Below are positions 1-64,000 of a DNA stretch of 64,000 nt, piece after piece (positions within the stretch are counted from its first letter, which is position 1; every line of letters starts with the position of its first letter). The DNA lies in the IMG/VR virus record IMGVR_UViG_3300029309_000009, positions 1 through 64,000 of that record; one strand, written 5' to 3'. Made by a program: the position numbers and the translations under genes. Origin of the DNA: an uncultured virus (IMG/VR IMGVR_UViG_3300029309_000009). Lineage: Duplodnaviria > Heunggongvirae > Uroviricota > Caudoviricetes. The notes below the pieces were generated by a model. It was not told the origin of the DNA and ran no database searches. It saw only the letters and a program-made list of their open reading frames with translations.

Positions 1-2
1 AA

Positions 3-3000
3 GGAGATAGAGTAATTCCTACTTTTATTTATAGTGGGTTCCATTTTAATAATTTAGCAAGTCTATTTGCAGGAGATTCAGTAGTAGTAGCGGCAGACTA
101 TCAAGATTATACAGTGGGTTCTTGTGAATATAGTAATTCAAATAGAATAGATACGACTGGAACTCCCTGTAATGTTAGAGTAGGTATGCCGGTAAGTGGA
201 CTCGGTATTCCTACCGGCTCTACTATAATTTCTATAATCGCAACTTCGGGAACAAATGTAACTGCCTTTAGAATTTCGCAACCTACCACTGGTGGATTTA
301 AAACGGGTCAAACTTTGACATTCGGTTCATTTATTGCTACTGATACTTCTACAAGTCCCGCTAGTAGTCCCGTTGCAGCGACAGGACAGATAACAGTTTT
401 CGACCACGATGCTAACTGCGGAATGACACAGGGACAGTTTGTAACTTTAGTTTCTACTGATGGAACTTCAAAGAATTATGTTATAGTAGATGATACTGAA
501 AGTTCAGTAACTACCGGAGCAGTATTGACTAGTTCAAGTGATTTAGGAACTATTACATTAAGTAGTGTCGGGTTAAGCGCAGGAGTGGCAGTTACACTAA
601 ATACTACTGGCTCAGTAGATAATCAGCAAGAGTTTCTAACTCAACTAAAGGCAGCAATAGAACACGCAAACGGCCACAATGGAAAAATTACAGTATCTTC
701 AATAACTGCTGGAAGTTCAGATGAAAAATTTATTACTTTAACTCAAGCAACGGGCGGAGAATCTGGAAATACTGTAATAACTGAAAATGTTTCTAATGTT
801 CAAGAAAGCGGTTTCTTTGGAGGAAGAAACAATTTAGTTAGTGAAAGAAACATTATTGCTGACAGTAATGGAAGATATATTGGAGAAGTTGCTGCTATTG
901 AACATTCGGGCAGTGCAGGTAAAATAGTCTTGATGGATGTAGCGAGAAAAACTAATGGAACTAATTATTATGAGGGAACTTTATTTTCAGTAAGGGAATT
1001 AAGAGATTCTTCTAATAACAGAAACAGCATTAGAACTACAACTATTACGGGGCATGGAAAAGAAGGAACTTTTGTCGCTTTAGATAGAGAAATTCAAATG
1101 TTGAAATCAATAGTCTTTAATGGATTGGGGCCGAGCCATTATGGTGAAAGCGGTTCATCTTTCCACACAAAACATTCTGAAACAGTAGGGGCTACTACGA
1201 ATGTTTCTAACTCTTTTAGATTGGCAAATACATTTTTACCAATAGTTTTGGACTCAGATTCAGCGTTAGGACAAACGGAACACTATGGAACTGATGGAGG
1301 AACTAAGGTAGGTATTTTTGGTAATCATCCATCTAAAATCTTAGAATACTTAGATTCTATTAAAGGAATAGGAAACGCTGCTGCCCCTACCGACAAGGAA
1401 AGTTTGTATTCGGGCTTCTTACCTGTTTTCTTAAATAGATTCGATGTAGAAAATGGTGGAGGCTCAACAATTAGTAGGGGAACTTGCGGAGGCCCAACTA
1501 CTTCTATTTCCATGCGTAGAGATAGAGGAGATTCTTTTTCTATGGTTGGAATGGCACTTCTAAACGATTTTGCTGAAAGTATAGACGGTATTGGTTCTCA
1601 TGCTAGTAGAACATATAATGATGATGCAGATGGAGTGATGGTTGGATTTAAACCTAGATTGTATTTAGATAGAACTAATGAAGTCTCAGATACTTCTGTT
1701 GGTAATAGGACAGTTTATTATTACCCTGTGGTAGCCTCCACAAATATTTCTAGCGTTACATATTTTGATGAGGATGATGGAGATAATTCAGTTGCCTTTT
1801 CTAATATTAATCGTTTATGTTTAGACCTTATGGATTTAACGGGGTGTTATCTAGTTTCTGAAAAAGGACAATTTTATGATAAAAATTATACTGTAAATAC
1901 TGAAAGTGGAGGATTGGCAAATATTCCTTCTCTCAATGAGCAAACTCCTTCGACTATTGCATATGTAATATCGCATGAGATAGATACTAGCAATGATACT
2001 GAAACTCATATCTTAACCTTAGATACTAGATTAGATAGTTCTGCACAATTTTATAGAATTATGCAACCAAACCATACTTGCTTCTATGATTTTTCTCCTA
2101 ACGAAATCAGACTCAACACCTTATCTTCTGCCTATACTAAAATAAGTGGCGAAGATTCTTGCTATGACCCTAGCGATATTAAATCATATATTGTTAGAAA
2201 TAAAAGTGCCGGAAGAAGTTTCGATAGATTTCACAACACAGGAGGTAGGGAGGCAGCATTATCTATGTATCTACCAGTAGATTTAGATGCCCAAAGTGAT
2301 AGTATCTATACTGTAATTAGAGATTGTAATGATATGGGAAGCATCCTTACCCCTAATGAAGAAATAACTATGGCTATTTCTGATGGAGAAGATAGTTACA
2401 AGTCTTCAATAAAATATACAGATAATGGTGATGATATTGGTCACTATCTAAGATTTGATAAAATAAGAGAAATGTTGGGAGTTGTTTCTATAAGCGAGCC
2501 TATGACTTTAGAAGTAGTGGGAGATTTATCAACAGAAAGTAAAAGGTTAATGATAGGCTCGGTTGCTAATATTTGTTTTGAAGGTGACGATTTAATTAAT
2601 GATTTATTAGAAACAAATGATATAGAATTTACTAGTGAAGAAAGTAACTTCCCATACTTTTTGGCCCCTCACTATAAAAGCGTAGATTTATTTTCTGCAA
2701 TTAATTTAATACTAAGTAAAAAAGATAAAACCTTAATCGAAAAACCCTCTACTAAAACGATTTATAATCCAAAGGAATCTACATTTTCTTTAGTCAATGA
2801 AACTAGTAGTTCTAATTTCCCTAAAGTTCTTTTCGATGATGACGGAGAGCATCAAATTTTTGAATATAAAGAGGCTAAAAATCTGTTTGATTTTTATAAT
2901 GAAATTATAGTTTATGGAAATTCACATAAAGGAACTAGAAAAGATTTGCGTAGCGTCCAAAAGATAGGAAGAAAAACTTTAGAAGTTTATGAAAAAGAAC

Positions 3001-3506
3001 TAACTTCTCAAGAAGAAGTCAATAAAAGAGCAGGAGATTTACTTAGAATACATTCAGACGATAATATAAGACTGAATATTACGGTGGGGCATACAAAAAT
3101 AAGTCAATTGCGAGCCGGAGACATAGTTCAAGTAGAATTAGATAAAGAAGGAATACAATTAGACGATTACATAGTTTTACAGATACAGCACGACTTATTA
3201 GGAATGATGCAATTAGAATTAGGTAAATTTAGTAAGCAGTTAGAAGATAGATTTGCAGAATTATTATCTTCAAACAAAAAAATATTTGCTGATATTAGGT
3301 CTAAAAAATTCAATGAAAGGTCTACTTCTTTTGATATACTAGATTCTATTGACATTAAGGTTTCTAAATTACTAGTTAGGAAGGTTTCTTCTAGCGGAAG
3401 CGCAACACTAGGGTTTGGGTCAGCCCTAAATACAAGCACTACTCCAATGGGATTCAGTGGCGGCTCCACCGATACCATTACAGATTTAGTGGAGGAAGAA
3501 TTTTGA
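3..3506 (+). CDS. Large virion tail/baseplate-hub-like structural protein (5' truncated by window edge)
   Basis: Frame is open from base 3 into the 114..3506 ORF; T/S/G-rich beta-strand N-region, C-terminal hub-like region (NEIIVYG...GRKTLEV...LRAGDIVQV); followed by tail-fibre genes. Confidence 0.7.
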   Translation, partial: GDRVIPTFIYSGFHFNNLASLFAGDSVVVAADYQDYTVGSCEYSNSNRIDTTGTPCNVRVGMPVSGLGIPTGSTIISIIATSGTNVTAFRISQPTTGGFKTGQTLTFGSFIATDTSTSPASSPVAATGQITVFDHDANCGMTQGQFVTLVSTDGTSKNYVIVDDTESSVTTGAVLTSSSDLGTITLSSVGLSAGVAVTLNTTGSVDNQQEFLTQLKAAIEHANGHNGKITVSSITAGSSDEKFITLTQATGGESGNTVITENVSNVQESGFFGGRNNLVSERNIIADSNGRYIGEVAAIEHSGSAGKIVLMDVARKTNGTNYYEGTLFSVRELRDSSNNRNSIRTTTITGHGKEGTFVALDREIQMLKSIVFNGLGPSHYGESGSSFHTKHSETVGATTNVSNSFRLANTFLPIVLDSDSALGQTEHYGTDGGTKVGIFGNHPSKILEYLDSIKGIGNAAAPTDKESLYSGFLPVFLNRFDVENGGGSTISRGTCGGPTTSISMRRDRGDSFSMVGMALLNDFAESIDGIGSHASRTYNDDADGVMVGFKPRLYLDRTNEVSDTSVGNRTVYYYPVVASTNISSVTYFDEDDGDNSVAFSNINRLCLDLMDLTGCYLVSEKGQFYDKNYTVNTESGGLANIPSLNEQTPSTIAYVISHEIDTSNDTETHILTLDTRLDSSAQFYRIMQPNHTCFYDFSPNEIRLNTLSSAYTKISGEDSCYDPSDIKSYIVRNKSAGRSFDRFHNTGGREAALSMYLPVDLDAQSDSIYTVIRDCNDMGSILTPNEEITMAISDGEDSYKSSIKYTDNGDDIGHYLRFDKIREMLGVVSISEPMTLEVVGDLSTESKRLMIGSVANICFEGDDLINDLLETNDIEFTSEESNFPYFLAPHYKSVDLFSAINLILSKKDKTLIEKPSTKTIYNPKESTFSLVNETSSSNFPKVLFDDDGEHQIFEYKEAKNLFDFYNEIIVYGNSHKGTRKDLRSVQKIGRKTLEVYEKELTSQEEVNKRAGDLLRIHSDDNIRLNITVGHTKISQLRAGDIVQVELDKEGIQLDDYIVLQIQHDLLGMMQLELGKFSKQLEDRFAELLSSNKKIFADIRSKKFNERSTSFDILDSIDIKVSKLLVRKVSSSGSATLGFGSALNTSTTPMGFSGGSTDTITDLVEEEF

Positions 3507-3844
3507 TAACAGATGAAATGAGAAAAGAAGTGCTAACACACATTAAAGACACTTTAGCCATAAGCGGAAAGATAGGATTTGGAGGAAATAGCACAAGCCC
3601 TAGAGCCACTGCTTTAGACATTCCTAGTGAAGCCACGGTAGTAATAGCCAAAGAAAGTTCTGATTTGAATATATTAGAAATAAAAGTGACTTGTGCCGGA
3701 AGTAATATTACAGGAAAGGTCATAAGGGAATTAGGAATATTCAAGACTGATTCAGAAATGATTGCTAGAGTTAATTTTGACGGTGTGGGGCCATTTACTG
3801 CATCCGAAACTCTAGAATTATTCTTAACAATAGAGGTGAACTAA
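3503..3844 (+). CDS. Small tail/baseplate protein (tail-collar-like)
   Basis: 113 aa, IRELGIF...MIARVNF pattern typical of phage tail-collar/baseplate proteins; overlaps upstream stop. Confidence 0.55.
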   Translation: MITDEMRKEVLTHIKDTLAISGKIGFGGNSTSPRATALDIPSEATVVIAKESSDLNILEIKVTCAGSNITGKVIRELGIFKTDSEMIARVNFDGVGPFTASETLELFLTIEVN

Positions 3845-3845
3845 A

Positions 3846-6068
3846 ATGACTAATAGCCCTAACCCACACTATATTTCACAAAATGCTAATGGCTCAAGTA
3901 TGACTCAGCCGGTAGATAGCGTAGATTTTCCGCATTCGGGATTAATAAAAGCACTTAATCAAATGGCAGCAGGTAATGTTGTTGTGAAAACGGGAACTGA
4001 TTTTGATACAAATCAAACAGGAGGAAACTTAGTAGTTGCAGCAGGTAAAATATTACGCAATGGTAAATATATCGAAGTTTCTACTAAGACCTTTGCAGAT
4101 AGTTCTTTGACAACTACTTATGCCAAAGGCTATCATCTTTTGGTTGTGGCAGACGGTAGAGAGGGCGGAGAAAACGCTAATGAATTATATTTGAGACCTC
4201 CTACTGCTAATGAAAGAGTTCCGGAATTTAAATTAGGAGATACTATTGTTGCAATGATAGAATATTCTAGTGGAACTTCTGCCGGTTCTAGATTAATTCA
4301 ATATTTTACTACAAATAAAGAATCAAATAGTTTGAGTATTGCTTATGCTAATTCTAATGTTTATACTCAAGCGATGACAGTAGATGCAGATTCAGATGGA
4401 GATGTAACTTTTGAAAATGTAGTTACGGATAAAGATATTATTTTCAAAGTAAGTGATGGTGGAACTCCGACTGAGGTAATGAGAATTGATGGTGAAAATT
4501 CAAAAGTTGGAATTGGAACTAATTCTCCGGATTCATTATTACATGTTGCGGGAACAGGTATTCCGACTATAAAACTTCAAGATACTGATACTGCTGGTGG
4601 GTTCGGACATTTAGAAGTAAACGGGGCTGCTTTATTTATTGAAAGTTATGATGAAGATGGAACTGAAGGACAGATATTGTTTAAAAATGCCACTACTGAA
4701 GCGATGCGTATAAAAGAAGATGGAAAGGTGGGAATTGGAACATCTACACCTTCTACTAAAGTAGAAATAAAGGGAGATACCACAATTTCAAGAAGTGTTG
4801 ATTCGGGACAAACAAGAACGCTAAGTATCGAAGGGGCAAGAAACGCAACGGGAACTGATTACGCTAGAATTGATTTTAAAAATCATGACTCCAATGGCCC
4901 TACTTCATATACAGGCGCAAGAATTAGTGCAATTAATGAAGATGATGGGGTTAATGATGGAAGTTTAATATTTTCAACCAATAACGCAAATGCAGGAATA
5001 ACAGAGAGAATGAGAATTAATGATGCAGGAAATGTTGGTATTGGAACAGATAGTCCTGAAACAACGCTTCACCTGAAATCTTCTGCAACATTACAACCTA
5101 GATTATTAATTGAAAATACTAATACTGATGATGAAGAACCCATGCTTATTCTTAGAAAAAACAGCGCAACTCCTAATGCTTTAACGAATCCTGCATCATT
5201 CACTGACGCTACTTGCGATACTAACCATACAACGGGATTATCTGATGGCGCAAGCACAAGTGTTAGACATATTACACATAATGCCAATGCCAATATTGTT
5301 GTAGGTTTGACCGTTTCGGGAACAGGTATTCCTTCGGGTGCTACCATTGTAGCAATAAATAACTCTACTTGTTTTACATTAAGTGCTGATACTACCGCTA
5401 CAAATACAAACACAACTCTAACTTTTGTGAGTGCAGAAGTTGATGATTTAGGAATTATTAGATTTGAGGGAGAAGATAGCACAGGGGCAAACACTCTTTA
5501 TGCTCATATTCTTGCAGAAGCAAGAGGAGTAACAAACACTCAGGAAGCAGGTAAAATAGGATTTAATTGTCAGCATCAAGGAACATCAAGAAGATTATTT
5601 TTAATTCAAGGAAATACTACTGCTGGCGCAACAGTAATGGTAAATGACGGGCAGCAAGATTGTGATTTTGTCGTAGAGGGAGTAGGGAATGCTCATCTAT
5701 TAAGAACCGATGCGGCTAATGATAGAGTAGCAATAGGCCATAATAGCCCTACTGCTACATTAGATATGCTTACGGGCGGGACTTTTAGAAATACTAGATT
5801 ACTTACAGTTTCAGTTTCAGCAAGCACTACTTTAACTGAATCCGCCCACGCAGGTAGATACAATATATGTGCAGGAAACATAACTCTACCATCAACATCT
5901 ACTGCTGGTGAACATTATGCTATTTTAAATACAACAGGGGGAGATATTACTATTGGTCGAAATGGGAATAATATAAATGGTGCTGGTTCTGATGTTACTT
6001 TGGGAAGTTTCAAAGCAGCAACATGTATTGCAATTGGCTCTAACAATTGGATGGTAGTTGGTGTTTGA
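3846..6068 (+). CDS. Tail fibre / receptor-binding protein
   Basis: 740 aa with repeated (E)xMRI...G[KN]VGIGT..P fibre-shaft repeats and a C-terminal beta-rich domain; GAGGTGA SD upstream. Confidence 0.8.
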   Translation: MTNSPNPHYISQNANGSSMTQPVDSVDFPHSGLIKALNQMAAGNVVVKTGTDFDTNQTGGNLVVAAGKILRNGKYIEVSTKTFADSSLTTTYAKGYHLLVVADGREGGENANELYLRPPTANERVPEFKLGDTIVAMIEYSSGTSAGSRLIQYFTTNKESNSLSIAYANSNVYTQAMTVDADSDGDVTFENVVTDKDIIFKVSDGGTPTEVMRIDGENSKVGIGTNSPDSLLHVAGTGIPTIKLQDTDTAGGFGHLEVNGAALFIESYDEDGTEGQILFKNATTEAMRIKEDGKVGIGTSTPSTKVEIKGDTTISRSVDSGQTRTLSIEGARNATGTDYARIDFKNHDSNGPTSYTGARISAINEDDGVNDGSLIFSTNNANAGITERMRINDAGNVGIGTDSPETTLHLKSSATLQPRLLIENTNTDDEEPMLILRKNSATPNALTNPASFTDATCDTNHTTGLSDGASTSVRHITHNANANIVVGLTVSGTGIPSGATIVAINNSTCFTLSADTTATNTNTTLTFVSAEVDDLGIIRFEGEDSTGANTLYAHILAEARGVTNTQEAGKIGFNCQHQGTSRRLFLIQGNTTAGATVMVNDGQQDCDFVVEGVGNAHLLRTDAANDRVAIGHNSPTATLDMLTGGTFRNTRLLTVSVSASTTLTESAHAGRYNICAGNITLPSTSTAGEHYAILNTTGGDITIGRNGNNINGAGSDVTLGSFKAATCIAIGSNNWMVVGV

Positions 6069-6484
6069 TGTATATTATTTTAACAGGTTGCGCTCAACAA
6101 AATGTTGGAACGGCACTTCTTATGGCGTTTGATGCTGGTGGAACTGACGCAGTAGATATTTTTGCAACAGCAGGTTCGGGAGTAGTTTCTACTTTACTCG
6201 GAGAAATTGATATAACTGCTTCTGCTAGTGGTGGAGATGGAAGTTATTCTTTTTCATGGACTGTTACTGAAGCAGATGACCCGACCAATTCTTTTGCAGT
6301 TAATTCTTTAGGAGTAAGAAATAATTCTAGATATAATTCATTAACAATTAACGCCACTATACCGGCAAATGTCTTTGACCCTCCGGAAACGGCAATTTAT
6401 ACGCTTAGATGCACTGTTACTGATGGAACGGGTAGTTCTAATTTTGTTGAAAAAGACATAATTCTAACGGTCCATCCAACATGA
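6068..6484 (+). CDS. Ig/PKD-like virion accessory protein
   Basis: ASASGGDGSYSFSW...YTLRCTVTDG Ig-like pattern; ATG overlaps fibre stop (TGATG), preferred over the 6047 start. Confidence 0.55.
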   Translation: MYIILTGCAQQNVGTALLMAFDAGGTDAVDIFATAGSGVVSTLLGEIDITASASGGDGSYSFSWTVTEADDPTNSFAVNSLGVRNNSRYNSLTINATIPANVFDPPETAIYTLRCTVTDGTGSSNFVEKDIILTVHPT

Positions 6485-6596
6485 TTGAAACGATGCCAAA
6501 CAAAAAGCGTTTAGTTAAAATATATATTACTTAGTTAGTATTTTTTTGTAGAAAATACTTAGTCTAAAAATTTGCTATCTGGTCGAAATTTCGCCA

Positions 6597-6651
6597 TAAA
6601 AAAAATTTGAGCCGGAAACCCACTAACTAAAGTGAGCCTCCGACTCTTTTT
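6597..6651. terminator. Terminator hairpin at convergence of + and - transcription units
   Basis: Minus strand GAGTCGGAGGCTCACT-ttagtt-AGTGGGTTTCCGGCTC 16-bp stem using G-U pairs, flanked by A/T runs on both sides. Confidence 0.65.
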
Positions 6652-6656
6652 ACAAA

Positions 6657-6803
6657 CTATTTTTCAGACCAAATGCCTTTACAATTTCTGCATTCCCAAA
6701 GTTTTATTTTACTGTTAGACCCCAAATAAAACCCTTGCATTCTTTTTGCAATGGTATGTTCTCCACAATATTTGCATTCTTTTCTAAGGGCCACGATTCT
6801 CAT
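6657..6803 (-). CDS. Small zinc-ribbon protein (48 aa, not in ORF track)
   Basis: Manual translation: ...ECKYCG...LWECRNCKGIWSEK; two CxxC pairs. Confidence 0.55.
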   Translation of the reverse strand: MRIVALRKECKYCGEHTIAKRMQGFYLGSNSKIKLWECRNCKGIWSEK

Positions 6804-6936
6804 CTTCCCTCATTAATCGTGCAAGGTATTCTTCTACGGTATCATCGGAAAGTTTTGAACCTCCGAAAGCCGCAAAGAATAGCAAAGTCACGATAATCAA
6901 AAAGATGATTAGGCCAAACCATTCTGCTGTTGTCAT
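6784..6936 (-). CDS. Small single-pass membrane protein (50 aa, not in ORF track)
   Basis: MTTAEWFGLIIFLIIVTLLFFAAFGG...; ATG coupled to upstream stop (TAATG). Confidence 0.55.
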   Translation of the reverse strand: MTTAEWFGLIIFLIIVTLLFFAAFGGSKLSDDTVEEYLARLMREDENRGP

Positions 6937-7529
6937 TACCAATCAACTCCTAATTCCATGTATTTTTCTTTTTCTGTCGAGAAGGCTTTAACGAATCCTT
7001 TGTCTTTACCATATTTCCATAGGTCATAGACTAATTGTGTATCCTTCAGACAATACTCCACAACTTCAGTATGGTTTCCCTGTTTCCAAAGTTTAGGTGC
7101 ATCTGCGCTATCCATTAATTTTGCATCAGATAAAGAACACTTAACTAAATTTTTTAATTGAAATCTTTCTCCATGTTCTTTAACTAGAATTTTGCTAGTA
7201 TCAATGTATTTTTGTTCATTTAGATATTTGTGTATGCAATAAATATCCATTGAATCTCTCAGTATTGGAAGGTCGAAAGCGGCTATGTTGTGTCCCAAAA
7301 GAATCCCACCTTTTTGTAGGTGGTCATCTAAATCAAATTTCAATTGAGATAATGGCTTAGTTTCCACACCTGCTTTAGCAAAAGAATCTACGGGTTCATC
7401 AACATAAACGCTTCCACTTTCTCCATTCCATGTAGCCACAGTAGAAACTTTGAACATATGAGTATTTCCAAACCCGCCTATTTCATAGGACATATTTTTT
7501 GTTTCTAAATCTAGGGCTAATACTGACAT
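6936..7529 (-). CDS. RNase H-fold DEDD 3'-5' exonuclease
   Basis: ExoI LALDLET, ExoII GHNIAAFD, ExoII/III YCLKD motifs; probable start at MSVLALD (7529). Confidence 0.8.
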   Translation of the reverse strand: MSVLALDLETKNMSYEIGGFGNTHMFKVSTVATWNGESGSVYVDEPVDSFAKAGVETKPLSQLKFDLDDHLQKGGILLGHNIAAFDLPILRDSMDIYCIHKYLNEQKYIDTSKILVKEHGERFQLKNLVKCSLSDAKLMDSADAPKLWKQGNHTEVVEYCLKDTQLVYDLWKYGKDKGFVKAFSTEKEKYMELGVDW

Positions 7530-7533
7530 ACTA

Positions 7534-7767
7534 TCACTTATCCGATTTACTTGAAGTCCAAAGTTTAGCAAGTTGTTCTGCCTTTTCATCTTTGGGTTCT
7601 TCTTCAATATCTGTTCTGCGTTTTAGAAACACTACTATGTTAGTATTGGCAACTGCAATCATAGCAGAACATTCCCAACCTTCTTCTCCATAAGTATTCA
7701 ATGCCTCAATAATTACCTTCGGGCCTTTTGCTACATCAAATACAAGGAAGTGGTTTTCCCATATCAT
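7534..7767 (-). CDS. Small hypothetical protein (DUF4177-like)
   Basis: WE...LNTYGEEGWE...VFLKR pattern recalled for DUF4177. Confidence 0.5.
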   Translation of the reverse strand: MIWENHFLVFDVAKGPKVIIEALNTYGEEGWECSAMIAVANTNIVVFLKRRTDIEEEPKDEKAEQLAKLWTSSKSDK

Positions 7768-9200
7768 TTCTTTTCATCTCCTTTTCTAAGCCTTACAAAT
7801 ACAGACCTTCCCACAGTATCAACTTCAAATTTACTTTCAATAATCTTCCAATCTCTATAACATTGCGCTCTAGATATTCCTTTGCTCTGAACTCTCTCAA
7901 ATAATTTTGGTTTACTTACATATCCGTCCGTGTTTTCCTTGTCATTCTTTATCATTTCACGATATTCCTGTATAAAAACCACAGACTTATTTTGGATAAG
8001 GGCCGACTTTTGTATCTTTAGGCTTCGTTCTAGCCACTCTACCAATGTGCTATAACATTGTTGGGTTAAAATATATGCCTGTCTAACGTGTGTTGGAGTA
8101 ACCACGAACTTTTTTTCTGCTATGCAGCATAAGACTGAGAGTTTCAATAGTTGAACATTATTTCTTGTCATAAAGTTTTGAGCAATTTCTCTTACTTCCG
8201 GCCTACAAGACTTTACATATTCTCTCATTTTCTTATACTCATTAATTAGAGCATCTGCAAATCCCTCGCTATATGTTACAGTGCAAAAAGCATCTTCGCC
8301 TACTTCTAAAAATCTCGCTTTTACATTTTTATATATGTTGAATAATGCCTTAGCGAATCTTTCAGTATCTAAGTTGGCAACTACTCTTTTTCCCGATTGC
8401 TTTAGTTGTAGCATTCTCATTTCATGCTGTTCTTCTTCGGGAACCTCTCTAACATATACTAGCATTCTTTGTAGAACTCCTTTTTCTGCAATCACAGATT
8501 TCAAATGTTTTGGAATGTAAGTTGTAGCCCAAACTGAACGCTGACACATACATTCCATCAAATGTCCTTCCTTTAGTTTCTTAGTGATTATCCAAGATTC
8601 TCCTTCTAAAGTGTTCATCAAAGTATTTAGATAAACAATAATATTTTCTTTATGTTGGCTTTGTTTAAAAACACCGGAATATTCAAACTCATCCCAATGT
8701 GCTAAACCGTTCCCTTCTAAAGAACCCGACCTTCTTTCATAGATAGGTTCATCATTTTCATCTAAGTCTTTTAGCCTTTCATAATATCCTATCAGTGCAG
8801 CATCCGTATATTCTACAACATCGAAATTATCATACCTTTTTGGAATATACACTTGGGTAGAATCTGTTCCTGCTGTTCCTTCAAATTCATTTATTCTTTT
8901 ATGTAAAGATTTGCTAACCGGCCCCATGAAATTCCATAGTGTGCTTTTTCCTGTTCCGGAGGTTTGCATCCAGCAAAAGTGTATCCTGCTATCTTCAGTA
9001 TTCTTGCCTCTAGGTATTCTAATAAAGTCTTTAACTATTTGACCTAGTAAACTAAAGAAAGAAGCCATTGCAGGAATATCGTTTTTATGGGAGACTGTTA
9101 GAACAGTCTTTTTCCAATCTTCTACTATGCTTGGCATTGTTTCTGTTAGTGCCACTCCATAATATTCTTCGGGTATTTCTATCTCATCTTCATAATTCAT
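7764..9200 (-). CDS. AAA+ ATPase, MCM-like putative replicative helicase
   Basis: Walker A TSGTGKS, Walker B AHWDEFE, GVLQR arginine-finger-like motif, C-terminal wHTH-like tail; within replication cluster. Confidence 0.6.
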   Translation of the reverse strand: MNYEDEIEIPEEYYGVALTETMPSIVEDWKKTVLTVSHKNDIPAMASFFSLLGQIVKDFIRIPRGKNTEDSRIHFCWMQTSGTGKSTLWNFMGPVSKSLHKRINEFEGTAGTDSTQVYIPKRYDNFDVVEYTDAALIGYYERLKDLDENDEPIYERRSGSLEGNGLAHWDEFEYSGVFKQSQHKENIIVYLNTLMNTLEGESWIITKKLKEGHLMECMCQRSVWATTYIPKHLKSVIAEKGVLQRMLVYVREVPEEEQHEMRMLQLKQSGKRVVANLDTERFAKALFNIYKNVKARFLEVGEDAFCTVTYSEGFADALINEYKKMREYVKSCRPEVREIAQNFMTRNNVQLLKLSVLCCIAEKKFVVTPTHVRQAYILTQQCYSTLVEWLERSLKIQKSALIQNKSVVFIQEYREMIKNDKENTDGYVSKPKLFERVQSKGISRAQCYRDWKIIESKFEVDTVGRSVFVRLRKGDEKK

Positions 9201-9901
9201 ATTTTCACCTTACCTTCATTGTTTAGAACTTTAATTATTCTGTCGGCTACGGTAGTTCCAATTCCGTCTATAATGCACAACTCCTCAATAGTCTGTTCTC
9301 CTATTTCCATAATAGAGCCAAACTCTTTTATTAATTCCTTTGCTTTTTTTATTGATACGCCTTTTATGCTAGTTAGTAAATCTAATCTTAAATCGTCTGT
9401 TGTTATTCTCTTGAATACTTCCGGTCTTATCACTTCTCTTTCTATCGGTTTCATTTTACATATTGCTGTTATTATTTTAGCCGCCTCTCTTTCCGTTGGA
9501 ACCCAAAACGCTTTACAATCTGTATCCAAAGTTATTCTTCCTATTGCCCCTAAAAATTTATTATTAAGCATTACAGACCTAGCAGGGCTAGGTAATTTAG
9601 ACTTGCTATTTTCCATTATATTAATAATGGCCTCGTTAAGTGAACCATAAATAATTACAATGTTATGATTATAATGCCTATCCATGTTATCTATCTGAGT
9701 CCATATTCTTTTTGACATTACAGAACTAATAAAATCTGTAACAGACTTTGCCTCAAAACAAACATCATCAAACACGTAGTCTCCAATTTCAAGCCATCTT
9801 TTTTCTGTTTTAATATTTAGAGACTTGGCCTTTTTTTCTACCAAGTCTACAAGTAGAGAACCTTTCTTTTCTCTACTGTCTATCACTAACATAAAAATCA
9901 C
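9197..9901 (-). CDS. ERCC4/XPF (Hef-like) structure-specific endonuclease
   Basis: IDSRE, GDY, EAKSxxDF nuclease motifs and two C-terminal HhH motifs (IKGVS, IDGIG). Confidence 0.9.
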   Translation of the reverse strand: MIFMLVIDSREKKGSLLVDLVEKKAKSLNIKTEKRWLEIGDYVFDDVCFEAKSVTDFISSVMSKRIWTQIDNMDRHYNHNIVIIYGSLNEAIINIMENSKSKLPSPARSVMLNNKFLGAIGRITLDTDCKAFWVPTEREAAKIITAICKMKPIEREVIRPEVFKRITTDDLRLDLLTSIKGVSIKKAKELIKEFGSIMEIGEQTIEELCIIDGIGTTVADRIIKVLNNEGKVKI

Positions 9902-10083
9902 TTAACTTAGTTTGTCCTTCTATTATCAATCCGAAATTATCTAGTGTTAATTGTTTCATTCACACCACTCCAAACTTTCTTTTGCCTTCCGAATGTATTC
10001 CCTTGCTTTTTCGGGATTTCCTTTCAGTGCTTCTTCTAATGCGTTATCTAAACATATACTTGCGTGTGTTAATCTATCTATAT

Positions 10084-11130
10084 TCATTCTTTCACCTCAT
10101 GTGGGTATCTCCAACATTTTCCAATGCAATACCCTTCGGGAATCAATTTTGTTTTACAGTGTGGTGCGGTATATTCACCGAATACTGTAAAACGGGCATG
10201 TTTCCTAGTCTCCCCCTCATCCCAATCTAACCAAACATCATCATGGCTTTCTGCTATCCATTTTATTTCTTCTACTACTTTATCTAGAATTTCTTGTTTG
10301 TCTGAATTACTTAATCCTTTTCTGCAACCGGACAACAAATCCCTATACCAAGAAACAAGATAGGCTCTAGCCATATGGCTAGGATTCTCAACCATAATCG
10401 CACTATGTAAGCAAGGCAGTATCGGCAACCTATCTTTAAAAACTGTCGCTACTACTTCGCCCTCCACAGCCTCTAAGGGTTTAGACTTAGGCCAAGATAT
10501 TTTTGTATCTCCCATTATTCTTTTTGGTATGAGTCTAGGTCTTTCTGCTAATCTCAAAATATGGTTTAGTCCTCTCGCTAAATCTTCATAGAATATAGGA
10601 ATACAATAGTAAGGTATTCCTTTTTCATTTCTACTAGACATATTAACAGTATTTGGAACCCTTCTCAATCTAGTAGATTGCCCTACTCTATCATCTAGAG
10701 TGATTTCATAATTAGTATTCTTTTTCAAATATTTTTTAATTATTCTAAAATATGCTTGAATGTCACGTATGTCATTAGTTACTTCTCCATACAAAAAGAG
10801 ATGGAATCCCCTACCCGAAAAGAAACAAGAATGCTGAATATCATTAGTGATAACGTATTCCATTACCATCTTCAAATCTTCAAAGGCATTTTCTAAGTCA
10901 TCTCCGTGTGCATCAAAATCCAAAAATATTTTATCTAGTATTACGCTAGAATCTACTTTAGCCATTTCACTAAAATGCTCAAAGTCATAGACCGTAGTAT
11001 AAACATTCGTGCGATTATTCTGCGCCCTTACAAACGCAGTATATTCACTCTTAGTTTTCACTATTTTCCTTTTCATCTGAGGGGCGTTCTTTATGTGACT
11101 CCCCGCCCATACTTCTCTCGGAAACTTCAT
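10084..11130 (-). CDS. Archaeo-eukaryotic primase, PriS catalytic domain fused to PriL-like Fe-S domain
   Basis: AEP motifs FLDFD, SGRGFH, RLRRVPNT; C-terminal LPCL...PHC...YCIGKC Cys pattern like PriL CTD; GGTGA SD before MKFPREVW. Confidence 0.8.
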   Translation of the reverse strand: MKFPREVWAGSHIKNAPQMKRKIVKTKSEYTAFVRAQNNRTNVYTTVYDFEHFSEMAKVDSSVILDKIFLDFDAHGDDLENAFEDLKMVMEYVITNDIQHSCFFSGRGFHLFLYGEVTNDIRDIQAYFRIIKKYLKKNTNYEITLDDRVGQSTRLRRVPNTVNMSSRNEKGIPYYCIPIFYEDLARGLNHILRLAERPRLIPKRIMGDTKISWPKSKPLEAVEGEVVATVFKDRLPILPCLHSAIMVENPSHMARAYLVSWYRDLLSGCRKGLSNSDKQEILDKVVEEIKWIAESHDDVWLDWDEGETRKHARFTVFGEYTAPHCKTKLIPEGYCIGKCWRYPHEVKE

Positions 11131-11413
11131 TTTTATCACCAAAATTAACTGTTGCATTATTTAACATGTTTCTCACGGTATCTGCTACTTCTGCTCTTAA
11201 AACAATATAAACGTGTTGCTTCATCACATCTTCAAAAACTTCGCCAATATAAGTTTCTTTAATTCTAATTTCTCTAATTAAATCAAACTTTTCCATTAGT
11301 TTCATTTCTTCGTATATGTCAGTAGCAATGCCCTCTATTGTTTTTTTTAAATCTGCTATCTCATTAAAAGACCAATTTCTTGATAATACTTTTTTCTTAA
11401 TTAAATCATTCAT
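11051..11413 (-). CDS. Hypothetical protein
   Basis: ORF with GAGGTGA SD before MNDLIKKK; co-oriented in operon. Confidence 0.55.
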   Translation of the reverse strand: MNDLIKKKVLSRNWSFNEIADLKKTIEGIATDIYEEMKLMEKFDLIREIRIKETYIGEVFEDVMKQHVYIVLRAEVADTVRNMLNNATVNFGDKNEVSERSMGGESHKERPSDEKENSEN

Positions 11414-11435
11414 ACTGTCACCTCTCTTTCCAACT

Positions 11436-11627
11436 TCATTGATGTTCCCTCTCAAAATTTTTGCGATTAATGTGTATTCCTAATCTTGTAGGAATAACGA
11501 CATTTGCATTACATTTATCACAACACCTACCACTATTAACGGGTTCAGCATTATGACCGCTATCCCAATACATTTTTCCATTATGATATTTTTTGTCTAT
11601 TTCTTTTCCACATATACTGCATTTCAT
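11436..11627 (-). CDS. Small zinc-finger protein
   Basis: MKCSICG...GHNAEP...GRCCDKCN. Confidence 0.6.
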   Translation of the reverse strand: MKCSICGKEIDKKYHNGKMYWDSGHNAEPVNSGRCCDKCNANVVIPTRLGIHINRKNFEREHQ

Positions 11628-11631
11628 ATTA

Positions 11632-12525
11632 TCACACCCATGTATCATTTTGCGCTTCATCACATATTCCAAAATAAGAACAATGAGCGCATGTCCTGTA
11701 AAAGAATTTAGCCGGAAATAATTCTCTCTCATAAGCATGTATTAACCTAGCAATGCTTTTTAAGACCGAAGTTGTAGAAACAGATTTTACCTTTTCTACA
11801 TGAATAAAGTTGGATATTGGATAATACCAAGACCAATGTGTAACTTCTATATTGGGTTCTAAACCTGCTTGTCTTAATACACTCTCAGTCGAGTTATCAA
11901 TCAATAACTTGTAAAATGCCATCTCTTTTCTCATGCTAGAGAACTTAGTATCTTTCCATGCCCCTGTTTTAAACTCCATAGGAATATATCCATTACCTTC
12001 TTTGAATACCCTATCTATAATTCCTTGTAAATGTATTTTGTAATCCCGTCTTAAAGGGAACTTGGGGTCTGTATCCGAATGTATGATTATTTCACAATCC
12101 AATAGTCCTTCGTTACAAGCAGGTAAAAATTCTTCTACTTTGTTTTCTAACTTGGCTTCTGAAAATCTATTTGCCTCAAATGCAGCAATCGTTAGATATT
12201 CGTCAAAGTAATCGTCTATTGGAAATAGACCTGTGCAATAATCCAGTAGTTCGCTGTGCGACATACTTTCTGCCTTTTTTATATCGAACTCGTTAAAGAA
12301 ATCCTCTCTAGCATTGTGCATGTAAGTTCCTTTACGCATCGCTTCGCTTTGGTCTTGAGGCAACCTTTGAATATATCCAAATTCGTATTTTTTAGGACAC
12401 CATAAATGGCTCATCATAGAAGATTTAGTTATCTTCAAAATCGGCTTATCTTCATCCTCATAATTATCAGCATTCCACTGATAAGTATATTCATTCATTT
12501 CTTGTATTTCATTTTCATATGTCAT
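11632..12525 (-). CDS. Cas4/RecB-like PD-(D/E)xK nuclease with Fe-S Cys motif
   Basis: N-terminal CPKK, GIIDR...EFKTG catalytic motif, C-terminal CxxC-x5-C. Confidence 0.85.
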   Translation of the reverse strand: MTYENEIQEMNEYTYQWNADNYEDEDKPILKITKSSMMSHLWCPKKYEFGYIQRLPQDQSEAMRKGTYMHNAREDFFNEFDIKKAESMSHSELLDYCTGLFPIDDYFDEYLTIAAFEANRFSEAKLENKVEEFLPACNEGLLDCEIIIHSDTDPKFPLRRDYKIHLQGIIDRVFKEGNGYIPMEFKTGAWKDTKFSSMRKEMAFYKLLIDNSTESVLRQAGLEPNIEVTHWSWYYPISNFIHVEKVKSVSTTSVLKSIARLIHAYERELFPAKFFYRTCAHCSYFGICDEAQNDTWV

Positions 12526-12683
12526 TAATAATCACCACCCTCATTTAATATATTATAGGCTTTACCTAAATGCTTTCTTGCTAACAAAAACCCTTCTATG
12601 ATTATTTGAGGGGTATCCTCATCTTGTCTTAATTCATAAATTTTCATATCTATATCATATATTATTTCTTCTAACTCTTTCAT
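12525..12683 (-). CDS. Small hypothetical protein
   Basis: Short ORF tightly packed between polB C-half and nuclease; start at MKELEE. Confidence 0.45.
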   Translation of the reverse strand: MKELEEIIYDIDMKIYELRQDEDTPQIIIEGFLLARKHLGKAYNILNEGGDY

Positions 12684-12684
12684 A

Positions 12685-13569
12685 TTACCACCAATCTTCA
12701 AAACTAGTTTGTATTCTTCCGGTTCTAATCGCATCAGTATTCCATCCCATCGCTTTGTATATGGGCTGTGCCTTTTTGATTACAACATTCGCATAATAAT
12801 TTAGGTCGGGATTAACCTCTTTAAAGTCATCTAAAGTAGTTGCTGAATAATATTCTGCCGATTTTTTCTCATCTGTTAAAGGATGAGTGAAAGTATCTGT
12901 TGGTTTGACTTTCATAAATAGAAATGAATCATCATAATCCATTCCCATTTTTTCTCTACCGTATAAAATACCGGCTACACCCTCGCTCAGTGTCGGTCTT
13001 TTATTTTGTAGAGTTACGAATTGTTTCTTTAAAGTGCCACACTTCTCACAAAAATTTATAGAATAGCAGTTTTCCAACTTGTATTTTTTATTGCATTGTG
13101 GACATTTTACCGTAAATCTATCTACCTTTAGACGACTTCTTTTAATAATATCCACTTTAGAAAAATCGCTATTTATTATAGAAAGGTATTTTGAATTTAG
13201 CCAAGAGTTTATTTCTTTGAATGAACAGTCATTCAACCACATTTTTAGGACTTGCATCTGAATCTCCTTTGCTAAAGGGGTTTCTGATATTCGCTTTGCT
13301 GTGAAACCTGTCATGACAAATTCCGGACTTTCTAAATCGTATCCATCCTTCCATGAAATTAATCCGGCATTTCTATTTTTAGTTGCGCCCACTCCTAGCC
13401 TAGAATAGTATTTTTCAAATTCTAAAACTACGGGATGTTCTGCTAAACCTAGTAGATTAGGAAAAAGTTCCCTTACATGATTATTTATTTCTACAACTGC
13501 GACCTTTGCCTTTTCAATAGAATCCATTTTTACATAGATTGAATCTGTATGCCCATAAACCACTTTCAT
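12685..13569 (-). CDS. polB: Family B DNA polymerase, C-terminal part (palm motif C and thumb)
   Basis: VVYGHTDSIY (motif C variant), LEFEK, KNRNAG, GFTAKR; AGGTG SD before MKVVYG. Confidence 0.9.
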   Translation of the reverse strand: MKVVYGHTDSIYVKMDSIEKAKVAVVEINNHVRELFPNLLGLAEHPVVLEFEKYYSRLGVGATKNRNAGLISWKDGYDLESPEFVMTGFTAKRISETPLAKEIQMQVLKMWLNDCSFKEINSWLNSKYLSIINSDFSKVDIIKRSRLKVDRFTVKCPQCNKKYKLENCYSINFCEKCGTLKKQFVTLQNKRPTLSEGVAGILYGREKMGMDYDDSFLFMKVKPTDTFTHPLTDEKKSAEYYSATTLDDFKEVNPDLNYYANVVIKKAQPIYKAMGWNTDAIRTGRIQTSFEDWW

Positions 13570-14348
13570 CAAATACACCTACACATTATCTTTCAACTCC
13601 GGACAATTTCCAAACTGCAACTTTAACATTAGGTCTAGACACTGTATGTTTAACCGTTGTTCCTACTCTTTCAAAATAAGGATATTTATTTAGTATTTGA
13701 GCAAGTTGTCCCTTTGTTGGATTTCTTCTATAATTTTTGCCAGTAAAACTTTTTTGATTTAATAACATAACATGTATTTCTTTTGTGGTTNNNNNNNNNN
13801 GTCAGATTAGACTTATTTTCTAATATAGAAATAACCCTCCTGCAATGGTTTGTCAGTTTAAAGTTCGGGCGATTATCCTCCATAGGTTTACAACTCATTG
13901 ACAAACCAATCACCTTTGAGTTTAAGTGTTTCTTGTAATTCTCTAATTGCTTTAAACATTTTTGCATTATTGCTATTTTGTTCTGTTAGATAATCTAAGT
14001 CCAACTCTAATCCTTTTACTTTATTCTCTAATTTTTCTATTTTAATTAGTAATCCTTCTACATTCATATTATCACCGTTACTATTGTTAAGATGGTTGCT
14101 ATGTTTACAATATTTACCATCATTAATATCTTATTTGATTTTGCTATCATAGCCAGCAATTCTTCTAACAACTCATTTGTCTTATCCATCATCATTATTA
14201 TTCACTTCCAATAAATCGGCAATGTCTATAATCTTAGCATTGCGCTTTAAGTTATTCATCATCTGAAATAACTCCTTTACTTCTTGTAAAGTGGTTTCCC
14301 AAGTTTCTTCTGTATCATACGATACTTCTACTGTTACATATTTTTTAT

Positions 14349-14609
14349 TCATGCTGTTTCCTCCAATGAAAAGAAATTCAGTATTACTCCTAATGCTACT
14401 AAGACAGGTAAAATTGTCATAATAAAAATGAAGTAAATTAAATTCACTCCGAACTGAATTGTATTATATTTAATATGGCCCTTTCTAAATAATACTCTTA
14501 GTCCCAAAGGTAGGAAAAATGTTAGATATAATAAAATTCCAAATATATAGACTAGCAATTCTCCTGTCGGTAATTCTAATATATTTTCTAGTATATTTGA
14601 TTTAATCAT
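14349..14609 (-). CDS. Small two-TM membrane protein between polB halves
   Basis: 86 aa with two hydrophobic segments; ATGA overlap with polB N-half stop. Confidence 0.6.
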   Translation of the reverse strand: MIKSNILENILELPTGELLVYIFGILLYLTFFLPLGLRVLFRKGHIKYNTIQFGVNLIYFIFIMTILPVLVALGVILNFFSLEETA

Positions 14610-16333
14610 ATTTTCATCTCCTTTGCTTTGAATGCTGCACTTCTTATTGCTTCTCTAGCACTAGCAGTAATGCTTTCTGCTAAAGTTACATTTGACCAAC
14701 CGAATCCTGTAAAAGCCAAAATGCCATAAAATGAAGCCATCAATCTTTTTACAGCCATTTGGTTATTATGCCACTTTGCATATTCAGATTCATCGCCTTG
14801 ATTTTTAGCCTCTTTCATTCTTGTTTTATATTGATTCCTTAATTCTTTCAATTCTAAAACTGCCTTTGGTAATAGTCCCAATTTATCGGTTTTAAAATAA
14901 ACCATATCTTTCTTATCACATATGCTGAAATCCTTTGGAGTTGCTAGATTAGCAGCAAAAGAAGTAGGGGTATCGCTGACAGTTTCAAATGAAATATTTC
15001 TAGCCAATATCATTGAAGGATATAGGCCAGCAAAATCAAATGCTGCTACTCCCTTATGTAATCCATTAGTGTTTTCGCTTAATGGATTATAGACCATCGC
15101 ACCTTGATATGACAGACTCTCTTTACAGGATTTACAAATTTTTGATTTCTTGTCATTTATAGTCCCACAACTATTACACTTTTTGTCTTTAGGTCTAAAT
15201 CCTGTTGGGGCTTTCCAAGAAGCATTTCGCATAAAATATACTCCTCCCATATGACTTGCATAAAAGCAAGAATCGAATGGGGCAACTAGTAGCCTTTGAA
15301 GCGCAATAATGGCTTCGCTACAAAAGTTAGTTTCGTCTATTTCTACCATTAGTTCTACATCTATCAAAGCATATTTCAGATAAGTCTCTGTATCTTCTAG
15401 CCAAGCCTTACGATAAAATTCATTTGGGTCGGGAAACTTCTCAGATTCTAATTTGTTTTTTCCTAGAATAGTTTCTGAAATATAATTTAAACTTAAAGAA
15501 GGTAAGGTTCCTCTTTGAGAATCATTCCATTGTCTTTCAAATGCCAAATCTAAATTTAAGCAAATCCTTCCTCCAATTGGTTGTGATATAGGAGAAAATC
15601 CCTCCTCCAATTTAGAAAAAGAATAGCCGTTCTTAGTTTCTTTAACATCTGAAACTGTTGCATATGGAGATAGTCTTAAAGGATTAATACCTAATGCACA
15701 GCATCTATCAATAAGTTTAGGCAAATCGAACTTTAGACCAAACCAAGCAATTAGCATATCGGGGTCTTTGTCTATCATAGTATTAATGAAATGTTCAAGC
15801 ATCGCTTTTTCATTAGCAAATACATGAAGATTAATTTCATCAGAATCTAATTTCGTTTCTTCTGTTATATTAGGAAACCACACCCATTGGGTATATTCCA
15901 AATCATAATTATCATACGCTACAATAGTAGTAATACAATCATGATATTCTCCGCCTTGTTGCCATTCCATATCCCAATACCATTTACGCATATCGTATTC
16001 CGGAAGTTCCGTCAAGTTATCAATTGCATATCTATGATGGTATTTTACATCTGCTTCCCAAGTCTGCTTGAACAAATCTTTTGCTTTTTTTACATCTTCT
16101 GCATTTTCTACATAAACTCTTTTTAGTTTCTCTCCCTGTAAATTTACCCAATCTCCATTTTCATATTCAAACTCTCTTTCTATATATTTAGAAGGATTAT
16201 ATTTTTTTATTTCTTTATGTTCCTCCTTCACATAAAAATATGGGCGAAAGGGTTTGAACTCTCTTTTCAATTCTCCGTTTTCTCTCCAACTAAGATAAAT
16301 ACTTTTATTGTCACAAAATTTTGATATTATCAT
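14606..16333 (-). CDS. polB: Family B DNA polymerase, N-terminal part (proofreading exonuclease, motifs A and B)
   Basis: ExoI WDME, ExoII FDLP, ExoIII YALID, motif A DFAGLYPS, motif B KRLMASFYG. Confidence 0.92.
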   Translation of the reverse strand: MIISKFCDNKSIYLSWRENGELKREFKPFRPYFYVKEEHKEIKKYNPSKYIEREFEYENGDWVNLQGEKLKRVYVENAEDVKKAKDLFKQTWEADVKYHHRYAIDNLTELPEYDMRKWYWDMEWQQGGEYHDCITTIVAYDNYDLEYTQWVWFPNITEETKLDSDEINLHVFANEKAMLEHFINTMIDKDPDMLIAWFGLKFDLPKLIDRCCALGINPLRLSPYATVSDVKETKNGYSFSKLEEGFSPISQPIGGRICLNLDLAFERQWNDSQRGTLPSLSLNYISETILGKNKLESEKFPDPNEFYRKAWLEDTETYLKYALIDVELMVEIDETNFCSEAIIALQRLLVAPFDSCFYASHMGGVYFMRNASWKAPTGFRPKDKKCNSCGTINDKKSKICKSCKESLSYQGAMVYNPLSENTNGLHKGVAAFDFAGLYPSMILARNISFETVSDTPTSFAANLATPKDFSICDKKDMVYFKTDKLGLLPKAVLELKELRNQYKTRMKEAKNQGDESEYAKWHNNQMAVKRLMASFYGILAFTGFGWSNVTLAESITASAREAIRSAAFKAKEMKI

Positions 16334-16337
16334 CCTA

Positions 16338-17078
16338 TCAACTCACATGAGGCGCACGTATTAATTTTCTATCTTCTCCAATCAAAAGTAGGGGGAAATC
16401 ATCTTTTGCATAAAAATTAATTTTACCTTTGAAAAATTTATGCAGTGGCCCCGACCATTCTACTGTTGCTTCTTCTCCTATTTTATTAGAGACAGACATG
16501 ACTTCCTCATATTTGTTAGAATTTGAAGTTCTACTACTAATAATAATTTCATCTCCACAATCTAAACGATAAACTCCGCTTTTTATTAATTCACAAAGAC
16601 CCATTGTATTTTTGAAAACATTTGAATCTAATGTAAAACAAGATTCAAATTTAGAACTTCCAAACATAAACAGAGTTTGTGGTTCTTCTTCATATTCTAT
16701 ATGTTTTAACATTCCTCTAATCCTAGTAATAGCATTCATATTAGAATGAGAAACTATTCTAGGTAAGACTACCTTTTGATTTTCACAGGAAACTGTTAGA
16801 ACATCCTCTCCTAAAAATGTGGCTTCGCCATTAAATTTCTTTAGGAAAGAAGTTAAAGTTTTGGCATCTAAAATAAACTCTCCACTTTCTGAACCCTCAA
16901 CGGGTATAGAAATAGTCAAGGAAAGAGCAGAATCAGCATTCCATAATTCTAACGTATTATTAACCAATATCAAATATACGCAATCATCTAAACTTCCGTT
17001 AGAGATGCCATATTTGCCCTTACCTTGAATATCTTCAAGAGCCTTCTCCATAATTTTACTATCAACATTAAACTTCAT
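16338..17078 (-). CDS. DNA sliding clamp (PCNA/beta-clamp fold)
   Basis: 246 aa, alternating beta/alpha pattern, MKFNV start, FPLLL...LIRAP end; adjacent to PolB and RFC. Confidence 0.7.
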   Translation of the reverse strand: MKFNVDSKIMEKALEDIQGKGKYGISNGSLDDCVYLILVNNTLELWNADSALSLTISIPVEGSESGEFILDAKTLTSFLKKFNGEATFLGEDVLTVSCENQKVVLPRIVSHSNMNAITRIRGMLKHIEYEEEPQTLFMFGSSKFESCFTLDSNVFKNTMGLCELIKSGVYRLDCGDEIIISSRTSNSNKYEEVMSVSNKIGEEATVEWSGPLHKFFKGKINFYAKDDFPLLLIGEDRKLIRAPHVS

Positions 17079-17923
17079 ATTTTACCCTCTTGTAATTCCG
17101 GAACTCCGTTCCACTTAATATTAGGAGGCTTTCCTTCTCTAACAGTCCAAACCTTTCCTACTAAATTTCCATTAGTTCTACTACCAACTAGTTCTGCCAA
17201 GAAATGTAATTCTCCTTTTATCTTTTTCTTATAGCAATGAATTTCTTGTTCTAATTTTCCACCCCAATCACGCCATGCAGGAATCATTCCTACCGGAGAA
17301 TTGTCTTGATACTTTTCAGTTTCGTGGGTAATGTAAATAACGTCACAATTCAAATGGTATATTGTTTCTAACAAATGGTAGAAAGTTTTGTTTCTAGGGC
17401 CATATTGATAGGGCATCATTTTCGTAACTATTGTTGGATTAGGATTCACTTTGTAGATACATTTGTCATACCAAGAATCCACACCATCCATAACGAAAAT
17501 TGGTTTTTCTCCTTCGTCTAATTTTCCCCTAACATACTTTACAAAAGCATGAGAATTTTCCTCACTTTGCTTAATATCAATTACATTGTCTTTGTCTAAA
17601 ACAATCGGACAATAAACCTCAATATTTTCTGAAGCATCATGACATTCAAACCAAGTAGATTCTACTCCTCTATCCCAATCTAAAACGTATATTTTTCTAT
17701 CGGGAAAATCCAACGCTATTCCAGTTTTTCCTGTTTTGGGTTCTCCCCAAATACCTAATACCATTCTAGCCTTTCTAGACTTTCTTTTGCTTTCAATATA
17801 CTTGGCAAACGATGAATTAAATTCATCCTGTTTTTTTCCGAATATACTTTTCTTTTTTTCTTCTGCGTCTGTTATTGCTTTTTGCATTAATTTATTGTTG
17901 CTTGTAATTGCCATACTTACCAC
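17075..17923 (-). CDS. RecA-fold/AAA_24 ATPase (Sak4-like recombination protein)
   Basis: Walker A GEPKTGKT, LDWDRG, Walker B FVMDG, IYITHE; next to SSB candidate. Confidence 0.7.
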   Translation of the reverse strand: MVSMAITSNNKLMQKAITDAEEKKKSIFGKKQDEFNSSFAKYIESKRKSRKARMVLGIWGEPKTGKTGIALDFPDRKIYVLDWDRGVESTWFECHDASENIEVYCPIVLDKDNVIDIKQSEENSHAFVKYVRGKLDEGEKPIFVMDGVDSWYDKCIYKVNPNPTIVTKMMPYQYGPRNKTFYHLLETIYHLNCDVIYITHETEKYQDNSPVGMIPAWRDWGGKLEQEIHCYKKKIKGELHFLAELVGSRTNGNLVGKVWTVREGKPPNIKWNGVPELQEGKI

Positions 17924-18155
17924 CTATCTCATATCTACTAATATCTATTTCTTGACCTCTAAATTTAGTCCAAATACTTAGAATGTTTTCTGCCATATAT
18001 TTATCGCAAACAAATCTAATTTCTTTATCTCTATAATGTAGTTTAAGCATTATTCCTTCTTCACTTTGTCTCCATGTAATAAAGTCCACATTGGCTATAT
18101 CTGCCAAATAACTACCGGACTTTAGAACATATCTTTCATCTATTAATTCATTCAT
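17892..18155 (-). CDS. Hypothetical protein
   Basis: 87-aa ORF with GAGG SD; in operon. Confidence 0.55.
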   Translation of the reverse strand: MNELIDERYVLKSGSYLADIANVDFITWRQSEEGIMLKLHYRDKEIRFVCDKYMAENILSIWTKFRGQEIDISRYEIGGKYGNYKQQ

Positions 18156-18235
18156 TTAAATTCCTCTAAAAAAATATGGGCCTCGCACCCATTTGAATGT
18201 CAATTTCCCCACAAGTCACATTTACCTTGCACAAG

Positions 18236-18257
18236 ACTAATCTCCCTAGAGATTAGT
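18236..18257 (-). terminator. Hairpin directly downstream of SSB gene
   Basis: Perfect 9-bp stem ACTAATCTC-ccta-GAGATTAGT. Confidence 0.5.
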
Positions 18258-18264
18258 TAGAGTT

Positions 18265-19479
18265 TCAAACAAACCAATCATCATCAGTTTCTTCTGCTTG
18301 CTCAATTTCTATTGGCGAACCAACTTTTTCTACAACCAAAAGGCCGGATACGTTTATAGTTACGGGTTCCGCACCTTCTTCGGTAATTCTTTGAGAAGTT
18401 CTACCAATAACAATTATGTTACTTCCTATTCCAAAATCAATATTGATATGTTCGGGAATCCAGCAAGTTGTCATATTGCTTCCAGCATCATAATCAAATT
18501 CAGCATTTAAATCGGTAATATTGAGAACCCTGTTTCCGTTTGAAAACGGAGACATATTCATATTACAGACAGTTCCATCGGTTATTACATATCTTTCTTT
18601 TACAGGAAGCATGGATAGGTTTCCGTGTTGTCTATCAATATCAACTAACTCTACTACCTTACTATCGAAAACACTTGTAATGATTTCAATAAAGTCATAG
18701 TTTGACATGTCTCTATATTCTGAACTTTCAGGGTCTAGGCTATCGTTCATAACTAAACTAGAAAGAGTTACATCAGTATATCCATAAATGTCATCCGAGT
18801 TTTCATTTTTAATGACAGACATATGTAAAAACTCAAAACAGTTTGGAGAGAAATCAAGACAGCCATCTTTCTTATAACTAAAGAAATACGGTTTCATTTC
18901 TGTGCTTTCTCCTACCATTCCATAGAAAACTCCTGTTCTTCTAAATTCTTTAGAAGGTAGGGGTTTTCCAAAGTTTCTGTTCTTTCCACCGTTAGGATAA
19001 GTATCAACAGAATCTAGAGGTATAATCATACTTCCATCTATTTCTTCTGCACCTTCCGGTAGGTTTTTCACTATGCGCTCTTGATATTCTCCACGCATTA
19101 CTCTCAATATTTTCCAGCCGCCATCTGTTTCTTCAGCAGTGGCAATCATGGTTGCTTCTAAGGCTGCATCGGGATTTCTAGCAAATTCCTCTTTTGCTTT
19201 ATTCCTATTCCAAACCATAGTATCTCTAGGTGATTCTAGAGACACAAAGAAACCAAATGCCTTCTTAGACAATTGGTTATTTCCTGTGTTTGGATTGGTC
19301 TTTTGTCTTCGGCTTTGCGCTACATGGCTACGCCAAAGTCCAAGACCAAGAGGGTTGTCTATTTCTACCCCATTCTCCTTGCAAATATCTTCATATTTGG
19401 TAAGTCCTTCCTCCGGACTTAGACCAAGAAGATTTGCGCCTTGTTCTATTTCGTTCTTCAATTTTTCATTCATTTTCAT
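18265..19479 (-). CDS. Single-stranded DNA-binding protein (RPA/OB-fold-like)
   Basis: C-terminal OB-like strands (DGTVCNM...LNITD...TTCWIP...IVIGRT), acidic aromatic tail EETDDDWFV; replication context. Confidence 0.6.
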   Translation of the reverse strand: MKMNEKLKNEIEQGANLLGLSPEEGLTKYEDICKENGVEIDNPLGLGLWRSHVAQSRRQKTNPNTGNNQLSKKAFGFFVSLESPRDTMVWNRNKAKEEFARNPDAALEATMIATAEETDGGWKILRVMRGEYQERIVKNLPEGAEEIDGSMIIPLDSVDTYPNGGKNRNFGKPLPSKEFRRTGVFYGMVGESTEMKPYFFSYKKDGCLDFSPNCFEFLHMSVIKNENSDDIYGYTDVTLSSLVMNDSLDPESSEYRDMSNYDFIEIITSVFDSKVVELVDIDRQHGNLSMLPVKERYVITDGTVCNMNMSPFSNGNRVLNITDLNAEFDYDAGSNMTTCWIPEHINIDFGIGSNIIVIGRTSQRITEEGAEPVTINVSGLLVVEKVGSPIEIEQAEETDDDWFV

Positions 19480-19489
19480 TTTCCTCCTT

Positions 19490-20401
19490 TCACATTAGTT
19501 GTCCTACCATCCAAGAGACCAATACTCTTGGGGTCATGGTAGTGGACCGATATTCGCTTTCTCCTATTACTCTCAAAAATTTGTATTTCATATTGTTATC
19601 TAAAGTTGCACTGATAACTACATCATGTAAAGATACACAAATGTCTTTGACGGTTCTTCCGTCATAGAGTAAATTGTGTAGTGTAGTTAGAACGTCTGTA
19701 TTTTTATTTATTATGTTATTTACTATATCTTCATATTCTTGTAGTCCTTCTTGAACTTGCACATTGAGGGGTCTATTAGATGAAATCGCTGCTTGCAATT
19801 CGGTTATTGCCCTCCTTAAATCACCACCATATACACCTATAAAGCCCTGCATTTCAGTTTTGGAAGGTCTATTGGGTATGTTTTCTTTTTCTAGTATGTC
19901 GAATAGTATTGATTCGACTACCGATAAAGATAGGGGCTTAAAGTGATAATTTGCACACCTACTTTGTAGGGCAAAAATAATTTTAGTTCTATCATTACAA
20001 GTAATAATGAATCTAACATTTTCAGAATATCTCTCCATTATTCTTTTTAAAGAGTTTTGAGCATCATTAGTCATCCCTCCCATTTCGTCTAATAGTATTA
20101 TTCTAAATGGAACATCTCCCAGTTTTCCACTTTGAGCAATTTCTTTAATTCTAGTTCTAACTGTCTCTAATCTCCTATCATCAGAAGCGTTAATTTCAAA
20201 GAAATTATCTAGTGCGTTTTCTCCTAGTAGCGTTTTTGCTAGGGCTAAACCTGCTGCGGTTTTTCCTGTTCCGGAAGAACCATAAAATAATACGTTAGGC
20301 ATATTTCTTAGTTCTACCCAATTCTCCGCATCCATTACAAAATGTTCTTGTCCTTTTATCCCACTTAGTAGAGAGGGCCTATATTTTTCACTCCATAGCA
20401 T
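19490..20401 (-). CDS. rfcS: Replication factor C small subunit (clamp loader)
   Basis: WSEKYRP, GSSGTGKT, EINASD, ILLDE, ALQSRC, GDLRRAI. Confidence 0.95.
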   Translation of the reverse strand: MLWSEKYRPSLLSGIKGQEHFVMDAENWVELRNMPNVLFYGSSGTGKTAAGLALAKTLLGENALDNFFEINASDDRRLETVRTRIKEIAQSGKLGDVPFRIILLDEMGGMTNDAQNSLKRIMERYSENVRFIITCNDRTKIIFALQSRCANYHFKPLSLSVVESILFDILEKENIPNRPSKTEMQGFIGVYGGDLRRAITELQAAISSNRPLNVQVQEGLQEYEDIVNNIINKNTDVLTTLHNLLYDGRTVKDICVSLHDVVISATLDNNMKYKFLRVIGESEYRSTTMTPRVLVSWMVGQLM

Positions 20402-20604
20402 TATAATCTCTCCAACTTGGATTCTATTTGTGCTATTAACTTATACACGATTTCGCTTAACCAACCATGAGGTTCTTCAATATCAACATCTCCTATATTA
20501 CCTAAAATATCAGTAATATAACCTTCTGCTCTATTAGCCCACTCAAGTAGTTGTTCTAGTTGTTCGGCTTCGTATGCTTTTTCTTTTAATTCATCACTTT
20601 TCAT
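20401..20604 (-). CDS. Small hypothetical protein
   Basis: 67-aa acidic ORF, translationally coupled to rfcS. Confidence 0.5.
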   Translation of the reverse strand: MKSDELKEKAYEAEQLEQLLEWANRAEGYITDILGNIGDVDIEEPHGWLSEIVYKLIAQIESKLERL

Positions 20605-20845
20605 TTTTAATCCTCCAATATCTTATTCTTTTTTCCTTCCAAGTTCTACCCTGTATCTCTACCTTTTCGTATTTAGCAGGATGGTGGCATAGAAGTCCAG
20701 CCACTTGTCTATATGTTGGTATATTTTTAAATCCTAAATCTAATAATTCATCATATATTTCTCTTGTAGAGAGAGTCCTATTATCTTCTAAAATTTTTGT
20801 CATTAGTTCTAAACATCTTCCTGTATTTTCACCCATAATAATCAC
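20594..20845 (-). CDS. Small winged-helix DNA-binding protein
   Basis: LSTREIYDEL...PTYRQVAGLL...YWRI wHTH-like pattern. Confidence 0.5.
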   Translation of the reverse strand: MIIMGENTGRCLELMTKILEDNRTLSTREIYDELLDLGFKNIPTYRQVAGLLCHHPAKYEKVEIQGRTWKEKRIRYWRIKNEK

Positions 20846-21677
20846 TCAATTTATTCTGTTTAATTTTCTTTTTTGGTTTTCTAATTCTTTTTTCTCCAAG
20901 CCCCAACAGCCTACATTCACTATTATTCAATTTAGTCTTAGCCCATCGGGTAAAGTTTTCATCTTCACACAATTGAAGAAGTAGTCTTTCTTCTCCGGAT
21001 TTTAATCCTAATCTCCTACAAAGATATGGAACTTTGGAATAAGTTCCTCTCTTGGGAAAGGATGGTCTTGTGTAGTTTTTGCCTTGATAAGTATAGGCTA
21101 ACAGTTCGTAGAAATATCTCTGCGACCATCTTCTTCTGACTACACTATCTACAAATATTAATCTATTCGGATGAATATTTTCAACAAGCCAAGACATTAT
21201 TTGTGTGTCTGATGGCTTATTTATTTTTAGCATTTCAGCAATACTATCTCTATCTGAAACTTTAAGATAATCTAAAATCATACTAAACATATCTCTTTCA
21301 AACGAGAATGGTGCTTCACTTCTAGGAGCCAACTTTAGTATGTCATTTCTAAGATAAATATCAGAACCGGCTCTCTTGAACTTAACCATATTCTTAATAT
21401 CTTTAGGAATACTTTTTTGATTCAAAGAAGTCATTACTATCTGACCGCCATAGTTTCTTAGAACATTTAGAATCTGTTCTTTATTAGGCTTGTAATGTAA
21501 GTCTTCGATTATTATTCCCCTATCTCTAGGTATAGAATTAACATCGGGGATTTCTATTGTATTCGCATAATAAACAATAGGGTCATCAAACATTTCTTTT
21601 GCCATAGTTGTCTTGCCGCTCCCATGCTTACCTGTAATTACAATACTTCTATCTTTACTCATTGATGTAAGTCCCAT
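20829..21677 (-). CDS. RFC large-subunit-like (degenerate) clamp-loader ATPase
   Basis: GKHGSGKT Walker A, IIIEDL Walker B variant, WLVENI collar motif, C-terminal PIP-box-like QNKLSDYY. Confidence 0.65.
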   Translation of the reverse strand: MGLTSMSKDRSIVITGKHGSGKTTMAKEMFDDPIVYYANTIEIPDVNSIPRDRGIIIEDLHYKPNKEQILNVLRNYGGQIVMTSLNQKSIPKDIKNMVKFKRAGSDIYLRNDILKLAPRSEAPFSFERDMFSMILDYLKVSDRDSIAEMLKINKPSDTQIMSWLVENIHPNRLIFVDSVVRRRWSQRYFYELLAYTYQGKNYTRPSFPKRGTYSKVPYLCRRLGLKSGEERLLLQLCEDENFTRWAKTKLNNSECRLLGLGEKRIRKPKKKIKQNKLSDYYG

Positions 21678-22075
21678 TAAATCAATCCCTTTATTTTTAA
21701 TATTTCATCTAGTCCTTCTAGAGTTAGATGTTTTTTATTATACATTAATTCTATTATTGTTCTAAAATCTGACCATTGGTTTCTAGCATCGGCATATTCT
21801 AAAGGAATCATATCTGATATTATTTTCAATGACGATATTCTAGAAATAGTTAATATTGGTTTTTTCCTCAGTTTCGATTCTATTTCTCTAATATGAGAAG
21901 ATATTCCGACTTGCCATAAACTCCTAGAAACTTGATTAAGGAAAGGCATCTCCGCCCTAATTTGCAATTTAGGTTTTATTGTATAGCCCAAAGTGCTTCT
22001 ATAATCGCTTTCTACTCTTATCTCGCAATTAGCCAAACCAATAAAAACTCCTATCATTGTATCTTTACTAAACAT
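21677..22075 (-). CDS. Degenerate single-domain LAGLIDADG protein
   Basis: LAGLIDADG-like helix (IGVFIGLANC) lacking the acidic residue; typical KKHLTLEGLDEILKIK tail. Confidence 0.65.
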   Translation of the reverse strand: MFSKDTMIGVFIGLANCEIRVESDYRSTLGYTIKPKLQIRAEMPFLNQVSRSLWQVGISSHIREIESKLRKKPILTISRISSLKIISDMIPLEYADARNQWSDFRTIIELMYNKKHLTLEGLDEILKIKGLI

Positions 22076-22433
22076 TATTCTCTACCGCCTTTGCGTTTAT
22101 AAAATCACATTTTAATCTAATAAATTTAAAAAAGAACTCGCACGTTTCTTTGATGTATTCCGAAATATCTGTTTTGTCTTCCGGCAATACTATTGAAAGA
22201 TTAGTCCCTTGAAAGGTATTTAAGGCACTTGCTTCCTCCTCTCCTATTTCTTTTACAAATACGAAATGTAGGGGGTCTTCTTCCACTGCCAAGAGATGTA
22301 GGCTTATTCCTTTAGATAATAATTCGCAATGTTCTTCTGTTAAGTTGGGGCCAAAAACCATAAAACTAATTGTTGTCACAGTTCCATATTTTTCCATCCA
22401 TTCGCCAAGTTCGGGTTCTATCATATATATCAA
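22068..22433 (-). CDS. Hypothetical protein
   Basis: 121-aa ORF overlapping neighbours. Confidence 0.55.
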   Translation of the reverse strand: MIYMIEPELGEWMEKYGTVTTISFMVFGPNLTEEHCELLSKGISLHLLAVEEDPLHFVFVKEIGEEEASALNTFQGTNLSIVLPEDKTDISEYIKETCEFFFKFIRLKCDFINAKAVENNV

Positions 22434-23974
22434 AATCCTGCCATAGTTTGAATAACATCTGAAACAGTATTAATATCTACAACATATTTATCTTCTCTAA
22501 TTCTTACTACTCTTGGAAACCTCAAACCTAAGTTTCCTTTCTTATCTCTAGAAATCAAGTCTGCACTCACTTGCAAAACTATTTTAGGAACAAAATAATA
22601 TGTTCCCGATTTTACATCTTCTATCGTTGTTCTCAAACGATTTGTTAAAGATAGCATCTCTCTTTCAGAAAGACCTGTTCCAACAGAACCAATTCCTAAG
22701 AACCCATTTTCATCTTTTACGGCTATGTCAAAAGATGCAAAAAATCCCGACCTAGCCCCTTCTCCATATCTAGCAGAAGTAATTACAACATCTAAATCTA
22801 TTCTAGGAGGTTTATACTTAGCCCACCCTACACTTCTTTTTCCTGCTTCGTAAGGCAAACTATCGTCTTTGATAATGATGCCCTCAAATCCGTCATTGAT
22901 TGCTCTATTGTAAAATGCTAGAACATCTCCTCCTTTTTCCATTCTATGTGCTTGGTCGGGTAAGTCTTTCATTTTTACTAACCTTTCAGAATAAGGTAGG
23001 TTGATTAATGTTTCAAGTTCATATTTGAGACAATCAAATATTACCCATTTAACTTTGACCTTTTCTATTGCTTCTTCGTGGTTTTTAGAGTGAACTCTAG
23101 TTCCCATTAGTTTGTGTTCAGCAGGAGAACCATCTTCCTTTATTGGATATATCTCCCCATCTAGAATACATCTAAGAATAGGATATTGTTGCACTTTCTC
23201 TACCACATCTTGAAACTGAGGAGTGACTATATTCCCTTTGCGATTAAAGATAATTACATTGACTCCTTCTTTGTGAATCTGATACCTGTTACCATCATAC
23301 TTGTAATCCACTATTTTATTCTTAGGCCATTTATTCATAGGTAATTCTTTTGCAAGCATTGGCTTGACGAATTTTCCATGACTAAGATTAGTCGGTGGAT
23401 TTTCATTCATTTCATAATAAGTTATTAAAGTAGAAATATCATTAAAATTATTGTCGCTTTTGACTTCCTTTAATTTCTTATCATAAATCTTGGCTATCAT
23501 TTTTTGAACAGTTCCTACATTAATTCCATTTCTAGGAACCCTTAACCAATATCTGCAAAACCATTTTCTTTCTAAGGAAGACATATCTTTGAATAATTCT
23601 GAAAAGATAATATATTCTTCAGAAGAAATACCGCCACAATCCAAACTTAAAACATTTAAAAATCTGTTAAGTGGTATTTCCATTTCACTTTCTTTACTAT
23701 AATCTAAAGCCTCAGAAACATCTCCAATATCTTCAAGCGCATCATAGAAAGCATCTATCTCACTTTCAAAAATATTAAGACATTTGGCTATCCACTTTTT
23801 TGCTTTGGATATGCCTATATTATTAGAAGGATATTCCATCGCCAATATCTGAAACAATATTTTTTTATCGTTGGATTTGAACTTAGATATTTCATCGCTG
23901 ATTAACTTTATTTGATTAGTAGGCTTCTTATGTTCTAGAGCCTGTAATAATCTTGCCATCATCTTCATCGTCAT
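22430..23974 (-). CDS. lig: ATP-dependent DNA ligase
   Basis: PMLA, motif I YKYDGNR, LDGEI, FDCL, EGIIIK, WAKYK, LRFPR. Confidence 0.95.
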   Translation of the reverse strand: MTMKMMARLLQALEHKKPTNQIKLISDEISKFKSNDKKILFQILAMEYPSNNIGISKAKKWIAKCLNIFESEIDAFYDALEDIGDVSEALDYSKESEMEIPLNRFLNVLSLDCGGISSEEYIIFSELFKDMSSLERKWFCRYWLRVPRNGINVGTVQKMIAKIYDKKLKEVKSDNNFNDISTLITYYEMNENPPTNLSHGKFVKPMLAKELPMNKWPKNKIVDYKYDGNRYQIHKEGVNVIIFNRKGNIVTPQFQDVVEKVQQYPILRCILDGEIYPIKEDGSPAEHKLMGTRVHSKNHEEAIEKVKVKWVIFDCLKYELETLINLPYSERLVKMKDLPDQAHRMEKGGDVLAFYNRAINDGFEGIIIKDDSLPYEAGKRSVGWAKYKPPRIDLDVVITSARYGEGARSGFFASFDIAVKDENGFLGIGSVGTGLSEREMLSLTNRLRTTIEDVKSGTYYFVPKIVLQVSADLISRDKKGNLGLRFPRVVRIREDKYVVDINTVSDVIQTMAGF

Positions 23975-24380
23975 CTTTCTTCCCTTCTATTGTAAAATCT
24001 TTTTGCATTTTAGAAACAACCGCATTTGTTAGTTCATGGTTGATTCTAGGTATATTTTTAATCATATTATTTAGAGTCTCAACAATATCTTCTCTATCCA
24101 CACTCCTAGCCCCATCTGCTAGATATGCCAAATATGCTATCGTTATAGGTTGAGCAGTTTCATGCAACTGCATGGTATTCGTTCTCATTTCCCAATAAAA
24201 TATAAAAGAACCTTTCACTGCTACATTTGCACCTTTAGAAATAGAAGGCCATGATTCTTTGAACAGTTCTAAAACTTCAGTTTCATCAAGTCTTTTTTCT
24301 ATTGTCTTGGCCCATTTAGAAAACTCTTTTTCGTCATTGTATGCTTTTACAAGCGTGTCAATATCCAAATCATTCTTCAT
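23928..24380 (-). CDS. Hypothetical protein
   Basis: 150-aa ORF in operon. Confidence 0.55.
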   Translation of the reverse strand: MKNDLDIDTLVKAYNDEKEFSKWAKTIEKRLDETEVLELFKESWPSISKGANVAVKGSFIFYWEMRTNTMQLHETAQPITIAYLAYLADGARSVDREDIVETLNNMIKNIPRINHELTNAVVSKMQKDFTIEGKKDDDEDDGKIITGSRT

Positions 24381-24597
24381 TGTTATTCCTCTCCATCAAT
24401 ATTCTAGTTAGTATAGAATGGACTTTTATCGCCTCATCCATATTCATTCTTATTCCCTTTTTAGTCGGCTTATCATTTGAATACCATCTAAAATCTACAA
24501 CTTCTGTTTTCCAGTATTCACCGGAATATATCTGAATTTCATCAGTTGCATTTCTTACTATTCTTCCTTGTAATTTTAAATCACTCAATTCATCCAC
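24370..24597 (-). CDS. PC4/YdbC-like ssDNA-binding protein
   Basis: EYWK..VVDFRWY...KPTKKGIRM matches the PC4 signature (DIR.Y...PTKKGI). Confidence 0.75.
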   Translation of the reverse strand: MDELSDLKLQGRIVRNATDEIQIYSGEYWKTEVVDFRWYSNDKPTKKGIRMNMDEAIKVHSILTRILMERNNNEE

Positions 24598-25001
24598 CCC
24601 TGTTTAAATTTATCTAGTTCTGATTTAGAAATAAAGTATCTAGGAGTATCTAAAGCATCTAATCTATTTACTACCCAACATGCGCCACCTAAACTAGAAA
24701 TCTGAACTATCTCATATTGTCCTTCATCTAAATTTACTATTTCAGTTGTAGATACTTCGGGAACTAAACCATACATTCTAGTTAATTCTCCTGCAACTTC
24801 GTGTATATTATCACGAACATACTTTATGATGTGCGCTCTTTGAATCGGAATTTTAGGTGCAACTTTTATTTTTAATAAGCCCGTCATTTTACAAACACGA
24901 CATTTGTTTCCTTCACAAATAGGGCATTTAACTTCAGCCGCATGTGGAGCCGGTAGTGTCACTGTCACTGCTCTTTTTTTCAACTTTCTTCCTCCACACA
25001 C
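24585..25001 (-). CDS. Zinc-finger protein (DnaJ-type CxxCxG repeats)
   Basis: CPICEGNKCRVCKMTG. Confidence 0.6.
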   Translation of the reverse strand: MCGGRKLKKRAVTVTLPAPHAAEVKCPICEGNKCRVCKMTGLLKIKVAPKIPIQRAHIIKYVRDNIHEVAGELTRMYGLVPEVSTTEIVNLDEGQYEIVQISSLGGACWVVNRLDALDTPRYFISKSELDKFKQGWMN

Positions 25002-25184
25002 TTTTTACATTTGCCGAATCTTCTAGCATAATAACTAGTCATGTTCTTAGGACATACAGGACATTTCATTTCATTTCTCTCCTATCAACACTAAGAGTTC
25101 CGTCATCGTTCTTAATCAGAATAGTCATAGAACCATCCTCATAAACGATAGTCATCCTTACAATAGTTTTATCATCAAACATAA

Positions 25185-25514
25185 CTATTCCTCCTCCTCT
25201 AATAGTTTCTGAGCATATCTCATTGCTAAAGTAAACAGTGGTAATGTCTTATCTATTTGTTGTTTCTTTTTAGGATTATGAGTATAAAAACGAACCTTCG
25301 GATTAAAAGCATCTACTTTCTTATCATTTTCTTCCCAAAATAATTCTACTTTAAATTTGGAATTCATAAGCCACCAAGGATGTTCTTCGGTCCACTTATA
25401 CTTACTTAATTCTCTTTCTAATCTAAAGATTTCTTCCGACATTTTTTCTTCTCTATTATTCATATTTATTCCTCCCACTTTTTCTTGTAATGACTCTTTG
25501 TTTTGGGTTTCCAA
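25185..25514 (-). CDS. Hypothetical protein
   Basis: ORF in operon; likely start at MNNREEK. Confidence 0.5.
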   Translation of the reverse strand: METQNKESLQEKVGGINMNNREEKMSEEIFRLERELSKYKWTEEHPWWLMNSKFKVELFWEENDKKVDAFNPKVRFYTHNPKKKQQIDKTLPLFTLAMRYAQKLLEEEE

Positions 25515-25786
25515 GTGCCTTCTCTAATCGCCTTTTCTCTTGCTCGATTGTAGGCATTCTTTTTCTTGCGCCATTCTTCATTTTGCATGTTCTTTTTGTA
25601 ACGCTCCCTCTGCTCCTTACCTTTTGATTTCTCATGATGAGTTCTTGGTAAAGCGTTTAACCTCGTTAGTTCCTCAACTATCACATTAAAACTTCTTGTG
25701 AAGCCTCCGCTAGTGATTGCGGCAACCTTTATTGCATCAATCTGCAATTGCATTGCATCTCTTATCTCTTGACTATTCATATTCAT
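25466..25786 (-). CDS. Hypothetical basic protein
   Basis: Overlaps groEL stop; basic helical C-terminus. Confidence 0.5.
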   Translation of the reverse strand: MNMNSQEIRDAMQLQIDAIKVAAITSGGFTRSFNVIVEELTRLNALPRTHHEKSKGKEQRERYKKNMQNEEWRKKKNAYNRAREKAIREGTWKPKTKSHYKKKWEE

Positions 25787-27291
25787 TCCTCCAATAATAC
25801 TGCAACATCTGTTGTCAAGAATAATATTGCAATAGACATGGCAACAGTAAAACTGCTAATAGTAACTTTAGCAGGGTCAATAACTCCTGCGTTTGATAAA
25901 CATTCCATTTCTCTAGTTAGAGCATTGAAACCAAAAGTGTTGGGATAACCAAGTTGTATTGAATATAAGTCAAAGCCATTTGAAAGATATTTGATAGGTT
26001 GTAGCAACGAATCTGTTACAATACTTTCCAACTTAGAATCAATACTTCCCTCTAAAGGAACAGTAGCATTAGCAAGACCTAATCCTCCACCAACTATTAT
26101 TCCTCCCTCCAAAGCGGCTTTTGTTGCGTTAATCGCATCATCTAACCTTTCTTTAGTTTCTCTCATTTCTATACTAGAACCTGCCCCTACTGTAATTACT
26201 GCAACTCCTCCTTTGAGTCTACTCATTCTTTTTTGTAGTCTAAGTTTATCGTGGTTTGATTTTGATTCGTCATATCTTAATTTTAAAGAAGATACTCTAT
26301 CATCTACGTTTTCCTTTCCTCCAATCAAAACAGTAGAAGCCGAACTAATAGTAGCCTTTTCACAAGAGCCAAAATCTTCAAAGGACACAGTAGTAATATC
26401 ATCATTGTTTTCATCGCTGAATACTTTACCGCCCATTAGTGCAGAAATATCTCCTAACTCATCTAATTGTGCATCTCCAAAATTAGGAGCCTTTACAATA
26501 CAAGCCTGTATTCTTCCATCTACAATATTCATTACTGTGTTGTTAAGCGCAGAACCCTGTATTGCTTTTGCAAAGATTAGAATTGGTCTTCCTTTTGAAG
26601 AAGCAATTTCCAAAGCAGGAAGAATATCTGCAAAATTAATCAAGTGTTTATTAGTTGCTAGAATTAGAGGATTCTTCAATTCACAAATACCGGATGGGTC
26701 ATTTGCCATCAGATGACTAAAGTAACCTTCATCTATTTCTAATCCATCCGTAATTTCATAAGTAGTTTCTAATTGATTTCCTTCATTGACTGTAATAATT
26801 CCATCACGGCCAACAATATCAATAACTTCTGAAATTAGTTCTCCCATTGTTTTGTCATTGTTAGATGCAATAGTAGCGACATGTAGAATATTTTCATCTG
26901 TTACTTCTTTAGTTTGTTGGGCAATTCCATGTAGGACAATATCTCTAATCTTTTCTAAATTAGATTTAACTGTATGAATATCATCAATCTCATATTTAGA
27001 GAGACCATTACATAATGCTGCTGCGATTAAACAAGCAGTAGTAGTTCCATCTCCTGCATTTGATTGCGCTTTAGAAGCAATATTCTGAACTAACTTTATT
27101 CCCATACTAACATAAGGGTCGGGATGAGAAATATACTTTGCAATAGTTACACCATCATTGATAATAATTGGAGGATTACCTTGTAGAATTACATTACGTG
27201 CTTGTGGGCCTAATGTCGGTCTTACTGTATCTGCCACAAGATTAATTCCTTGTAGTAGTTTTTCTTTAACTTCTTCTCCAAATAAAATCAT
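25783..27291 (-). CDS. groEL: Group I chaperonin GroEL/Cpn60
   Basis: TLGP, INDGVTIA, AGDGTTTA, KAPNFGD, GGVAVITVGA, DDAINATKAA, GVIDPAKV. Confidence 0.95.
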   Translation of the reverse strand: MILFGEEVKEKLLQGINLVADTVRPTLGPQARNVILQGNPPIIINDGVTIAKYISHPDPYVSMGIKLVQNIASKAQSNAGDGTTTACLIAAALCNGLSKYEIDDIHTVKSNLEKIRDIVLHGIAQQTKEVTDENILHVATIASNNDKTMGELISEVIDIVGRDGIITVNEGNQLETTYEITDGLEIDEGYFSHLMANDPSGICELKNPLILATNKHLINFADILPALEIASSKGRPILIFAKAIQGSALNNTVMNIVDGRIQACIVKAPNFGDAQLDELGDISALMGGKVFSDENNDDITTVSFEDFGSCEKATISSASTVLIGGKENVDDRVSSLKLRYDESKSNHDKLRLQKRMSRLKGGVAVITVGAGSSIEMRETKERLDDAINATKAALEGGIIVGGGLGLANATVPLEGSIDSKLESIVTDSLLQPIKYLSNGFDLYSIQLGYPNTFGFNALTREMECLSNAGVIDPAKVTISSFTVAMSIAILFLTTDVAVLLEE

Positions 27292-27572
27292 TTAATCATC
27301 TCCATTAATTTTAGGTTGTGTTCAATTAGTTCAATAGTGCCGCTTCGTATATCGCCACCTGCTTCAATAGCCTCAAGACAAGTCTTTGCTATTCCACGCA
27401 ACCGCTTGACTTCGGCTAGAAGTTTTGGTGCGTCTGCTATGAGTTGTGCGTCTTGAATCGTAAGGTTAGATGCAACAATGCGATTTTCGGGTGGGGCTAC
27501 TGATAATACAGTGTTGCCGGAAACAACCCATTGCTGTATGTTTTCATAATCGTATTTGTCTGTGTCATTCAT
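27288..27572 (-). CDS. Hypothetical phage protein
   Basis: DAQLIADAPKLLAEV pattern common in phage ORFs. Confidence 0.55.
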   Translation of the reverse strand: MNDTDKYDYENIQQWVVSGNTVLSVAPPENRIVASNLTIQDAQLIADAPKLLAEVKRLRGIAKTCLEAIEAGGDIRSGTIELIEHNLKLMEMIK

Positions 27573-27799
27573 TCAATCACCCCATAAATATAATCCACAT
27601 CAATAATCCAATAGTCACTACTTTTGTAGGCGACCTTGTTAATATCAAAATGTATTTTATCTCCTACCTTTAGACCATTGGTAATTCCTTTAGTTCCCCA
27701 ATGAACAATACCTTTGTCTAAACTTTCACTTTTTATTCCGCTTGCGCTTTCTTCTGTTAATGGTAAAAAACCAATCCATTTTCCTATTGTTTTAATCAT
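27569..27799 (-). CDS. groES: Co-chaperonin GroES/Cpn10-like
   Basis: IKTIGKWI / EESASGI mobile loop / LKVGDKIHF / YWII...IYGVIE align by eye with GroES; one gene from groEL. Confidence 0.7.
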   Translation of the reverse strand: MIKTIGKWIGFLPLTEESASGIKSESLDKGIVHWGTKGITNGLKVGDKIHFDINKVAYKSSDYWIIDVDYIYGVIE

Positions 27800-28065
27800 T
27801 TCTTCTTCACCTTAAATTTATTATCTCTTGCAATTTGGCAACATACTCTAATCTTGCTTGTAGAGTGTAAATTCCAAAAATCTCCTTCTTTCCAACCAAA
27901 CTTTGCTTCAACATATTTACAAAGTTCTTTTCGATTCATATTATCAAATTCCTCATCTATCTGAATACCAAGAATAGGGCCACCTTCATTCTTTAGGAAT
28001 GAATCTAAGAATACATAGATTCTACCCATAAGAGCAATTGTTATTTTAAGCATCCACTGAATCAT
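27796..28065 (-). CDS. Hypothetical protein
   Basis: 89-aa ORF coupled by ATGA overlaps. Confidence 0.55.
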   Translation of the reverse strand: MIQWMLKITIALMGRIYVFLDSFLKNEGGPILGIQIDEEFDNMNRKELCKYVEAKFGWKEGDFWNLHSTSKIRVCCQIARDNKFKVKKK

Positions 28066-28508
28066 ATCATTTCACCTATCATTAGTTGTCTTTCTTCATT
28101 TTCCCAAATCCAATTCCTACCTCTTAGAGTATTGAACCAAAGTCCTCTTTCTTCTTTACCTAAAACAATTGCTTTTTTCATTAGGGGTCTCCAAGTGTCA
28201 ATAGTTTTCCAATCTATTCCACTCCAATATGCTTGACCAAAGGGATGAGTGTGAATCCAGCACTTAATAGGTAACTTCATTCCAACGGGATTTATTGTAA
28301 AATCTACATAGCCCGAAGTTCCCTTACTAATATGTAGTCTGTCATTTGAATCTATTACTACTTGAACTTCAAGATTAGGAAGATACTCAGTAGAGGCTTT
28401 CCATATTTCGTCTAAAAATTCATCAGTAACTTTAGGATTTAATTCCCAAGTAGAAACTATTCCAACTTTATAATCTGCATCGTTTTCATTTTCCATCATT
28501 TCGGTCAT
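28062..28508 (-). CDS. JAB/JAMM (MPN+) metallo-isopeptidase
   Basis: Upstream catalytic Glu (LEVQV) and HTHP-x5-S-x2-D (WIHTHPFGQAYWSGID) JAMM motif. Confidence 0.85.
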   Translation of the reverse strand: MTEMMENENDADYKVGIVSTWELNPKVTDEFLDEIWKASTEYLPNLEVQVVIDSNDRLHISKGTSGYVDFTINPVGMKLPIKCWIHTHPFGQAYWSGIDWKTIDTWRPLMKKAIVLGKEERGLWFNTLRGRNWIWENEERQLMIGEMI

Positions 28509-29059
28509 ACATTTACCACCTTAAAAAGCCCAACATCTTCATGATTAAACCATCTTTGAATCCATTCTGCTGCCATTCCTGCTATTGCTACTTGCATAAA
28601 ATGAACGCCTTTATTTGAACCATCCCAAGAATCTCCTTGACAAGAAAAACTTCCATCGGGGCCAGCAAGCATGGTCTCCCATTGTTCCGGATTAGAATCG
28701 GAACTAATAAACGCTGCATTACGGCCCTGCGCTCTCAAATCTAACCAAGAAACCTTTTCAGTTCTATACAGAGTTCTTCTAAGACTTAGATTATCTACAC
28801 AAGATACAACTAAATCATATCCTTTGATTTGTTTTGAAGTTCTTATAGCGTAAGGGATGTTCTTTACAGAATACCTTACTGCCATTACTGTTGATTTATT
28901 TACTCCAATATCTTCATCTTCATAATTCTGATAGGGAATATTTTTCTTCTCTACAATATCGGGGTCTGCTACTGTAATATCATACAATCCTGTTTTATAC
29001 AGTAGAGGGATAAGGAAACTTCCTATTCCACCTGCTCCAATAACTAATATTTTTCTCAT
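28505..29059 (-). CDS. E1-like (ThiF/MoeB/UbaA family) ubiquitin-like activating enzyme
   Basis: VIGAGGIGS, D.D.VE.KN..YQ, K, CVDN...R adenylation motifs; lone Cys in FSCQ; no CxxC Zn pairs. Confidence 0.9.
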   Translation of the reverse strand: MRKILVIGAGGIGSFLIPLLYKTGLYDITVADPDIVEKKNIPYQNYEDEDIGVNKSTVMAVRYSVKNIPYAIRTSKQIKGYDLVVSCVDNLSLRRTLYRTEKVSWLDLRAQGRNAAFISSDSNPEQWETMLAGPDGSFSCQGDSWDGSNKGVHFMQVAIAGMAAEWIQRWFNHEDVGLFKVVNV

Positions 29060-29239
29060 TCATACCACTTCCTTTTTGATTTAAATTCTACTCCACAATT
29101 TTCCATAATTCGCTTTACACTGTAAATTATTTCTTCCTTCGCTTTTTGGGTAGGCACATAACCTGTGCAACTACCTTCAAAATTCAATATATATTCAACT
29201 AAATAATTAGTCATATTTACATAATCTTTCTTTAGCAAC

Positions 29240-29437
29240 TTAATCTCTCCTAATTATTTCTTTAACTAACAACTCTTGATAGTTATCCATCCAACTACCT
29301 AGAACTTTACGGGCTTCTCTTGGATTCAGACCATATTGTTTCTGCAAATAAGGAGAAGCACCAAACATATTGGTTTTTCCGCTTTGTCGTAATTCTTCTA
29401 AATATACATAGTATTCAATCCATTCTTCATTTATCAT
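29240..29437 (-). CDS. Conserved small phage protein
   Basis: YLEELRQSGKTNMFGA motif recurrent in phage ORFs. Confidence 0.55.
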   Translation of the reverse strand: MINEEWIEYYVYLEELRQSGKTNMFGASPYLQKQYGLNPREARKVLGSWMDNYQELLVKEIIRRD

Positions 29438-29867
29438 TTTTATTCCTCTTTTTTATTTCTTCTATCTGTCTAGCATGTTTACGTGTTGTTATAGTCAAGT
29501 CTTCTTTGCTGTCTTCTAACTTGATAATTCTATTGTTAAGTTTAACAACCTGTAATTTCATTTCGGGCGCAATATTTTCAATCTCTTTTCTAATTGCATC
29601 TTTAATCTCGTTCTTAGTTTTTAACGAAACATACATATTGTTTAATCTACGCTCAAGCATTTCGACTTTATCTGTTACGTTTTTGAGTGAAACTTCTGTA
29701 TTCTGCAACAATCTAATAATTTCTCCTTTAGACATTTCTTCATAAGGTTGGGAAACCATAGCGTTACGATTTCTTCTTCTACAAGTTTGACAAATAGTTT
29801 CTCTTGATTTCAATGAAACTTTCATAAACCGACTTCCGCACCTTTTACAATCAACTGTATAACTCAT
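29427..29867 (-). CDS. Zinc-finger plus coiled-coil protein
   Basis: CKRCG...CQTC followed by heptad coiled coil; GGTGA SD. Confidence 0.6.
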   Translation of the reverse strand: MSYTVDCKRCGSRFMKVSLKSRETICQTCRRRNRNAMVSQPYEEMSKGEIIRLLQNTEVSLKNVTDKVEMLERRLNNMYVSLKTKNEIKDAIRKEIENIAPEMKLQVVKLNNRIIKLEDSKEDLTITTRKHARQIEEIKKRNKNDK

Positions 29868-30001
29868 TTTATCACCATCATATTTTTTGATAGGTTATCA
29901 TTCCTATCTTTCTATTATTTACTACTAAATAGATAATATCATTTTTAATTATTATTTCTGTTACATCATCTACATATTTACTAAGCCATTCTAATATTTC
30001 T

Positions 30002-30847
30002 TTATTTTTCATTTTCATTCCTCACAAAATCACTTATTGCTCTACCACGAACTTCTTTCAAACTATTGAATCCTAATAGTTTCAGTATTTTTTGCGCTTG
30101 CTCTCTAATAGAACAAACTGCAAATCCCACACTTTTTGCCAAATCTTTCTGTTTTATCTGCATCATATTAGCAGTAGATACAATCAAACAAATTGCTGCA
30201 CAATATGTTCTGCCTTTAGTAAAGTAATTTCTTTCAAGAACAGGGTTTATTGTAACATGTAATTCTTGACACGAAGTAATAAACTCCGCACTATCTTCTA
30301 TATCTCTAGAAGTCTTATCTAATAGTGATACTAGATTATCTCTAGCATAAACTGAAGAATTTCCAAAATGCTTTGCAATCAACCTTGTTAATTTGTTCAC
30401 CTTACGCATATCGCAATCAAACTCTTTTCTAACTTCACTCATCCTTATGGCTATCCCATTTTCTTTCAGCACATAATAAACTAAAGCAGTGGCCCTATTT
30501 TCATAACTATATTTATTGCTAAATACATGTCCTCTAAAACAAGAGATGTAGCATTCTTCTACTCTATCTCTCAAAGGATGATTTATCGCTATTGAAGATA
30601 ATACTAAATTACAAAATACTAATCCTGTTTGAATATTTATTTCAGAAGAAATGTATTTATTTTTATTAGTCGTTCCTAAAGTATTTCTAAAAGTCGCTTC
30701 ATGTATTATTTCACCGGATGGACTATACTGAGAAACACTTTGCTCAAATATATCTGTTACTTCCACAAGGCCGCAGTTATCGCAAATTCTTTCTCCCATT
30801 CTTTCATCAAAACTAAACTTATCTAATCCACATTCTTTGCACGACAT
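30002..30847 (-). CDS. tfb: Transcription initiation factor TFB/TFIIB homolog
   Basis: N-terminal Zn ribbon CKECG...GERICDNCGLV, two cyclin-like repeats (ATALVYYV; KGRTYCAAICLIVS...QKDLAKSVG...SIR). Confidence 0.85.
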   Translation of the reverse strand: MSCKECGLDKFSFDERMGERICDNCGLVEVTDIFEQSVSQYSPSGEIIHEATFRNTLGTTNKNKYISSEINIQTGLVFCNLVLSSIAINHPLRDRVEECYISCFRGHVFSNKYSYENRATALVYYVLKENGIAIRMSEVRKEFDCDMRKVNKLTRLIAKHFGNSSVYARDNLVSLLDKTSRDIEDSAEFITSCQELHVTINPVLERNYFTKGRTYCAAICLIVSTANMMQIKQKDLAKSVGFAVCSIREQAQKILKLLGFNSLKEVRGRAISDFVRNENEK

Positions 30848-32115
30848 ATCAATTCACCTATATTGTTATTTAATAAATATTCAAAATCTAATCTATGGTT
30901 TGACATATCTTCTTCATACAAATATGCGTTAATAGTGCTAATTAATTTAGTAGCAACACGGTCATTCAAAAAGGCATATCCTCTAGCAACCATTTGGTCT
31001 CCAATAGATTGCGCTCCTCCCATCGCTAAATTATCAACACAAATTGGCCCTAGCCACATTGGAACTTTCTTTGTTTCAAAGGTGTCTATCCAATCTCCAT
31101 CCTCGTTTTTTATTTGGCCTGTCTTTTCTTTTATATGCTGAATATTATACACATAGGTATTCACAGATTGTCTGCTTTCTCTATTGCTAACTTTTTGTAT
31201 CTTCCAATCATACAATTGACCTCTAACAAATAGCCACTCATTATTAGTTTTATCTATTTTCATTAATTTATATCCATCAATTTTTATTTTTTTATGACTG
31301 GCATCTTCCTCTACGTGTTCTACATGATAGAAGAATTTAGTCGGCATTAATTCGCAAGTTTCAAGAATTAACTCTTTGGCTCTTTTTTCTACAATATCTT
31401 TTGTTCTATTTTGAGATAGAAAAGCAATCATTATTTTTAGTTCTGATTCTGAAGGGTCTTTACCTACTAGATTTTTGTATAGTAGAGCGGGAGACATTCT
31501 ATACCACTTTCCTCTTTTATTGTTATTCCTAAACGAATTGACAAAGGTAACTAACTCTGACTCGCTTATCTCTCCCCATACAGAATCAGATAATTCTATT
31601 GCATATTTACCTCTCCCTATCTTTTCTACATTTAGTCTAACATCTTGTCTTTGATAGTCAGCGTAAAAGTAATATGGCACTCTATTTTCTAGAACATATA
31701 GTATAGGTTCCGGAACACTTACTGCTTTCAAATATACTTTCATCAAATTGTCATAGTCTCTTTGTTCTTCAAAGAAGCAAGCATATGTCACTCTTGCAAA
31801 AATATTACATGCTATTTTTAGCCCAAATTGCCTTCCATTCAAATAATATTTACCATCGTATTTTATATGAATAGGATAGGTATTATCTGCAAACCAATAA
31901 ATTCTTTCAAAATTCCATTGACCTCCACCTGCTCTAGATATTATGTTTCTCCAAGTTCGGCACAACCCTTCATGATAGGGGTCTCCCTTAGAAGACCAAT
32001 TAGGTTCTACATAGTCTCTTTGAGGAGAATGTATCCACTTGTCATCTCTCATATTTTGGATTTCATATCTCATTGCTAATCTGCTATCTTGCATTACCAT
32101 TTCTATTATTCCCAT
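30823..32115 (-). CDS. Hypothetical 430-aa protein (C-terminal GPICVDNL, possible E2-like Cys)
   Basis: Long ORF with SD; function not recognised, see findings. Confidence 0.55.
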   Translation of the reverse strand: MGIIEMVMQDSRLAMRYEIQNMRDDKWIHSPQRDYVEPNWSSKGDPYHEGLCRTWRNIISRAGGGQWNFERIYWFADNTYPIHIKYDGKYYLNGRQFGLKIACNIFARVTYACFFEEQRDYDNLMKVYLKAVSVPEPILYVLENRVPYYFYADYQRQDVRLNVEKIGRGKYAIELSDSVWGEISESELVTFVNSFRNNNKRGKWYRMSPALLYKNLVGKDPSESELKIMIAFLSQNRTKDIVEKRAKELILETCELMPTKFFYHVEHVEEDASHKKIKIDGYKLMKIDKTNNEWLFVRGQLYDWKIQKVSNRESRQSVNTYVYNIQHIKEKTGQIKNEDGDWIDTFETKKVPMWLGPICVDNLAMGGAQSIGDQMVARGYAFLNDRVATKLISTINAYLYEEDMSNHRLDFEYLLNNNIGELICRAKNVD

Positions 32116-32283
32116 TTAATCACATCACATATGTATTGTTTTTTAATTGCTTATCGCAATCATCATGTATTTCGTTTTTCATTTCTTGAGGTAAGATAAG
32201 TTGCCCTCCACAAATCCTACATTTAGTCGCTATTCTTTTTTTATAAGACCAAATGCTTTTTTCGTATTCGGGGTCTTTTTCTT

Positions 32284-32553
32284 TCATTGTAACTCACCAT
32301 GATATTCTAAAGCGGCTTTTCTGTTTGGTAGTTCGGTCTTTAACCAAACCATGAATCCTTTTTCTACCGCTTCGGGAATACTCCAAAGACATTTTCTAAA
32401 TGCTTGGCACATAACCCATTGTTTTTCTTTATCTGATTTGCCCTCTAGATTATCAAATACCATTTGTAATTTAGTTCTATCTAAAGGACTTAAATCTCCA
32501 AAAAAGGATTCTATTACTATTCTACATTCTTCGGCATTATCAAACCATTTCAT
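32284..32553 (-). CDS. Hypothetical protein
   Basis: 89-aa ORF, GGAG SD. Confidence 0.5.
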   Translation of the reverse strand: MKWFDNAEECRIVIESFFGDLSPLDRTKLQMVFDNLEGKSDKEKQWVMCQAFRKCLWSIPEAVEKGFMVWLKTELPNRKAALEYHGELQ

Positions 32554-32572
32554 GTAAAACTCTCCAAGAAAC

Positions 32573-32602
32573 GGGAGGAGAGTTACCCCTATCTCTCCTC
32601 CC
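32573..32602 (-). terminator. GC-rich hairpin downstream of the Ubl gene
   Basis: Perfect 10-bp stem GGGAGGAGAG / CTCTCCTCCC, followed by GTTTCTT on the minus strand. Confidence 0.6.
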
Positions 32603-32616
32603 TAATTAGTTGTAAT

Positions 32617-32817
32617 TCAACCACCGACAATAGCCGGAGTTAAAACAACTGAATCAACATCATCCCAATTGACGTTTGAAAGGTTCTCTCTTGAGACCAT
32701 TTCTCCGTCAATAAATACCCAATCAGTAGGATGGGTATTTATCTGTTCTATTACTTCACTAGCCTCAAGGGTTAGTGAAGTGTGTCCTGTTTCATTCAAA
32801 ATTGTCAAACTTATCAT
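32617..32817 (-). CDS. Ubiquitin-like beta-grasp protein (SAMP/ThiS/MoaD-like) with C-terminal GG
   Basis: 66 aa; VFIDGEMV...DSVVLTPAIVGG-stop matches the ThiS/MoaD/SAMP pattern (V.VNGE.V...D.V.I.P.V.GG); strong GAGGTGA SD. Confidence 0.85.
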   Translation of the reverse strand: MISLTILNETGHTSLTLEASEVIEQINTHPTDWVFIDGEMVSRENLSNVNWDDVDSVVLTPAIVGG

Positions 32818-32851
32818 TCATTTCACCTCTTTCTATTTTTTATAGTTCGCA

Positions 32852-33982
32852 TTACCTATTAAAGCCCTGCGTTTTTAACTCCTCGATTAACTCACTTGCC
32901 CGTCTTTTTGACAATTCATCAACCGTAAAAGCATACCCCAAATCGAGCAAAAATTTCTTTTGCTTATCTGTGGCAGGAGTATCTTCGTATATTTCCTTTA
33001 GTTTCTTTAGTTGGCTAGAACTTATTTCAAATAAAGGAATTTGCATTTTATGATGCAAGTCTTGGAGGAAAGTTCTCTCCCACCGACTAAAAGATTCATT
33101 TTGAATATCCTTTGAGAAATCCGGAATACCGTAATATTCACAATTATCTAAAAATATTTCTTCTTGCATCTTCTCTCTTTCTTCTGCTAACATTAATACT
33201 GTAATATCTCTCATCAATTTATGTCTCTTGACATTTTTTAATCTATGTGCATTCTTCCTATCTTCGTCATCGCATTTACTTCTAAATTCTTCTATTCTAG
33301 CATAGAACATAATTAAATCAGTCCACAACTTTTCTGTTGGATACCCTCTAGTAGTTTGCTGATTTTTAGGATTGTCGGGATGGTTCCATCTCCAAACAAT
33401 TGATGCCATTTTATATCTAGAGGTTGCCGGAGAACCACTAGAACCCTTTCTTATTACTGTAATTGGCATAGGCTTTTGATATTCAGAATTAAAAGCCCAC
33501 TTCTTAACTTTCACATTTAACCTAACGTCATATTCTTTGATTGCGTCAAACATCTTTGTAAATAGTTCTCCATTCTTATGCCACCAAGCAGTTTGCATCA
33601 TTGATGCGACTCTAATTTTGAGCCATTCATCTATCATTTCATCTGTTACTAAAGTCTCATCTATTCCTGCTGTCATTGAAATTTGTTTCAATATATGATA
33701 TGAATTTATGTGGTCAGAACCAACAAGAATCATATTTCCATTCTCTATATTCTCCACTTCAAAATGATATTCTATTCTATGACCACAAAGACATTGCTTT
33801 GGGGATTCCCACCAATCCGGTATTTCATCGTCTCCCCAATATACATTTCCTGTTGCCATCCATTCTTTTTGGGCATCTTCATAATTGTCTGCCACAGATA
33901 ATTCTGTCATTCTTTCTATTAGTTTCCTATCGTAATGACCTGTTCCTAATCTTCTTCTAGGCTGTATTATTCTTTCCATCAT
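32852..33982 (-). CDS. Hypothetical protein with N-terminal Zn-binding motif
   Basis: CLCGH.I...N..NG...VGSDHI; C-terminal PATDKQKKFL...LSKRRASELI short helical module. Confidence 0.6.
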   Translation of the reverse strand: MMERIIQPRRRLGTGHYDRKLIERMTELSVADNYEDAQKEWMATGNVYWGDDEIPDWWESPKQCLCGHRIEYHFEVENIENGNMILVGSDHINSYHILKQISMTAGIDETLVTDEMIDEWLKIRVASMMQTAWWHKNGELFTKMFDAIKEYDVRLNVKVKKWAFNSEYQKPMPITVIRKGSSGSPATSRYKMASIVWRWNHPDNPKNQQTTRGYPTEKLWTDLIMFYARIEEFRSKCDDEDRKNAHRLKNVKRHKLMRDITVLMLAEEREKMQEEIFLDNCEYYGIPDFSKDIQNESFSRWERTFLQDLHHKMQIPLFEISSSQLKKLKEIYEDTPATDKQKKFLLDLGYAFTVDELSKRRASELIEELKTQGFNR

Positions 33983-34154
33983 TTAACACCTCTCTTTACT
34001 CTAACTTCTATCTTTCCATTCGGTTTAGATACAATCACTGCACAAGAATAGCAGATTCTTTTCCGACTTCTATCACAAACTGCACTTGCAGGAGTGTTGG
34101 GACAAACCTCGCAATAACCTAAACTACTTTCCATTTTTGATAATCCTACCATAT

Positions 34155-34403
34155 TTATTCGCCTCTATCCATTACTTCATATTGATATTGTTCTCTCAAA
34201 TAAGCATCTAATATACCAGTTACTTTCTTTGGGAACACCTCAAATATTCCATTAATTATTCCTCTATTCATACATATCCAAATCTTATGATAGTTATTAA
34301 TTAATATTTTGGGCATTCCATCATCGTTCTTTTTTATAATGACGGGAGGTAATTCCTCATCGTCAATCATCATAAATTCTATCTCTTTCATTCTTTCACC
34401 CAC
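34155..34403 (-). CDS. Hypothetical protein
   Basis: ORF in early/middle operon. Confidence 0.45.
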   Translation of the reverse strand: MGERMKEIEFMMIDDEELPPVIIKKNDDGMPKILINNYHKIWICMNRGIINGIFEVFPKKVTGILDAYLREQYQYEVMDRGE

Positions 34404-34643
34404 TCTACTTTTATTTTACCTTCTGACCTTACTAGTATTGCCATCGTTCCATCAGCATATGCTATGAATACTGTGCCTACATCAGATAGGTCTAGTTCTA
34501 ATTCTTCTGAATCAAATTCTTCTTTTATCTTAGCATTAAATTTCATTTTTTCATCTCCATTATTTTCATCCATTCTTTTTTACATTCTTCACAAATATGT
34601 TTCAAACTTACAAATGTGTTTTTGTTTTTACAAATCATACATC

Positions 34644-35273
34644 TCAACTTAACATCTCCAAGTTTAATCCATAGACTTTGTTTAGTTCTTTTCTAACTTC
34701 ATTTTTTCTTTCTATTATTTTCTTAACCGGCCACCAATTTGGCATTCTATCTTTTTTCCATTCTGCAAATTTCCATTTCCCCTCAACGTAATAGTGCCGA
34801 TAAGATTCTATTACGAAATCCCAACAATGTTTTCCATGAGAGTTGGGTATCCTATACTTATCAAACATAGCAATACTTACAGGAGTCAATTCACTTTCGT
34901 CATAGTCAAAAGTAAAACTGTCTAGTATTCTTTTTTCCGTTCCGTGAATTTTACCATATCTGTAAGTATATTCCTTACAAAGTGCAAGAGCATGATTGTA
35001 TAGCCACATATAGTTCGCTTTGTTCTGTCTAGCCCAAATAGTGCTAGGATGATTAAGCATAGCAGGTTTCATCATATAGGAATAATGTGATTCCTTGTGA
35101 AACTTCTTCAACTCTTTTAGAGAAGGCTCTCTGCCGTGACAATTCCAAAACAAAAAGTAAAGAGAATTGGTATGTAACATCTGACAACTTTCCGTTGGCA
35201 TTTTTACTACATGCTTGTCTAACATCTGTTTTGCTGATTCCACAGGACATTCTGATAATGCAAATATGTTCAT
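34644..35273 (-). CDS. Pyrimidine-dimer DNA glycosylase / endonuclease V-like (DenV family)
   Basis: MNIF.L...DKHVVKM..E..QML, NHPSTIWAR, NYMWL, EYTYRYGKIH. Confidence 0.8.
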   Translation of the reverse strand: MNIFALSECPVESAKQMLDKHVVKMPTESCQMLHTNSLYFLFWNCHGREPSLKELKKFHKESHYSYMMKPAMLNHPSTIWARQNKANYMWLYNHALALCKEYTYRYGKIHGTEKRILDSFTFDYDESELTPVSIAMFDKYRIPNSHGKHCWDFVIESYRHYYVEGKWKFAEWKKDRMPNWWPVKKIIERKNEVRKELNKVYGLNLEMLS

Positions 35274-35482
35274 GCTTCCATCCCCTTTTGGTGGCCTTCT
35301 AATTCAATTATAGTTTGCAACAAGGTATCTTTAGTCTTTTCATAGTTGCCTTCATCTAAATGATATAAGCAAACACATAACCTTTCGACTAAGGTTCTAA
35401 AAAGTTCTTTTTGCAGTTTTCTTAACTTTGCACATTCTCTTTCTACAATTTCTATTATTGCTTTTTTAAGTTCATCATTCAT
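35270..35482 (-). CDS. Small hypothetical protein
   Basis: 70-aa ORF with GGAG SD. Confidence 0.5.
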   Translation of the reverse strand: MNDELKKAIIEIVERECAKLRKLQKELFRTLVERLCVCLYHLDEGNYEKTKDTLLQTIIELEGHQKGMEA

Positions 35483-35618
35483 TTCATCATCTCCTCATGC
35501 GTGTTGCTGAACAAAATCTCTGCCCATTTCTTCTTGTATGCTATCTACCATTTTCATATATTCATCTACCATAGATGCTAGTTCGTGAACTGTGTAGATT
35601 TCCATCAACAAAATTATT

Positions 35619-35873
35619 CTATCTTTCATTATAATCACCATCTCTATATCTTGAGTATTTTCTATGGTCTGCATCATCCATTAACTTTTCATGGTCTATC
35701 CATTCATAAGTATCTTCCGCAATCCTAGTAATTTCTTCCTCTACAAATTCACTTGCTTCATCGGGAGCATTTACTAAATCTTCTAATAAACTCATTAGTT
35801 CCTTTTCAGACATATTTGCTTTTAACAAATCATAGGCTGTTTTAAACCCGCACCATTCTAATATATTTTCCAT
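35619..35873 (-). CDS. Small acidic hypothetical protein
   Basis: 84 aa, strongly D/E-rich; GGAG SD. Confidence 0.5.
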   Translation of the reverse strand: MENILEWCGFKTAYDLLKANMSEKELMSLLEDLVNAPDEASEFVEEEITRIAEDTYEWIDHEKLMDDADHRKYSRYRDGDYNER

Positions 35874-35954
35874 ATTTACATTCTCCTTAACGATTCTTGG
35901 TATGCTAAATAAGAGGACATACCGGCCTCTTTCAATTTCTTGAATATCTTTTTT

Positions 35955-36227
35955 CTATTGTTTTCTAAATCCCAACTGCGATTCAAAAACTCCCTTTTGA
36001 ATAAACGGTGGTCTCCTATCGGGATTATATCTTTCATATACTTCTTCATAACAACCACTACAAATTTTAATTAATATTTTATTTTCAACGTCTGTCAAAT
36101 CTATTTTCTTAAATTCGACTAACATGAAGTGTGATGCACCTAAACCACAAATGCAACACTTGGGTCTAGATGGCTGCTTTTTTTCTGAAACGAAAAAACT
36201 CTTAATCCATTCTATCATTAGGAACAC
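35955..36227 (-). CDS. Small zinc-finger protein
   Basis: KCCICG...ICSGC. Confidence 0.5.
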   Translation of the reverse strand: MFLMIEWIKSFFVSEKKQPSRPKCCICGLGASHFMLVEFKKIDLTDVENKILIKICSGCYEEVYERYNPDRRPPFIQKGVFESQLGFRKQ

Positions 36228-36630
36228 CTGTTGTCGGGAATAGGTTCATGGAGAAGTTGCCCACTATCTACAAGTTCACTAACCTTTTCCTATTATTACT
36301 GTATAAACCGACTAGAATTTAACATACTTTAAAATCAGATAAAGCACAATACTCGCTTCACAAATACGAAGCAACCAAAGCCCTATCTTCTTTTTATTCA
36401 TAAAATCACCATTGGAGGAGGGGGAACATAATTGTCTTTAGGCTCCTCGTTCAACCCCTGCCTCCTAGATTTTTTAAAAATAATTATTATTTAGGCTTTT
36501 TGAAAACCTAACTAATGTCTCACTTGAACACAACTTCATCGAGATGACCTCCGACCCTCCCTCCATTAATAACCTAGATGCCCTTTATTGTGTAACATTT
36601 GACACTTTATAAATTACATAATTTTTAGGA

Positions 36631-37113
36631 TTAAAGATTTTTTTCTTCATTTGCGATTAGTGTGGAAGTTTCATAGCCTAATCCCTCTAGCGTTCCATCC
36701 CATAATTTATTCTTGAACCTTCTGTGAAGAACCGTTTTTATTTTACCTTCCTCAACCTTAGCATATTCTTCAGCACTAGCATATCCACCGCCACCGCTTT
36801 TCCCATGCTTCAGATGTAGGCCACTAGGAACCATATTGAAATATACTATTGAAGCCTCATATACCATCTTACTTACCTTATCAATGGTCACTTTTACAGA
36901 GACAGGTTTCGTCAATCTAACGCCTTGCCTAAATGGAGAATTTGCCCTACCCTTTAGGAGACCTCTGATAGAAGAAATGACTCGACTTCTTTCATCAGCA
37001 TTTTCACTACCTATCCGTATCTGTAATTTAACAACATCTGCAATGCTTCCTAATTCTTCCTTATTTATCTCGATGTATGATTCTACTATCTCAACAGTTT
37101 CTAGCCACTCCAT
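36631..37113 (-). CDS. Early hypothetical protein (paralog of 38704-39228)
   Basis: 160 aa; shares KxG...SAExxA...R...K[LV]W[DN]G with 38704-39228. Confidence 0.6.
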   Translation of the reverse strand: MEWLETVEIVESYIEINKEELGSIADVVKLQIRIGSENADERSRVISSIRGLLKGRANSPFRQGVRLTKPVSVKVTIDKVSKMVYEASIVYFNMVPSGLHLKHGKSGGGGYASAEEYAKVEEGKIKTVLHRRFKNKLWDGTLEGLGYETSTLIANEEKNL

Positions 37114-37284
37114 AATTACCTACTTTTACATTATCTAATAAAGCCCCTTTTTCATAAGTGTGTAATATATACGCACATTGCGTAAAGGTAATTTATGCTA
37201 GGATTAACTATTGACATAAAATAAATTTACAGATTTTATACGGAATTAGTTTTGCCACATGTAAAAAATACACTACATAGAATC

Positions 37285-37640
37285 CATGAGACATAACATG
37301 AGACAAAGGTAAAAGCAACACTGAAACCCATTTAGCCGTTTCAGTCTCATGTCTCATGTCTCAACGCCCTAAGAGAGAGATATAATAGAGAGAGAGAAGA
37401 TAGGAGAGATATGATATGAGATTATGAGATTATGAGATTGAATAATAATAAATGATAGACTGAAAGCCTATCATCTTCAGTCTCATTTCAGTCTCATCGC
37501 ATCTACCATGAGACACACCCCGTAAATACTATATCACATATAATAAAAATATTAAATATTATATTCCCTATATAGTATAAGAGCAATTGAAATATATACT
37601 AACTACAATAACCTAAAATCAAGGATTATTTTTATACCCA
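37285..37640. repeat. Iteron-like TGAGA[CT] cluster plus AT-rich tract (candidate replication origin)
   Basis: 11 copies of TGAGA[CT] in both orientations in 37285-37515, non-coding, followed by an AT-rich stretch. Confidence 0.6.
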
Positions 37641-38153
37641 TTTTAAAGAAGGGACTTATATTATGTTTAGGTCGTGCTTTGTTTAATGACCCCGAAGGGC
37701 AATCCTCAATCCTCCTTTTTTATCAATCTCCATTGTGGGTAATACCATACTTCAGTGCCGATAGGACAGTGCATGATTCGCTCATAGGTTCCTTCCCCGC
37801 TCGGCAGCCAGCCTTCTTCAAGCATCTCATCATACCATTCATCAAAGTCTTTAGCCTTGATGTATATCACTGCGGGTTTATCTAGTAATTCACCTGTTAC
37901 AGAGTGTTCAATGATTACTCTGTGTAACTTTGGAAAGCGTTTGCTCATGTTCATTCCTCCTTTACGTCCAATATACTTTCCATAGGCCATAGGGATTCCC
38001 CTGTAATAATAGATTTGAAATTAGGGTCGAACCCTTGAGAGATGGTCAATAACTGTTCAAGTTTATAATTCTCATTTNNNNNNNNNNGTAATTCACCTGT
38101 TACAGAGTGTTCAATGATTACTCTGTGTAACTTTGGAAAGCGTTTGCTCATGT

Positions 38154-38507
38154 TCATTCCTCCTTCATGGGCCACAAGGGTTCTTCTGTAATAATAGATT
38201 TGAAATTAGGGTCGAACCCTTGAGAGATGGTCAATAACTGTTCAAGTTTATAATTCTCATTTAATATATCCTTGATGTATTCCTCTAAGTCTTCAATAAC
38301 ACCCAAAAGGTATTCATCACCCCAACCGTTAGTTTGAATGACCCATTCAATCCAATTGAATACATTATCAAAGTCCTCCATTTCTTTGTCGGTAAATTGT
38401 TCTCTCTTTTCATCCCAATAGTCGGGGTTATCACTACAATAACAGTTTAGAGTTTTGCACTTAACACAGTCTGTTTTGATTCCGAAAGTAATACTCATTC
38501 TTTTCAT
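38154..38507 (-). CDS. Early hypothetical protein
   Basis: 117 aa, CxxC-x4-CxC then acidic; GGAG SD. Confidence 0.5.
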   Translation of the reverse strand: MKRMSITFGIKTDCVKCKTLNCYCSDNPDYWDEKREQFTDKEMEDFDNVFNWIEWVIQTNGWGDEYLLGVIEDLEEYIKDILNENYKLEQLLTISQGFDPNFKSIITEEPLWPMKEE

Positions 38508-38703
38508 CTCCTTTTTCTTATTAATAATGCCCGTTGTAGAAAATTCTGATAATTATCCACGATTACAATATTATTTTCCGATTTACTTTCAAGATAGGGG
38601 CGCAATTAACATAGGATATTATCAAAGCCTACTATCATATGGTTGTTGGCTTTGTGGAACCCCAAAAAATAATTTTTGGAGCCTTGTAAGAAATTAAACG
38701 GTA

Positions 38704-39228
38704 TCAGCCCTCAACCTCCGTATTATCTGAGGTTTCGGCAGGGAAATTATAGGAAATGTCTTTCATATCACCATTCCATACCTTTGCAACTAGCCTATCA
38801 AGCATGTGTGACTCACACAAGTTGATTATGTTATCTGCCAATGCTTCAGCCGACTCGTGCGGCCTTGAATATTCATCACCATTTTCATTCTTGGCTTTCG
38901 TTCCACGCTTAGGATACATTCTACCTAATTGTGTGTCTTCCAAGACCTTGATTAATTTGGGTCTGATAGTTTTCTGAACTGCTGAATCCCATCCTGCTTG
39001 AACAGCACTTGGGAATACCGGAGAACTTCCGGTTAGTTCGGTTCGATTCGGTATCAACTTGTAATTCGCATTTAGCGAAACCCAAATTGCTGCCTTTTCT
39101 TCATCTGTTTTTGCTTCTCTGATACCTTTAATCATCGCTAAACATGCACTTTGAGCGAATCCGGTAGGATTTTCACTTACACATGTCTCAATGATAGATA
39201 CTTTTCTCATCATTCTTTCTATGTTCAT
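38704..39228 (-). CDS. Early hypothetical protein (paralog of 36631-37113)
   Basis: 174 aa, GGAG SD; shared motifs with 36631-37113. Confidence 0.6.
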   Translation of the reverse strand: MNIERMMRKVSIIETCVSENPTGFAQSACLAMIKGIREAKTDEEKAAIWVSLNANYKLIPNRTELTGSSPVFPSAVQAGWDSAVQKTIRPKLIKVLEDTQLGRMYPKRGTKAKNENGDEYSRPHESAEALADNIINLCESHMLDRLVAKVWNGDMKDISYNFPAETSDNTEVEG

Positions 39229-39363
39229 TTTAGTTCAACTCCGTTAGTGTTGATACTGTCTAATTTCTTACAAGACAAACATAATATGTCACTCTACCAA
39301 TAAGGTATTGACACAAAGCCATCACTACCATATGGTTGGCTTTGTAACCTTAAAAAAATAAAA

Positions 39364-40075
39364 AAGAAATCGGGAACAGAGGAAATTTCGTTGAATCTAC
39401 TCCGGTTAGTTGATTTTTCTCTCTAAGAAAGATTCTTTATCGGGTGTATCTAGAATATGCCTCGATACGTCTTTCTGATTTCTAATTTGCTAATCCGAAG
39501 GAACTACTATTCCGTGTTCCGTCATTCCTTTCTATTCTAACTAGTATGGGGATAGTTGGGAAAATGAGCGAGGGGAAGGCCCGTAGATAGGTAAGCCTTA
39601 TTACTCCTTTTTCTATTTTGAAACCCTCTGTGAATTTAGTGGGTAGCGGATTTTATAGAGAAATTGTATATGATACAAAATCGTAATTTTGGCTGTTATG
39701 ACCGACAATGCTATGCAATCCAAGCGGGATTAAACTTATCCGCTACCCTTAAATGTAAGGCGAGAGAAAATCTTTATCTGCAATACCATGAACAAACCTA
39801 TCGAACAGTAGAAGATAGGTAACTGACGTATTACAGGATGCAACGATTTCGGTAGGTGCGCTGCCTACACGCCATTCAGATTTTTTTATTTGCTCAAAAC
39901 TCTCATGTGTGAAGTGGTTATACTTCGGGTGTTTCTTCTTCAAGAAAGTCCCATATATCTCTATATGGGCTATCTTTACTACTCAAGTAAGTATCATCTC
40001 GATTCCCCCTAATAATTAACCACTACTAGCGGAAATCGCCATTATAATTACTTCATATCCACTAGATGAACGTAT
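39364..40075. ncRNA. Candidate structured non-coding RNA/DNA tract
   Basis: No credible ORF; many stems (e.g. GGGTAGCGGAT/ATCCGCTACCC, CCCATATA/TATATGGG, ACCTATC/GATAGGT). Confidence 0.35.
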
Positions 40076-40321
40076 TATGTCTGTGTGCTAATATTATGAG
40101 GTCACAAAGCATACCATATGGTTGCACTTTGTTATATGACCCCGAAGGGTTCATCTTTCCACCTCCTGTAAGATATGAGAGAATAGTTTACTAGAGCCGT
40201 CTATATGTTCATACCATCCGGTTTTTACTTCTCTCCAAAATTGAACCAATATCTTACCGTCATATTCTGAGACATCAATTTTCAATCCTTGAAAATATAT
40301 GGTTGTTTCTTTACTCATTTT

Positions 40322-40534
40322 TTAAACCCCCCAATAACTCTTTGCCTTCTTTACCATATTTTTTACTTCATTTATTCCGTGAAACGCCCCTTCTTTGAAC
40401 GCTGTCTCGCATACCATAGTTAAGCATTCAAGTAGTTCTTCGTTGGTTATGTTTGGTATCATTTCAATTAAATCTCTATTATACGCTATTAATTTGTCTC
40501 TTACCTCTTTCGGCATGGTTGTTTCTTTACTCAT
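40322..40534 (-). CDS. Small early hypothetical protein
   Basis: 70 aa, GGTGA SD. Confidence 0.55.
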   Translation of the reverse strand: MSKETTMPKEVRDKLIAYNRDLIEMIPNITNEELLECLTMVCETAFKEGAFHGINEVKNMVKKAKSYWGV

Positions 40535-40831
40535 TCAATCACCTATCCTTATCCAATCGCCATTCCAAGCCTCGCCATTCAAATACCATACAAAGTCCTT
40601 TTGCTGAATGTGAACCCCTGTTAAACCGTTTAGTCTTTCCTTAGTTGTATTTGATTTATATCCACCGTCTGAAATGTATATTCCTCTTGGAGAACTGTAT
40701 GCTATTAAATTACCATGTAAATACATTTCAGCCTCTAAATCGCTTATTCTTCTTACTTCTGTGTTGCTTTTTTTGAATGTTCCGTAAATGCTTTCAAATG
40801 CTCTACACGCCTCTTGAGTTATTTTTTTCAT
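40535..40831 (-). CDS. Conserved early phage protein
   Basis: LHGNLIA...SDGG..SNTTKERLN pattern recurrent in phage early ORFs. Confidence 0.6.
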   Translation of the reverse strand: MKKITQEACRAFESIYGTFKKSNTEVRRISDLEAEMYLHGNLIAYSSPRGIYISDGGYKSNTTKERLNGLTGVHIQQKDFVWYLNGEAWNGDWIRIGD

Positions 40832-40982
40832 AACCGTATTTATATTTTAAAATAAAATAGGGTAATATCAAAGTCTATTACCATATGGTTGGCTTTGTAA
40901 TGACCTCAAAAGTAAGAGCCACCGCCCCCCAACTGTGGCGAGGGGGGAGGGGCAAAATTCAACGCTTGGGGCAAGCGAGGAT

Positions 40983-41282
40983 TCAAACTTGTTTCTTTTT
41001 CCCGTAGTGTGGCTTTATTCTGATTCCCTTATCATTGGGATGATTTAACGCATGACGCTTTCGCCTTACACTAAGAGGGATTTTTTCAATAAGCATCCTT
41101 TGAGCAGGTCTGTCATGTTTTTTTCCGGCCATAATTACCACTGTTCTAAAACTAACCGGCCTACCTAATTTAAACCCGTTTTGTGGGTCAATTAAAATAT
41201 CTCCTTCTTTTGGCTTGTATATTCTGAATCCCATATCAAGCAGGGTTTCTTCTTTTATTCTTCTTCCTCTTTGTTTTCTCAT
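40983..41282 (-). CDS. Basic early hypothetical protein
   Basis: 99 aa K/R-rich; GGAGG SD; GC-rich hairpin-like tract downstream (~40918-40953). Confidence 0.55.
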   Translation of the reverse strand: MRKQRGRRIKEETLLDMGFRIYKPKEGDILIDPQNGFKLGRPVSFRTVVIMAGKKHDRPAQRMLIEKIPLSVRRKRHALNHPNDKGIRIKPHYGKKKQV

Positions 41283-41284
41283 TT

Positions 41285-41566
41285 TTATTCCTCCTCATCA
41301 ATATTTATGTTGTGATATTCGTGCAGTTCTTGAACGAATCTACCATATAATTGATTATAGATAGTTCTCTGCATTATTTTCCATATTTCTAAACCGACAT
41401 GCTCAAAGCGTATTTTATAATTAAATTGGTCGAATTGTTTTATTATGTCTGAATGATAGATGGGTGTTATACCATCTACCCATTCATGAATATAGTCTTC
41501 ATTCTTTCCGTTTTCGTCATAGTATTCCATTACATAGTCCTGCAATTCCTCTTTAGTTAAACTCAT
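41285..41566 (-). CDS. Ocr (T7 gp0.3)-like DNA-mimic anti-restriction protein
   Basis: DYIHEWVDGITPIYHSDI and IMQRTIYNQL match recalled T7 Ocr DAIHMAADNAVPHYYADI and ILQARIYEQL; acidic DEEE tail; first gene of the leftward arm. Confidence 0.7.
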   Translation of the reverse strand: MSLTKEELQDYVMEYYDENGKNEDYIHEWVDGITPIYHSDIIKQFDQFNYKIRFEHVGLEIWKIMQRTIYNQLYGRFVQELHEYHNINIDEEE

Positions 41567-41986
41567 ACCCTTTTTTATATTCTAGAATAATATCTGAGGT
41601 TCACAAAGCCCAACCATATGGCTTTGTATCAAAAATTTATTTTTTTTAAAACTCTTTTAATAAATTGGTTTCCCTACTTTTGCCACTCTATTTCTTCAAC
41701 AATACTAAATACTATGCTATTTTAGCCTCCAAACAAGCAAAATTATAATTTAGCCGAGGAGAGAATGAGAGACTACTTTCGCCATACCGCAATACCGTAG
41801 GTGCAAAACTAATTATTTAGAAAGTAAAAATATTAAATTATTTTTAAAAAATCTTATTCTGGGAACGGAAAAATAAAAAAATAAAAAAAAGCGCAAGTGC
41901 CAAACAAATTACGGGAAAAAATTGGAGAAATTAATATTATAGATTAGGTAAAAAAAATCCGCCACAAATTTTTTGGAGAAATTAAT

Positions 41987-42346
41987 ATGACATGGAAAGA
42001 TACACTAAGAAAAGCACCTTTTGATACAGGTCAAATGAGAAGGGATTCACTAAAAAATATGAAAGAAAAAAACCAAAGGCGTTTGGAAGATTTTCCAAAT
42101 ACCTTAGAAATATATGTGGATGAGGTATTGGAAGAAGCAATAAGAACCAATCCTAAATCTGATACGGTTGAAATTAAAATAAGTGTGGGTCTAAGAAGTG
42201 CGCTAAATGATTTAGTTGAAAACGGTATTAAGATTTCCAAGTTAGAACAAATAATGGAAGATGAATATAATGTTGATGATGTAAGAATTACTCTTACAGA
42301 TAGTAAAGCACGAATAACTTTTAGAGGAATTGGGATGCGTGATTAA
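41987..42346 (+). CDS. W-tag family protein (MTWKDTLRK)
   Basis: First gene of the + arm; shared N-terminal tag. Confidence 0.6.
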   Translation: MTWKDTLRKAPFDTGQMRRDSLKNMKEKNQRRLEDFPNTLEIYVDEVLEEAIRTNPKSDTVEIKISVGLRSALNDLVENGIKISKLEQIMEDEYNVDDVRITLTDSKARITFRGIGMRD

Positions 42347-42347
42347 T

Positions 42348-42542
42348 ATGACATGGGAAGATATAATAACTAAACAAAGCAGACCTAGAGAGGCACTTAA
42401 ACAGGTATTAAGCGGAGTTGAGATAACTACTCTTGATGAATTGATAGGTAAATTAAGTGAAGATAACGCAAAAGAAGTTAGAAGAATGATAGATTGGTAT
42501 GTGAAGGAATATAGTCAAAAAAACCCAAAGAATGAAAGGTGA
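42348..42542 (+). CDS. W-tag family protein (MTWEDIITK)
   Basis: ATG at 42348 after GTGA SD; tag. Confidence 0.55.
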   Translation: MTWEDIITKQSRPREALKQVLSGVEITTLDELIGKLSEDNAKEVRRMIDWYVKEYSQKNPKNER

Positions 42543-42547
42543 TTAAT

Positions 42548-42793
42548 ATGACATGGAAAGACGAGATTAGGAAGAATGAGCGATTTCTTACCGATATGAG
42601 AACTTACAAGCAAATGGGAATAATAGACCATTTCAAATCAATTGAAAGAATTAAGACTCTTGTAAAAGAAGGTGCTGGCGAATCAGATATTATAGAGGCA
42701 TTGAGCAATTTGCAAAAGTATCTTGCCAAGCAAAATGATTCGATTATTGATAAAATTCAATATGCTTATGAAGCAGGTATGAGGAATGCTTGA
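42548..42793 (+). CDS. W-tag family protein (MTWKDEIRK)
   Basis: ATG at 42548 after GGTGA SD; tag. Confidence 0.55.
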   Translation: MTWKDEIRKNERFLTDMRTYKQMGIIDHFKSIERIKTLVKEGAGESDIIEALSNLQKYLAKQNDSIIDKIQYAYEAGMRNA

Positions 42794-42825
42794 AAAAAAA
42801 TTACGGGAAAATTTTGGTGAGAAAA

Positions 42826-43269
42826 ATGTGGAAAAGATTGCTAAAGAATCAAGTGCTAAAAGGCACAATCCAAAACTATACTTTTGAAAGGAAAATAAGG
42901 AGAATGGATAAAGGAAATAATACTATGGTTACTTATGATTATGAAGATAGAGGCAAAGATTCCGATATTGAACTTGATTGGAATACTGTAATTGTTGAAT
43001 GGAGTATGAGTGTAGAAGAATATGATGATGGTTTAGAACTGAATGCTCCTCAAGTCCGAAAGGTGATTGTTGGTATTGACTTTATTGAAGATATAGGAGA
43101 AGAAGTTGAAACTTTAGCAGAAAATCTAGAATTAGAGACTACCGAAAATATCACGGTTGAAGAATTGGATAGAGTGGTCATGGGTTCCGTTATTATGCCG
43201 GAGGCCGATATTGAGATAGGGCAGAAGGATGGCAAATTTTACATCAAGAGTGTAAATATTAGTTGGTGA
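42826..43269 (+). CDS. W-tag family protein (MWKRLLK), acidic beta-rich
   Basis: ATG at 42826 after GGTGA SD; tag. Confidence 0.55.
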   Translation: MWKRLLKNQVLKGTIQNYTFERKIRRMDKGNNTMVTYDYEDRGKDSDIELDWNTVIVEWSMSVEEYDDGLELNAPQVRKVIVGIDFIEDIGEEVETLAENLELETTENITVEELDRVVMGSVIMPEADIEIGQKDGKFYIKSVNISW

Positions 43270-43296
43270 GATTAATCATTACAAGGAAGTGAAATT

Positions 43297-43782
43297 ATGA
43301 GTTGGAAAGAAATACTAAAAAACGATATGAAAAGAGTTAGAGATAAAGACAGAAGGCGTAATCCCGAAGAAAGGGATATGGTTGATATTGAACCTAAACC
43401 TAAAGAGGAACTACCTCCACCTTCTAAGAAACCATTTAATCCATTTGGCTCCGATGCAGGTAAGAGGGCAAGGGATAGTAAGAAACGTAGAGCAGAAAGA
43501 GAAAAAAGAGAAGCATTTGATTCTATGATGGATACTAAGCCAAGTAGTAGAGAATCAGATTTATTAGAAAGAGCAAGGAAATTAAAAGAACAAAGGGCGA
43601 AGGAAGGAGAGAAATTATCTGATGAAGATGACGAATTGCTTACTAGGGAACAAAGAATAGCAAGAATAAAAGCCCTAAAAAGAGGTCATGTAAAATCTCC
43701 AAGAATGGGAGTCGAAGGTGGCACAAAGGGAAGGGGCAGTAAAAGATACGGCAAAGGCTCAGAAGGATTTAGGGGTCAATGA
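43297..43782 (+). CDS. W-tag family protein (MSWKEILK), highly charged/disordered
   Basis: Tag; K/R/E/D-rich. Confidence 0.6.
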   Translation: MSWKEILKNDMKRVRDKDRRRNPEERDMVDIEPKPKEELPPPSKKPFNPFGSDAGKRARDSKKRRAEREKREAFDSMMDTKPSSRESDLLERARKLKEQRAKEGEKLSDEDDELLTREQRIARIKALKRGHVKSPRMGVEGGTKGRGSKRYGKGSEGFRGQ

Positions 43783-43887
43783 TATGACAAGGTGCAAACT
43801 ACTAGATTCGTGGTTAGATGTTAAGTCTAAAGAATTAGACAAGGCAGAAAAGAAAGCAGGTAAAGATTTGCTTACAGGTGAGAAAAA

Positions 43888-44316
43888 ATGACTTGGCAAG
43901 ATATATTGAAATCAAGAAATTTAAGTATGTTGCTTTATGATTTTTTGAATTACATGGTTGATAAAGAAGAATTAGTAAATAGATTAGTTGGCGCACCTTT
44001 TAGAGATAAAGACCAAGTTGAAGAATGGTTTGAAGGAAACTTTGATAATTTAGATAGGGGCTTTTTAGGTAAATTACGAATGTATTTAGATTCCCCATAT
44101 GATGATTCGGATTTTAGTCCTATTGAAATCTACACTAAAATAAATCCTAATGCTTCTGATGAAGAAGCGGCTAACTTCTTCAAAGAAGTCTATAATACAG
44201 GCAAGGTGGATAAGGGTTCTGAAAAAATTATATTTGAAATACTTGATAAAATTTCTAAATCAATTACCAAAGAAAGTATAGATATTTTTACAGGAAGAAA
44301 CTATCTAGGATATTAA
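43888..44316 (+). CDS. W-tag family protein (MTWQDILK)
   Basis: Tag; starts within 40-bp junction repeat. Confidence 0.6.
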   Translation: MTWQDILKSRNLSMLLYDFLNYMVDKEELVNRLVGAPFRDKDQVEEWFEGNFDNLDRGFLGKLRMYLDSPYDDSDFSPIEIYTKINPNASDEEAANFFKEVYNTGKVDKGSEKIIFEILDKISKSITKESIDIFTGRNYLGY

Positions 44317-44332
44317 TTACAGGTGAGAAGAA

Positions 44333-44689
44333 ATGACTTGGCAAGATATATTGAAAAATACAAATTTCGATTTATATGAAATCAGAAGCAGGTTTGGTAA
44401 AGAAACCGCAGAAGAAGTGGAAAGAATGATTTATCTTAGAGATAATGAAGATATATTGTTTGAATTGATTGATGACATAGAAAGAAATAAAATTAATTTT
44501 GGTCTTAAAGCCGCCACTAAAAATGCAGTAAACAATCTTAATCCATCAAGTAAATATGATGGTGATATTTTCTTTTATAACTTAGATTTAGACAAAAGAG
44601 AAAAATATGAAAGATTCAAGAAAAACCCGTCTGTTATTATTGATGATGAACTAAACGCTATGTTGTCAGGATTTGCAGGAGACCTTTAG
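44333..44689 (+). CDS. W-tag family protein (MTWQDILK)
   Basis: Tag; starts within second copy of 40-bp junction repeat. Confidence 0.6.
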   Translation: MTWQDILKNTNFDLYEIRSRFGKETAEEVERMIYLRDNEDILFELIDDIERNKINFGLKAATKNAVNNLNPSSKYDGDIFFYNLDLDKREKYERFKKNPSVIIDDELNAMLSGFAGDL

Positions 44690-44699
44690 GTGAAAAGAA

Positions 44700-45062
44700 A
44701 TGACTTGGCAAACAGTTTTGAAGGTTTTGACTCCTAGAATGTTTTTAGAAAATATTCGTAGTGTTATCGGTGGAGAAATTAGCGGTTCAAGTAGCAGGGC
44801 AGGAGATAGGTTTTTTTTAGATTCTAATAAAGGTAAAATTACCCTCAGTAGAAAAGGCTCATCACCCTACAATATTAGGCATTCTGATTTCAACATAAAC
44901 ACACATGACTTACAAAAAGTTCTAGATAGTGTTTTATCTAAATTAATTGGAGAAACTGAAAAGGTTGCAGGTGCGGTTACTACGGGAAGTCCGGCTCATT
45001 CCCATTTATTCCGCCCTACATTCGGAGGTGGAAAACGTGCCAAAGATGAAGAAGAAGACTAA
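44700..45062 (+). CDS. W-tag family protein (MTWQTVLK)
   Basis: Tag; AGGTGA SD. Confidence 0.6.
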   Translation: MTWQTVLKVLTPRMFLENIRSVIGGEISGSSSRAGDRFFLDSNKGKITLSRKGSSPYNIRHSDFNINTHDLQKVLDSVLSKLIGETEKVAGAVTTGSPAHSHLFRPTFGGGKRAKDEEED

Positions 45063-46041
45063 GACTAAAAATGGCAACACTGCTAAACAGGAGTTGAAAT
45101 CTACTAATTTTTTCAAACAGTTTCAAGAGTGGAAAGAATTAGAAGGAGTGGGATTTCTTCTAAGACATGGAATACAATCCTCAAATACTGACAAAAGAAG
45201 AAAAACCATGCCTTCTATATCGGGTTCTCCTAGAGGACATAGAGACCATCTGCCTAGACTTTTTGAAATTATGGACTTTGATGATTTCATAGGTGAAAAG
45301 GAAAAGGACTACATTAGGGCATATTTGAAATTCATTGATGCGGCTAAAGGAACAAAGGCAGACCCCGCTATGATTCCCTATACAGATAAAATCTACAACA
45401 GAGCAGGAAAGTTTGTAGGAACTAGGAAAGTCTACGGCCATTGGAAAACTGCAAACTTTGTAAAATATAGTAAAAAATACAAGGGGAGTTCTCCTGTTCC
45501 CGCTTCTTGGTATAGTTATGACGAAAGCAAACCGGCTACACCTCCCCCTCATCAAGCAATATACTCCAAGTCTAGCCCAAAGGGATTGAAAAGTATTCTA
45601 GAGGATGCTTTAAAGGAATTAGAAGATGGTGCTAATGTTAATTTTGAAATAACTAGGGTTTCTAATCCTAAAGAATTGTATAATTTATCTGAAGTGAGGG
45701 AATTTTTAGAAAGCCAATTGACTCCATCTTTTGTTAAAGAGGGCTTGATAAATGCGAAGGCTATCGCTTCTAATTTAGCAGGACAAAAATTTGATGTGTC
45801 CGGAGAAACTGAAGAAGCATTAGTTAGAAGATTGAGTGGTTTTTCTGAGGATGAAATTGCAGGAGATGTAGATTTCTTTACTGTTAAGGTTTCTCCCGCT
45901 ACTGTTGAAAGGGCATATCTAGCCTCTAATAAAAAGAAGGTTGGTGGGTTTTTCCTGCATGGAAGGGTTCTAGACAAAAGACCTAGAAAAGATGGAGAGC
46001 CGGTTGCTAAGTCTTGGTTAGAACTTTTAAAAGATTTTTAG
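44947..46041 (+). CDS. Hypothetical protein with C-terminal W-tag-like motif (KSWLELLK)
   Basis: 364-aa ORF (true start uncertain). Confidence 0.55.
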   Translation: MEKLKRLQVRLLREVRLIPIYSALHSEVENVPKMKKKTKTKNGNTAKQELKSTNFFKQFQEWKELEGVGFLLRHGIQSSNTDKRRKTMPSISGSPRGHRDHLPRLFEIMDFDDFIGEKEKDYIRAYLKFIDAAKGTKADPAMIPYTDKIYNRAGKFVGTRKVYGHWKTANFVKYSKKYKGSSPVPASWYSYDESKPATPPPHQAIYSKSSPKGLKSILEDALKELEDGANVNFEITRVSNPKELYNLSEVREFLESQLTPSFVKEGLINAKAIASNLAGQKFDVSGETEEALVRRLSGFSEDEIAGDVDFFTVKVSPATVERAYLASNKKKVGGFFLHGRVLDKRPRKDGEPVAKSWLELLKDF

Positions 46042-46050
46042 GTGAATAAT

Positions 46051-46203
46051 ATGAGTTGGAAAGATTCTATAAAAAAAGGAGTTGGAGATAGAGAGGAGGC
46101 TGCTGGACTTCTCTCTCAAGTTATAGAAGATATTAGAGATGGAAAAGAAATACTAATACTTGCTAGACTTAAACAGATTTTAGATTACTTGGAGGGTGAG
46201 TAA
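46051..46203 (+). CDS. W-tag family protein (MSWKDSIKK), 50 aa, not in ORF track
   Basis: Manual translation; AGGTGA SD; fills gap before TerS candidate. Confidence 0.55.
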   Translation: MSWKDSIKKGVGDREEAAGLLSQVIEDIRDGKEILILARLKQILDYLEGE

Positions 46204-46863
46204 ATGACAGTAACTCGCAAGCGTTGTAAGTTTTGCCAACATGAAAGGCGAAGTGAACTTGAAGAAGAACTATCTTCGATGAAAATTTCTTGTGATGACT
46301 TGGATAAGAGAGAAGGTTGGAGAAGCGGAACTGCTGCCCAACATCAAAGAAATCACATGGGAGATTATGAAAATAGTAGCAATCCTAAGTGTAAGTTTTG
46401 CACAGACCCATTAAGAAGCCACTACGAAAAAGCATTGAGTTCGGGAGAAGTCACTACTGAAGGAATAGCAGAAACTTTACAAATTTCTAAGGAACAGGTG
46501 CAACGCCATATGAAGCACCATTTGGCTCCCCTAGTGCAAAAATCTGCGGCTAGTATTATTGCTAAAAAAGAAATTAATGAAATTGATATGTTAAGTGTAA
46601 ATGTTCAGAAGTTAGATTCAAAGGTAAATGAATTGTTTAATCAAGACGATTTGAGCCATAAAGAAATTGATGCGTTAGTAAAACTAGCAAGAGAAGTCCG
46701 TGAGAGTTTGAAATATATTATGGAGTTCAAGGGTAAGTTGGTTCACAGAAGACAGGATACAATCATAGTCCATCAAATGCAAATTGTTCAGAAGGTCTTG
46801 GCACAAAACCATCCCGAAGTTTGGCTTGATGTAAAGAAGCAAATGCAGGAGGAATTACAATGA
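46204..46863 (+). CDS. Putative terminase small subunit
   Basis: Two CKFC...HTH...H-x3-H modules followed by coiled-coil oligomerisation region; upstream of TerL. Confidence 0.55.
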   Translation: MTVTRKRCKFCQHERRSELEEELSSMKISCDDLDKREGWRSGTAAQHQRNHMGDYENSSNPKCKFCTDPLRSHYEKALSSGEVTTEGIAETLQISKEQVQRHMKHHLAPLVQKSAASIIAKKEINEIDMLSVNVQKLDSKVNELFNQDDLSHKEIDALVKLAREVRESLKYIMEFKGKLVHRRQDTIIVHQMQIVQKVLAQNHPEVWLDVKKQMQEELQ

Positions 46864-47312
46864 GTTGGGAAAACTTACTGAAAAGGTGGGCGTATGGTGC
46901 CGATAATATTGTCGAATATTTACAATCCGTTAGGCGGCAAATAGATTTAGTTTTAGATTCTGATAGGGGATTTAATCAAAAAATAAAGGAAATGAAAGAA
47001 GAAATCAAAGCCATGACTAAGGAACGATTTGATAGAATGAAAAATAATAAGAAAACAAGTGTGCAATATAGACTTGCGAAGGAATATTTTGAAGAAGGTA
47101 GTATGTTGTATGAAAGACTTGTAAATAAATTCGGCCACTATGCGGCAAGGAGGGCTAGAATCCCCAATGAGATAATTAGAGAGATGGCTCGACATGAACA
47201 TGACATGGAAATATTAAGTTTATTTGGTTTAGAAGAACCAAAAAAATATACTGTTGATATGATGGAAGATTGGTATATGTCGGGACATTATGATGAATAT
47301 GAGGACGCATAA
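46860..47312 (+). CDS. W-tag family protein (MSWENLLK)
   Basis: Tag; GGAGG SD. Confidence 0.6.
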   Translation: MSWENLLKRWAYGADNIVEYLQSVRRQIDLVLDSDRGFNQKIKEMKEEIKAMTKERFDRMKNNKKTSVQYRLAKEYFEEGSMLYERLVNKFGHYAARRARIPNEIIREMARHEHDMEILSLFGLEEPKKYTVDMMEDWYMSGHYDEYEDA

Positions 47313-47324
47313 GGAGGAATTACA

Positions 47325-47504
47325 ATGAATTGGGAAGGAATAATTAAATCAACAATGCCTAAAAGATTTAATGAAATTACAGATGCACGTGGCATGTTAA
47401 AACTGATGGTAGAAGAAAACCCAAGATATAAGGGGGATTACCTGCTTGAAAAAATCCTAAAATATTTAGAAGATTATTTAGATAGAACGGAGAAATTGCA
47501 ATGA
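47325..47504 (+). CDS. W-tag family protein (MNWEGIIK), 59 aa, not in ORF track
   Basis: Manual translation; GGAGG SD; ATGA overlap with next gene. Confidence 0.55.
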   Translation: MNWEGIIKSTMPKRFNEITDARGMLKLMVEENPRYKGDYLLEKILKYLEDYLDRTEKLQ

Positions 47505-47803
47505 GTTGGTCTAATTTGTTAAAAAGAATCCGTAGAGAGCAAAGAAAACGCTTTCAAGTCACCGATTATGACTCAGAATTAAACAAGAAAATAGGAGAAA
47601 TGAGTAAAAAAATGAAAGAAATAGAGTCTGAACTATTTTCTCTAAGCGAAAAAAAGAAAAACGCCACAACTTTTCAAGAAAGTCAAGAAATTTCTAAAAA
47701 AATAGAAGAAACTGCCAAAAAATTGAAAGAAATTAGGAAAAAAATGGGTAAAATAGAGGCGACTAGAATAATTAGGCGTAGAGGAAGTAGAGATTTTAGG
47801 TGA
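47501..47803 (+). CDS. W-tag family coiled-coil protein (MSWSNLLK)
   Basis: Tag; basic coiled coil. Confidence 0.6.
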   Translation: MSWSNLLKRIRREQRKRFQVTDYDSELNKKIGEMSKKMKEIESELFSLSEKKKNATTFQESQEISKKIEETAKKLKEIRKKMGKIEATRIIRRRGSRDFR

Positions 47804-47808
47804 TTTGA

Positions 47809-49815
47809 GTGTGGAATCTGCTTTTGAAAAGAACTACTCCTCTTGATATTCTAAGAGGAGGGTTAAGTCCATATTTAGATGATGCAGATTGGGAAAGAAG
47901 GCTGGAAGAAATTGATAATTATCGTGATTCTGAGAGTCGTAGCCAAAAAAAGAGAGATTTCAACAAATTGATTGAAGAACTTGGCAAATATTCAAAGAAT
48001 AAAGACGGATTTATTAGAGAATTTAAGGAAAATTTTAGAGAAGGCATGGATATTTCTATATTTAGGGCAAAAATGGACTTAGCCTTGCAAAGATATGGAA
48101 CAAAAAAGCGTCAGACCTCTGTTTCTCCTAGAGCAAAACTACTTTCTCTTGCTAGAGAAATAGAGGAGTCTATGGATAGTTCTAAAATGAATGAATTTAT
48201 GTCTTTAGCGGAAAAACATCCAAAAATAATAATAGAAAGTGAAACTTTAAGGCAATTAAAAAAGCAATTGGAAAAATTATCCAAAGGAAGCATGCTTTAT
48301 TTTAAAACAGAGACTCCACCTGCCGAAGTTTTAGACGCTTTTCTTAAATTAATGGGTGGCGAAGTAATAAATTACGGAAAAACAGATAGTGGAGAAACAA
48401 TACAAACTATACTCTATCCTAATCTTTCTGTTGGCGAATGGATGAAAAGATGGAATGCTTCATTTGAAGAATTAAAACAAAATATAAGTCAAAATCCCGA
48501 AAGAGTCAAAACATTAAAGCCACTTTTAGAGGAAATAAAAGACAGTCGCCCGATTATACTTCAGGCAGGAATAAAAGAAGATGTTCCGCTAGATTCTGTT
48601 AAATTTTATTCTGTGGAAGGCTTTACCGACCAATCAATGAGAGAATTTCTTGAAATTATAAACAAAACTGGTGGAGGCGTTGATAAATTTATTCCTTCCG
48701 GAGTTTCTTTAGAGTTAGAAGGGATTAATGTTAAAGGCTCTAGTATAAAAGAATTAATTTCTCCGTCTAAACAAGGAGGAACTATTAGAACTAATCCGTA
48801 TTTGTCTCTACTATTAGAAGCGATAGGGGAAAGTGATTGGTTTTCTACGTTATTGAGCAGAACTAAACAATCTAAAATAATAAACAAGGGTAGGTTAATT
48901 GCGCTAATAAATATGGATGCCGAAAGAACTTTTAACGAAAGTCTAAGCACTAGTCCTATCTTTGGATTAGAAGTCAATGAGGATGAAGCACCGGAAGAAT
49001 TAGATAAATACAAGCGATGGTTTCGTAGTCAGATAGACATTGCCTCTACTAGTAATTTACTACAAGAAGAAATAACTCCTACTATATCTTCTAAAGTCAA
49101 AACTATATTAGATGATGCCATAGAAAAATTTGGTCTTGAAAGGTTCTTAGTTAGGCCAAATTTGCATAAAGTAAGCAGTATTGATTTTGAACCCGTAACA
49201 ATAAAAGGAATATCTAGATTTAAATTAGTTGATGGAGAAAAAGAATTGACTTCTAAACAAATAGAAGCCTTATCAAACAAAATTACGCAGGAACTTCAAA
49301 AGGAAGTTAGTTCAGCGCAAAGAGATACTTCAGAAGAACTTCCGACAGGCTTCATAGCCTCTCTTGCTTCCGATAGTGCGCTTTTACAGTCTATTAAATC
49401 AGAAACAGCCGTCAATAGACTATTAGCAGCAGGTTCATTTCAACAACTAATGAGTTCTTATCCTTTGATTAAAACTAGTAAAAAATCGGCAAAGATAACT
49501 ACTCTTTCTGCTTTATCTCCGGAGAATCTGATTATATTCTTTGTTAAGTTAGATGATTTGACAGGCTTCTCAACACAATCTAATTCTGTTCTAGAGTATT
49601 ATGAAAGAATAGATGCGTCTAAAGATTTTAAAGAGAGAAAAAGGATAATCTCACAATTAGAAAAATCTATTGAAGAAAAAATAATATCTTTTAGAAATGC
49701 TTTGCAAGTATTTTTTGAAGAAAATTTGAGGAAGTTGATTTCACAAAGAAGACTTCCGAAGAAGTTATTAGATAAACTCATTGACAAGGGAATAGTTACG
49801 GAGGTTAGTGTATGA
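47809..49815 (+). CDS. Large helical protein with W-tag (MWNLLLK), possible internal virion protein
   Basis: 668 aa, no recognised domain; AGGTGA SD. Confidence 0.6.
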   Translation: MWNLLLKRTTPLDILRGGLSPYLDDADWERRLEEIDNYRDSESRSQKKRDFNKLIEELGKYSKNKDGFIREFKENFREGMDISIFRAKMDLALQRYGTKKRQTSVSPRAKLLSLAREIEESMDSSKMNEFMSLAEKHPKIIIESETLRQLKKQLEKLSKGSMLYFKTETPPAEVLDAFLKLMGGEVINYGKTDSGETIQTILYPNLSVGEWMKRWNASFEELKQNISQNPERVKTLKPLLEEIKDSRPIILQAGIKEDVPLDSVKFYSVEGFTDQSMREFLEIINKTGGGVDKFIPSGVSLELEGINVKGSSIKELISPSKQGGTIRTNPYLSLLLEAIGESDWFSTLLSRTKQSKIINKGRLIALINMDAERTFNESLSTSPIFGLEVNEDEAPEELDKYKRWFRSQIDIASTSNLLQEEITPTISSKVKTILDDAIEKFGLERFLVRPNLHKVSSIDFEPVTIKGISRFKLVDGEKELTSKQIEALSNKITQELQKEVSSAQRDTSEELPTGFIASLASDSALLQSIKSETAVNRLLAAGSFQQLMSSYPLIKTSKKSAKITTLSALSPENLIIFFVKLDDLTGFSTQSNSVLEYYERIDASKDFKERKRIISQLEKSIEEKIISFRNALQVFFEENLRKLISQRRLPKKLLDKLIDKGIVTEVSV

Positions 49816-52172
49816 ATTTGGAACAGTTAGCCCAAGAACTTTCTTCTCTTGGTAGGAAAGAAAAAGAAGAAAGAAAGGAAGAAATTTATGAAGAAATGCA
49901 GCAAGTCTTTGGAGATGAAGCAGATGCAAAGTTTGATGAGTTAGAGTCTTTAGAAACAGGCAAATACAATTACACTGAAAGGTTCCAAGACGCACTAAAA
50001 GGTATTAAGATAAAAACTAAAGGTAATCAAGCAATAACTTTAAATCAAGCCATTAAATCTAAACTGCCTAAAACTATACGTATTTCTTCTAGCACTAATA
50101 ACCCCGATGTGGATATACCCTTACTAGAAAAAAAATTAGAAGAAGTGTTAAAGGGAACTAAAGCAACTATAAGTGAGGGGATGCAACCATCTAGAAATCT
50201 AATAATTTCTAATATTGAAGTATTGTTGAAGGCGATTGATGACCTCAAAGCATACGCAATAACAGGAAGAAGGAGAGCAAAAGGAATAAAAATTGACAGT
50301 TTCTTAGGGGGTCTTCCTCTTGGGCCTGTGGAAAATAGAGATGTAGTGTATAAGTTTTGGGAAGATGTTTCTAAAAAATATGACGATGTAGAAAAGACAC
50401 TAAAAGGAGTATTGGATTCTTTACAGAAATCAGTTTCTAAATATAATATAACGGTATTCGGAGAAAGCCTATTTCCAAATATGCCACAATTCAGAAAAAA
50501 ATTAAAATCACTACAAAAATTTGAAAATGTAGATTTGAGTTACGTTAGAGAATTTCAACCAATTAGCATACAAGTAGAAGAACCATTAGGACAGGCATTA
50601 GGGTATATTGGAACTTTAGAAGTTATTTACAACTTACACAAAGAAATGTTAGAGCAAGAAAAAAGAGAAACGGGAGAAATTGCAGGAGATGTAAATTCTC
50701 AAATGCAGATGGAATTAAGAACTAAATCTAAAAATAATTATGGCGACCAATTTTCTATGATAGACCCTACATTAACTAATTCTTCGGAAGATGACGAACT
50801 ACTAAATCAAATAAGAAGTCTATCTGAAGATTTAGACCCTTTGCTTGTTTATTATTTCAATTCTCCAAAATCAAATCTTTCTAAGAACATAATTGTATTG
50901 ACTAGAGAGGGCAAAGAAGAAATCAAACAATATATTGAAGAAGCAGCAGAAAATATGTATCCTCAATATTCTGACTTAGAGATAATCATATCACCTAAAA
51001 TAAAGAAAGACATTGAAACCTTTTCCAATACTCTAATTTCTGAAAGAGGAAAATTTTTCTTACCTTATACGCTAAAAGAATTATTAGCGGGTGCTGAAGT
51101 CGAAGGAGAAAATAACATTGGGGATATTTTAGAATTTTTAAATGTCATAGGAGATATTCTTTTTGAAATACCTCCAAGAATACCTATAAAATCTGTAAGA
51201 GGTAAAATGGGTGTAGAGGAAGATTTGGGACTACCTCAGACCGCTACTATGGTAGCGGGATACAAGGGAACCCCTGTTAAGTCAGAAGACATTAAAGAAT
51301 TTAGAGAAGAACTTACAAAATTAGTTAAGGCGATTGATGATTATTATATATCTCCTAGTTATAGTGGAAAATTACCAATAGCAGAAATAGACTTTACTAA
51401 AAAGAGCGGTGCAATAAAAATTACTGCTGGCGCAGTTAATTTAGGGGTTCAAAGCCTAGACGGAACAGCGTATAAAACCATAATAAATAATAGATTTAAT
51501 GTAAAAAAGAAAGACATTGATGATGTAAAGGATTTTTTGCAAACCGTTATTTCCGGAACAGGAGAGTTAGATGAAAAATTGACTCAGAAAGGAGAGGATG
51601 CCTCTACTGCTTTGACAAACATATTTGGATTAAAAGGAACTCCATTTGAAGAAGTTAATGATAATCATATGTCTGCTATAATTAATGCTCTATACTCCGA
51701 AATGGGAGAGGATTTAGGAGAGAGAAAATTTAGAGGAAAACTGATTTCTAACAGGGCAGACCGTTATGAGAACTCTTATGATAAAGGAGAGCCGCAACCA
51801 TTATTTGTTTTACCGGCATTTTTAATGAGACATAAAGGGTTGATAGAAAGAAGCGGAATGAAAAATTCTGTTGGTGAATTAAAAGATTTGCTTCGTAGGG
51901 CAGAATCCTTGCCTGTAATTTTGAAATCTTTACTAAAAGCCCACGATATTGTTAGAGAACTAAAGGGGTTGAGACCTGTATATGGGTTTAGACCATTGAC
52001 CTTGAACCACTCCGAAGAAGTCATAACAAAAATGTATGGAGAATTTGGCGTAGATTTATCCTATTCTGAAATAGATAAAATAGTGACAGAAGTAGATTCT
52101 TTCTCTAGTATAGCCAAGTCTTTAGGAATATCAGAAGAAATTGTATATCAAGTAAAAGCGCAGTTTAGGTGA
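49812..52172 (+). CDS. Large hypothetical protein, possible internal virion protein
   Basis: 786 aa; C-terminal HTH-like SFSSIAKSLGISEEIVYQVK. Confidence 0.6.
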   Translation: MNLEQLAQELSSLGRKEKEERKEEIYEEMQQVFGDEADAKFDELESLETGKYNYTERFQDALKGIKIKTKGNQAITLNQAIKSKLPKTIRISSSTNNPDVDIPLLEKKLEEVLKGTKATISEGMQPSRNLIISNIEVLLKAIDDLKAYAITGRRRAKGIKIDSFLGGLPLGPVENRDVVYKFWEDVSKKYDDVEKTLKGVLDSLQKSVSKYNITVFGESLFPNMPQFRKKLKSLQKFENVDLSYVREFQPISIQVEEPLGQALGYIGTLEVIYNLHKEMLEQEKRETGEIAGDVNSQMQMELRTKSKNNYGDQFSMIDPTLTNSSEDDELLNQIRSLSEDLDPLLVYYFNSPKSNLSKNIIVLTREGKEEIKQYIEEAAENMYPQYSDLEIIISPKIKKDIETFSNTLISERGKFFLPYTLKELLAGAEVEGENNIGDILEFLNVIGDILFEIPPRIPIKSVRGKMGVEEDLGLPQTATMVAGYKGTPVKSEDIKEFREELTKLVKAIDDYYISPSYSGKLPIAEIDFTKKSGAIKITAGAVNLGVQSLDGTAYKTIINNRFNVKKKDIDDVKDFLQTVISGTGELDEKLTQKGEDASTALTNIFGLKGTPFEEVNDNHMSAIINALYSEMGEDLGERKFRGKLISNRADRYENSYDKGEPQPLFVLPAFLMRHKGLIERSGMKNSVGELKDLLRRAESLPVILKSLLKAHDIVRELKGLRPVYGFRPLTLNHSEEVITKMYGEFGVDLSYSEIDKIVTEVDSFSSIAKSLGISEEIVYQVKAQFR

Positions 52173-52176
52173 AAAT

Positions 52177-52386
52177 ATGTGGCAAGAAATTTTGAAAAAG
52201 AAAAAGAAAAAGAAGAAGTATAAAGCCCCTGCCGGAGTTTATACTAAACCGAAACTAAGAGAAAGAATACATGCTACTTTGCTTAATCAAAATACTCATG
52301 GAACAGCAAAGGGGAAGTGGTCTGGTCGTAAGTCGCAGGAATTGAATAGAAGGTATCAAGAGGCAGGTGGCGGTTTTGTCAATTAA
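52177..52386 (+). CDS. W-tag basic protein, DUF5872-like N-half
   Basis: MWQEILK; YTKPKLRERI...GKWSGRKSQ...YQEAGGG. Confidence 0.6.
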   Translation: MWQEILKKKKKKKKYKAPAGVYTKPKLRERIHATLLNQNTHGTAKGKWSGRKSQELNRRYQEAGGGFVN

Positions 52387-52669
52387 GTGGGTTTCTATTT
52401 TAAAGAGAAAAAAATTAACTGATGCTCAAAAGGACATGGTTGAATGGAGTAAAGAAGATTGGGTTGATATGGCTAATCCCAAAGGAAAGAAAAAGAAAGG
52501 AACTTACAAAAGAGGAAGATATGCTCCTAAAGCAGTAGCCCAAAGTCTTACTCCACAACAAAGAGCGGCTGAAAATAGAAAGAAAAGAGAAGGCCGCAAA
52601 AAAGGAAAACAACATGTTCCTAGAACAAAAGCAGGAAAAAAAGTTTATCGCAGAGTGGAAGGTAGATGA
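52367..52669 (+). CDS. Basic protein, DUF5872-like C-half (KWVSILK)
   Basis: QKDMVEWSKEDW...GRYAPKA...LTPQQRAAENRKKR. Confidence 0.55.
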   Translation: MAVLSIKWVSILKRKKLTDAQKDMVEWSKEDWVDMANPKGKKKKGTYKRGRYAPKAVAQSLTPQQRAAENRKKREGRKKGKQHVPRTKAGKKVYRRVEGR

Positions 52670-53097
52670 ATTGGAAAGAAATCCTAAAGAAAGATATGTC
52701 CTATTGTGTTTGTAGTGGGCCAAATAAAACTAAGGGATTTACTTGTAAAGCACACTGTCGTAGTAAAGAAATGAAAAAGGCTGACCCGAAAAAAGGAACG
52801 GGTAAAAAGCCAAAAGGTTCTACAAGAAGACTATATACAGATGAAAACCCAAAAGATACTGTTCCTGTAAAATTTAAAACAAGAAAAGATGTTCAAGAAA
52901 CATTTAGCAGTAGTGCGTTTAAATCTAAATCCCATAAAAGGCAATCACAAATAATTAACTTAGTTGAGCAAAGATTACGAGCCGCAGTAAAAAATGCTAA
53001 AGACCCTAAAACAAAAAAAAGGTTAAAAGCGGCACATACTTACGCCAAACAAAGAAAGGAAGCGAGTAAGCAAAAAACAAAGAGGATGAGAACATGA
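52666..53097 (+). CDS. W-tag basic protein (MNWKEILK)
   Basis: Tag; KKPKGSTRRLYTDENPKDTV motif; very basic. Confidence 0.6.
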   Translation: MNWKEILKKDMSYCVCSGPNKTKGFTCKAHCRSKEMKKADPKKGTGKKPKGSTRRLYTDENPKDTVPVKFKTRKDVQETFSSSAFKSKSHKRQSQIINLVEQRLRAAVKNAKDPKTKKRLKAAHTYAKQRKEASKQKTKRMRT

Positions 53098-53534
53098 AAT
53101 GGAAAACAGTTTTGAAAATGCACTGCGGAACTAACAGAGAAAAAATTGATACCGAGCGAGAAGAATTTGAAAAATTAACAGGAAACCAAAACAGAATTGA
53201 TGCCAATAAAGACGGTAAAATTAGCGGTGAAGATTTTAGGATGCTCAGAGATAAAGTTAGCAAGAGAGAATTAAAAGATGGAGATACCGTAGTTACTCAT
53301 GAAGAATGTAAAGAGGCTGAAGAAAAAATTCTAGCCATTAATAAAAAAGAAGGCGGTGCTTGCTCTTTTGAAAAGAATATTCTCAAGGAATTAGGAAAGG
53401 AATATGGTGAGAAAAAACTTGAAATGGTAGTCGAAGATATGATAGAAAGGGGAACTATAAAGCGTCACAAGTATGGGGATTTATATACAGATGAGGAAGA
53501 AGGAGATGAAGATGAAGATGAAGATGAAGAATAG
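53094..53534 (+). CDS. W-tag protein (MKWKTVLK) with EF-hand loop
   Basis: DANKDGKISGED EF-hand consensus; acidic tail. Confidence 0.6.
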   Translation: MKWKTVLKMHCGTNREKIDTEREEFEKLTGNQNRIDANKDGKISGEDFRMLRDKVSKRELKDGDTVVTHEECKEAEEKILAINKKEGGACSFEKNILKELGKEYGEKKLEMVVEDMIERGTIKRHKYGDLYTDEEEGDEDEDEDEE

Positions 53535-53558
53535 TAGAGCAAGAGGGGCGTTTACTGC

Positions 53559-53882
53559 ATGACTTGGGACTATTACAATATAGAAAAAAGAGGTAAAAGT
53601 TACCATAGAAGGAAATTTATTGAAAGGCACAATTTGCCCATTAAAAGGCTATTGGGCGAATTAGAAGAAAGGTATGAAGATGTTCATTCTGAATTGATTG
53701 CATCTTCAACAGGCACAGTAAGAGATTTATATGGTTTTGATAAACAAATGAAAATGGTTAAGGAGTTACAAGATGTTCTTATAGAAATAACAAAAGATAT
53801 AGAAAAACAAAAAAGCAAACTAAAAACATTACCTGCTGATAAAGTAAAAGGTAAAGGAAAAGGACAAAAGAGGACAAATTAA
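53559..53882 (+). CDS. MTWDYY-type tagged protein
   Basis: Shared MTWDYYNI start. Confidence 0.55.
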   Translation: MTWDYYNIEKRGKSYHRRKFIERHNLPIKRLLGELEERYEDVHSELIASSTGTVRDLYGFDKQMKMVKELQDVLIEITKDIEKQKSKLKTLPADKVKGKGKGQKRTN

Positions 53883-53891
53883 GGTGATTAA

Positions 53892-54164
53892 ATGTCATGG
53901 GAAAATGTCCTAAAAAAAGAAATAGATTTGGTTTTGCCAAGAGGAAAACAGAAGGTTCTCAAGGCAGAAGATAAAGACTATGACAGAGGACTTCTCGTTA
54001 AACTTCTAAAGAATGGCGGATATGAAATGGCATATTGGGCTGGTGAACATAAGCCCTATCCTGTTGAAGTATTGGTTGATGGAAAGTCAATAAAGAAAGA
54101 TGCTAAGAAAGTTACTATGAAATTTCATCCCGAAATGGAGGAGAACAGAGATAAGAAGGATTGA
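53892..54164 (+). CDS. W-tag family protein (MSWENVLK)
   Basis: Tag; AGGTGA SD. Confidence 0.6.
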   Translation: MSWENVLKKEIDLVLPRGKQKVLKAEDKDYDRGLLVKLLKNGGYEMAYWAGEHKPYPVEVLVDGKSIKKDAKKVTMKFHPEMEENRDKKD

Positions 54165-54370
54165 TTTTTGTGGATTGGCGTATTATTCTAAAAGATTGGA
54201 GAGATAAAGCGAGGGGTGACTTAGATGCACCGGAAAGCACTATCATTTTACAGCAATCTCTATTTTATATGGAAGAAGTCAAAAAGATGCTACAAAAGAA
54301 AAATCCTAACATACCCGATATAATTAATTTTTTAGAATATAATATTAAAATATTAAAGGAGGAATTATAG
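54161..54370 (+). CDS. W-tag family protein (DWRIILK)
   Basis: Tag; probable GTG start at 54170. Confidence 0.5.
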   Translation: MIFVDWRIILKDWRDKARGDLDAPESTIILQQSLFYMEEVKKMLQKKNPNIPDIINFLEYNIKILKEEL

Positions 54371-54699
54371 TGAGTTGGAAAAAAATTCTAAAAATAGATG
54401 AGATAGATATGGAATCTTCTATCAGTATGGCTACAAAATACTTAGATGAAATAGAAGGGTATGCTTCATACTATTATGGTGCTGGATATTCTCCCGATTT
54501 TGACGATGAGGGGGAGGCCGATACTTTTCAAAACCAAATATACAAAGATATTGAAACCATGAATAGATTATTCAAAAACCCTACTAAAGAAAATTTAGAA
54601 AAAATAGAAACAATGTCAAATGCCTTAGCCCAAGATATTGAATCTGAACATAACCCACTAGAAGTAATTCCTTCCTTTGATATTCAGTATAGAGAGTGA
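54370..54699 (+). CDS. W-tag acidic protein (MSWKKILK)
   Basis: Tag; GGAGG SD. Confidence 0.6.
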   Translation: MSWKKILKIDEIDMESSISMATKYLDEIEGYASYYYGAGYSPDFDDEGEADTFQNQIYKDIETMNRLFKNPTKENLEKIETMSNALAQDIESEHNPLEVIPSFDIQYRE

Positions 54700-55058
54700 T
54701 AGTTATGTCTTGGCAAACTATTCTAAAGAAGAAGCCCAAAAGTGCTAAGTCAAGGGCTAAAGAAAGAGCCAAAAAGAAAGGACTCAAAGGAATAAATAAA
54801 CCTCAGAGGCTAAAAGATGATTCGGATAAATCTCATCATGTTATGGCCTTTGAAGGAAAAAAGGCCAAGTATATCAAATTCGGACAAAAGGGGGTTAAGA
54901 CAAATCAAACTGCCGGACAAAGAAAGGCTTTCAAATCTCGCCATGCTAAGAACATCAAGCGTGGAAAAATGTCTGCGGCATATTGGGCTAACAAAGTAAA
55001 GTGGAGTCCTAGTAAGACTAAAGAAAAGAAAAATAAAAATTGGCGAAAGGGGAGTTGA
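54696..55058 (+). CDS. W-tag basic protein (MSWQTILK)
   Basis: Tag at internal ATG; IKFGQKG...RKAFKSRHA...SAAYWANKVKW pattern recurrent in marine phage head regions. Confidence 0.6.
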   Translation: MIVMSWQTILKKKPKSAKSRAKERAKKKGLKGINKPQRLKDDSDKSHHVMAFEGKKAKYIKFGQKGVKTNQTAGQRKAFKSRHAKNIKRGKMSAAYWANKVKWSPSKTKEKKNKNWRKGS

Positions 55059-55288
55059 ATTTGCCTAGATTTTCTTCTTTAAAGCAAGCCTATCACCTTT
55101 TTAAAAATAAAAAGGAAGTATTTAGGCAGATAGCAGGAGTATATGGGGTTCCTCCTAATTTTCATCCATATAAAAAAATGAGAGAAAAGGGTGTCTCACA
55201 TGACGATGCTATTTTAGGAATTAATGACCCAAGATATGCTTTGAAGAAGTGGCAAACAACTCTCAAAAATCAAAAAGGAAGTAGTTAA
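55040..55288 (+). CDS. Hypothetical protein ending in W-tag-like motif (KKWQTTLK)
   Basis: 82-aa ORF abutting TerL. Confidence 0.5.
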   Translation: MAKGELNLPRFSSLKQAYHLFKNKKEVFRQIAGVYGVPPNFHPYKKMREKGVSHDDAILGINDPRYALKKWQTTLKNQKGSS

Positions 55289-56743
55289 ATGGAAATTAGC
55301 GATTTCAATTTAGAACATCAGATGGATTTTGAACTATCTAGAAACTCATTTCCATATTTTTTTCAGCATGTCTGTGGCCCTGCTCTTGGATTAGAAACCT
55401 ACTATTATCCAAAATATATGGAAGAATGGTTAGAACTAATGCACAGCACTCAAAGAACGGTTTTAATTTGTAGCAGAGACCACGGTAAATCTGTATTTAT
55501 GCACTGTTGGGTTATTTGGAATTTAATTTTTCAGCCTAAAGGCTATCAAATGGTCTATATTTCTTCTAATCAAAAGCAGACTTTAGTGCATATGCGAGAA
55601 ATTGACAAATATTTCACTCACCCTATGCTTCAAAGGTTTAAGCCGATAAGGGGATGGTCAGTAGGACATATTAGATTAACTAATGGAAATGAACTATTAG
55701 CAAGGTCAGTGGGTTCGCAAATTCGTGGTCTGCACCCAAATGAAATAATTATTGATGACCCGCTAAAAGAGTTTTCAATGTCGGCTATCCAAAAGGTTAC
55801 AGATTGGTTTTATAGCGATATGATACCGACTTTACATCATTCTGCATCTTTACGGGTTATAGGAACGCCATTTAGTTATACGGATATTTATGCCCAACTT
55901 GCAGAAAATGACGTTTATGAAGTCAGAACCTATCCTTGCCTTAACTCCTTAAATGAACCATTGTGGCCCGATAGATGGGATTACAATTCTTTAATGTTAA
56001 GAAAAGGAGAGATAGGCACAATAGCATTTACTAGAGAATATCTTTGCGTTCCTATGTCTACTGGAACTTCTCTGTTCAATCCCGAATATCTTGATAATTC
56101 TAAATCTAAAGACTATATTTTGAAGCCTCAAAGAAGAAAAGATTTCAGATATTATGTCGGGGTAGACCCTGCAATATCTACTGATGGTGATTACAATGTT
56201 ATCACTGTTTTAGAAGTAGATGAAAATGATAATAAGACTGTAATATATGTTGATAGGGCAAAAAATGTAGACTTTAGGCAGAACATAGAGAAGGTCAAAA
56301 TGATAGGTAAAATTTTCAATCCGGAAGTGGTTTTATTTGAAACTAATACTTTTGCCAAATCATTTACTCAAGAACTAAAGACTGTTTCTGATTTGAATGT
56401 TCACGATTTCACCACCACTAGAAAAAGAAAGCAAGAGATTATTCTCAATCTACAAATGAATTTTGAAAATGGTAAAATAAGATTGCCTTATGGTAATGAA
56501 GAAAGTAGAAGGGTTACATCTACTTTAATAGAGGAATTATCTATGTTTGCCATTACTGAAAGCGGTAGATTTGAAGGAATAGGGGCGCATGACGATATGG
56601 TTATGAGTCTCGCTTTGGCTAATGCTGCTACTCATACTTTGAGCGAGAAGTTTATTCATTTAGATGACTTGGGAATCTTTGACGATAAACCAATTGCTCC
56701 TAAGCCTTTTGCTGGAAGGGGAATTATGGGACTGAACTTTTGA
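55289..56743 (+). CDS. terL: Terminase large subunit
   Basis: Walker A SRDHGKS, IRG, Walker B IIIDD, motif III IGTP, nuclease GVDPA...HDDMVMS. Confidence 0.93.
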   Translation: MEISDFNLEHQMDFELSRNSFPYFFQHVCGPALGLETYYYPKYMEEWLELMHSTQRTVLICSRDHGKSVFMHCWVIWNLIFQPKGYQMVYISSNQKQTLVHMREIDKYFTHPMLQRFKPIRGWSVGHIRLTNGNELLARSVGSQIRGLHPNEIIIDDPLKEFSMSAIQKVTDWFYSDMIPTLHHSASLRVIGTPFSYTDIYAQLAENDVYEVRTYPCLNSLNEPLWPDRWDYNSLMLRKGEIGTIAFTREYLCVPMSTGTSLFNPEYLDNSKSKDYILKPQRRKDFRYYVGVDPAISTDGDYNVITVLEVDENDNKTVIYVDRAKNVDFRQNIEKVKMIGKIFNPEVVLFETNTFAKSFTQELKTVSDLNVHDFTTTRKRKQEIILNLQMNFENGKIRLPYGNEESRRVTSTLIEELSMFAITESGRFEGIGAHDDMVMSLALANAATHTLSEKFIHLDDLGIFDDKPIAPKPFAGRGIMGLNF

Positions 56744-56752
56744 GGTGATATT

Positions 56753-57037
56753 ATGTCTTGGAAAAACATACTAAAGGATGAGCCATTTGATGACTTTAGA
56801 TTTAATATGTCTTCTATGCACCAAGAAATGCTTCAAAAAGAAAAGGAAATGGTCATCAAAGATGCTCAGTTTGAAATTGAAAAACTATTAGATTACAAAG
56901 ATAAGTTATTACAGTATAAGCAAAATGAAAGGTTAGACAAATTTGTTGATGCAGATTTGCCATTAAGACCACTTGATAATGTAATCGCTGCTATCAATAA
57001 ATGGATTTCTTCTATGGAAGATAATATGGGAATGTGA
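56753..57037 (+). CDS. W-tag family protein (MSWKNILK)
   Basis: Tag; GAGGTGA SD. Confidence 0.6.
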   Translation: MSWKNILKDEPFDDFRFNMSSMHQEMLQKEKEMVIKDAQFEIEKLLDYKDKLLQYKQNERLDKFVDADLPLRPLDNVIAAINKWISSMEDNMGM

Positions 57038-57041
57038 TATT

Positions 57042-57335
57042 ATGGCGGATTGGAAAGATAAACTCAAAAGAACTAAGCCCCCTAAAAAATATGGTATGAA
57101 AAGAGGAAAAAAATACGGAACTACTGTTTTTGGAGAAATAAAAGAAAAGGAAACTTCGCATACAAGAGCAAGAGATATGCCTAAGAGTATAATATTTGAC
57201 TATTTTAGAATATACCAAAGACTACACAATAGAGTTCCTACGCTAAAAGAAATAGTAGAAGAAGAAGGTCGTTCATTAACTTCAGATGAAATAGAAGATT
57301 ACTACGATGAATACAAAAGAATGGGAGGAAATTAA
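57042..57335 (+). CDS. W-tag-like protein (MADWKDKLK)
   Basis: Tag variant. Confidence 0.55.
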   Translation: MADWKDKLKRTKPPKKYGMKRGKKYGTTVFGEIKEKETSHTRARDMPKSIIFDYFRIYQRLHNRVPTLKEIVEEEGRSLTSDEIEDYYDEYKRMGGN

Positions 57336-57336
57336 T

Positions 57337-58692
57337 ATGGCAACTCCGGATGAAAAAAGAGAAGCGGCTCAAAGACTAGAACAGGTGGCCGATTTAGAGG
57401 AGGAGGCTAAAGATGCTCAGTCGGAAATAGAAGAAACATTGAATGTTACTCTAGATGATTTCATAGGCAAGTTTAGCATCATTGATGAATCAGAAGCCAT
57501 AACTAAGATTTGTCAAGAATTTAAAATGAATGCTTCTCAAGCAAGAAGGCACTTAGATATGTTCCCAAATAAGTATTTAGTTCAAGAACAATATGTTCCC
57601 GATATTATTAAAACGATGCGAAAAACTAGAAGGAAGTTAAAGGGTGAAAGTAGAACTAAAATGAGTAAGGCTATTGATACCTTAATTGATGGATATTCAG
57701 ACCATTTAGATAAATGTATTAACACTATTTATTGGTTAAGACCGTATAAAGAAACGCTGCAAAAGATGAGATATACTGAAGGAGACCTATTGAAAATTCA
57801 CGGTATAAAAGATATTGAAGGAAGGAGAGAAGTTATTGATTTACTATGCAAATTTTGGGAAGCGGAGTTAGAACAAAAGGATATGGCATACGGTCAAAGA
57901 TATTGCCAGTTGCAGAAAACAATGAATAATTCTAAAAGACAATTTAGGAAAAAAATTACAGATTTGTCTAAAATACGAAAAACTATCAAAGAAGAAACTA
58001 ATGATTTTATTTTGAAGGCAGTTTGTAACCATCAAGGTATAAGTGCTAGAGAGATATTAGATATGATGCCAAGTAATCTCTACAAGCGAAACACTATGAA
58101 AGTAATTCCTCAACTAATTAGAAAATTAGATATTACTGATGTAGAAGGCTGCTACTATAAATTAGATGATACCATAAAGAAAAATATCTATGCTTACACT
58201 GCGGCTTTCATAGATTCTGATGGATATATTACGGTTGATAGAAACATGAATCCTAGAGTCGGTTTAGTTGCCACCGGAGATAGGGGGAAGGCTTTCATGA
58301 TTGAGATTCATAAAGCATTGGGAGTAGGAAGACTACATTTAGACCAAAAATCTCCACAAAATACTAGACCTGTTAATCGCCTTAATTTTTATTCTCAAGC
58401 AGATGTTACTGAATTATTGACAAAGTGCCTACCGCACTTTAGAATGAAAGGAAAGAATGCTGAATTACTTTTAGAATTAGTAAGAATGAAAAAATCACAT
58501 AAAAAAGCAGATTGGTATAAGTCTAGATGTGATGAAATTTTTAAACTAATGAAGTATGAAAATCATAAAGACCATGTAGGATACGATTTTGCTAAAGATA
58601 ATATAGACATTGAAACTGTTGCTAAATTGCACGATAATTGCAAAATGAGTTTAATGGATGAACTAGAAAATGTTGGGGCGATATTAGCATGA
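57337..58692 (+). CDS. Helical/wHTH protein fused to C-terminal LAGLIDADG endonuclease domain
   Basis: YTAAFIDSDGYI motif, LLTKCLPHFRMKG...; start at MATPDE after GGAGG SD. Confidence 0.75.
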   Translation: MATPDEKREAAQRLEQVADLEEEAKDAQSEIEETLNVTLDDFIGKFSIIDESEAITKICQEFKMNASQARRHLDMFPNKYLVQEQYVPDIIKTMRKTRRKLKGESRTKMSKAIDTLIDGYSDHLDKCINTIYWLRPYKETLQKMRYTEGDLLKIHGIKDIEGRREVIDLLCKFWEAELEQKDMAYGQRYCQLQKTMNNSKRQFRKKITDLSKIRKTIKEETNDFILKAVCNHQGISAREILDMMPSNLYKRNTMKVIPQLIRKLDITDVEGCYYKLDDTIKKNIYAYTAAFIDSDGYITVDRNMNPRVGLVATGDRGKAFMIEIHKALGVGRLHLDQKSPQNTRPVNRLNFYSQADVTELLTKCLPHFRMKGKNAELLLELVRMKKSHKKADWYKSRCDEIFKLMKYENHKDHVGYDFAKDNIDIETVAKLHDNCKMSLMDELENVGAILA

Positions 58693-58835
58693 GTTATTGC
58701 GGAAGGTGTTATTTCTTTGAGAATGAATACCCTTTCGGGTATTGCGAATCTTGTTGGATTAAGGCCGGAAAACCAACACCTATGTCACAAAGCATTGATA
58801 AGAGATAGGCGGGTCGTAAAGACAGGGGTGTTGAT

Positions 58836-60467
58836 ATGGCAGAGAAAAGAAGGTTCTCCTTGACTAATTTATTTAGGAAGACTACTCCTACTCCAACGGA
58901 TAGAGAGATATACAATATCGGAATACAAGAGAAAACTCCTGCTCAGATGCTAAATGGGCCATTGATTTACAATATAGTTCAAAATTCTGTGATAACTAGA
59001 ACCTGTTTGACACAACTAAAACAAGAAGTTTTCAGAAGGGGATATATTTGGGAAAAGGCATATGAGGCTAGATGTGAGGAATGCGGTAAGGAGCATAAGA
59101 GGCCGGTTAAGGAATGTATGAGGTGTGGTAGTGAAAAATTACAAGTTCCTAATGTTAAGCAATTAGAATATGCTGAGAAATTTTTAGAAGGATATGTTAA
59201 TGCTTCTGAACAACTTTTCATTGATGTTCTTAGAGAACTAGAAGATGATTTGAATATTATGGATGATGCCTATATTGTATTCGTAAAGGAGTATTATATT
59301 GATGGTAATGGAAAAATTAGGATGCACAGAATAAAAGAAATTTATCGTGGAGACCCTGTAAGTATGCACATATATGCTGATGAAGAAGGTGTAAGAGGGA
59401 CTAAAGGTTTTACTTGTATTCATCATAGAGATTTTATTTCTAAAGAACCTCATGATTTATGTGAAAGATGTGGGGATGCTCTTTATCCTGTTCATTATGT
59501 TAATAGGGCTAAAGGAGATGACCAATATTTCATAAAAGGCGAAGTGTTACATTTTAGTAAATATAGTCCTAGTAGACTTTATGGCCTATCTCCTATAATG
59601 ACTCTTTACAATCATATTATGACTCTTATCGCTATGGAAAATTATGTCAATGCTTCCTATACTAAGAGCAGAATGCCGAGAGGAATGCTTGCCGTTCAAA
59701 CTAGAAATATGGAATCAATGATGGCTTTTTGGCGTGGAGTCAAAGAAAGAATGGAGCAAGACCCTCATTATATTCCTGTAATGGGAATAGAAGCCGAAGG
59801 AGGAAAGGGTTCTATTGAATGGATTAAATTTATGGATAGTCTAAAAGAAATGGAATATGTTTCCGTCAAAGATGATTTGCGAGATAGAATATCTGCTTTT
59901 TATGGAGTTAGTAAGATATTTATGGCAGACAATACTACTAGCGGAGGATTAAATAATGAGGGTATGCAGATACTTGTTACTAATCGTGCAGTGCAAATGG
60001 CGCAAAATGTCTACAATGAATATGTATTTCCATTCTTAACTACTCAATTTGGAATTACTGATTGGAAACTCAAATTACCACCATCTGAAGAAGAAGATGA
60101 AATTGCAGTTCTTCGTAAGAGAGAAATAGAAGTCAATATTGCTGCATCTACTAAGAATCTAGGATTTGAAATAGAAATGGATGAAGATGGAAACTTTACC
60201 TTCACCAAACCGGAAGTAGAAAAAGAGGAACCTGCTGATGAAGAAATGTTACAGCCCGACCCACTTGCAGGGTCTAATTTAGACCAAAGAGATTTAGATG
60301 AACAGGCTAGAATATTTGCTCAAGGTGGAGGAAATCAGCAACAAAATTCACCGGCAACTAGAAATAAACCGAGTATGGAGACAGGGCCGGATAAGAGGTT
60401 TAGTGGACTTCCTAAAGAAGCAGGAAATCAGAATGTAGATTCAAGAACAGAAAGGAGAGTTGGTTGA
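58836..60467 (+). CDS. Portal protein
   Basis: DLNIMDDAY, EVLHF...YGLSPI, ISAFYGV portal motifs; downstream of TerL; Zn-finger inserts. Confidence 0.85.
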   Translation: MAEKRRFSLTNLFRKTTPTPTDREIYNIGIQEKTPAQMLNGPLIYNIVQNSVITRTCLTQLKQEVFRRGYIWEKAYEARCEECGKEHKRPVKECMRCGSEKLQVPNVKQLEYAEKFLEGYVNASEQLFIDVLRELEDDLNIMDDAYIVFVKEYYIDGNGKIRMHRIKEIYRGDPVSMHIYADEEGVRGTKGFTCIHHRDFISKEPHDLCERCGDALYPVHYVNRAKGDDQYFIKGEVLHFSKYSPSRLYGLSPIMTLYNHIMTLIAMENYVNASYTKSRMPRGMLAVQTRNMESMMAFWRGVKERMEQDPHYIPVMGIEAEGGKGSIEWIKFMDSLKEMEYVSVKDDLRDRISAFYGVSKIFMADNTTSGGLNNEGMQILVTNRAVQMAQNVYNEYVFPFLTTQFGITDWKLKLPPSEEEDEIAVLRKREIEVNIAASTKNLGFEIEMDEDGNFTFTKPEVEKEEPADEEMLQPDPLAGSNLDQRDLDEQARIFAQGGGNQQQNSPATRNKPSMETGPDKRFSGLPKEAGNQNVDSRTERRVG

Positions 60468-60696
60468 TATGACAGAAGATTTGAAACAAAAAGAAATACG
60501 GCTAAGAAAAGAACTAGCAAAAATAAAAACACAGAATTCTGCCGAGTCTAGGACAGTAGAGAAAAATCGTGACTTTGATATTGCGGGAATAGATGTAAGG
60601 ACTACTCATAAAGCAACTCATGGTGGCGCAGAAGTTCCCGATGTAGTTTTACTTCCTAAAAGAAAGCGCAACCGAAAAGAAAATATTCCTTTCTGA
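60460..60696 (+). CDS. Small hypothetical protein
   Basis: 78-aa ORF overlapping portal end. Confidence 0.5.
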   Translation: MVDMTEDLKQKEIRLRKELAKIKTQNSAESRTVEKNRDFDIAGIDVRTTHKATHGGAEVPDVVLLPKRKRNRKENIPF

Positions 60697-60706
60697 GAGT
60701 GATATT

Positions 60707-62440
60707 ATGCTTCTTAAAAACAGAGAAAAATATATAGAAGCAGCACAAACTAAAACTGAAAAGGAACGAGAAGAACGTATCAAATCTCAAAATTCTAAAT
60801 ATAGAACATACCGGAGAGTAATGAAGATATTAAAACAAATGAAAAGAGATGGGACATTTGAAAAAAGAAGTCAAAGATTAAACAAACTAATATCTTCAAT
60901 ATCCGGTTCATCTTCTCCTCAATTTAAATTAGAGAGAATTTTATTTTCATTTAGTAAATTAAAAGAAGTAGATTTTTTAGTTAGTGAAATGGAAGATGCA
61001 GAAAATAAAGTTGAGTCGCCTAAAGAAATTCAAGATAGCATAAAATCATCTTTATTTGAGGAAGAAGTTGTTTCTACTTTAGTAGCCTCTATATATTCAG
61101 TTGATGCTGATGTAGAAGAAATAAAACAGTCGGGAATATTGCATAACCTTTACGATGAACTTGACCCTCCTCCCGAAATATTTTACTTACAAGGAGAACC
61201 TAGCAAAATAACAGTTGTTACTTTAGATGAAAGGGATACAGATAGAATAGATAGGTATATGGATATAATATTTAAAGAAAAATTGCTTGATATTTCTACT
61301 GAGCCATATGAAACAAAGACTACTCTATTTGAAGTCTTGCAAGAATTATATTTAGATGCGTTTGGAGAGTATCCTACATTTATGATAAAATCTAAAAATA
61401 TTGCTGGCTTTCTTTCCGGAATGAAATCTAACATATTAAGAAAACTTGGTAATAGAGAAACAAACAAAGAATCTTCCATCATAAAACCTTCTCTCCAAGA
61501 TTCTACTAACATTCTTCCTAAAGATAAAAGTTTTACACAACTAATTGAAGAAAAGATTGAAATTCTAAAAAATCAAAGAAAAATGTTAAGATTAGAATTA
61601 GATATTTATTCTAAAATAAATATTGAGAAGGAGATGCAAAAGTATCAAGGCATAATTGAAAAAGAAGTTGAGAGGGCCACTAAACAATTCGATGAACTTA
61701 GGCAAAGATTTTCACAAGCGAAAAAAGAAAAAGAGGTTTTGGAAAATAAGAAAAAATCTATGGAAGAAGCAGCAGGAAAATTAACTGCTTCTGAATATGT
61801 AAAAGCAAAAGAAGAAATTGATAAGGTTAATGAGTCTCTATCTGAATTTTCAAGAATACTCTCTGTCCTACAAACAGAAGGTGGAAATTTGAAAAGAAAG
61901 ATGGAAGTTTTAGGTAGGGCGGGGATGGCCGAAGAAAGTGTTAGAACCAAAGTAGAATCTGAACTTTATGATGAATTTTCTGAACAGTTAGATAATATAG
62001 AGGAGTTAAGCCAAACCATTTCTAAGTTAGAAAGAGAATTATCTTTACCTAAACCGATTAAAAATAAAATTAAAAGGGTAACTAAAAAATTTGACGCTAA
62101 CGTATTAGAGGCAGACGAATATAGAGAATATATTACTACTCTTACTTCTTATGAAAGAATATTAATGCAAGTAGGCAGAATGATAGGTAAGGAGATAAAA
62201 GAAATGAAATCTTACTTAACTAAAAATCAAAACGCTTTAGAAAATACTGCCGATTATTTTATTCGGCTGGCAAATTCTACCGATGAAGAAGAAAACGAAG
62301 AAAATTTAGGAATTGTTAGGAGATTAAATAGAAAGACTTTAACTGAATCTGACTTGGAAGAAATACAGGAGAACATATCTGAAGCACTTCAGTTGAGAAG
62401 AAAAATAATCAATATAACTGAAAAAGCAAAGGAGGAATAG
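60707..62440 (+). CDS. Long coiled-coil protein
   Basis: 577 aa, E/K-rich heptads in C-half. Confidence 0.6.
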   Translation: MLLKNREKYIEAAQTKTEKEREERIKSQNSKYRTYRRVMKILKQMKRDGTFEKRSQRLNKLISSISGSSSPQFKLERILFSFSKLKEVDFLVSEMEDAENKVESPKEIQDSIKSSLFEEEVVSTLVASIYSVDADVEEIKQSGILHNLYDELDPPPEIFYLQGEPSKITVVTLDERDTDRIDRYMDIIFKEKLLDISTEPYETKTTLFEVLQELYLDAFGEYPTFMIKSKNIAGFLSGMKSNILRKLGNRETNKESSIIKPSLQDSTNILPKDKSFTQLIEEKIEILKNQRKMLRLELDIYSKINIEKEMQKYQGIIEKEVERATKQFDELRQRFSQAKKEKEVLENKKKSMEEAAGKLTASEYVKAKEEIDKVNESLSEFSRILSVLQTEGGNLKRKMEVLGRAGMAEESVRTKVESELYDEFSEQLDNIEELSQTISKLERELSLPKPIKNKIKRVTKKFDANVLEADEYREYITTLTSYERILMQVGRMIGKEIKEMKSYLTKNQNALENTADYFIRLANSTDEEENEENLGIVRRLNRKTLTESDLEEIQENISEALQLRRKIINITEKAKEE

Positions 62441-62442
62441 TT

Positions 62443-62781
62443 ATGACTTGGGATTGGTATGGAGATATTTTAAAAGATGAAGGAAAAATATTGGCTTCAT
62501 TAGATAAAAAGGAAAGAAAGGCGTTAAAGAAAACCCTTCAATCCGCAGAACCTAGTGAATATTTTGGTCAAGATTTTACTAAATTAGGGGAACTTTTAGA
62601 TATGATTAAAGAGTTAGATTTGGTTAAAACAGATAAGACATTATCTAAGAAGTTAGAAACAATGGATGAGGCCAACTTAGATATATTAGCCACAGCCAGC
62701 AAACTTCGTAAAGAGTATGAAGTTCTTTATAGACAAATTAGAAAAATAGTATATCCAAAAAGAGGAGGAGATTTAAGATGA
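62443..62781 (+). CDS. MTWD[WY]Y-type tagged protein (MTWDWYGDILK)
   Basis: Tag hybrid of both motif classes; GGAGG SD. Confidence 0.6.
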   Translation: MTWDWYGDILKDEGKILASLDKKERKALKKTLQSAEPSEYFGQDFTKLGELLDMIKELDLVKTDKTLSKKLETMDEANLDILATASKLRKEYEVLYRQIRKIVYPKRGGDLR

Positions 62782-63017
62782 CAGAAATAAATGAAGAAAT
62801 AGTAATGTTACTAAAGACATTAGTAGAGAGAGTTCAGCAATTAGAAAAGGTAGCATATAATGATGACAATGTTTTAATGAAGTCGGGATTTGTTGTTACT
62901 AATAGCCCTACCCCATCAATGAATAACAAAGCCGCTTCTGCATTTTCTATGGATAGTGTGGCTAATATGTCCTTTGAAGAAATGGCTAAAATAATTGAAA
63001 AGGCAGGTGGAAGATAA
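62778..63017 (+). CDS. Small hypothetical protein
   Basis: 79 aa, GGAGG SD. Confidence 0.5.
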   Translation: MTEINEEIVMLLKTLVERVQQLEKVAYNDDNVLMKSGFVVTNSPTPSMNNKAASAFSMDSVANMSFEEMAKIIEKAGGR

Positions 63018-63280
63018 TGACTTGGGATTATTATAATGATAAAGAAATAAAAAAGAGCGAAACTTATAGTATGGTTATGTCTGTAAGTGTTCTTCTAGAA
63101 AAAGATGGCGAACAGGTAGAGGCACACGAACTTAATATTTCTGAAAGGGAGTTGCATGGAATAGTTCAAGATATTCTAAAACAGGCTAAAGGCACAAGAT
63201 ATTCTACTGAAGTAGAAGATGATGAAGGGGAAGAAACTCTTATCGAAGTGACTATTGAAGATGTTTCAGAAAATAGGTGA
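63017..63280 (+). CDS. MTWDYY-type tagged protein
   Basis: MTWDYYNDKEIKK; acidic. Confidence 0.55.
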   Translation: MTWDYYNDKEIKKSETYSMVMSVSVLLEKDGEQVEAHELNISERELHGIVQDILKQAKGTRYSTEVEDDEGEETLIEVTIEDVSENR

Positions 63281-63285
63281 GTGAA

Positions 63286-63525
63286 ATGACTTGGGACTAT
63301 TACAATATTAAGAAAGAAGAAGAAACACTTACTTCTAGTAATACTATTACTGATTCTAGAAGTGCTGATTCTTATTTGTCTATGAGAACTCGACTAAACA
63401 AAGCGTTTGATGCTATTTATGATTTAATCAATCCCCTTGTAGAGCAAGAAGTTTTGGACTATCAAGAAGATTTAATGGAATTTACAAGAGTAGTGGATAA
63501 AATTATGAAAAAACTAGGTGAGTAA
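63286..63525 (+). CDS. MTWDYY-type tagged protein
   Basis: MTWDYYNIKK at ATG 63286. Confidence 0.55.
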   Translation: MTWDYYNIKKEEETLTSSNTITDSRSADSYLSMRTRLNKAFDAIYDLINPLVEQEVLDYQEDLMEFTRVVDKIMKKLGE

Positions 63526-63892
63526 AATGCCGGAAAGAATGACAAAAGAAGAAGCAAAAATACAGCGAGCAATCGAAGCCGCTAGAATAGCAAAGCAAAC
63601 TCTACTAGAAGAAACAAGGGATAGAATGCCACTAGAGGTAGAAGAAGATTTAGTTAAGGTTACTAGACCAAAGGCTGAAAATGTTACTATTAAAATTCCT
63701 AATCAAGATAAGGAAGGCTACGGTCTTGCAGGTGTAGAGAAGGATTATACAATTAAAAAATCTGATTCTAGATTCATAATGTCAGAATTTGCCGAGATGG
63801 ATGAAGATGAATTGAGAAGTATGGTTATGGAAAAAATAGAAAACATGACTAAAATGGAATTAGTAGAAATTCTAGAAAATTATAGATTGTGA
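63518..63892 (+). CDS. Hypothetical protein
   Basis: 124-aa ORF. Confidence 0.5.
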   Translation: MSKMPERMTKEEAKIQRAIEAARIAKQTLLEETRDRMPLEVEEDLVKVTRPKAENVTIKIPNQDKEGYGLAGVEKDYTIKKSDSRFIMSEFAEMDEDELRSMVMEKIENMTKMELVEILENYRL

Positions 63893-64000
63893 TGCTCTAT
63901 GTCACTAACCGGCCTTCTATTTGAGAAGGAAACTGAATCCGTTTCTGATAAAATTCTCTCGCTCTTTGAAAAAACTAGAGTGGCTTATTTATCTGCTAAA

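Follow-up and report, generated by a model that had tools for sequence, protein, structure and literature searches.

Tagged genes in the magrovirus window

The DNA analysed here (the window, a stretch of 64,000 nucleotides) derives from the 85.9-kb contig of a magrovirus, a marine archaeal virus. Directly after a divergent intergenic region at 41.6-42.0 kb begins a block of plus-strand genes, most of whose products share eight N-terminal residues of the consensus M-[S/T/N]-W-x-[D/N/E]-[I/V]-[L/I]-K (the tag). The strict tag pattern was defined as W-x-x-[ILV]-[LI]-K straight after the start codon. All 23 N-termini named in the original prediction (41987-57335, plus strand) were found in place; 18 of them follow the strict pattern and five are variants. 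When all six frames of the 64-kb window were scanned with a somewhat relaxed pattern, 23 matches appeared on the plus strand, 22 of them within 42829-56759, and eight on the minus strand, none of the latter at a gene start. A literature search found no published description of this magrovirus tag.

The block (all genes described below are on the plus strand) opens with three variants, at 41987..42346 (119 aa, MTWKDTLRK), 42348..42542 (64 aa, MTWEDIITK) and 42548..42793 (81 aa, MTWKDEIRK). Strict tags follow at 42826..43269 (147 aa, MWKRLLK), 43297..43782 (161 aa, MSWKEILK, with a basic, low-complexity body), 43888..44316 and 44333..44689 (142 and 118 aa, both MTWQDILK) and 44700..45062 (120 aa, MTWQTVLK). 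Another variant, at 46051..46203 (50 aa, MSWKDSIKK), precedes a Cys-rich conserved protein of 219 aa (46204..46863), which is untagged, as are all 39 members of its family. Further strict tags are found at 46860..47312 (150 aa, MSWENLLK), 47325..47504 (59 aa, MNWEGIIK), 47501..47803 (100 aa, MSWSNLLK, with a coiled-coil-like body) and 47809..49815 (GTG start, (M/V)WNLLLK), the last encoding the largest tagged protein of the window (668 aa). The adjacent conserved protein of 786 aa (49812..52172), also within the block, belongs to a family of 56 without a tagged member.

The remaining genes before the large terminase gene are mostly tagged. They comprise 52177..52386 (69 aa, MWQEILKKKKKKKK, very basic, matching phrog_17747), 52376..52669 (about 97 aa, MSIKWVSILK, basic, matching phrog_14910, with a probable TTG start at 52376), 52666..53097 (143 aa, MNWKEILK, basic) and 53094..53534 (146 aa, MKWKTVLK, with an acidic tail), 47 of whose 58 family members are tagged. 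The EF-hand named in the original prediction corresponds to an EF-hand-like loop in the last protein, whose Pfam match is below threshold (22.6 bits, cut-off 25.4). Then come 53892..54164 (90 aa, MSWENVLK; its homologue in a second magrovirus clade begins MSAWYELLKKKK), 54170..54370 (about 66 aa, (M/V)DWRIILK) and 54370..54699 (109 aa, (M/V)SWKKILK, acidic), the latter two requiring GTG starts, and 54705..55058 (117 aa, MSWQTILKKKPKS, basic, matching phrog_7595). Between the untagged large terminase (TerL, 55289..56743) and the untagged portal protein (58836..60467) lie a strict tag (56753..57037, 94 aa, MSWKNILK) and a variant (57042..57335, 97 aa, MADWKDKLK).

An extended N-terminal form, MTWDYY...ILK, which had not been noticed originally, occurs at four places: 53559..53882 (107 aa, MTWDYYNIEK), 62443..62781 (112 aa, MTWDWYGDILKDE), 63017..63280 (87 aa, MTWDYYNDKEIKK) and 63286..63525 (79 aa, MTWDYYNIKK). 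The family of the 62443..62781 product (78 members) mixes compact tags (MTWEYILKE) with extended ones (MTWDYYxxGxEFILKE).

Distribution in related viruses

Relatives were gathered through TerL (80), and ORFs were counted over 162 related loci together with the whole contig. The tag is restricted to the virion-gene arm: it was present in 572 of the 2669 plus-strand ORFs and in none of the 521 on the minus strand. Neither in the window nor in the relatives were the TerL, portal, capsid protein, protease or tail families ever tagged. The earlier statement that no minus-arm gene, TerL or portal carries the tag was thus confirmed. At least one tagged ORF was present at 76 of the 80 TerL loci (median 7, maximum 16). 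Over the 10 kb upstream of TerL, 340 of the 695 plus-strand ORFs bear a tag, as do 155 of 444 in the interval from +2 to +6 kb. To call the tagged genes a "head region" is nevertheless loose, since most of them lie upstream of TerL beside the divergent control region, a possible place for early genes. In the second magrovirus clade tag-like genes are few, and the W of their products lies deeper in the protein, but the same scaffold tail and Lys sites, described below, are retained; possession of the tail does not, therefore, imply a cargo system.

Conservation of the peptide and diversity of the bodies

From amino acid composition we estimate a chance occurrence of about 1e-4 per ORF, i.e. fewer than one expected among the 2669 plus-strand ORFs compared with the 572 observed, which excludes chance. 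At the I, V, L and K positions of 533 tags, the choice among synonymous codons is much like that in the remainder of the genes, and 472 distinct 24-nt strings encode these tags. Codons within the tag vary, as originally claimed, which places selection and conservation at the level of the peptide. The second codon is strongly biased: for Ser, AGT is used in 85% of tags and in 23% of cases elsewhere, and for Thr, ACT is used in 78%. Conservation in the sequence logo ends abruptly after the K. This residue was checked in an unbiased collection of 718 N-termini that have a W among residues 2-5: where +3 and +4 are hydrophobic, +5 is K in 515 cases, R in 11 and another residue in 24, against a background K:R of 2:1.

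Behind the tag the proteins fall into 218 BLAST families. Once the first 12 residues are trimmed off, BLAST leaves the majority of the window's tagged ORFs as singletons or places them in separate families, and in this sense the bodies are indeed unrelated. Pfam gave no match for 147 of 150 tagged representatives; a DUF6321 domain spans residues 24-92 of one tagged protein of 96 aa. Strongly basic proteins make up 25% of the tagged set and 8% of untagged ORFs, and a TM-like segment was seen in 2 of 526 tagged proteins. The predicted modularity of the tag is well illustrated by the phrog_7595-type family, in which tagged forms have 117-120 aa and untagged forms, including gp69 of Roseobacter phage CRP-13, have 105 aa; in one pair the difference is essentially a prepended MSWEDILKR. 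The existence of these untagged bacteriophage homologues of the 54705..55058 protein shows that the tag is a prepended module.

Scaffold tail and candidate cleavage sites

The C-terminus of the S78 protease-scaffold fusion is an invariant, tag-like tail, M-x-W-x-[DE]-[IVL] (more fully …M-[D/S]-W-x-[D/E]-[I/V/L]-x-[K/R]…). M392 and W394 of this tail are present in all 37 protease-scaffolds compared, which come from two clades and differ greatly elsewhere in their scaffold halves. When a PSSM built from the tags was run over 23,944 non-N-terminal positions in all ORFs of the genome, the scaffold tail ranked third, and ranks one and two were also C-terminal peptides of plus-arm proteins. The shared motif is short, however: on the tag PSSM the tail reaches 3.2 bits, whereas real tags have a median of 25.1, and H or N in the tail takes the place of the L or I of the tags. 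The original prediction did not include this likeness.

The top non-N-terminal match in the genome is a motif copy near the C-terminus (...KKWQTTLKNQKGSS*) of a small ORF just before TerL (55061..55288). A conserved protein of about 335-364 aa (45037..46041, putative start), which has no N-terminal tag, ends in ...KSWLELLKDF*; 28 of 31 members of its family have a C-terminal W-x-x-hydrophobic-hydrophobic, with R, W or L instead of K. These copies, at 55250 and 46015, are likewise new. The C-terminus of a 79-aa ORF (62778..63017; ...MDSVANMSFEEMAKIIEKAG) is similar to the protease-scaffold tail (...MDDVANMSWADLNRLAGN).

The hydrophobic-hydrophobic-Lys ending of the tag recurs at conserved sites of the capsid protein and where the domains of the protease-scaffold meet. 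In the capsid protein, [ILV]-L-K-Q-[AS]-G was found in 80 of 80 close homologues, in which the preceding residues vary. Over a 90-sequence alignment extending down to 27% identity, the Lys column contains K 78, R 5, Q 4 and A 3 times, and P3 is L, I, F or V in 77; this conserved hydrophobic-x-K sits in a flexible linker near the N-terminus. Invariant in the protease-scaffold are K17, F166-x-I168-L169-K170, which marks the junction of protease and scaffold, and K374, some 30 residues from the C-terminus. AlphaFold2 models place capsid K29 in a stretch of pLDDT below 50 (residues 17-45) that follows a predicted helix (8-16), and K170 and K374 in low-confidence linkers (161-178 and 367-380), with the scaffold tail predicted as a helix (394-402). 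The only solved relative identified by sequence, 6j3q_A, begins after the helix-plus-K segment. HK97-type proteases can cut after Lys. As a point against the preferred reading given below, [ILV][LI]K is a common tripeptide in a K/I/L-rich proteome, and a conserved copy (VVIK) lies in a core strand of the protease itself. Within tagged bodies [ILV][LI]K is not depleted (71 observed, 76.3 expected, z -0.7), so no selective avoidance of internal cutting is visible.

Possible role of the tag

Most likely, the tag serves as a label for loading proteins into the capsid, since it resembles the scaffold tail and ends like the probable head-protease sites. Our preferred reading, to which we give slightly better than even credence, is that it copies the capsid-binding tail of the scaffold and is removed by the head protease after its Lys, in the manner of the T4 capsid-targeting sequence (CTS) but without homology to it. 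During prohead assembly, a tagged protein would dock at the site used by the scaffold tail, with the inner face of the HK97-fold capsid protein as the probable location and the short N-terminal helix of that protein as a possible one. The S78 prohead protease would then cut after the Lys of hydrophobic-hydrophobic-Lys sites, removing the N-terminal peptide of the capsid protein, separating protease, scaffold body and scaffold tail, and clipping the octapeptide from every cargo protein. The proteins retained in each head would be soluble, often basic and variable as a set, and would probably exit together with the DNA. Binding, cleavage, encapsidation and ejection are steps that we infer; the parts of the predicted address label that our analysis supports are the modular, prepended tag, its confinement to the virion arm, the likeness to the scaffold tail and the shared Lys ending. 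There are also points against this reading: for a genome of about 86 kb, 23-27 cargo species would be a large number, all the more as one of them has 668 aa, and the tagged genes lie mostly where the plus arm begins, next to the divergent control region, which is a typical place for early genes too.

The tag might instead dock onto a common partner other than the capsid shell, which we consider unlikely. This could be a virion or assembly hub (the portal, the terminase, the conserved proteins of 786 or 840 aa, or the viral Cpn60 chaperonin), or the protease alone, for which the tag would be a removable pro-peptide holding proteins inactive until late. In that case the tag and the scaffold tail would be alike simply because both bind that partner. 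Such docking would fit a shared peptide that functions at either protein end and has a strict Lys, features that do not by themselves point to one receptor. Cpn60 and a ThiF/E1-like protein are among the products of the virus, and the tagged block contains large, conserved proteins without a tag. However, the motif-bearing tail belongs to a protease-scaffold, a type of protein known to interact with the capsid protein, the Cpn60 and ThiF genes belong to the replication arm, which has no tagged genes, and a pro-peptide of eight residues is unlikely to inhibit 218 unrelated folds. Still less likely, in our opinion, is that the tagged genes serve early host takeover, the tag being a short linear motif or amphipathic helix directed to a host structure (membrane, ribosome, replisome, degradation or chaperone system) and unrelated to the capsid. 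This would suit a block that starts right after the divergent region and consists of small, fast-evolving orphans, many of them singletons and nearly all lacking Pfam matches. W, I or L plus K at a protein end also resembles membrane-targeting helices, and one tagged protein has a PAP2 phosphatase domain, of a usually membrane-bound family, which counts against cargo. Three hydrophobic residues are few for membrane binding, though, and neither a membrane nor a charge role requires the 47:1 preference for K over R. Moreover, tagged genes occur between TerL and portal and also deeper in the structural module, whose strand and tight operon packing they share, and the scaffold protein ends in the same motif.

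It is very improbable that the shared N-terminus is mainly historical, with new genes arising or being captured behind a reused gene start (ribosome-binding site and first codons as a recombination cassette) and the peptide having little function. The second-codon bias, the similar ribosome-binding sites upstream of tagged genes and a 16-nt ribosome-binding-site/start string duplicated at 41922 and 41973 would be in keeping with this, but the I, V, L and K codons are scrambled, 472 of the 533 tag DNA strings are distinct and conservation stops exactly at the K. Nor can a 5' cassette yield the C-terminal copies, the extended, hairpin-like form that keeps W and ILK, or the deeper position in the second clade. 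Judged from the sequences, the tag is best explained as a portable capsid-targeting and processing signal of one magrovirus lineage.

Comparison with known systems

The closest parallel is the T4 CTS (IPI, IPII, IPIII, Alt), a leader that is removed by the prohead protease, gp21, which cuts after Glu. Both are short N-terminal leaders (about 10 aa in T4, 8 in the magrovirus) common to otherwise unrelated, diverse and often basic proteins. The T4 sequence is described as directing internal proteins to the scaffolding core and as the sole conserved part of a highly diverse set (PMC3012670), and as able to target foreign proteins (PMC9024508). The two differ in showing no sequence similarity, in protease family (HK97-type S78 in the magrovirus), in the archaeal host and in scale, with about 23-27 tagged genes per magrovirus genome and 218 body families compared with a handful in T4. 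Furthermore, the magrovirus tag, known from sequence alone, resembles its scaffold's own C-terminal tail and occurs at C-termini as well.

In SPN3US and other phiKZ-like giant phages, many head-internal proteins are described as being cut at a common protease motif and ejected (PMC10052503, PMC7411985). Those phages have genomes of at least 240 kb, a T4-like protease and long propeptides, and their ejection proteins lack a short common tag at the extreme N-terminus. For phage P1, whose capsid protease resembles HK97 gp4, an N-terminal signal of DarB is described as sufficient to send a heterologous protein into the capsid (PMC9024508). As presented there, that signal has 30 residues and serves one protein in a stepwise Dar assembly, in contrast to an octapeptide on many proteins.

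Encapsulin cargo-loading peptides and microcompartment encapsulation peptides are short, N- or C-terminal and linker-separated, and dock cargo inside a protein shell. The shells of encapsulins adopt the HK97 fold, and the magrovirus capsid model also matches them; these peptides differ from the proposed tag in having other motifs, in not being removed by a protease and in serving cellular nanocompartments rather than virions.

The HK97 maturation protease gp4 reportedly has a C-terminal capsid-targeting tail (Duda, Oh and Hendrix 2013). The magrovirus enzyme would be alike in being an S78-family protease that enters the prohead via a short C-terminal peptide, here a predicted M-x-W helix. We know of no set of unrelated cargo proteins in HK97 that copies the gp4 tail, whereas in the magroviruses hundreds of protein families seem to have acquired a copy of the tail motif.

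The N-terminal tag of plus-arm genes

Many plus-arm ORFs located at 41987-57335 share the N-terminal octapeptide M-[S/T/N]-W-x-[D/N/E]-[I/V]-[L/I]-K (hereafter the tag), which the original prediction, listing 23 such ORFs, had read as a capsid-targeting or processing signal. All 23 N-termini were found in the window: in 18 of them W-x-x-[ILV]-[LI]-K stands straight after the start codon, and the remaining five are variants (WKDTLRK, WEDIITK, WKDEIRK, WKDSIKK and WKDKLK). In a six-frame scan of the window, 22 of the 23 plus-strand matches to a slightly looser form of this motif fell at 42829-56759, and none of the eight minus-strand matches was placed at a gene start. The motif is missing from both ends in only three of the approximately 29 ORFs of the 41987-57335 region, i.e. 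those encoding a 219-aa Cys-rich protein, a 786-aa protein and TerL. An extended form (MTWDYY...) carried by four ORFs (53559, 62443, 63017 and 63286), as well as two C-terminal copies (46015 and 55250), had been overlooked. Within one family, the compact MTWEYILKE alternates with the extended MTWDYYxxGxEFILKE, in which W and ILK are kept.

We also observed an exact 16-nt direct repeat, TTGGAGAAATTAATAT, at 41922-41937 and 41973-41988. Its second copy comprises the ribosome-binding site and the start of the first tagged gene, and the first copy has no start codon after it.

Genomic context and identity of the virus

The viral contig is 85,884 bp long, and its first 64 kb constitute the window. 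The minus arm (about 6.9-41.6 kb, minus strand) encodes a split PolB, RFC, a clamp-like protein, an ATP-dependent DNA ligase, ERCC4 and PD-(D/E)XK nucleases, Cpn60 and a ThiF-like protein; a scan of genome contigs with the viral Cpn60 as query found no relative. A divergent spacer of 420 bp lies directly before the plus arm, which starts at 41987 and includes the genes for TerL (55289-56743, plus strand) and the portal (58836-60467, plus strand). The head module includes, between the genes of portal and protease, that of an untagged 840-aa protein with an ATP-dependent DNA ligase domain (63899-66421 in coordinates of the whole contig, G000:C1, corresponding to 1899-4421 of locus L081). An S78 prohead protease fused to a scaffold (406 aa, G000:C1:66456-67676; hereafter the protease-scaffold) is encoded beyond the window, directly before the major capsid protein gene (G000:C1:67690-69033), which is followed by tail genes.

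A tailed-virus structural module accompanied by a near-complete archaeal-type replication module, a second ligase, a chaperonin and a split PolB identifies this virus, as judged from its gene content, as a magrovirus. According to passages of PMC5434244, magroviruses belong to the most abundant viruses that infect archaea of the ocean surface, their structural module contains a second DNA ligase (a ligase of the 840-aa type within the head module was already noted there by Philosof et al. 2017), and PolB is split in group B1. The two PolB ORFs of the window (12685-13578 and 14606-16333, minus strand), between which there are small ORFs and a run of 10 Ns (13791-13800), fit this B1 arrangement as described in the same passages, and we infer that the virus belongs to magrovirus group B or B1. 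Most magrovirus genes have no known function.

Several other genes deserve mention. The replication arm encodes a ThiF/E1-like protein of 184 aa (28505-29059, minus strand) as well as a protein homologous to Kyanoviridae Gp96 (PF23790, E 3.5e-17; 40535-40831, minus strand). An overlapping ORF pair at 37706-38175 (minus strand) has GGMNMSKRFPKLHRV in common beside another run of 10 Ns (38078-38087); the likely cause is a local duplication or an artefact of assembly or scaffolding. Between TerL and portal, a conserved protein of about 451-461 aa (57307-58692; family of 71) contains an HNH-endonuclease-like region at residues 296-427 (phrog_5046); it may be an HNH protein that accompanies the terminase and not a mobile element.

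Distribution of the tag in the lineage

For a wider comparison, 160 related loci were retrieved by IMG/VR searches with TerL and the capsid protein, and one uniform ORF caller was applied throughout. The tag pattern was present in 572 of 2669 plus-strand ORFs versus 0 of 521 minus-strand ORFs, and there were no tagged members in the TerL and portal families, which bears out the claim that no minus-arm gene, TerL or portal carries the tag. At least one tagged ORF was found in 76 of 80 TerL loci (median 7, maximum 16); the other four contain hardly any sequence upstream. The logo of 526 unique tagged proteins (frequencies in per cent) reads M / S44 N13 T11 / W / K35 E22 Q18 F12 / D33 N18 E17 / I77 V15 / L78 I16 / K, and conservation ends after the Lys. 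When the motif was not presupposed, W was found in residues 2-5 of 718 out of 2319 unique plus-strand proteins versus 14 out of 467 minus-strand ORFs (background W frequency, 1.0%). In the subset of those 718 proteins with hydrophobic residues at +3 and +4 from this W, the +5 residue was K in 515 cases, R in 11 and another residue in 24, the K:R ratio of the proteome being 2:1.

The conservation could in principle reside in the DNA, as a repeat or promoter element, or it could reflect a signal peptide or membrane anchor. The former was rejected because the codons are scrambled: as the original prediction had stated, they vary, the usage for I, V, L and K in the tag is about that seen outside it, and the 533 tag DNA strings include 472 distinct ones. 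The sole codon bias concerns the second codon (AGT for 85% of 236 Ser residues, compared with 23% elsewhere; ACT for 78% of Thr). A scan of the tagged block for bacterial-type promoters and terminators, with models unsuited to an archaeal virus, gave background levels. A signal peptide or transmembrane anchor was likewise dismissed, because only 2 of the 526 tagged proteins have a TM-like segment. The tag is, almost certainly, a functional peptide module.

Together with AAT for Asn, the preferred AGT and ACT give tagged genes an A-N-T second codon, which may reflect either a preference in translation initiation or shared ancestry.

Bodies of the tagged proteins

Once trimmed of their first 12 residues, 2786 unique proteins were assigned to 832 BLAST families, 218 of which have tagged members. 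The 526 unique tagged proteins are thus spread over 218 body families, in agreement with the view that their bodies are unrelated, and none of the TerL, portal, capsid, protease, 840-aa ligase and tail families includes a tagged member. Tagged proteins are soluble, and strongly basic ones account for 25% of them versus 8% of untagged ORFs. In the window, the TerL-proximal basic tagged proteins belong to conserved families and several others are singletons among the loci covering their position; a conserved core therefore exists beside a hypervariable set.

Three of 150 representative tagged proteins gave Pfam matches at E <=1e-4: PAP2, DUF6943 and DUF6321, the last spanning residues 24-92 of a 96-aa protein. 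Beyond these and a few PHROGs of unknown function, the Pfam and PHROGs searches yielded no function for tagged proteins. The basic protein encoded at 54705-55058 (phrog_7595) has thousands of relatives, of which those of 117-120 aa begin with MSWxxILKKKPKS... and the 105-aa forms, including gp69 of Roseobacter phage CRP-13, begin directly with the body; in one pair, essentially the sole difference is a prepended MSWEDILKR. The tag is a module and not a protein family.

The scaffold tail and candidate protease sites

The identity of the protease-scaffold is evident from a match to Peptidase_S78 (PF04586, residues 25-178, 36.8 bits, cut-off 21) and to the PHROG head maturation protease. Its AF2 model has a beta-rich domain (14-156) and long helices (180-220 and 298-366). 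Among 37 sequences from two clades (clade 1, the lineage of the window, and clade 2, more distant magroviruses), invariance outside the catalytic domain is limited to K17, lying in F-x-I-L-K just before the protease domain; F166-x-I-L-K170, where protease and scaffold meet; K374, some 30 residues from the C-terminus; and M392 and W394, which belong to the C-terminal tail. In the model, K170 and K374 are placed in low-confidence linkers, and the tail is a short predicted helix.

The tail reads (E/N)-M-[D/S/E]-W-[S/A]-D-[I/L]-[H/N]-[K/R] in clade 1 and M-[D/S/G/N]-W-[D/S]-[D/E]-V-H-x-L in clade 2, i.e. by sequence comparison the same pattern as the tag. When a tag PSSM was scanned over 23,944 non-N-terminal positions in every ORF of the contig, the C-terminus of a small ORF preceding TerL ranked first, that of a 364-aa protein second and the scaffold tail third (only 3.2 bits), all within about 14 residues of the C-terminus. 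In the 364-aa family, 28 of 31 members have a C-terminal S-W-x-[D/E]-hydrophobic-hydrophobic in which R, W or L replaces K; a strict Lys is thus seen only in the N-terminal version, as would be expected if it serves tag removal and not docking. An untagged 79-aa ORF (62778-63017, family of 70) ends with ...MDSVANMSFEEMAKIIEKAG, much like the protease-scaffold tail (...MDDVANMSWADLNRLAGN), and its product may be a second small protein using the same anchor.

The hydrophobic-hydrophobic-K that ends the tag, a candidate cleavage motif of the prohead protease, is likewise conserved in the capsid N-terminal linker and at the domain borders of the protease-scaffold. The HK97 fold of the capsid protein is indicated by its top Foldseek matches (Mic1, SU10, HK97 and T5 capsids, E 2.8e-14 to 1e-9) and by Pfam SU10_MCP (28.9, cut-off 24.1). 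In all 80 close homologues the N-terminus consists of a helix (YINTIxDLE), a variable loop and [ILV]-L-K-Q-[AS]-G. In 90 homologues, with identities as low as 27%, the column of this Lys holds K in 78, R in 5, Q in 4 and A in 3; L, I, F or V occupies P3 in 77, P2 varies and P1' is A in most. K29 lies in a disordered stretch after helix 8-16 (AF2 model, pLDDT 75.4), and the Mic1 capsid protein, the sole solved sequence relative, starts after the helix-plus-K segment.

HK97-type (S78) proteases can cut after Lys; a literature search yielded no usable passage on this cleavage. PMC8651126 and PMC11965321 contained nothing relevant on the mature N-terminus of capsid proteins of related haloarchaeal viruses. 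The tripeptide [ILV][LI]K is common in the proteome, and no avoidance of it inside the bodies of tagged proteins was detected. Co-variation of capsid site and tag across the clades gave no signal: in clade 1 the P3 of the tags (I in 77%) does not follow that of the capsid (mostly L), and the clade 2 site, ELLK, reached through a narrower alignment, is too close to that of clade 1 to be informative. Single distant capsid proteins used as queries had almost no matches among viral contigs.

Discussion

The observation on which the original prediction was based holds, and its capsid-targeting interpretation is plausible; mimicry of the scaffold tail and the shared Lys sites offer it a candidate mechanistic link. 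The tag would bind at the scaffold-tail site, inside the assembling shell, and the S78 protease, as the conserved sites suggest, would cut after hydrophobic-x-Lys. Such cutting would take off the capsid N-terminal peptide, separate the protease, scaffold body and anchor of the protease-scaffold from one another, and free the tagged cargo; more speculatively, the fragments would leave, while the cargo would stay and exit with the DNA. We lean slightly towards this full model of scaffold-tail docking, removal after Lys by the S78 protease, and encapsidation. The position of the tagged genes is also compatible with early genes, and the PAP2-superfamily phosphatase-domain protein among the tagged ones (L047:285-857, a related locus; 191 aa, E 7.2e-10) is, if not neutral, a point against the model. 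The low PSSM score of the scaffold tail, the commonness of the tripeptide and its presence in cargo bodies, and the missing co-variation signal are likewise adverse to the model or neutral. A complex prediction for the capsid protein and one tagged protein had a score of 0.00, which speaks neither for nor against binding.

The same tail and Lys sites recur in clade 2, whose GC content is 44% and whose TerL is 36-38% identical. Only a few of its genes are tag-like, and in their products W is situated further from the N-terminus: MSAWYELLKKKK (homologous to window ORF 53892), MKPIDAAWRVLKEE and ...AWSLLKAL. It is therefore in the lineage of the window that tagged genes have expanded. Between the portal and protease-scaffold genes, clade 2 encodes a protein of 1926-2006 aa (L170:2501-8521 and L213:2789-8569, two of its loci), which may be one giant internal protein replacing many small ones.

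If capsid targeting is true, one rule would place at least a quarter of late-arm genes as those of packaged, probably injected effectors, and the hypervariable tagged set would mark a site of the virus-host arms race. Archaeal viruses would thereby gain their first described capsid-targeting system, a simple evolutionary route to such systems (copying of the scaffold's own anchor peptide) would be revealed, and HK97-fold shells could be loaded with proteins by means of an 8-residue tag. A broader reading is less likely than not: magrovirus heads might be programmable protein-delivery containers, in which the octapeptide copies the scaffold's capsid-binding tail, so that any protein can enter the prohead, the head protease frees the cargo, and the virion injects at least 20 or so fast-changing effectors (hundreds of families lineage-wide) into Marine Group II archaea as a pre-packaged "early proteome" partly replacing early gene expression, with the minimal tag usable for packaging in HK97-type shells.

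Our literature search found, as judged by title or abstract, no description of an N-terminal motif in magroviruses or of capsid targeting in archaeal viruses, and the term "N-terminal" is absent from PMC5434244 and PMC11706807. Among the next comparisons after the T4 system (see below) is the capsid localisation signal of DarB of phage P1, as presented in passages of PMC9024508.

Other comparisons can also be drawn. The loading peptides of encapsulins and bacterial microcompartments, terminal amphipathic peptides that bind the inner shell surface, are a possible parallel; the magrovirus motif is found at both N- and C-termini, and the scaffold tail is a predicted helix. HK97 gp4 has a C-terminal targeting tail comparable to that of the scaffold. 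The capsid-targeting sequence (CTS) system of T4 has a short N-terminal leader on unrelated proteins, a feature also present here, as seen in the 23 window ORFs and in the 526 unique tagged proteins of 218 body families. The magrovirus protease is a Peptidase_S78 and not of the T4 gp21-type family, and the tag consensus is unlike the T4 leader. Because both protease family and motif differ, the magrovirus tag is best regarded, by analogy, as a counterpart of the T4 CTS system and not as a member of it.
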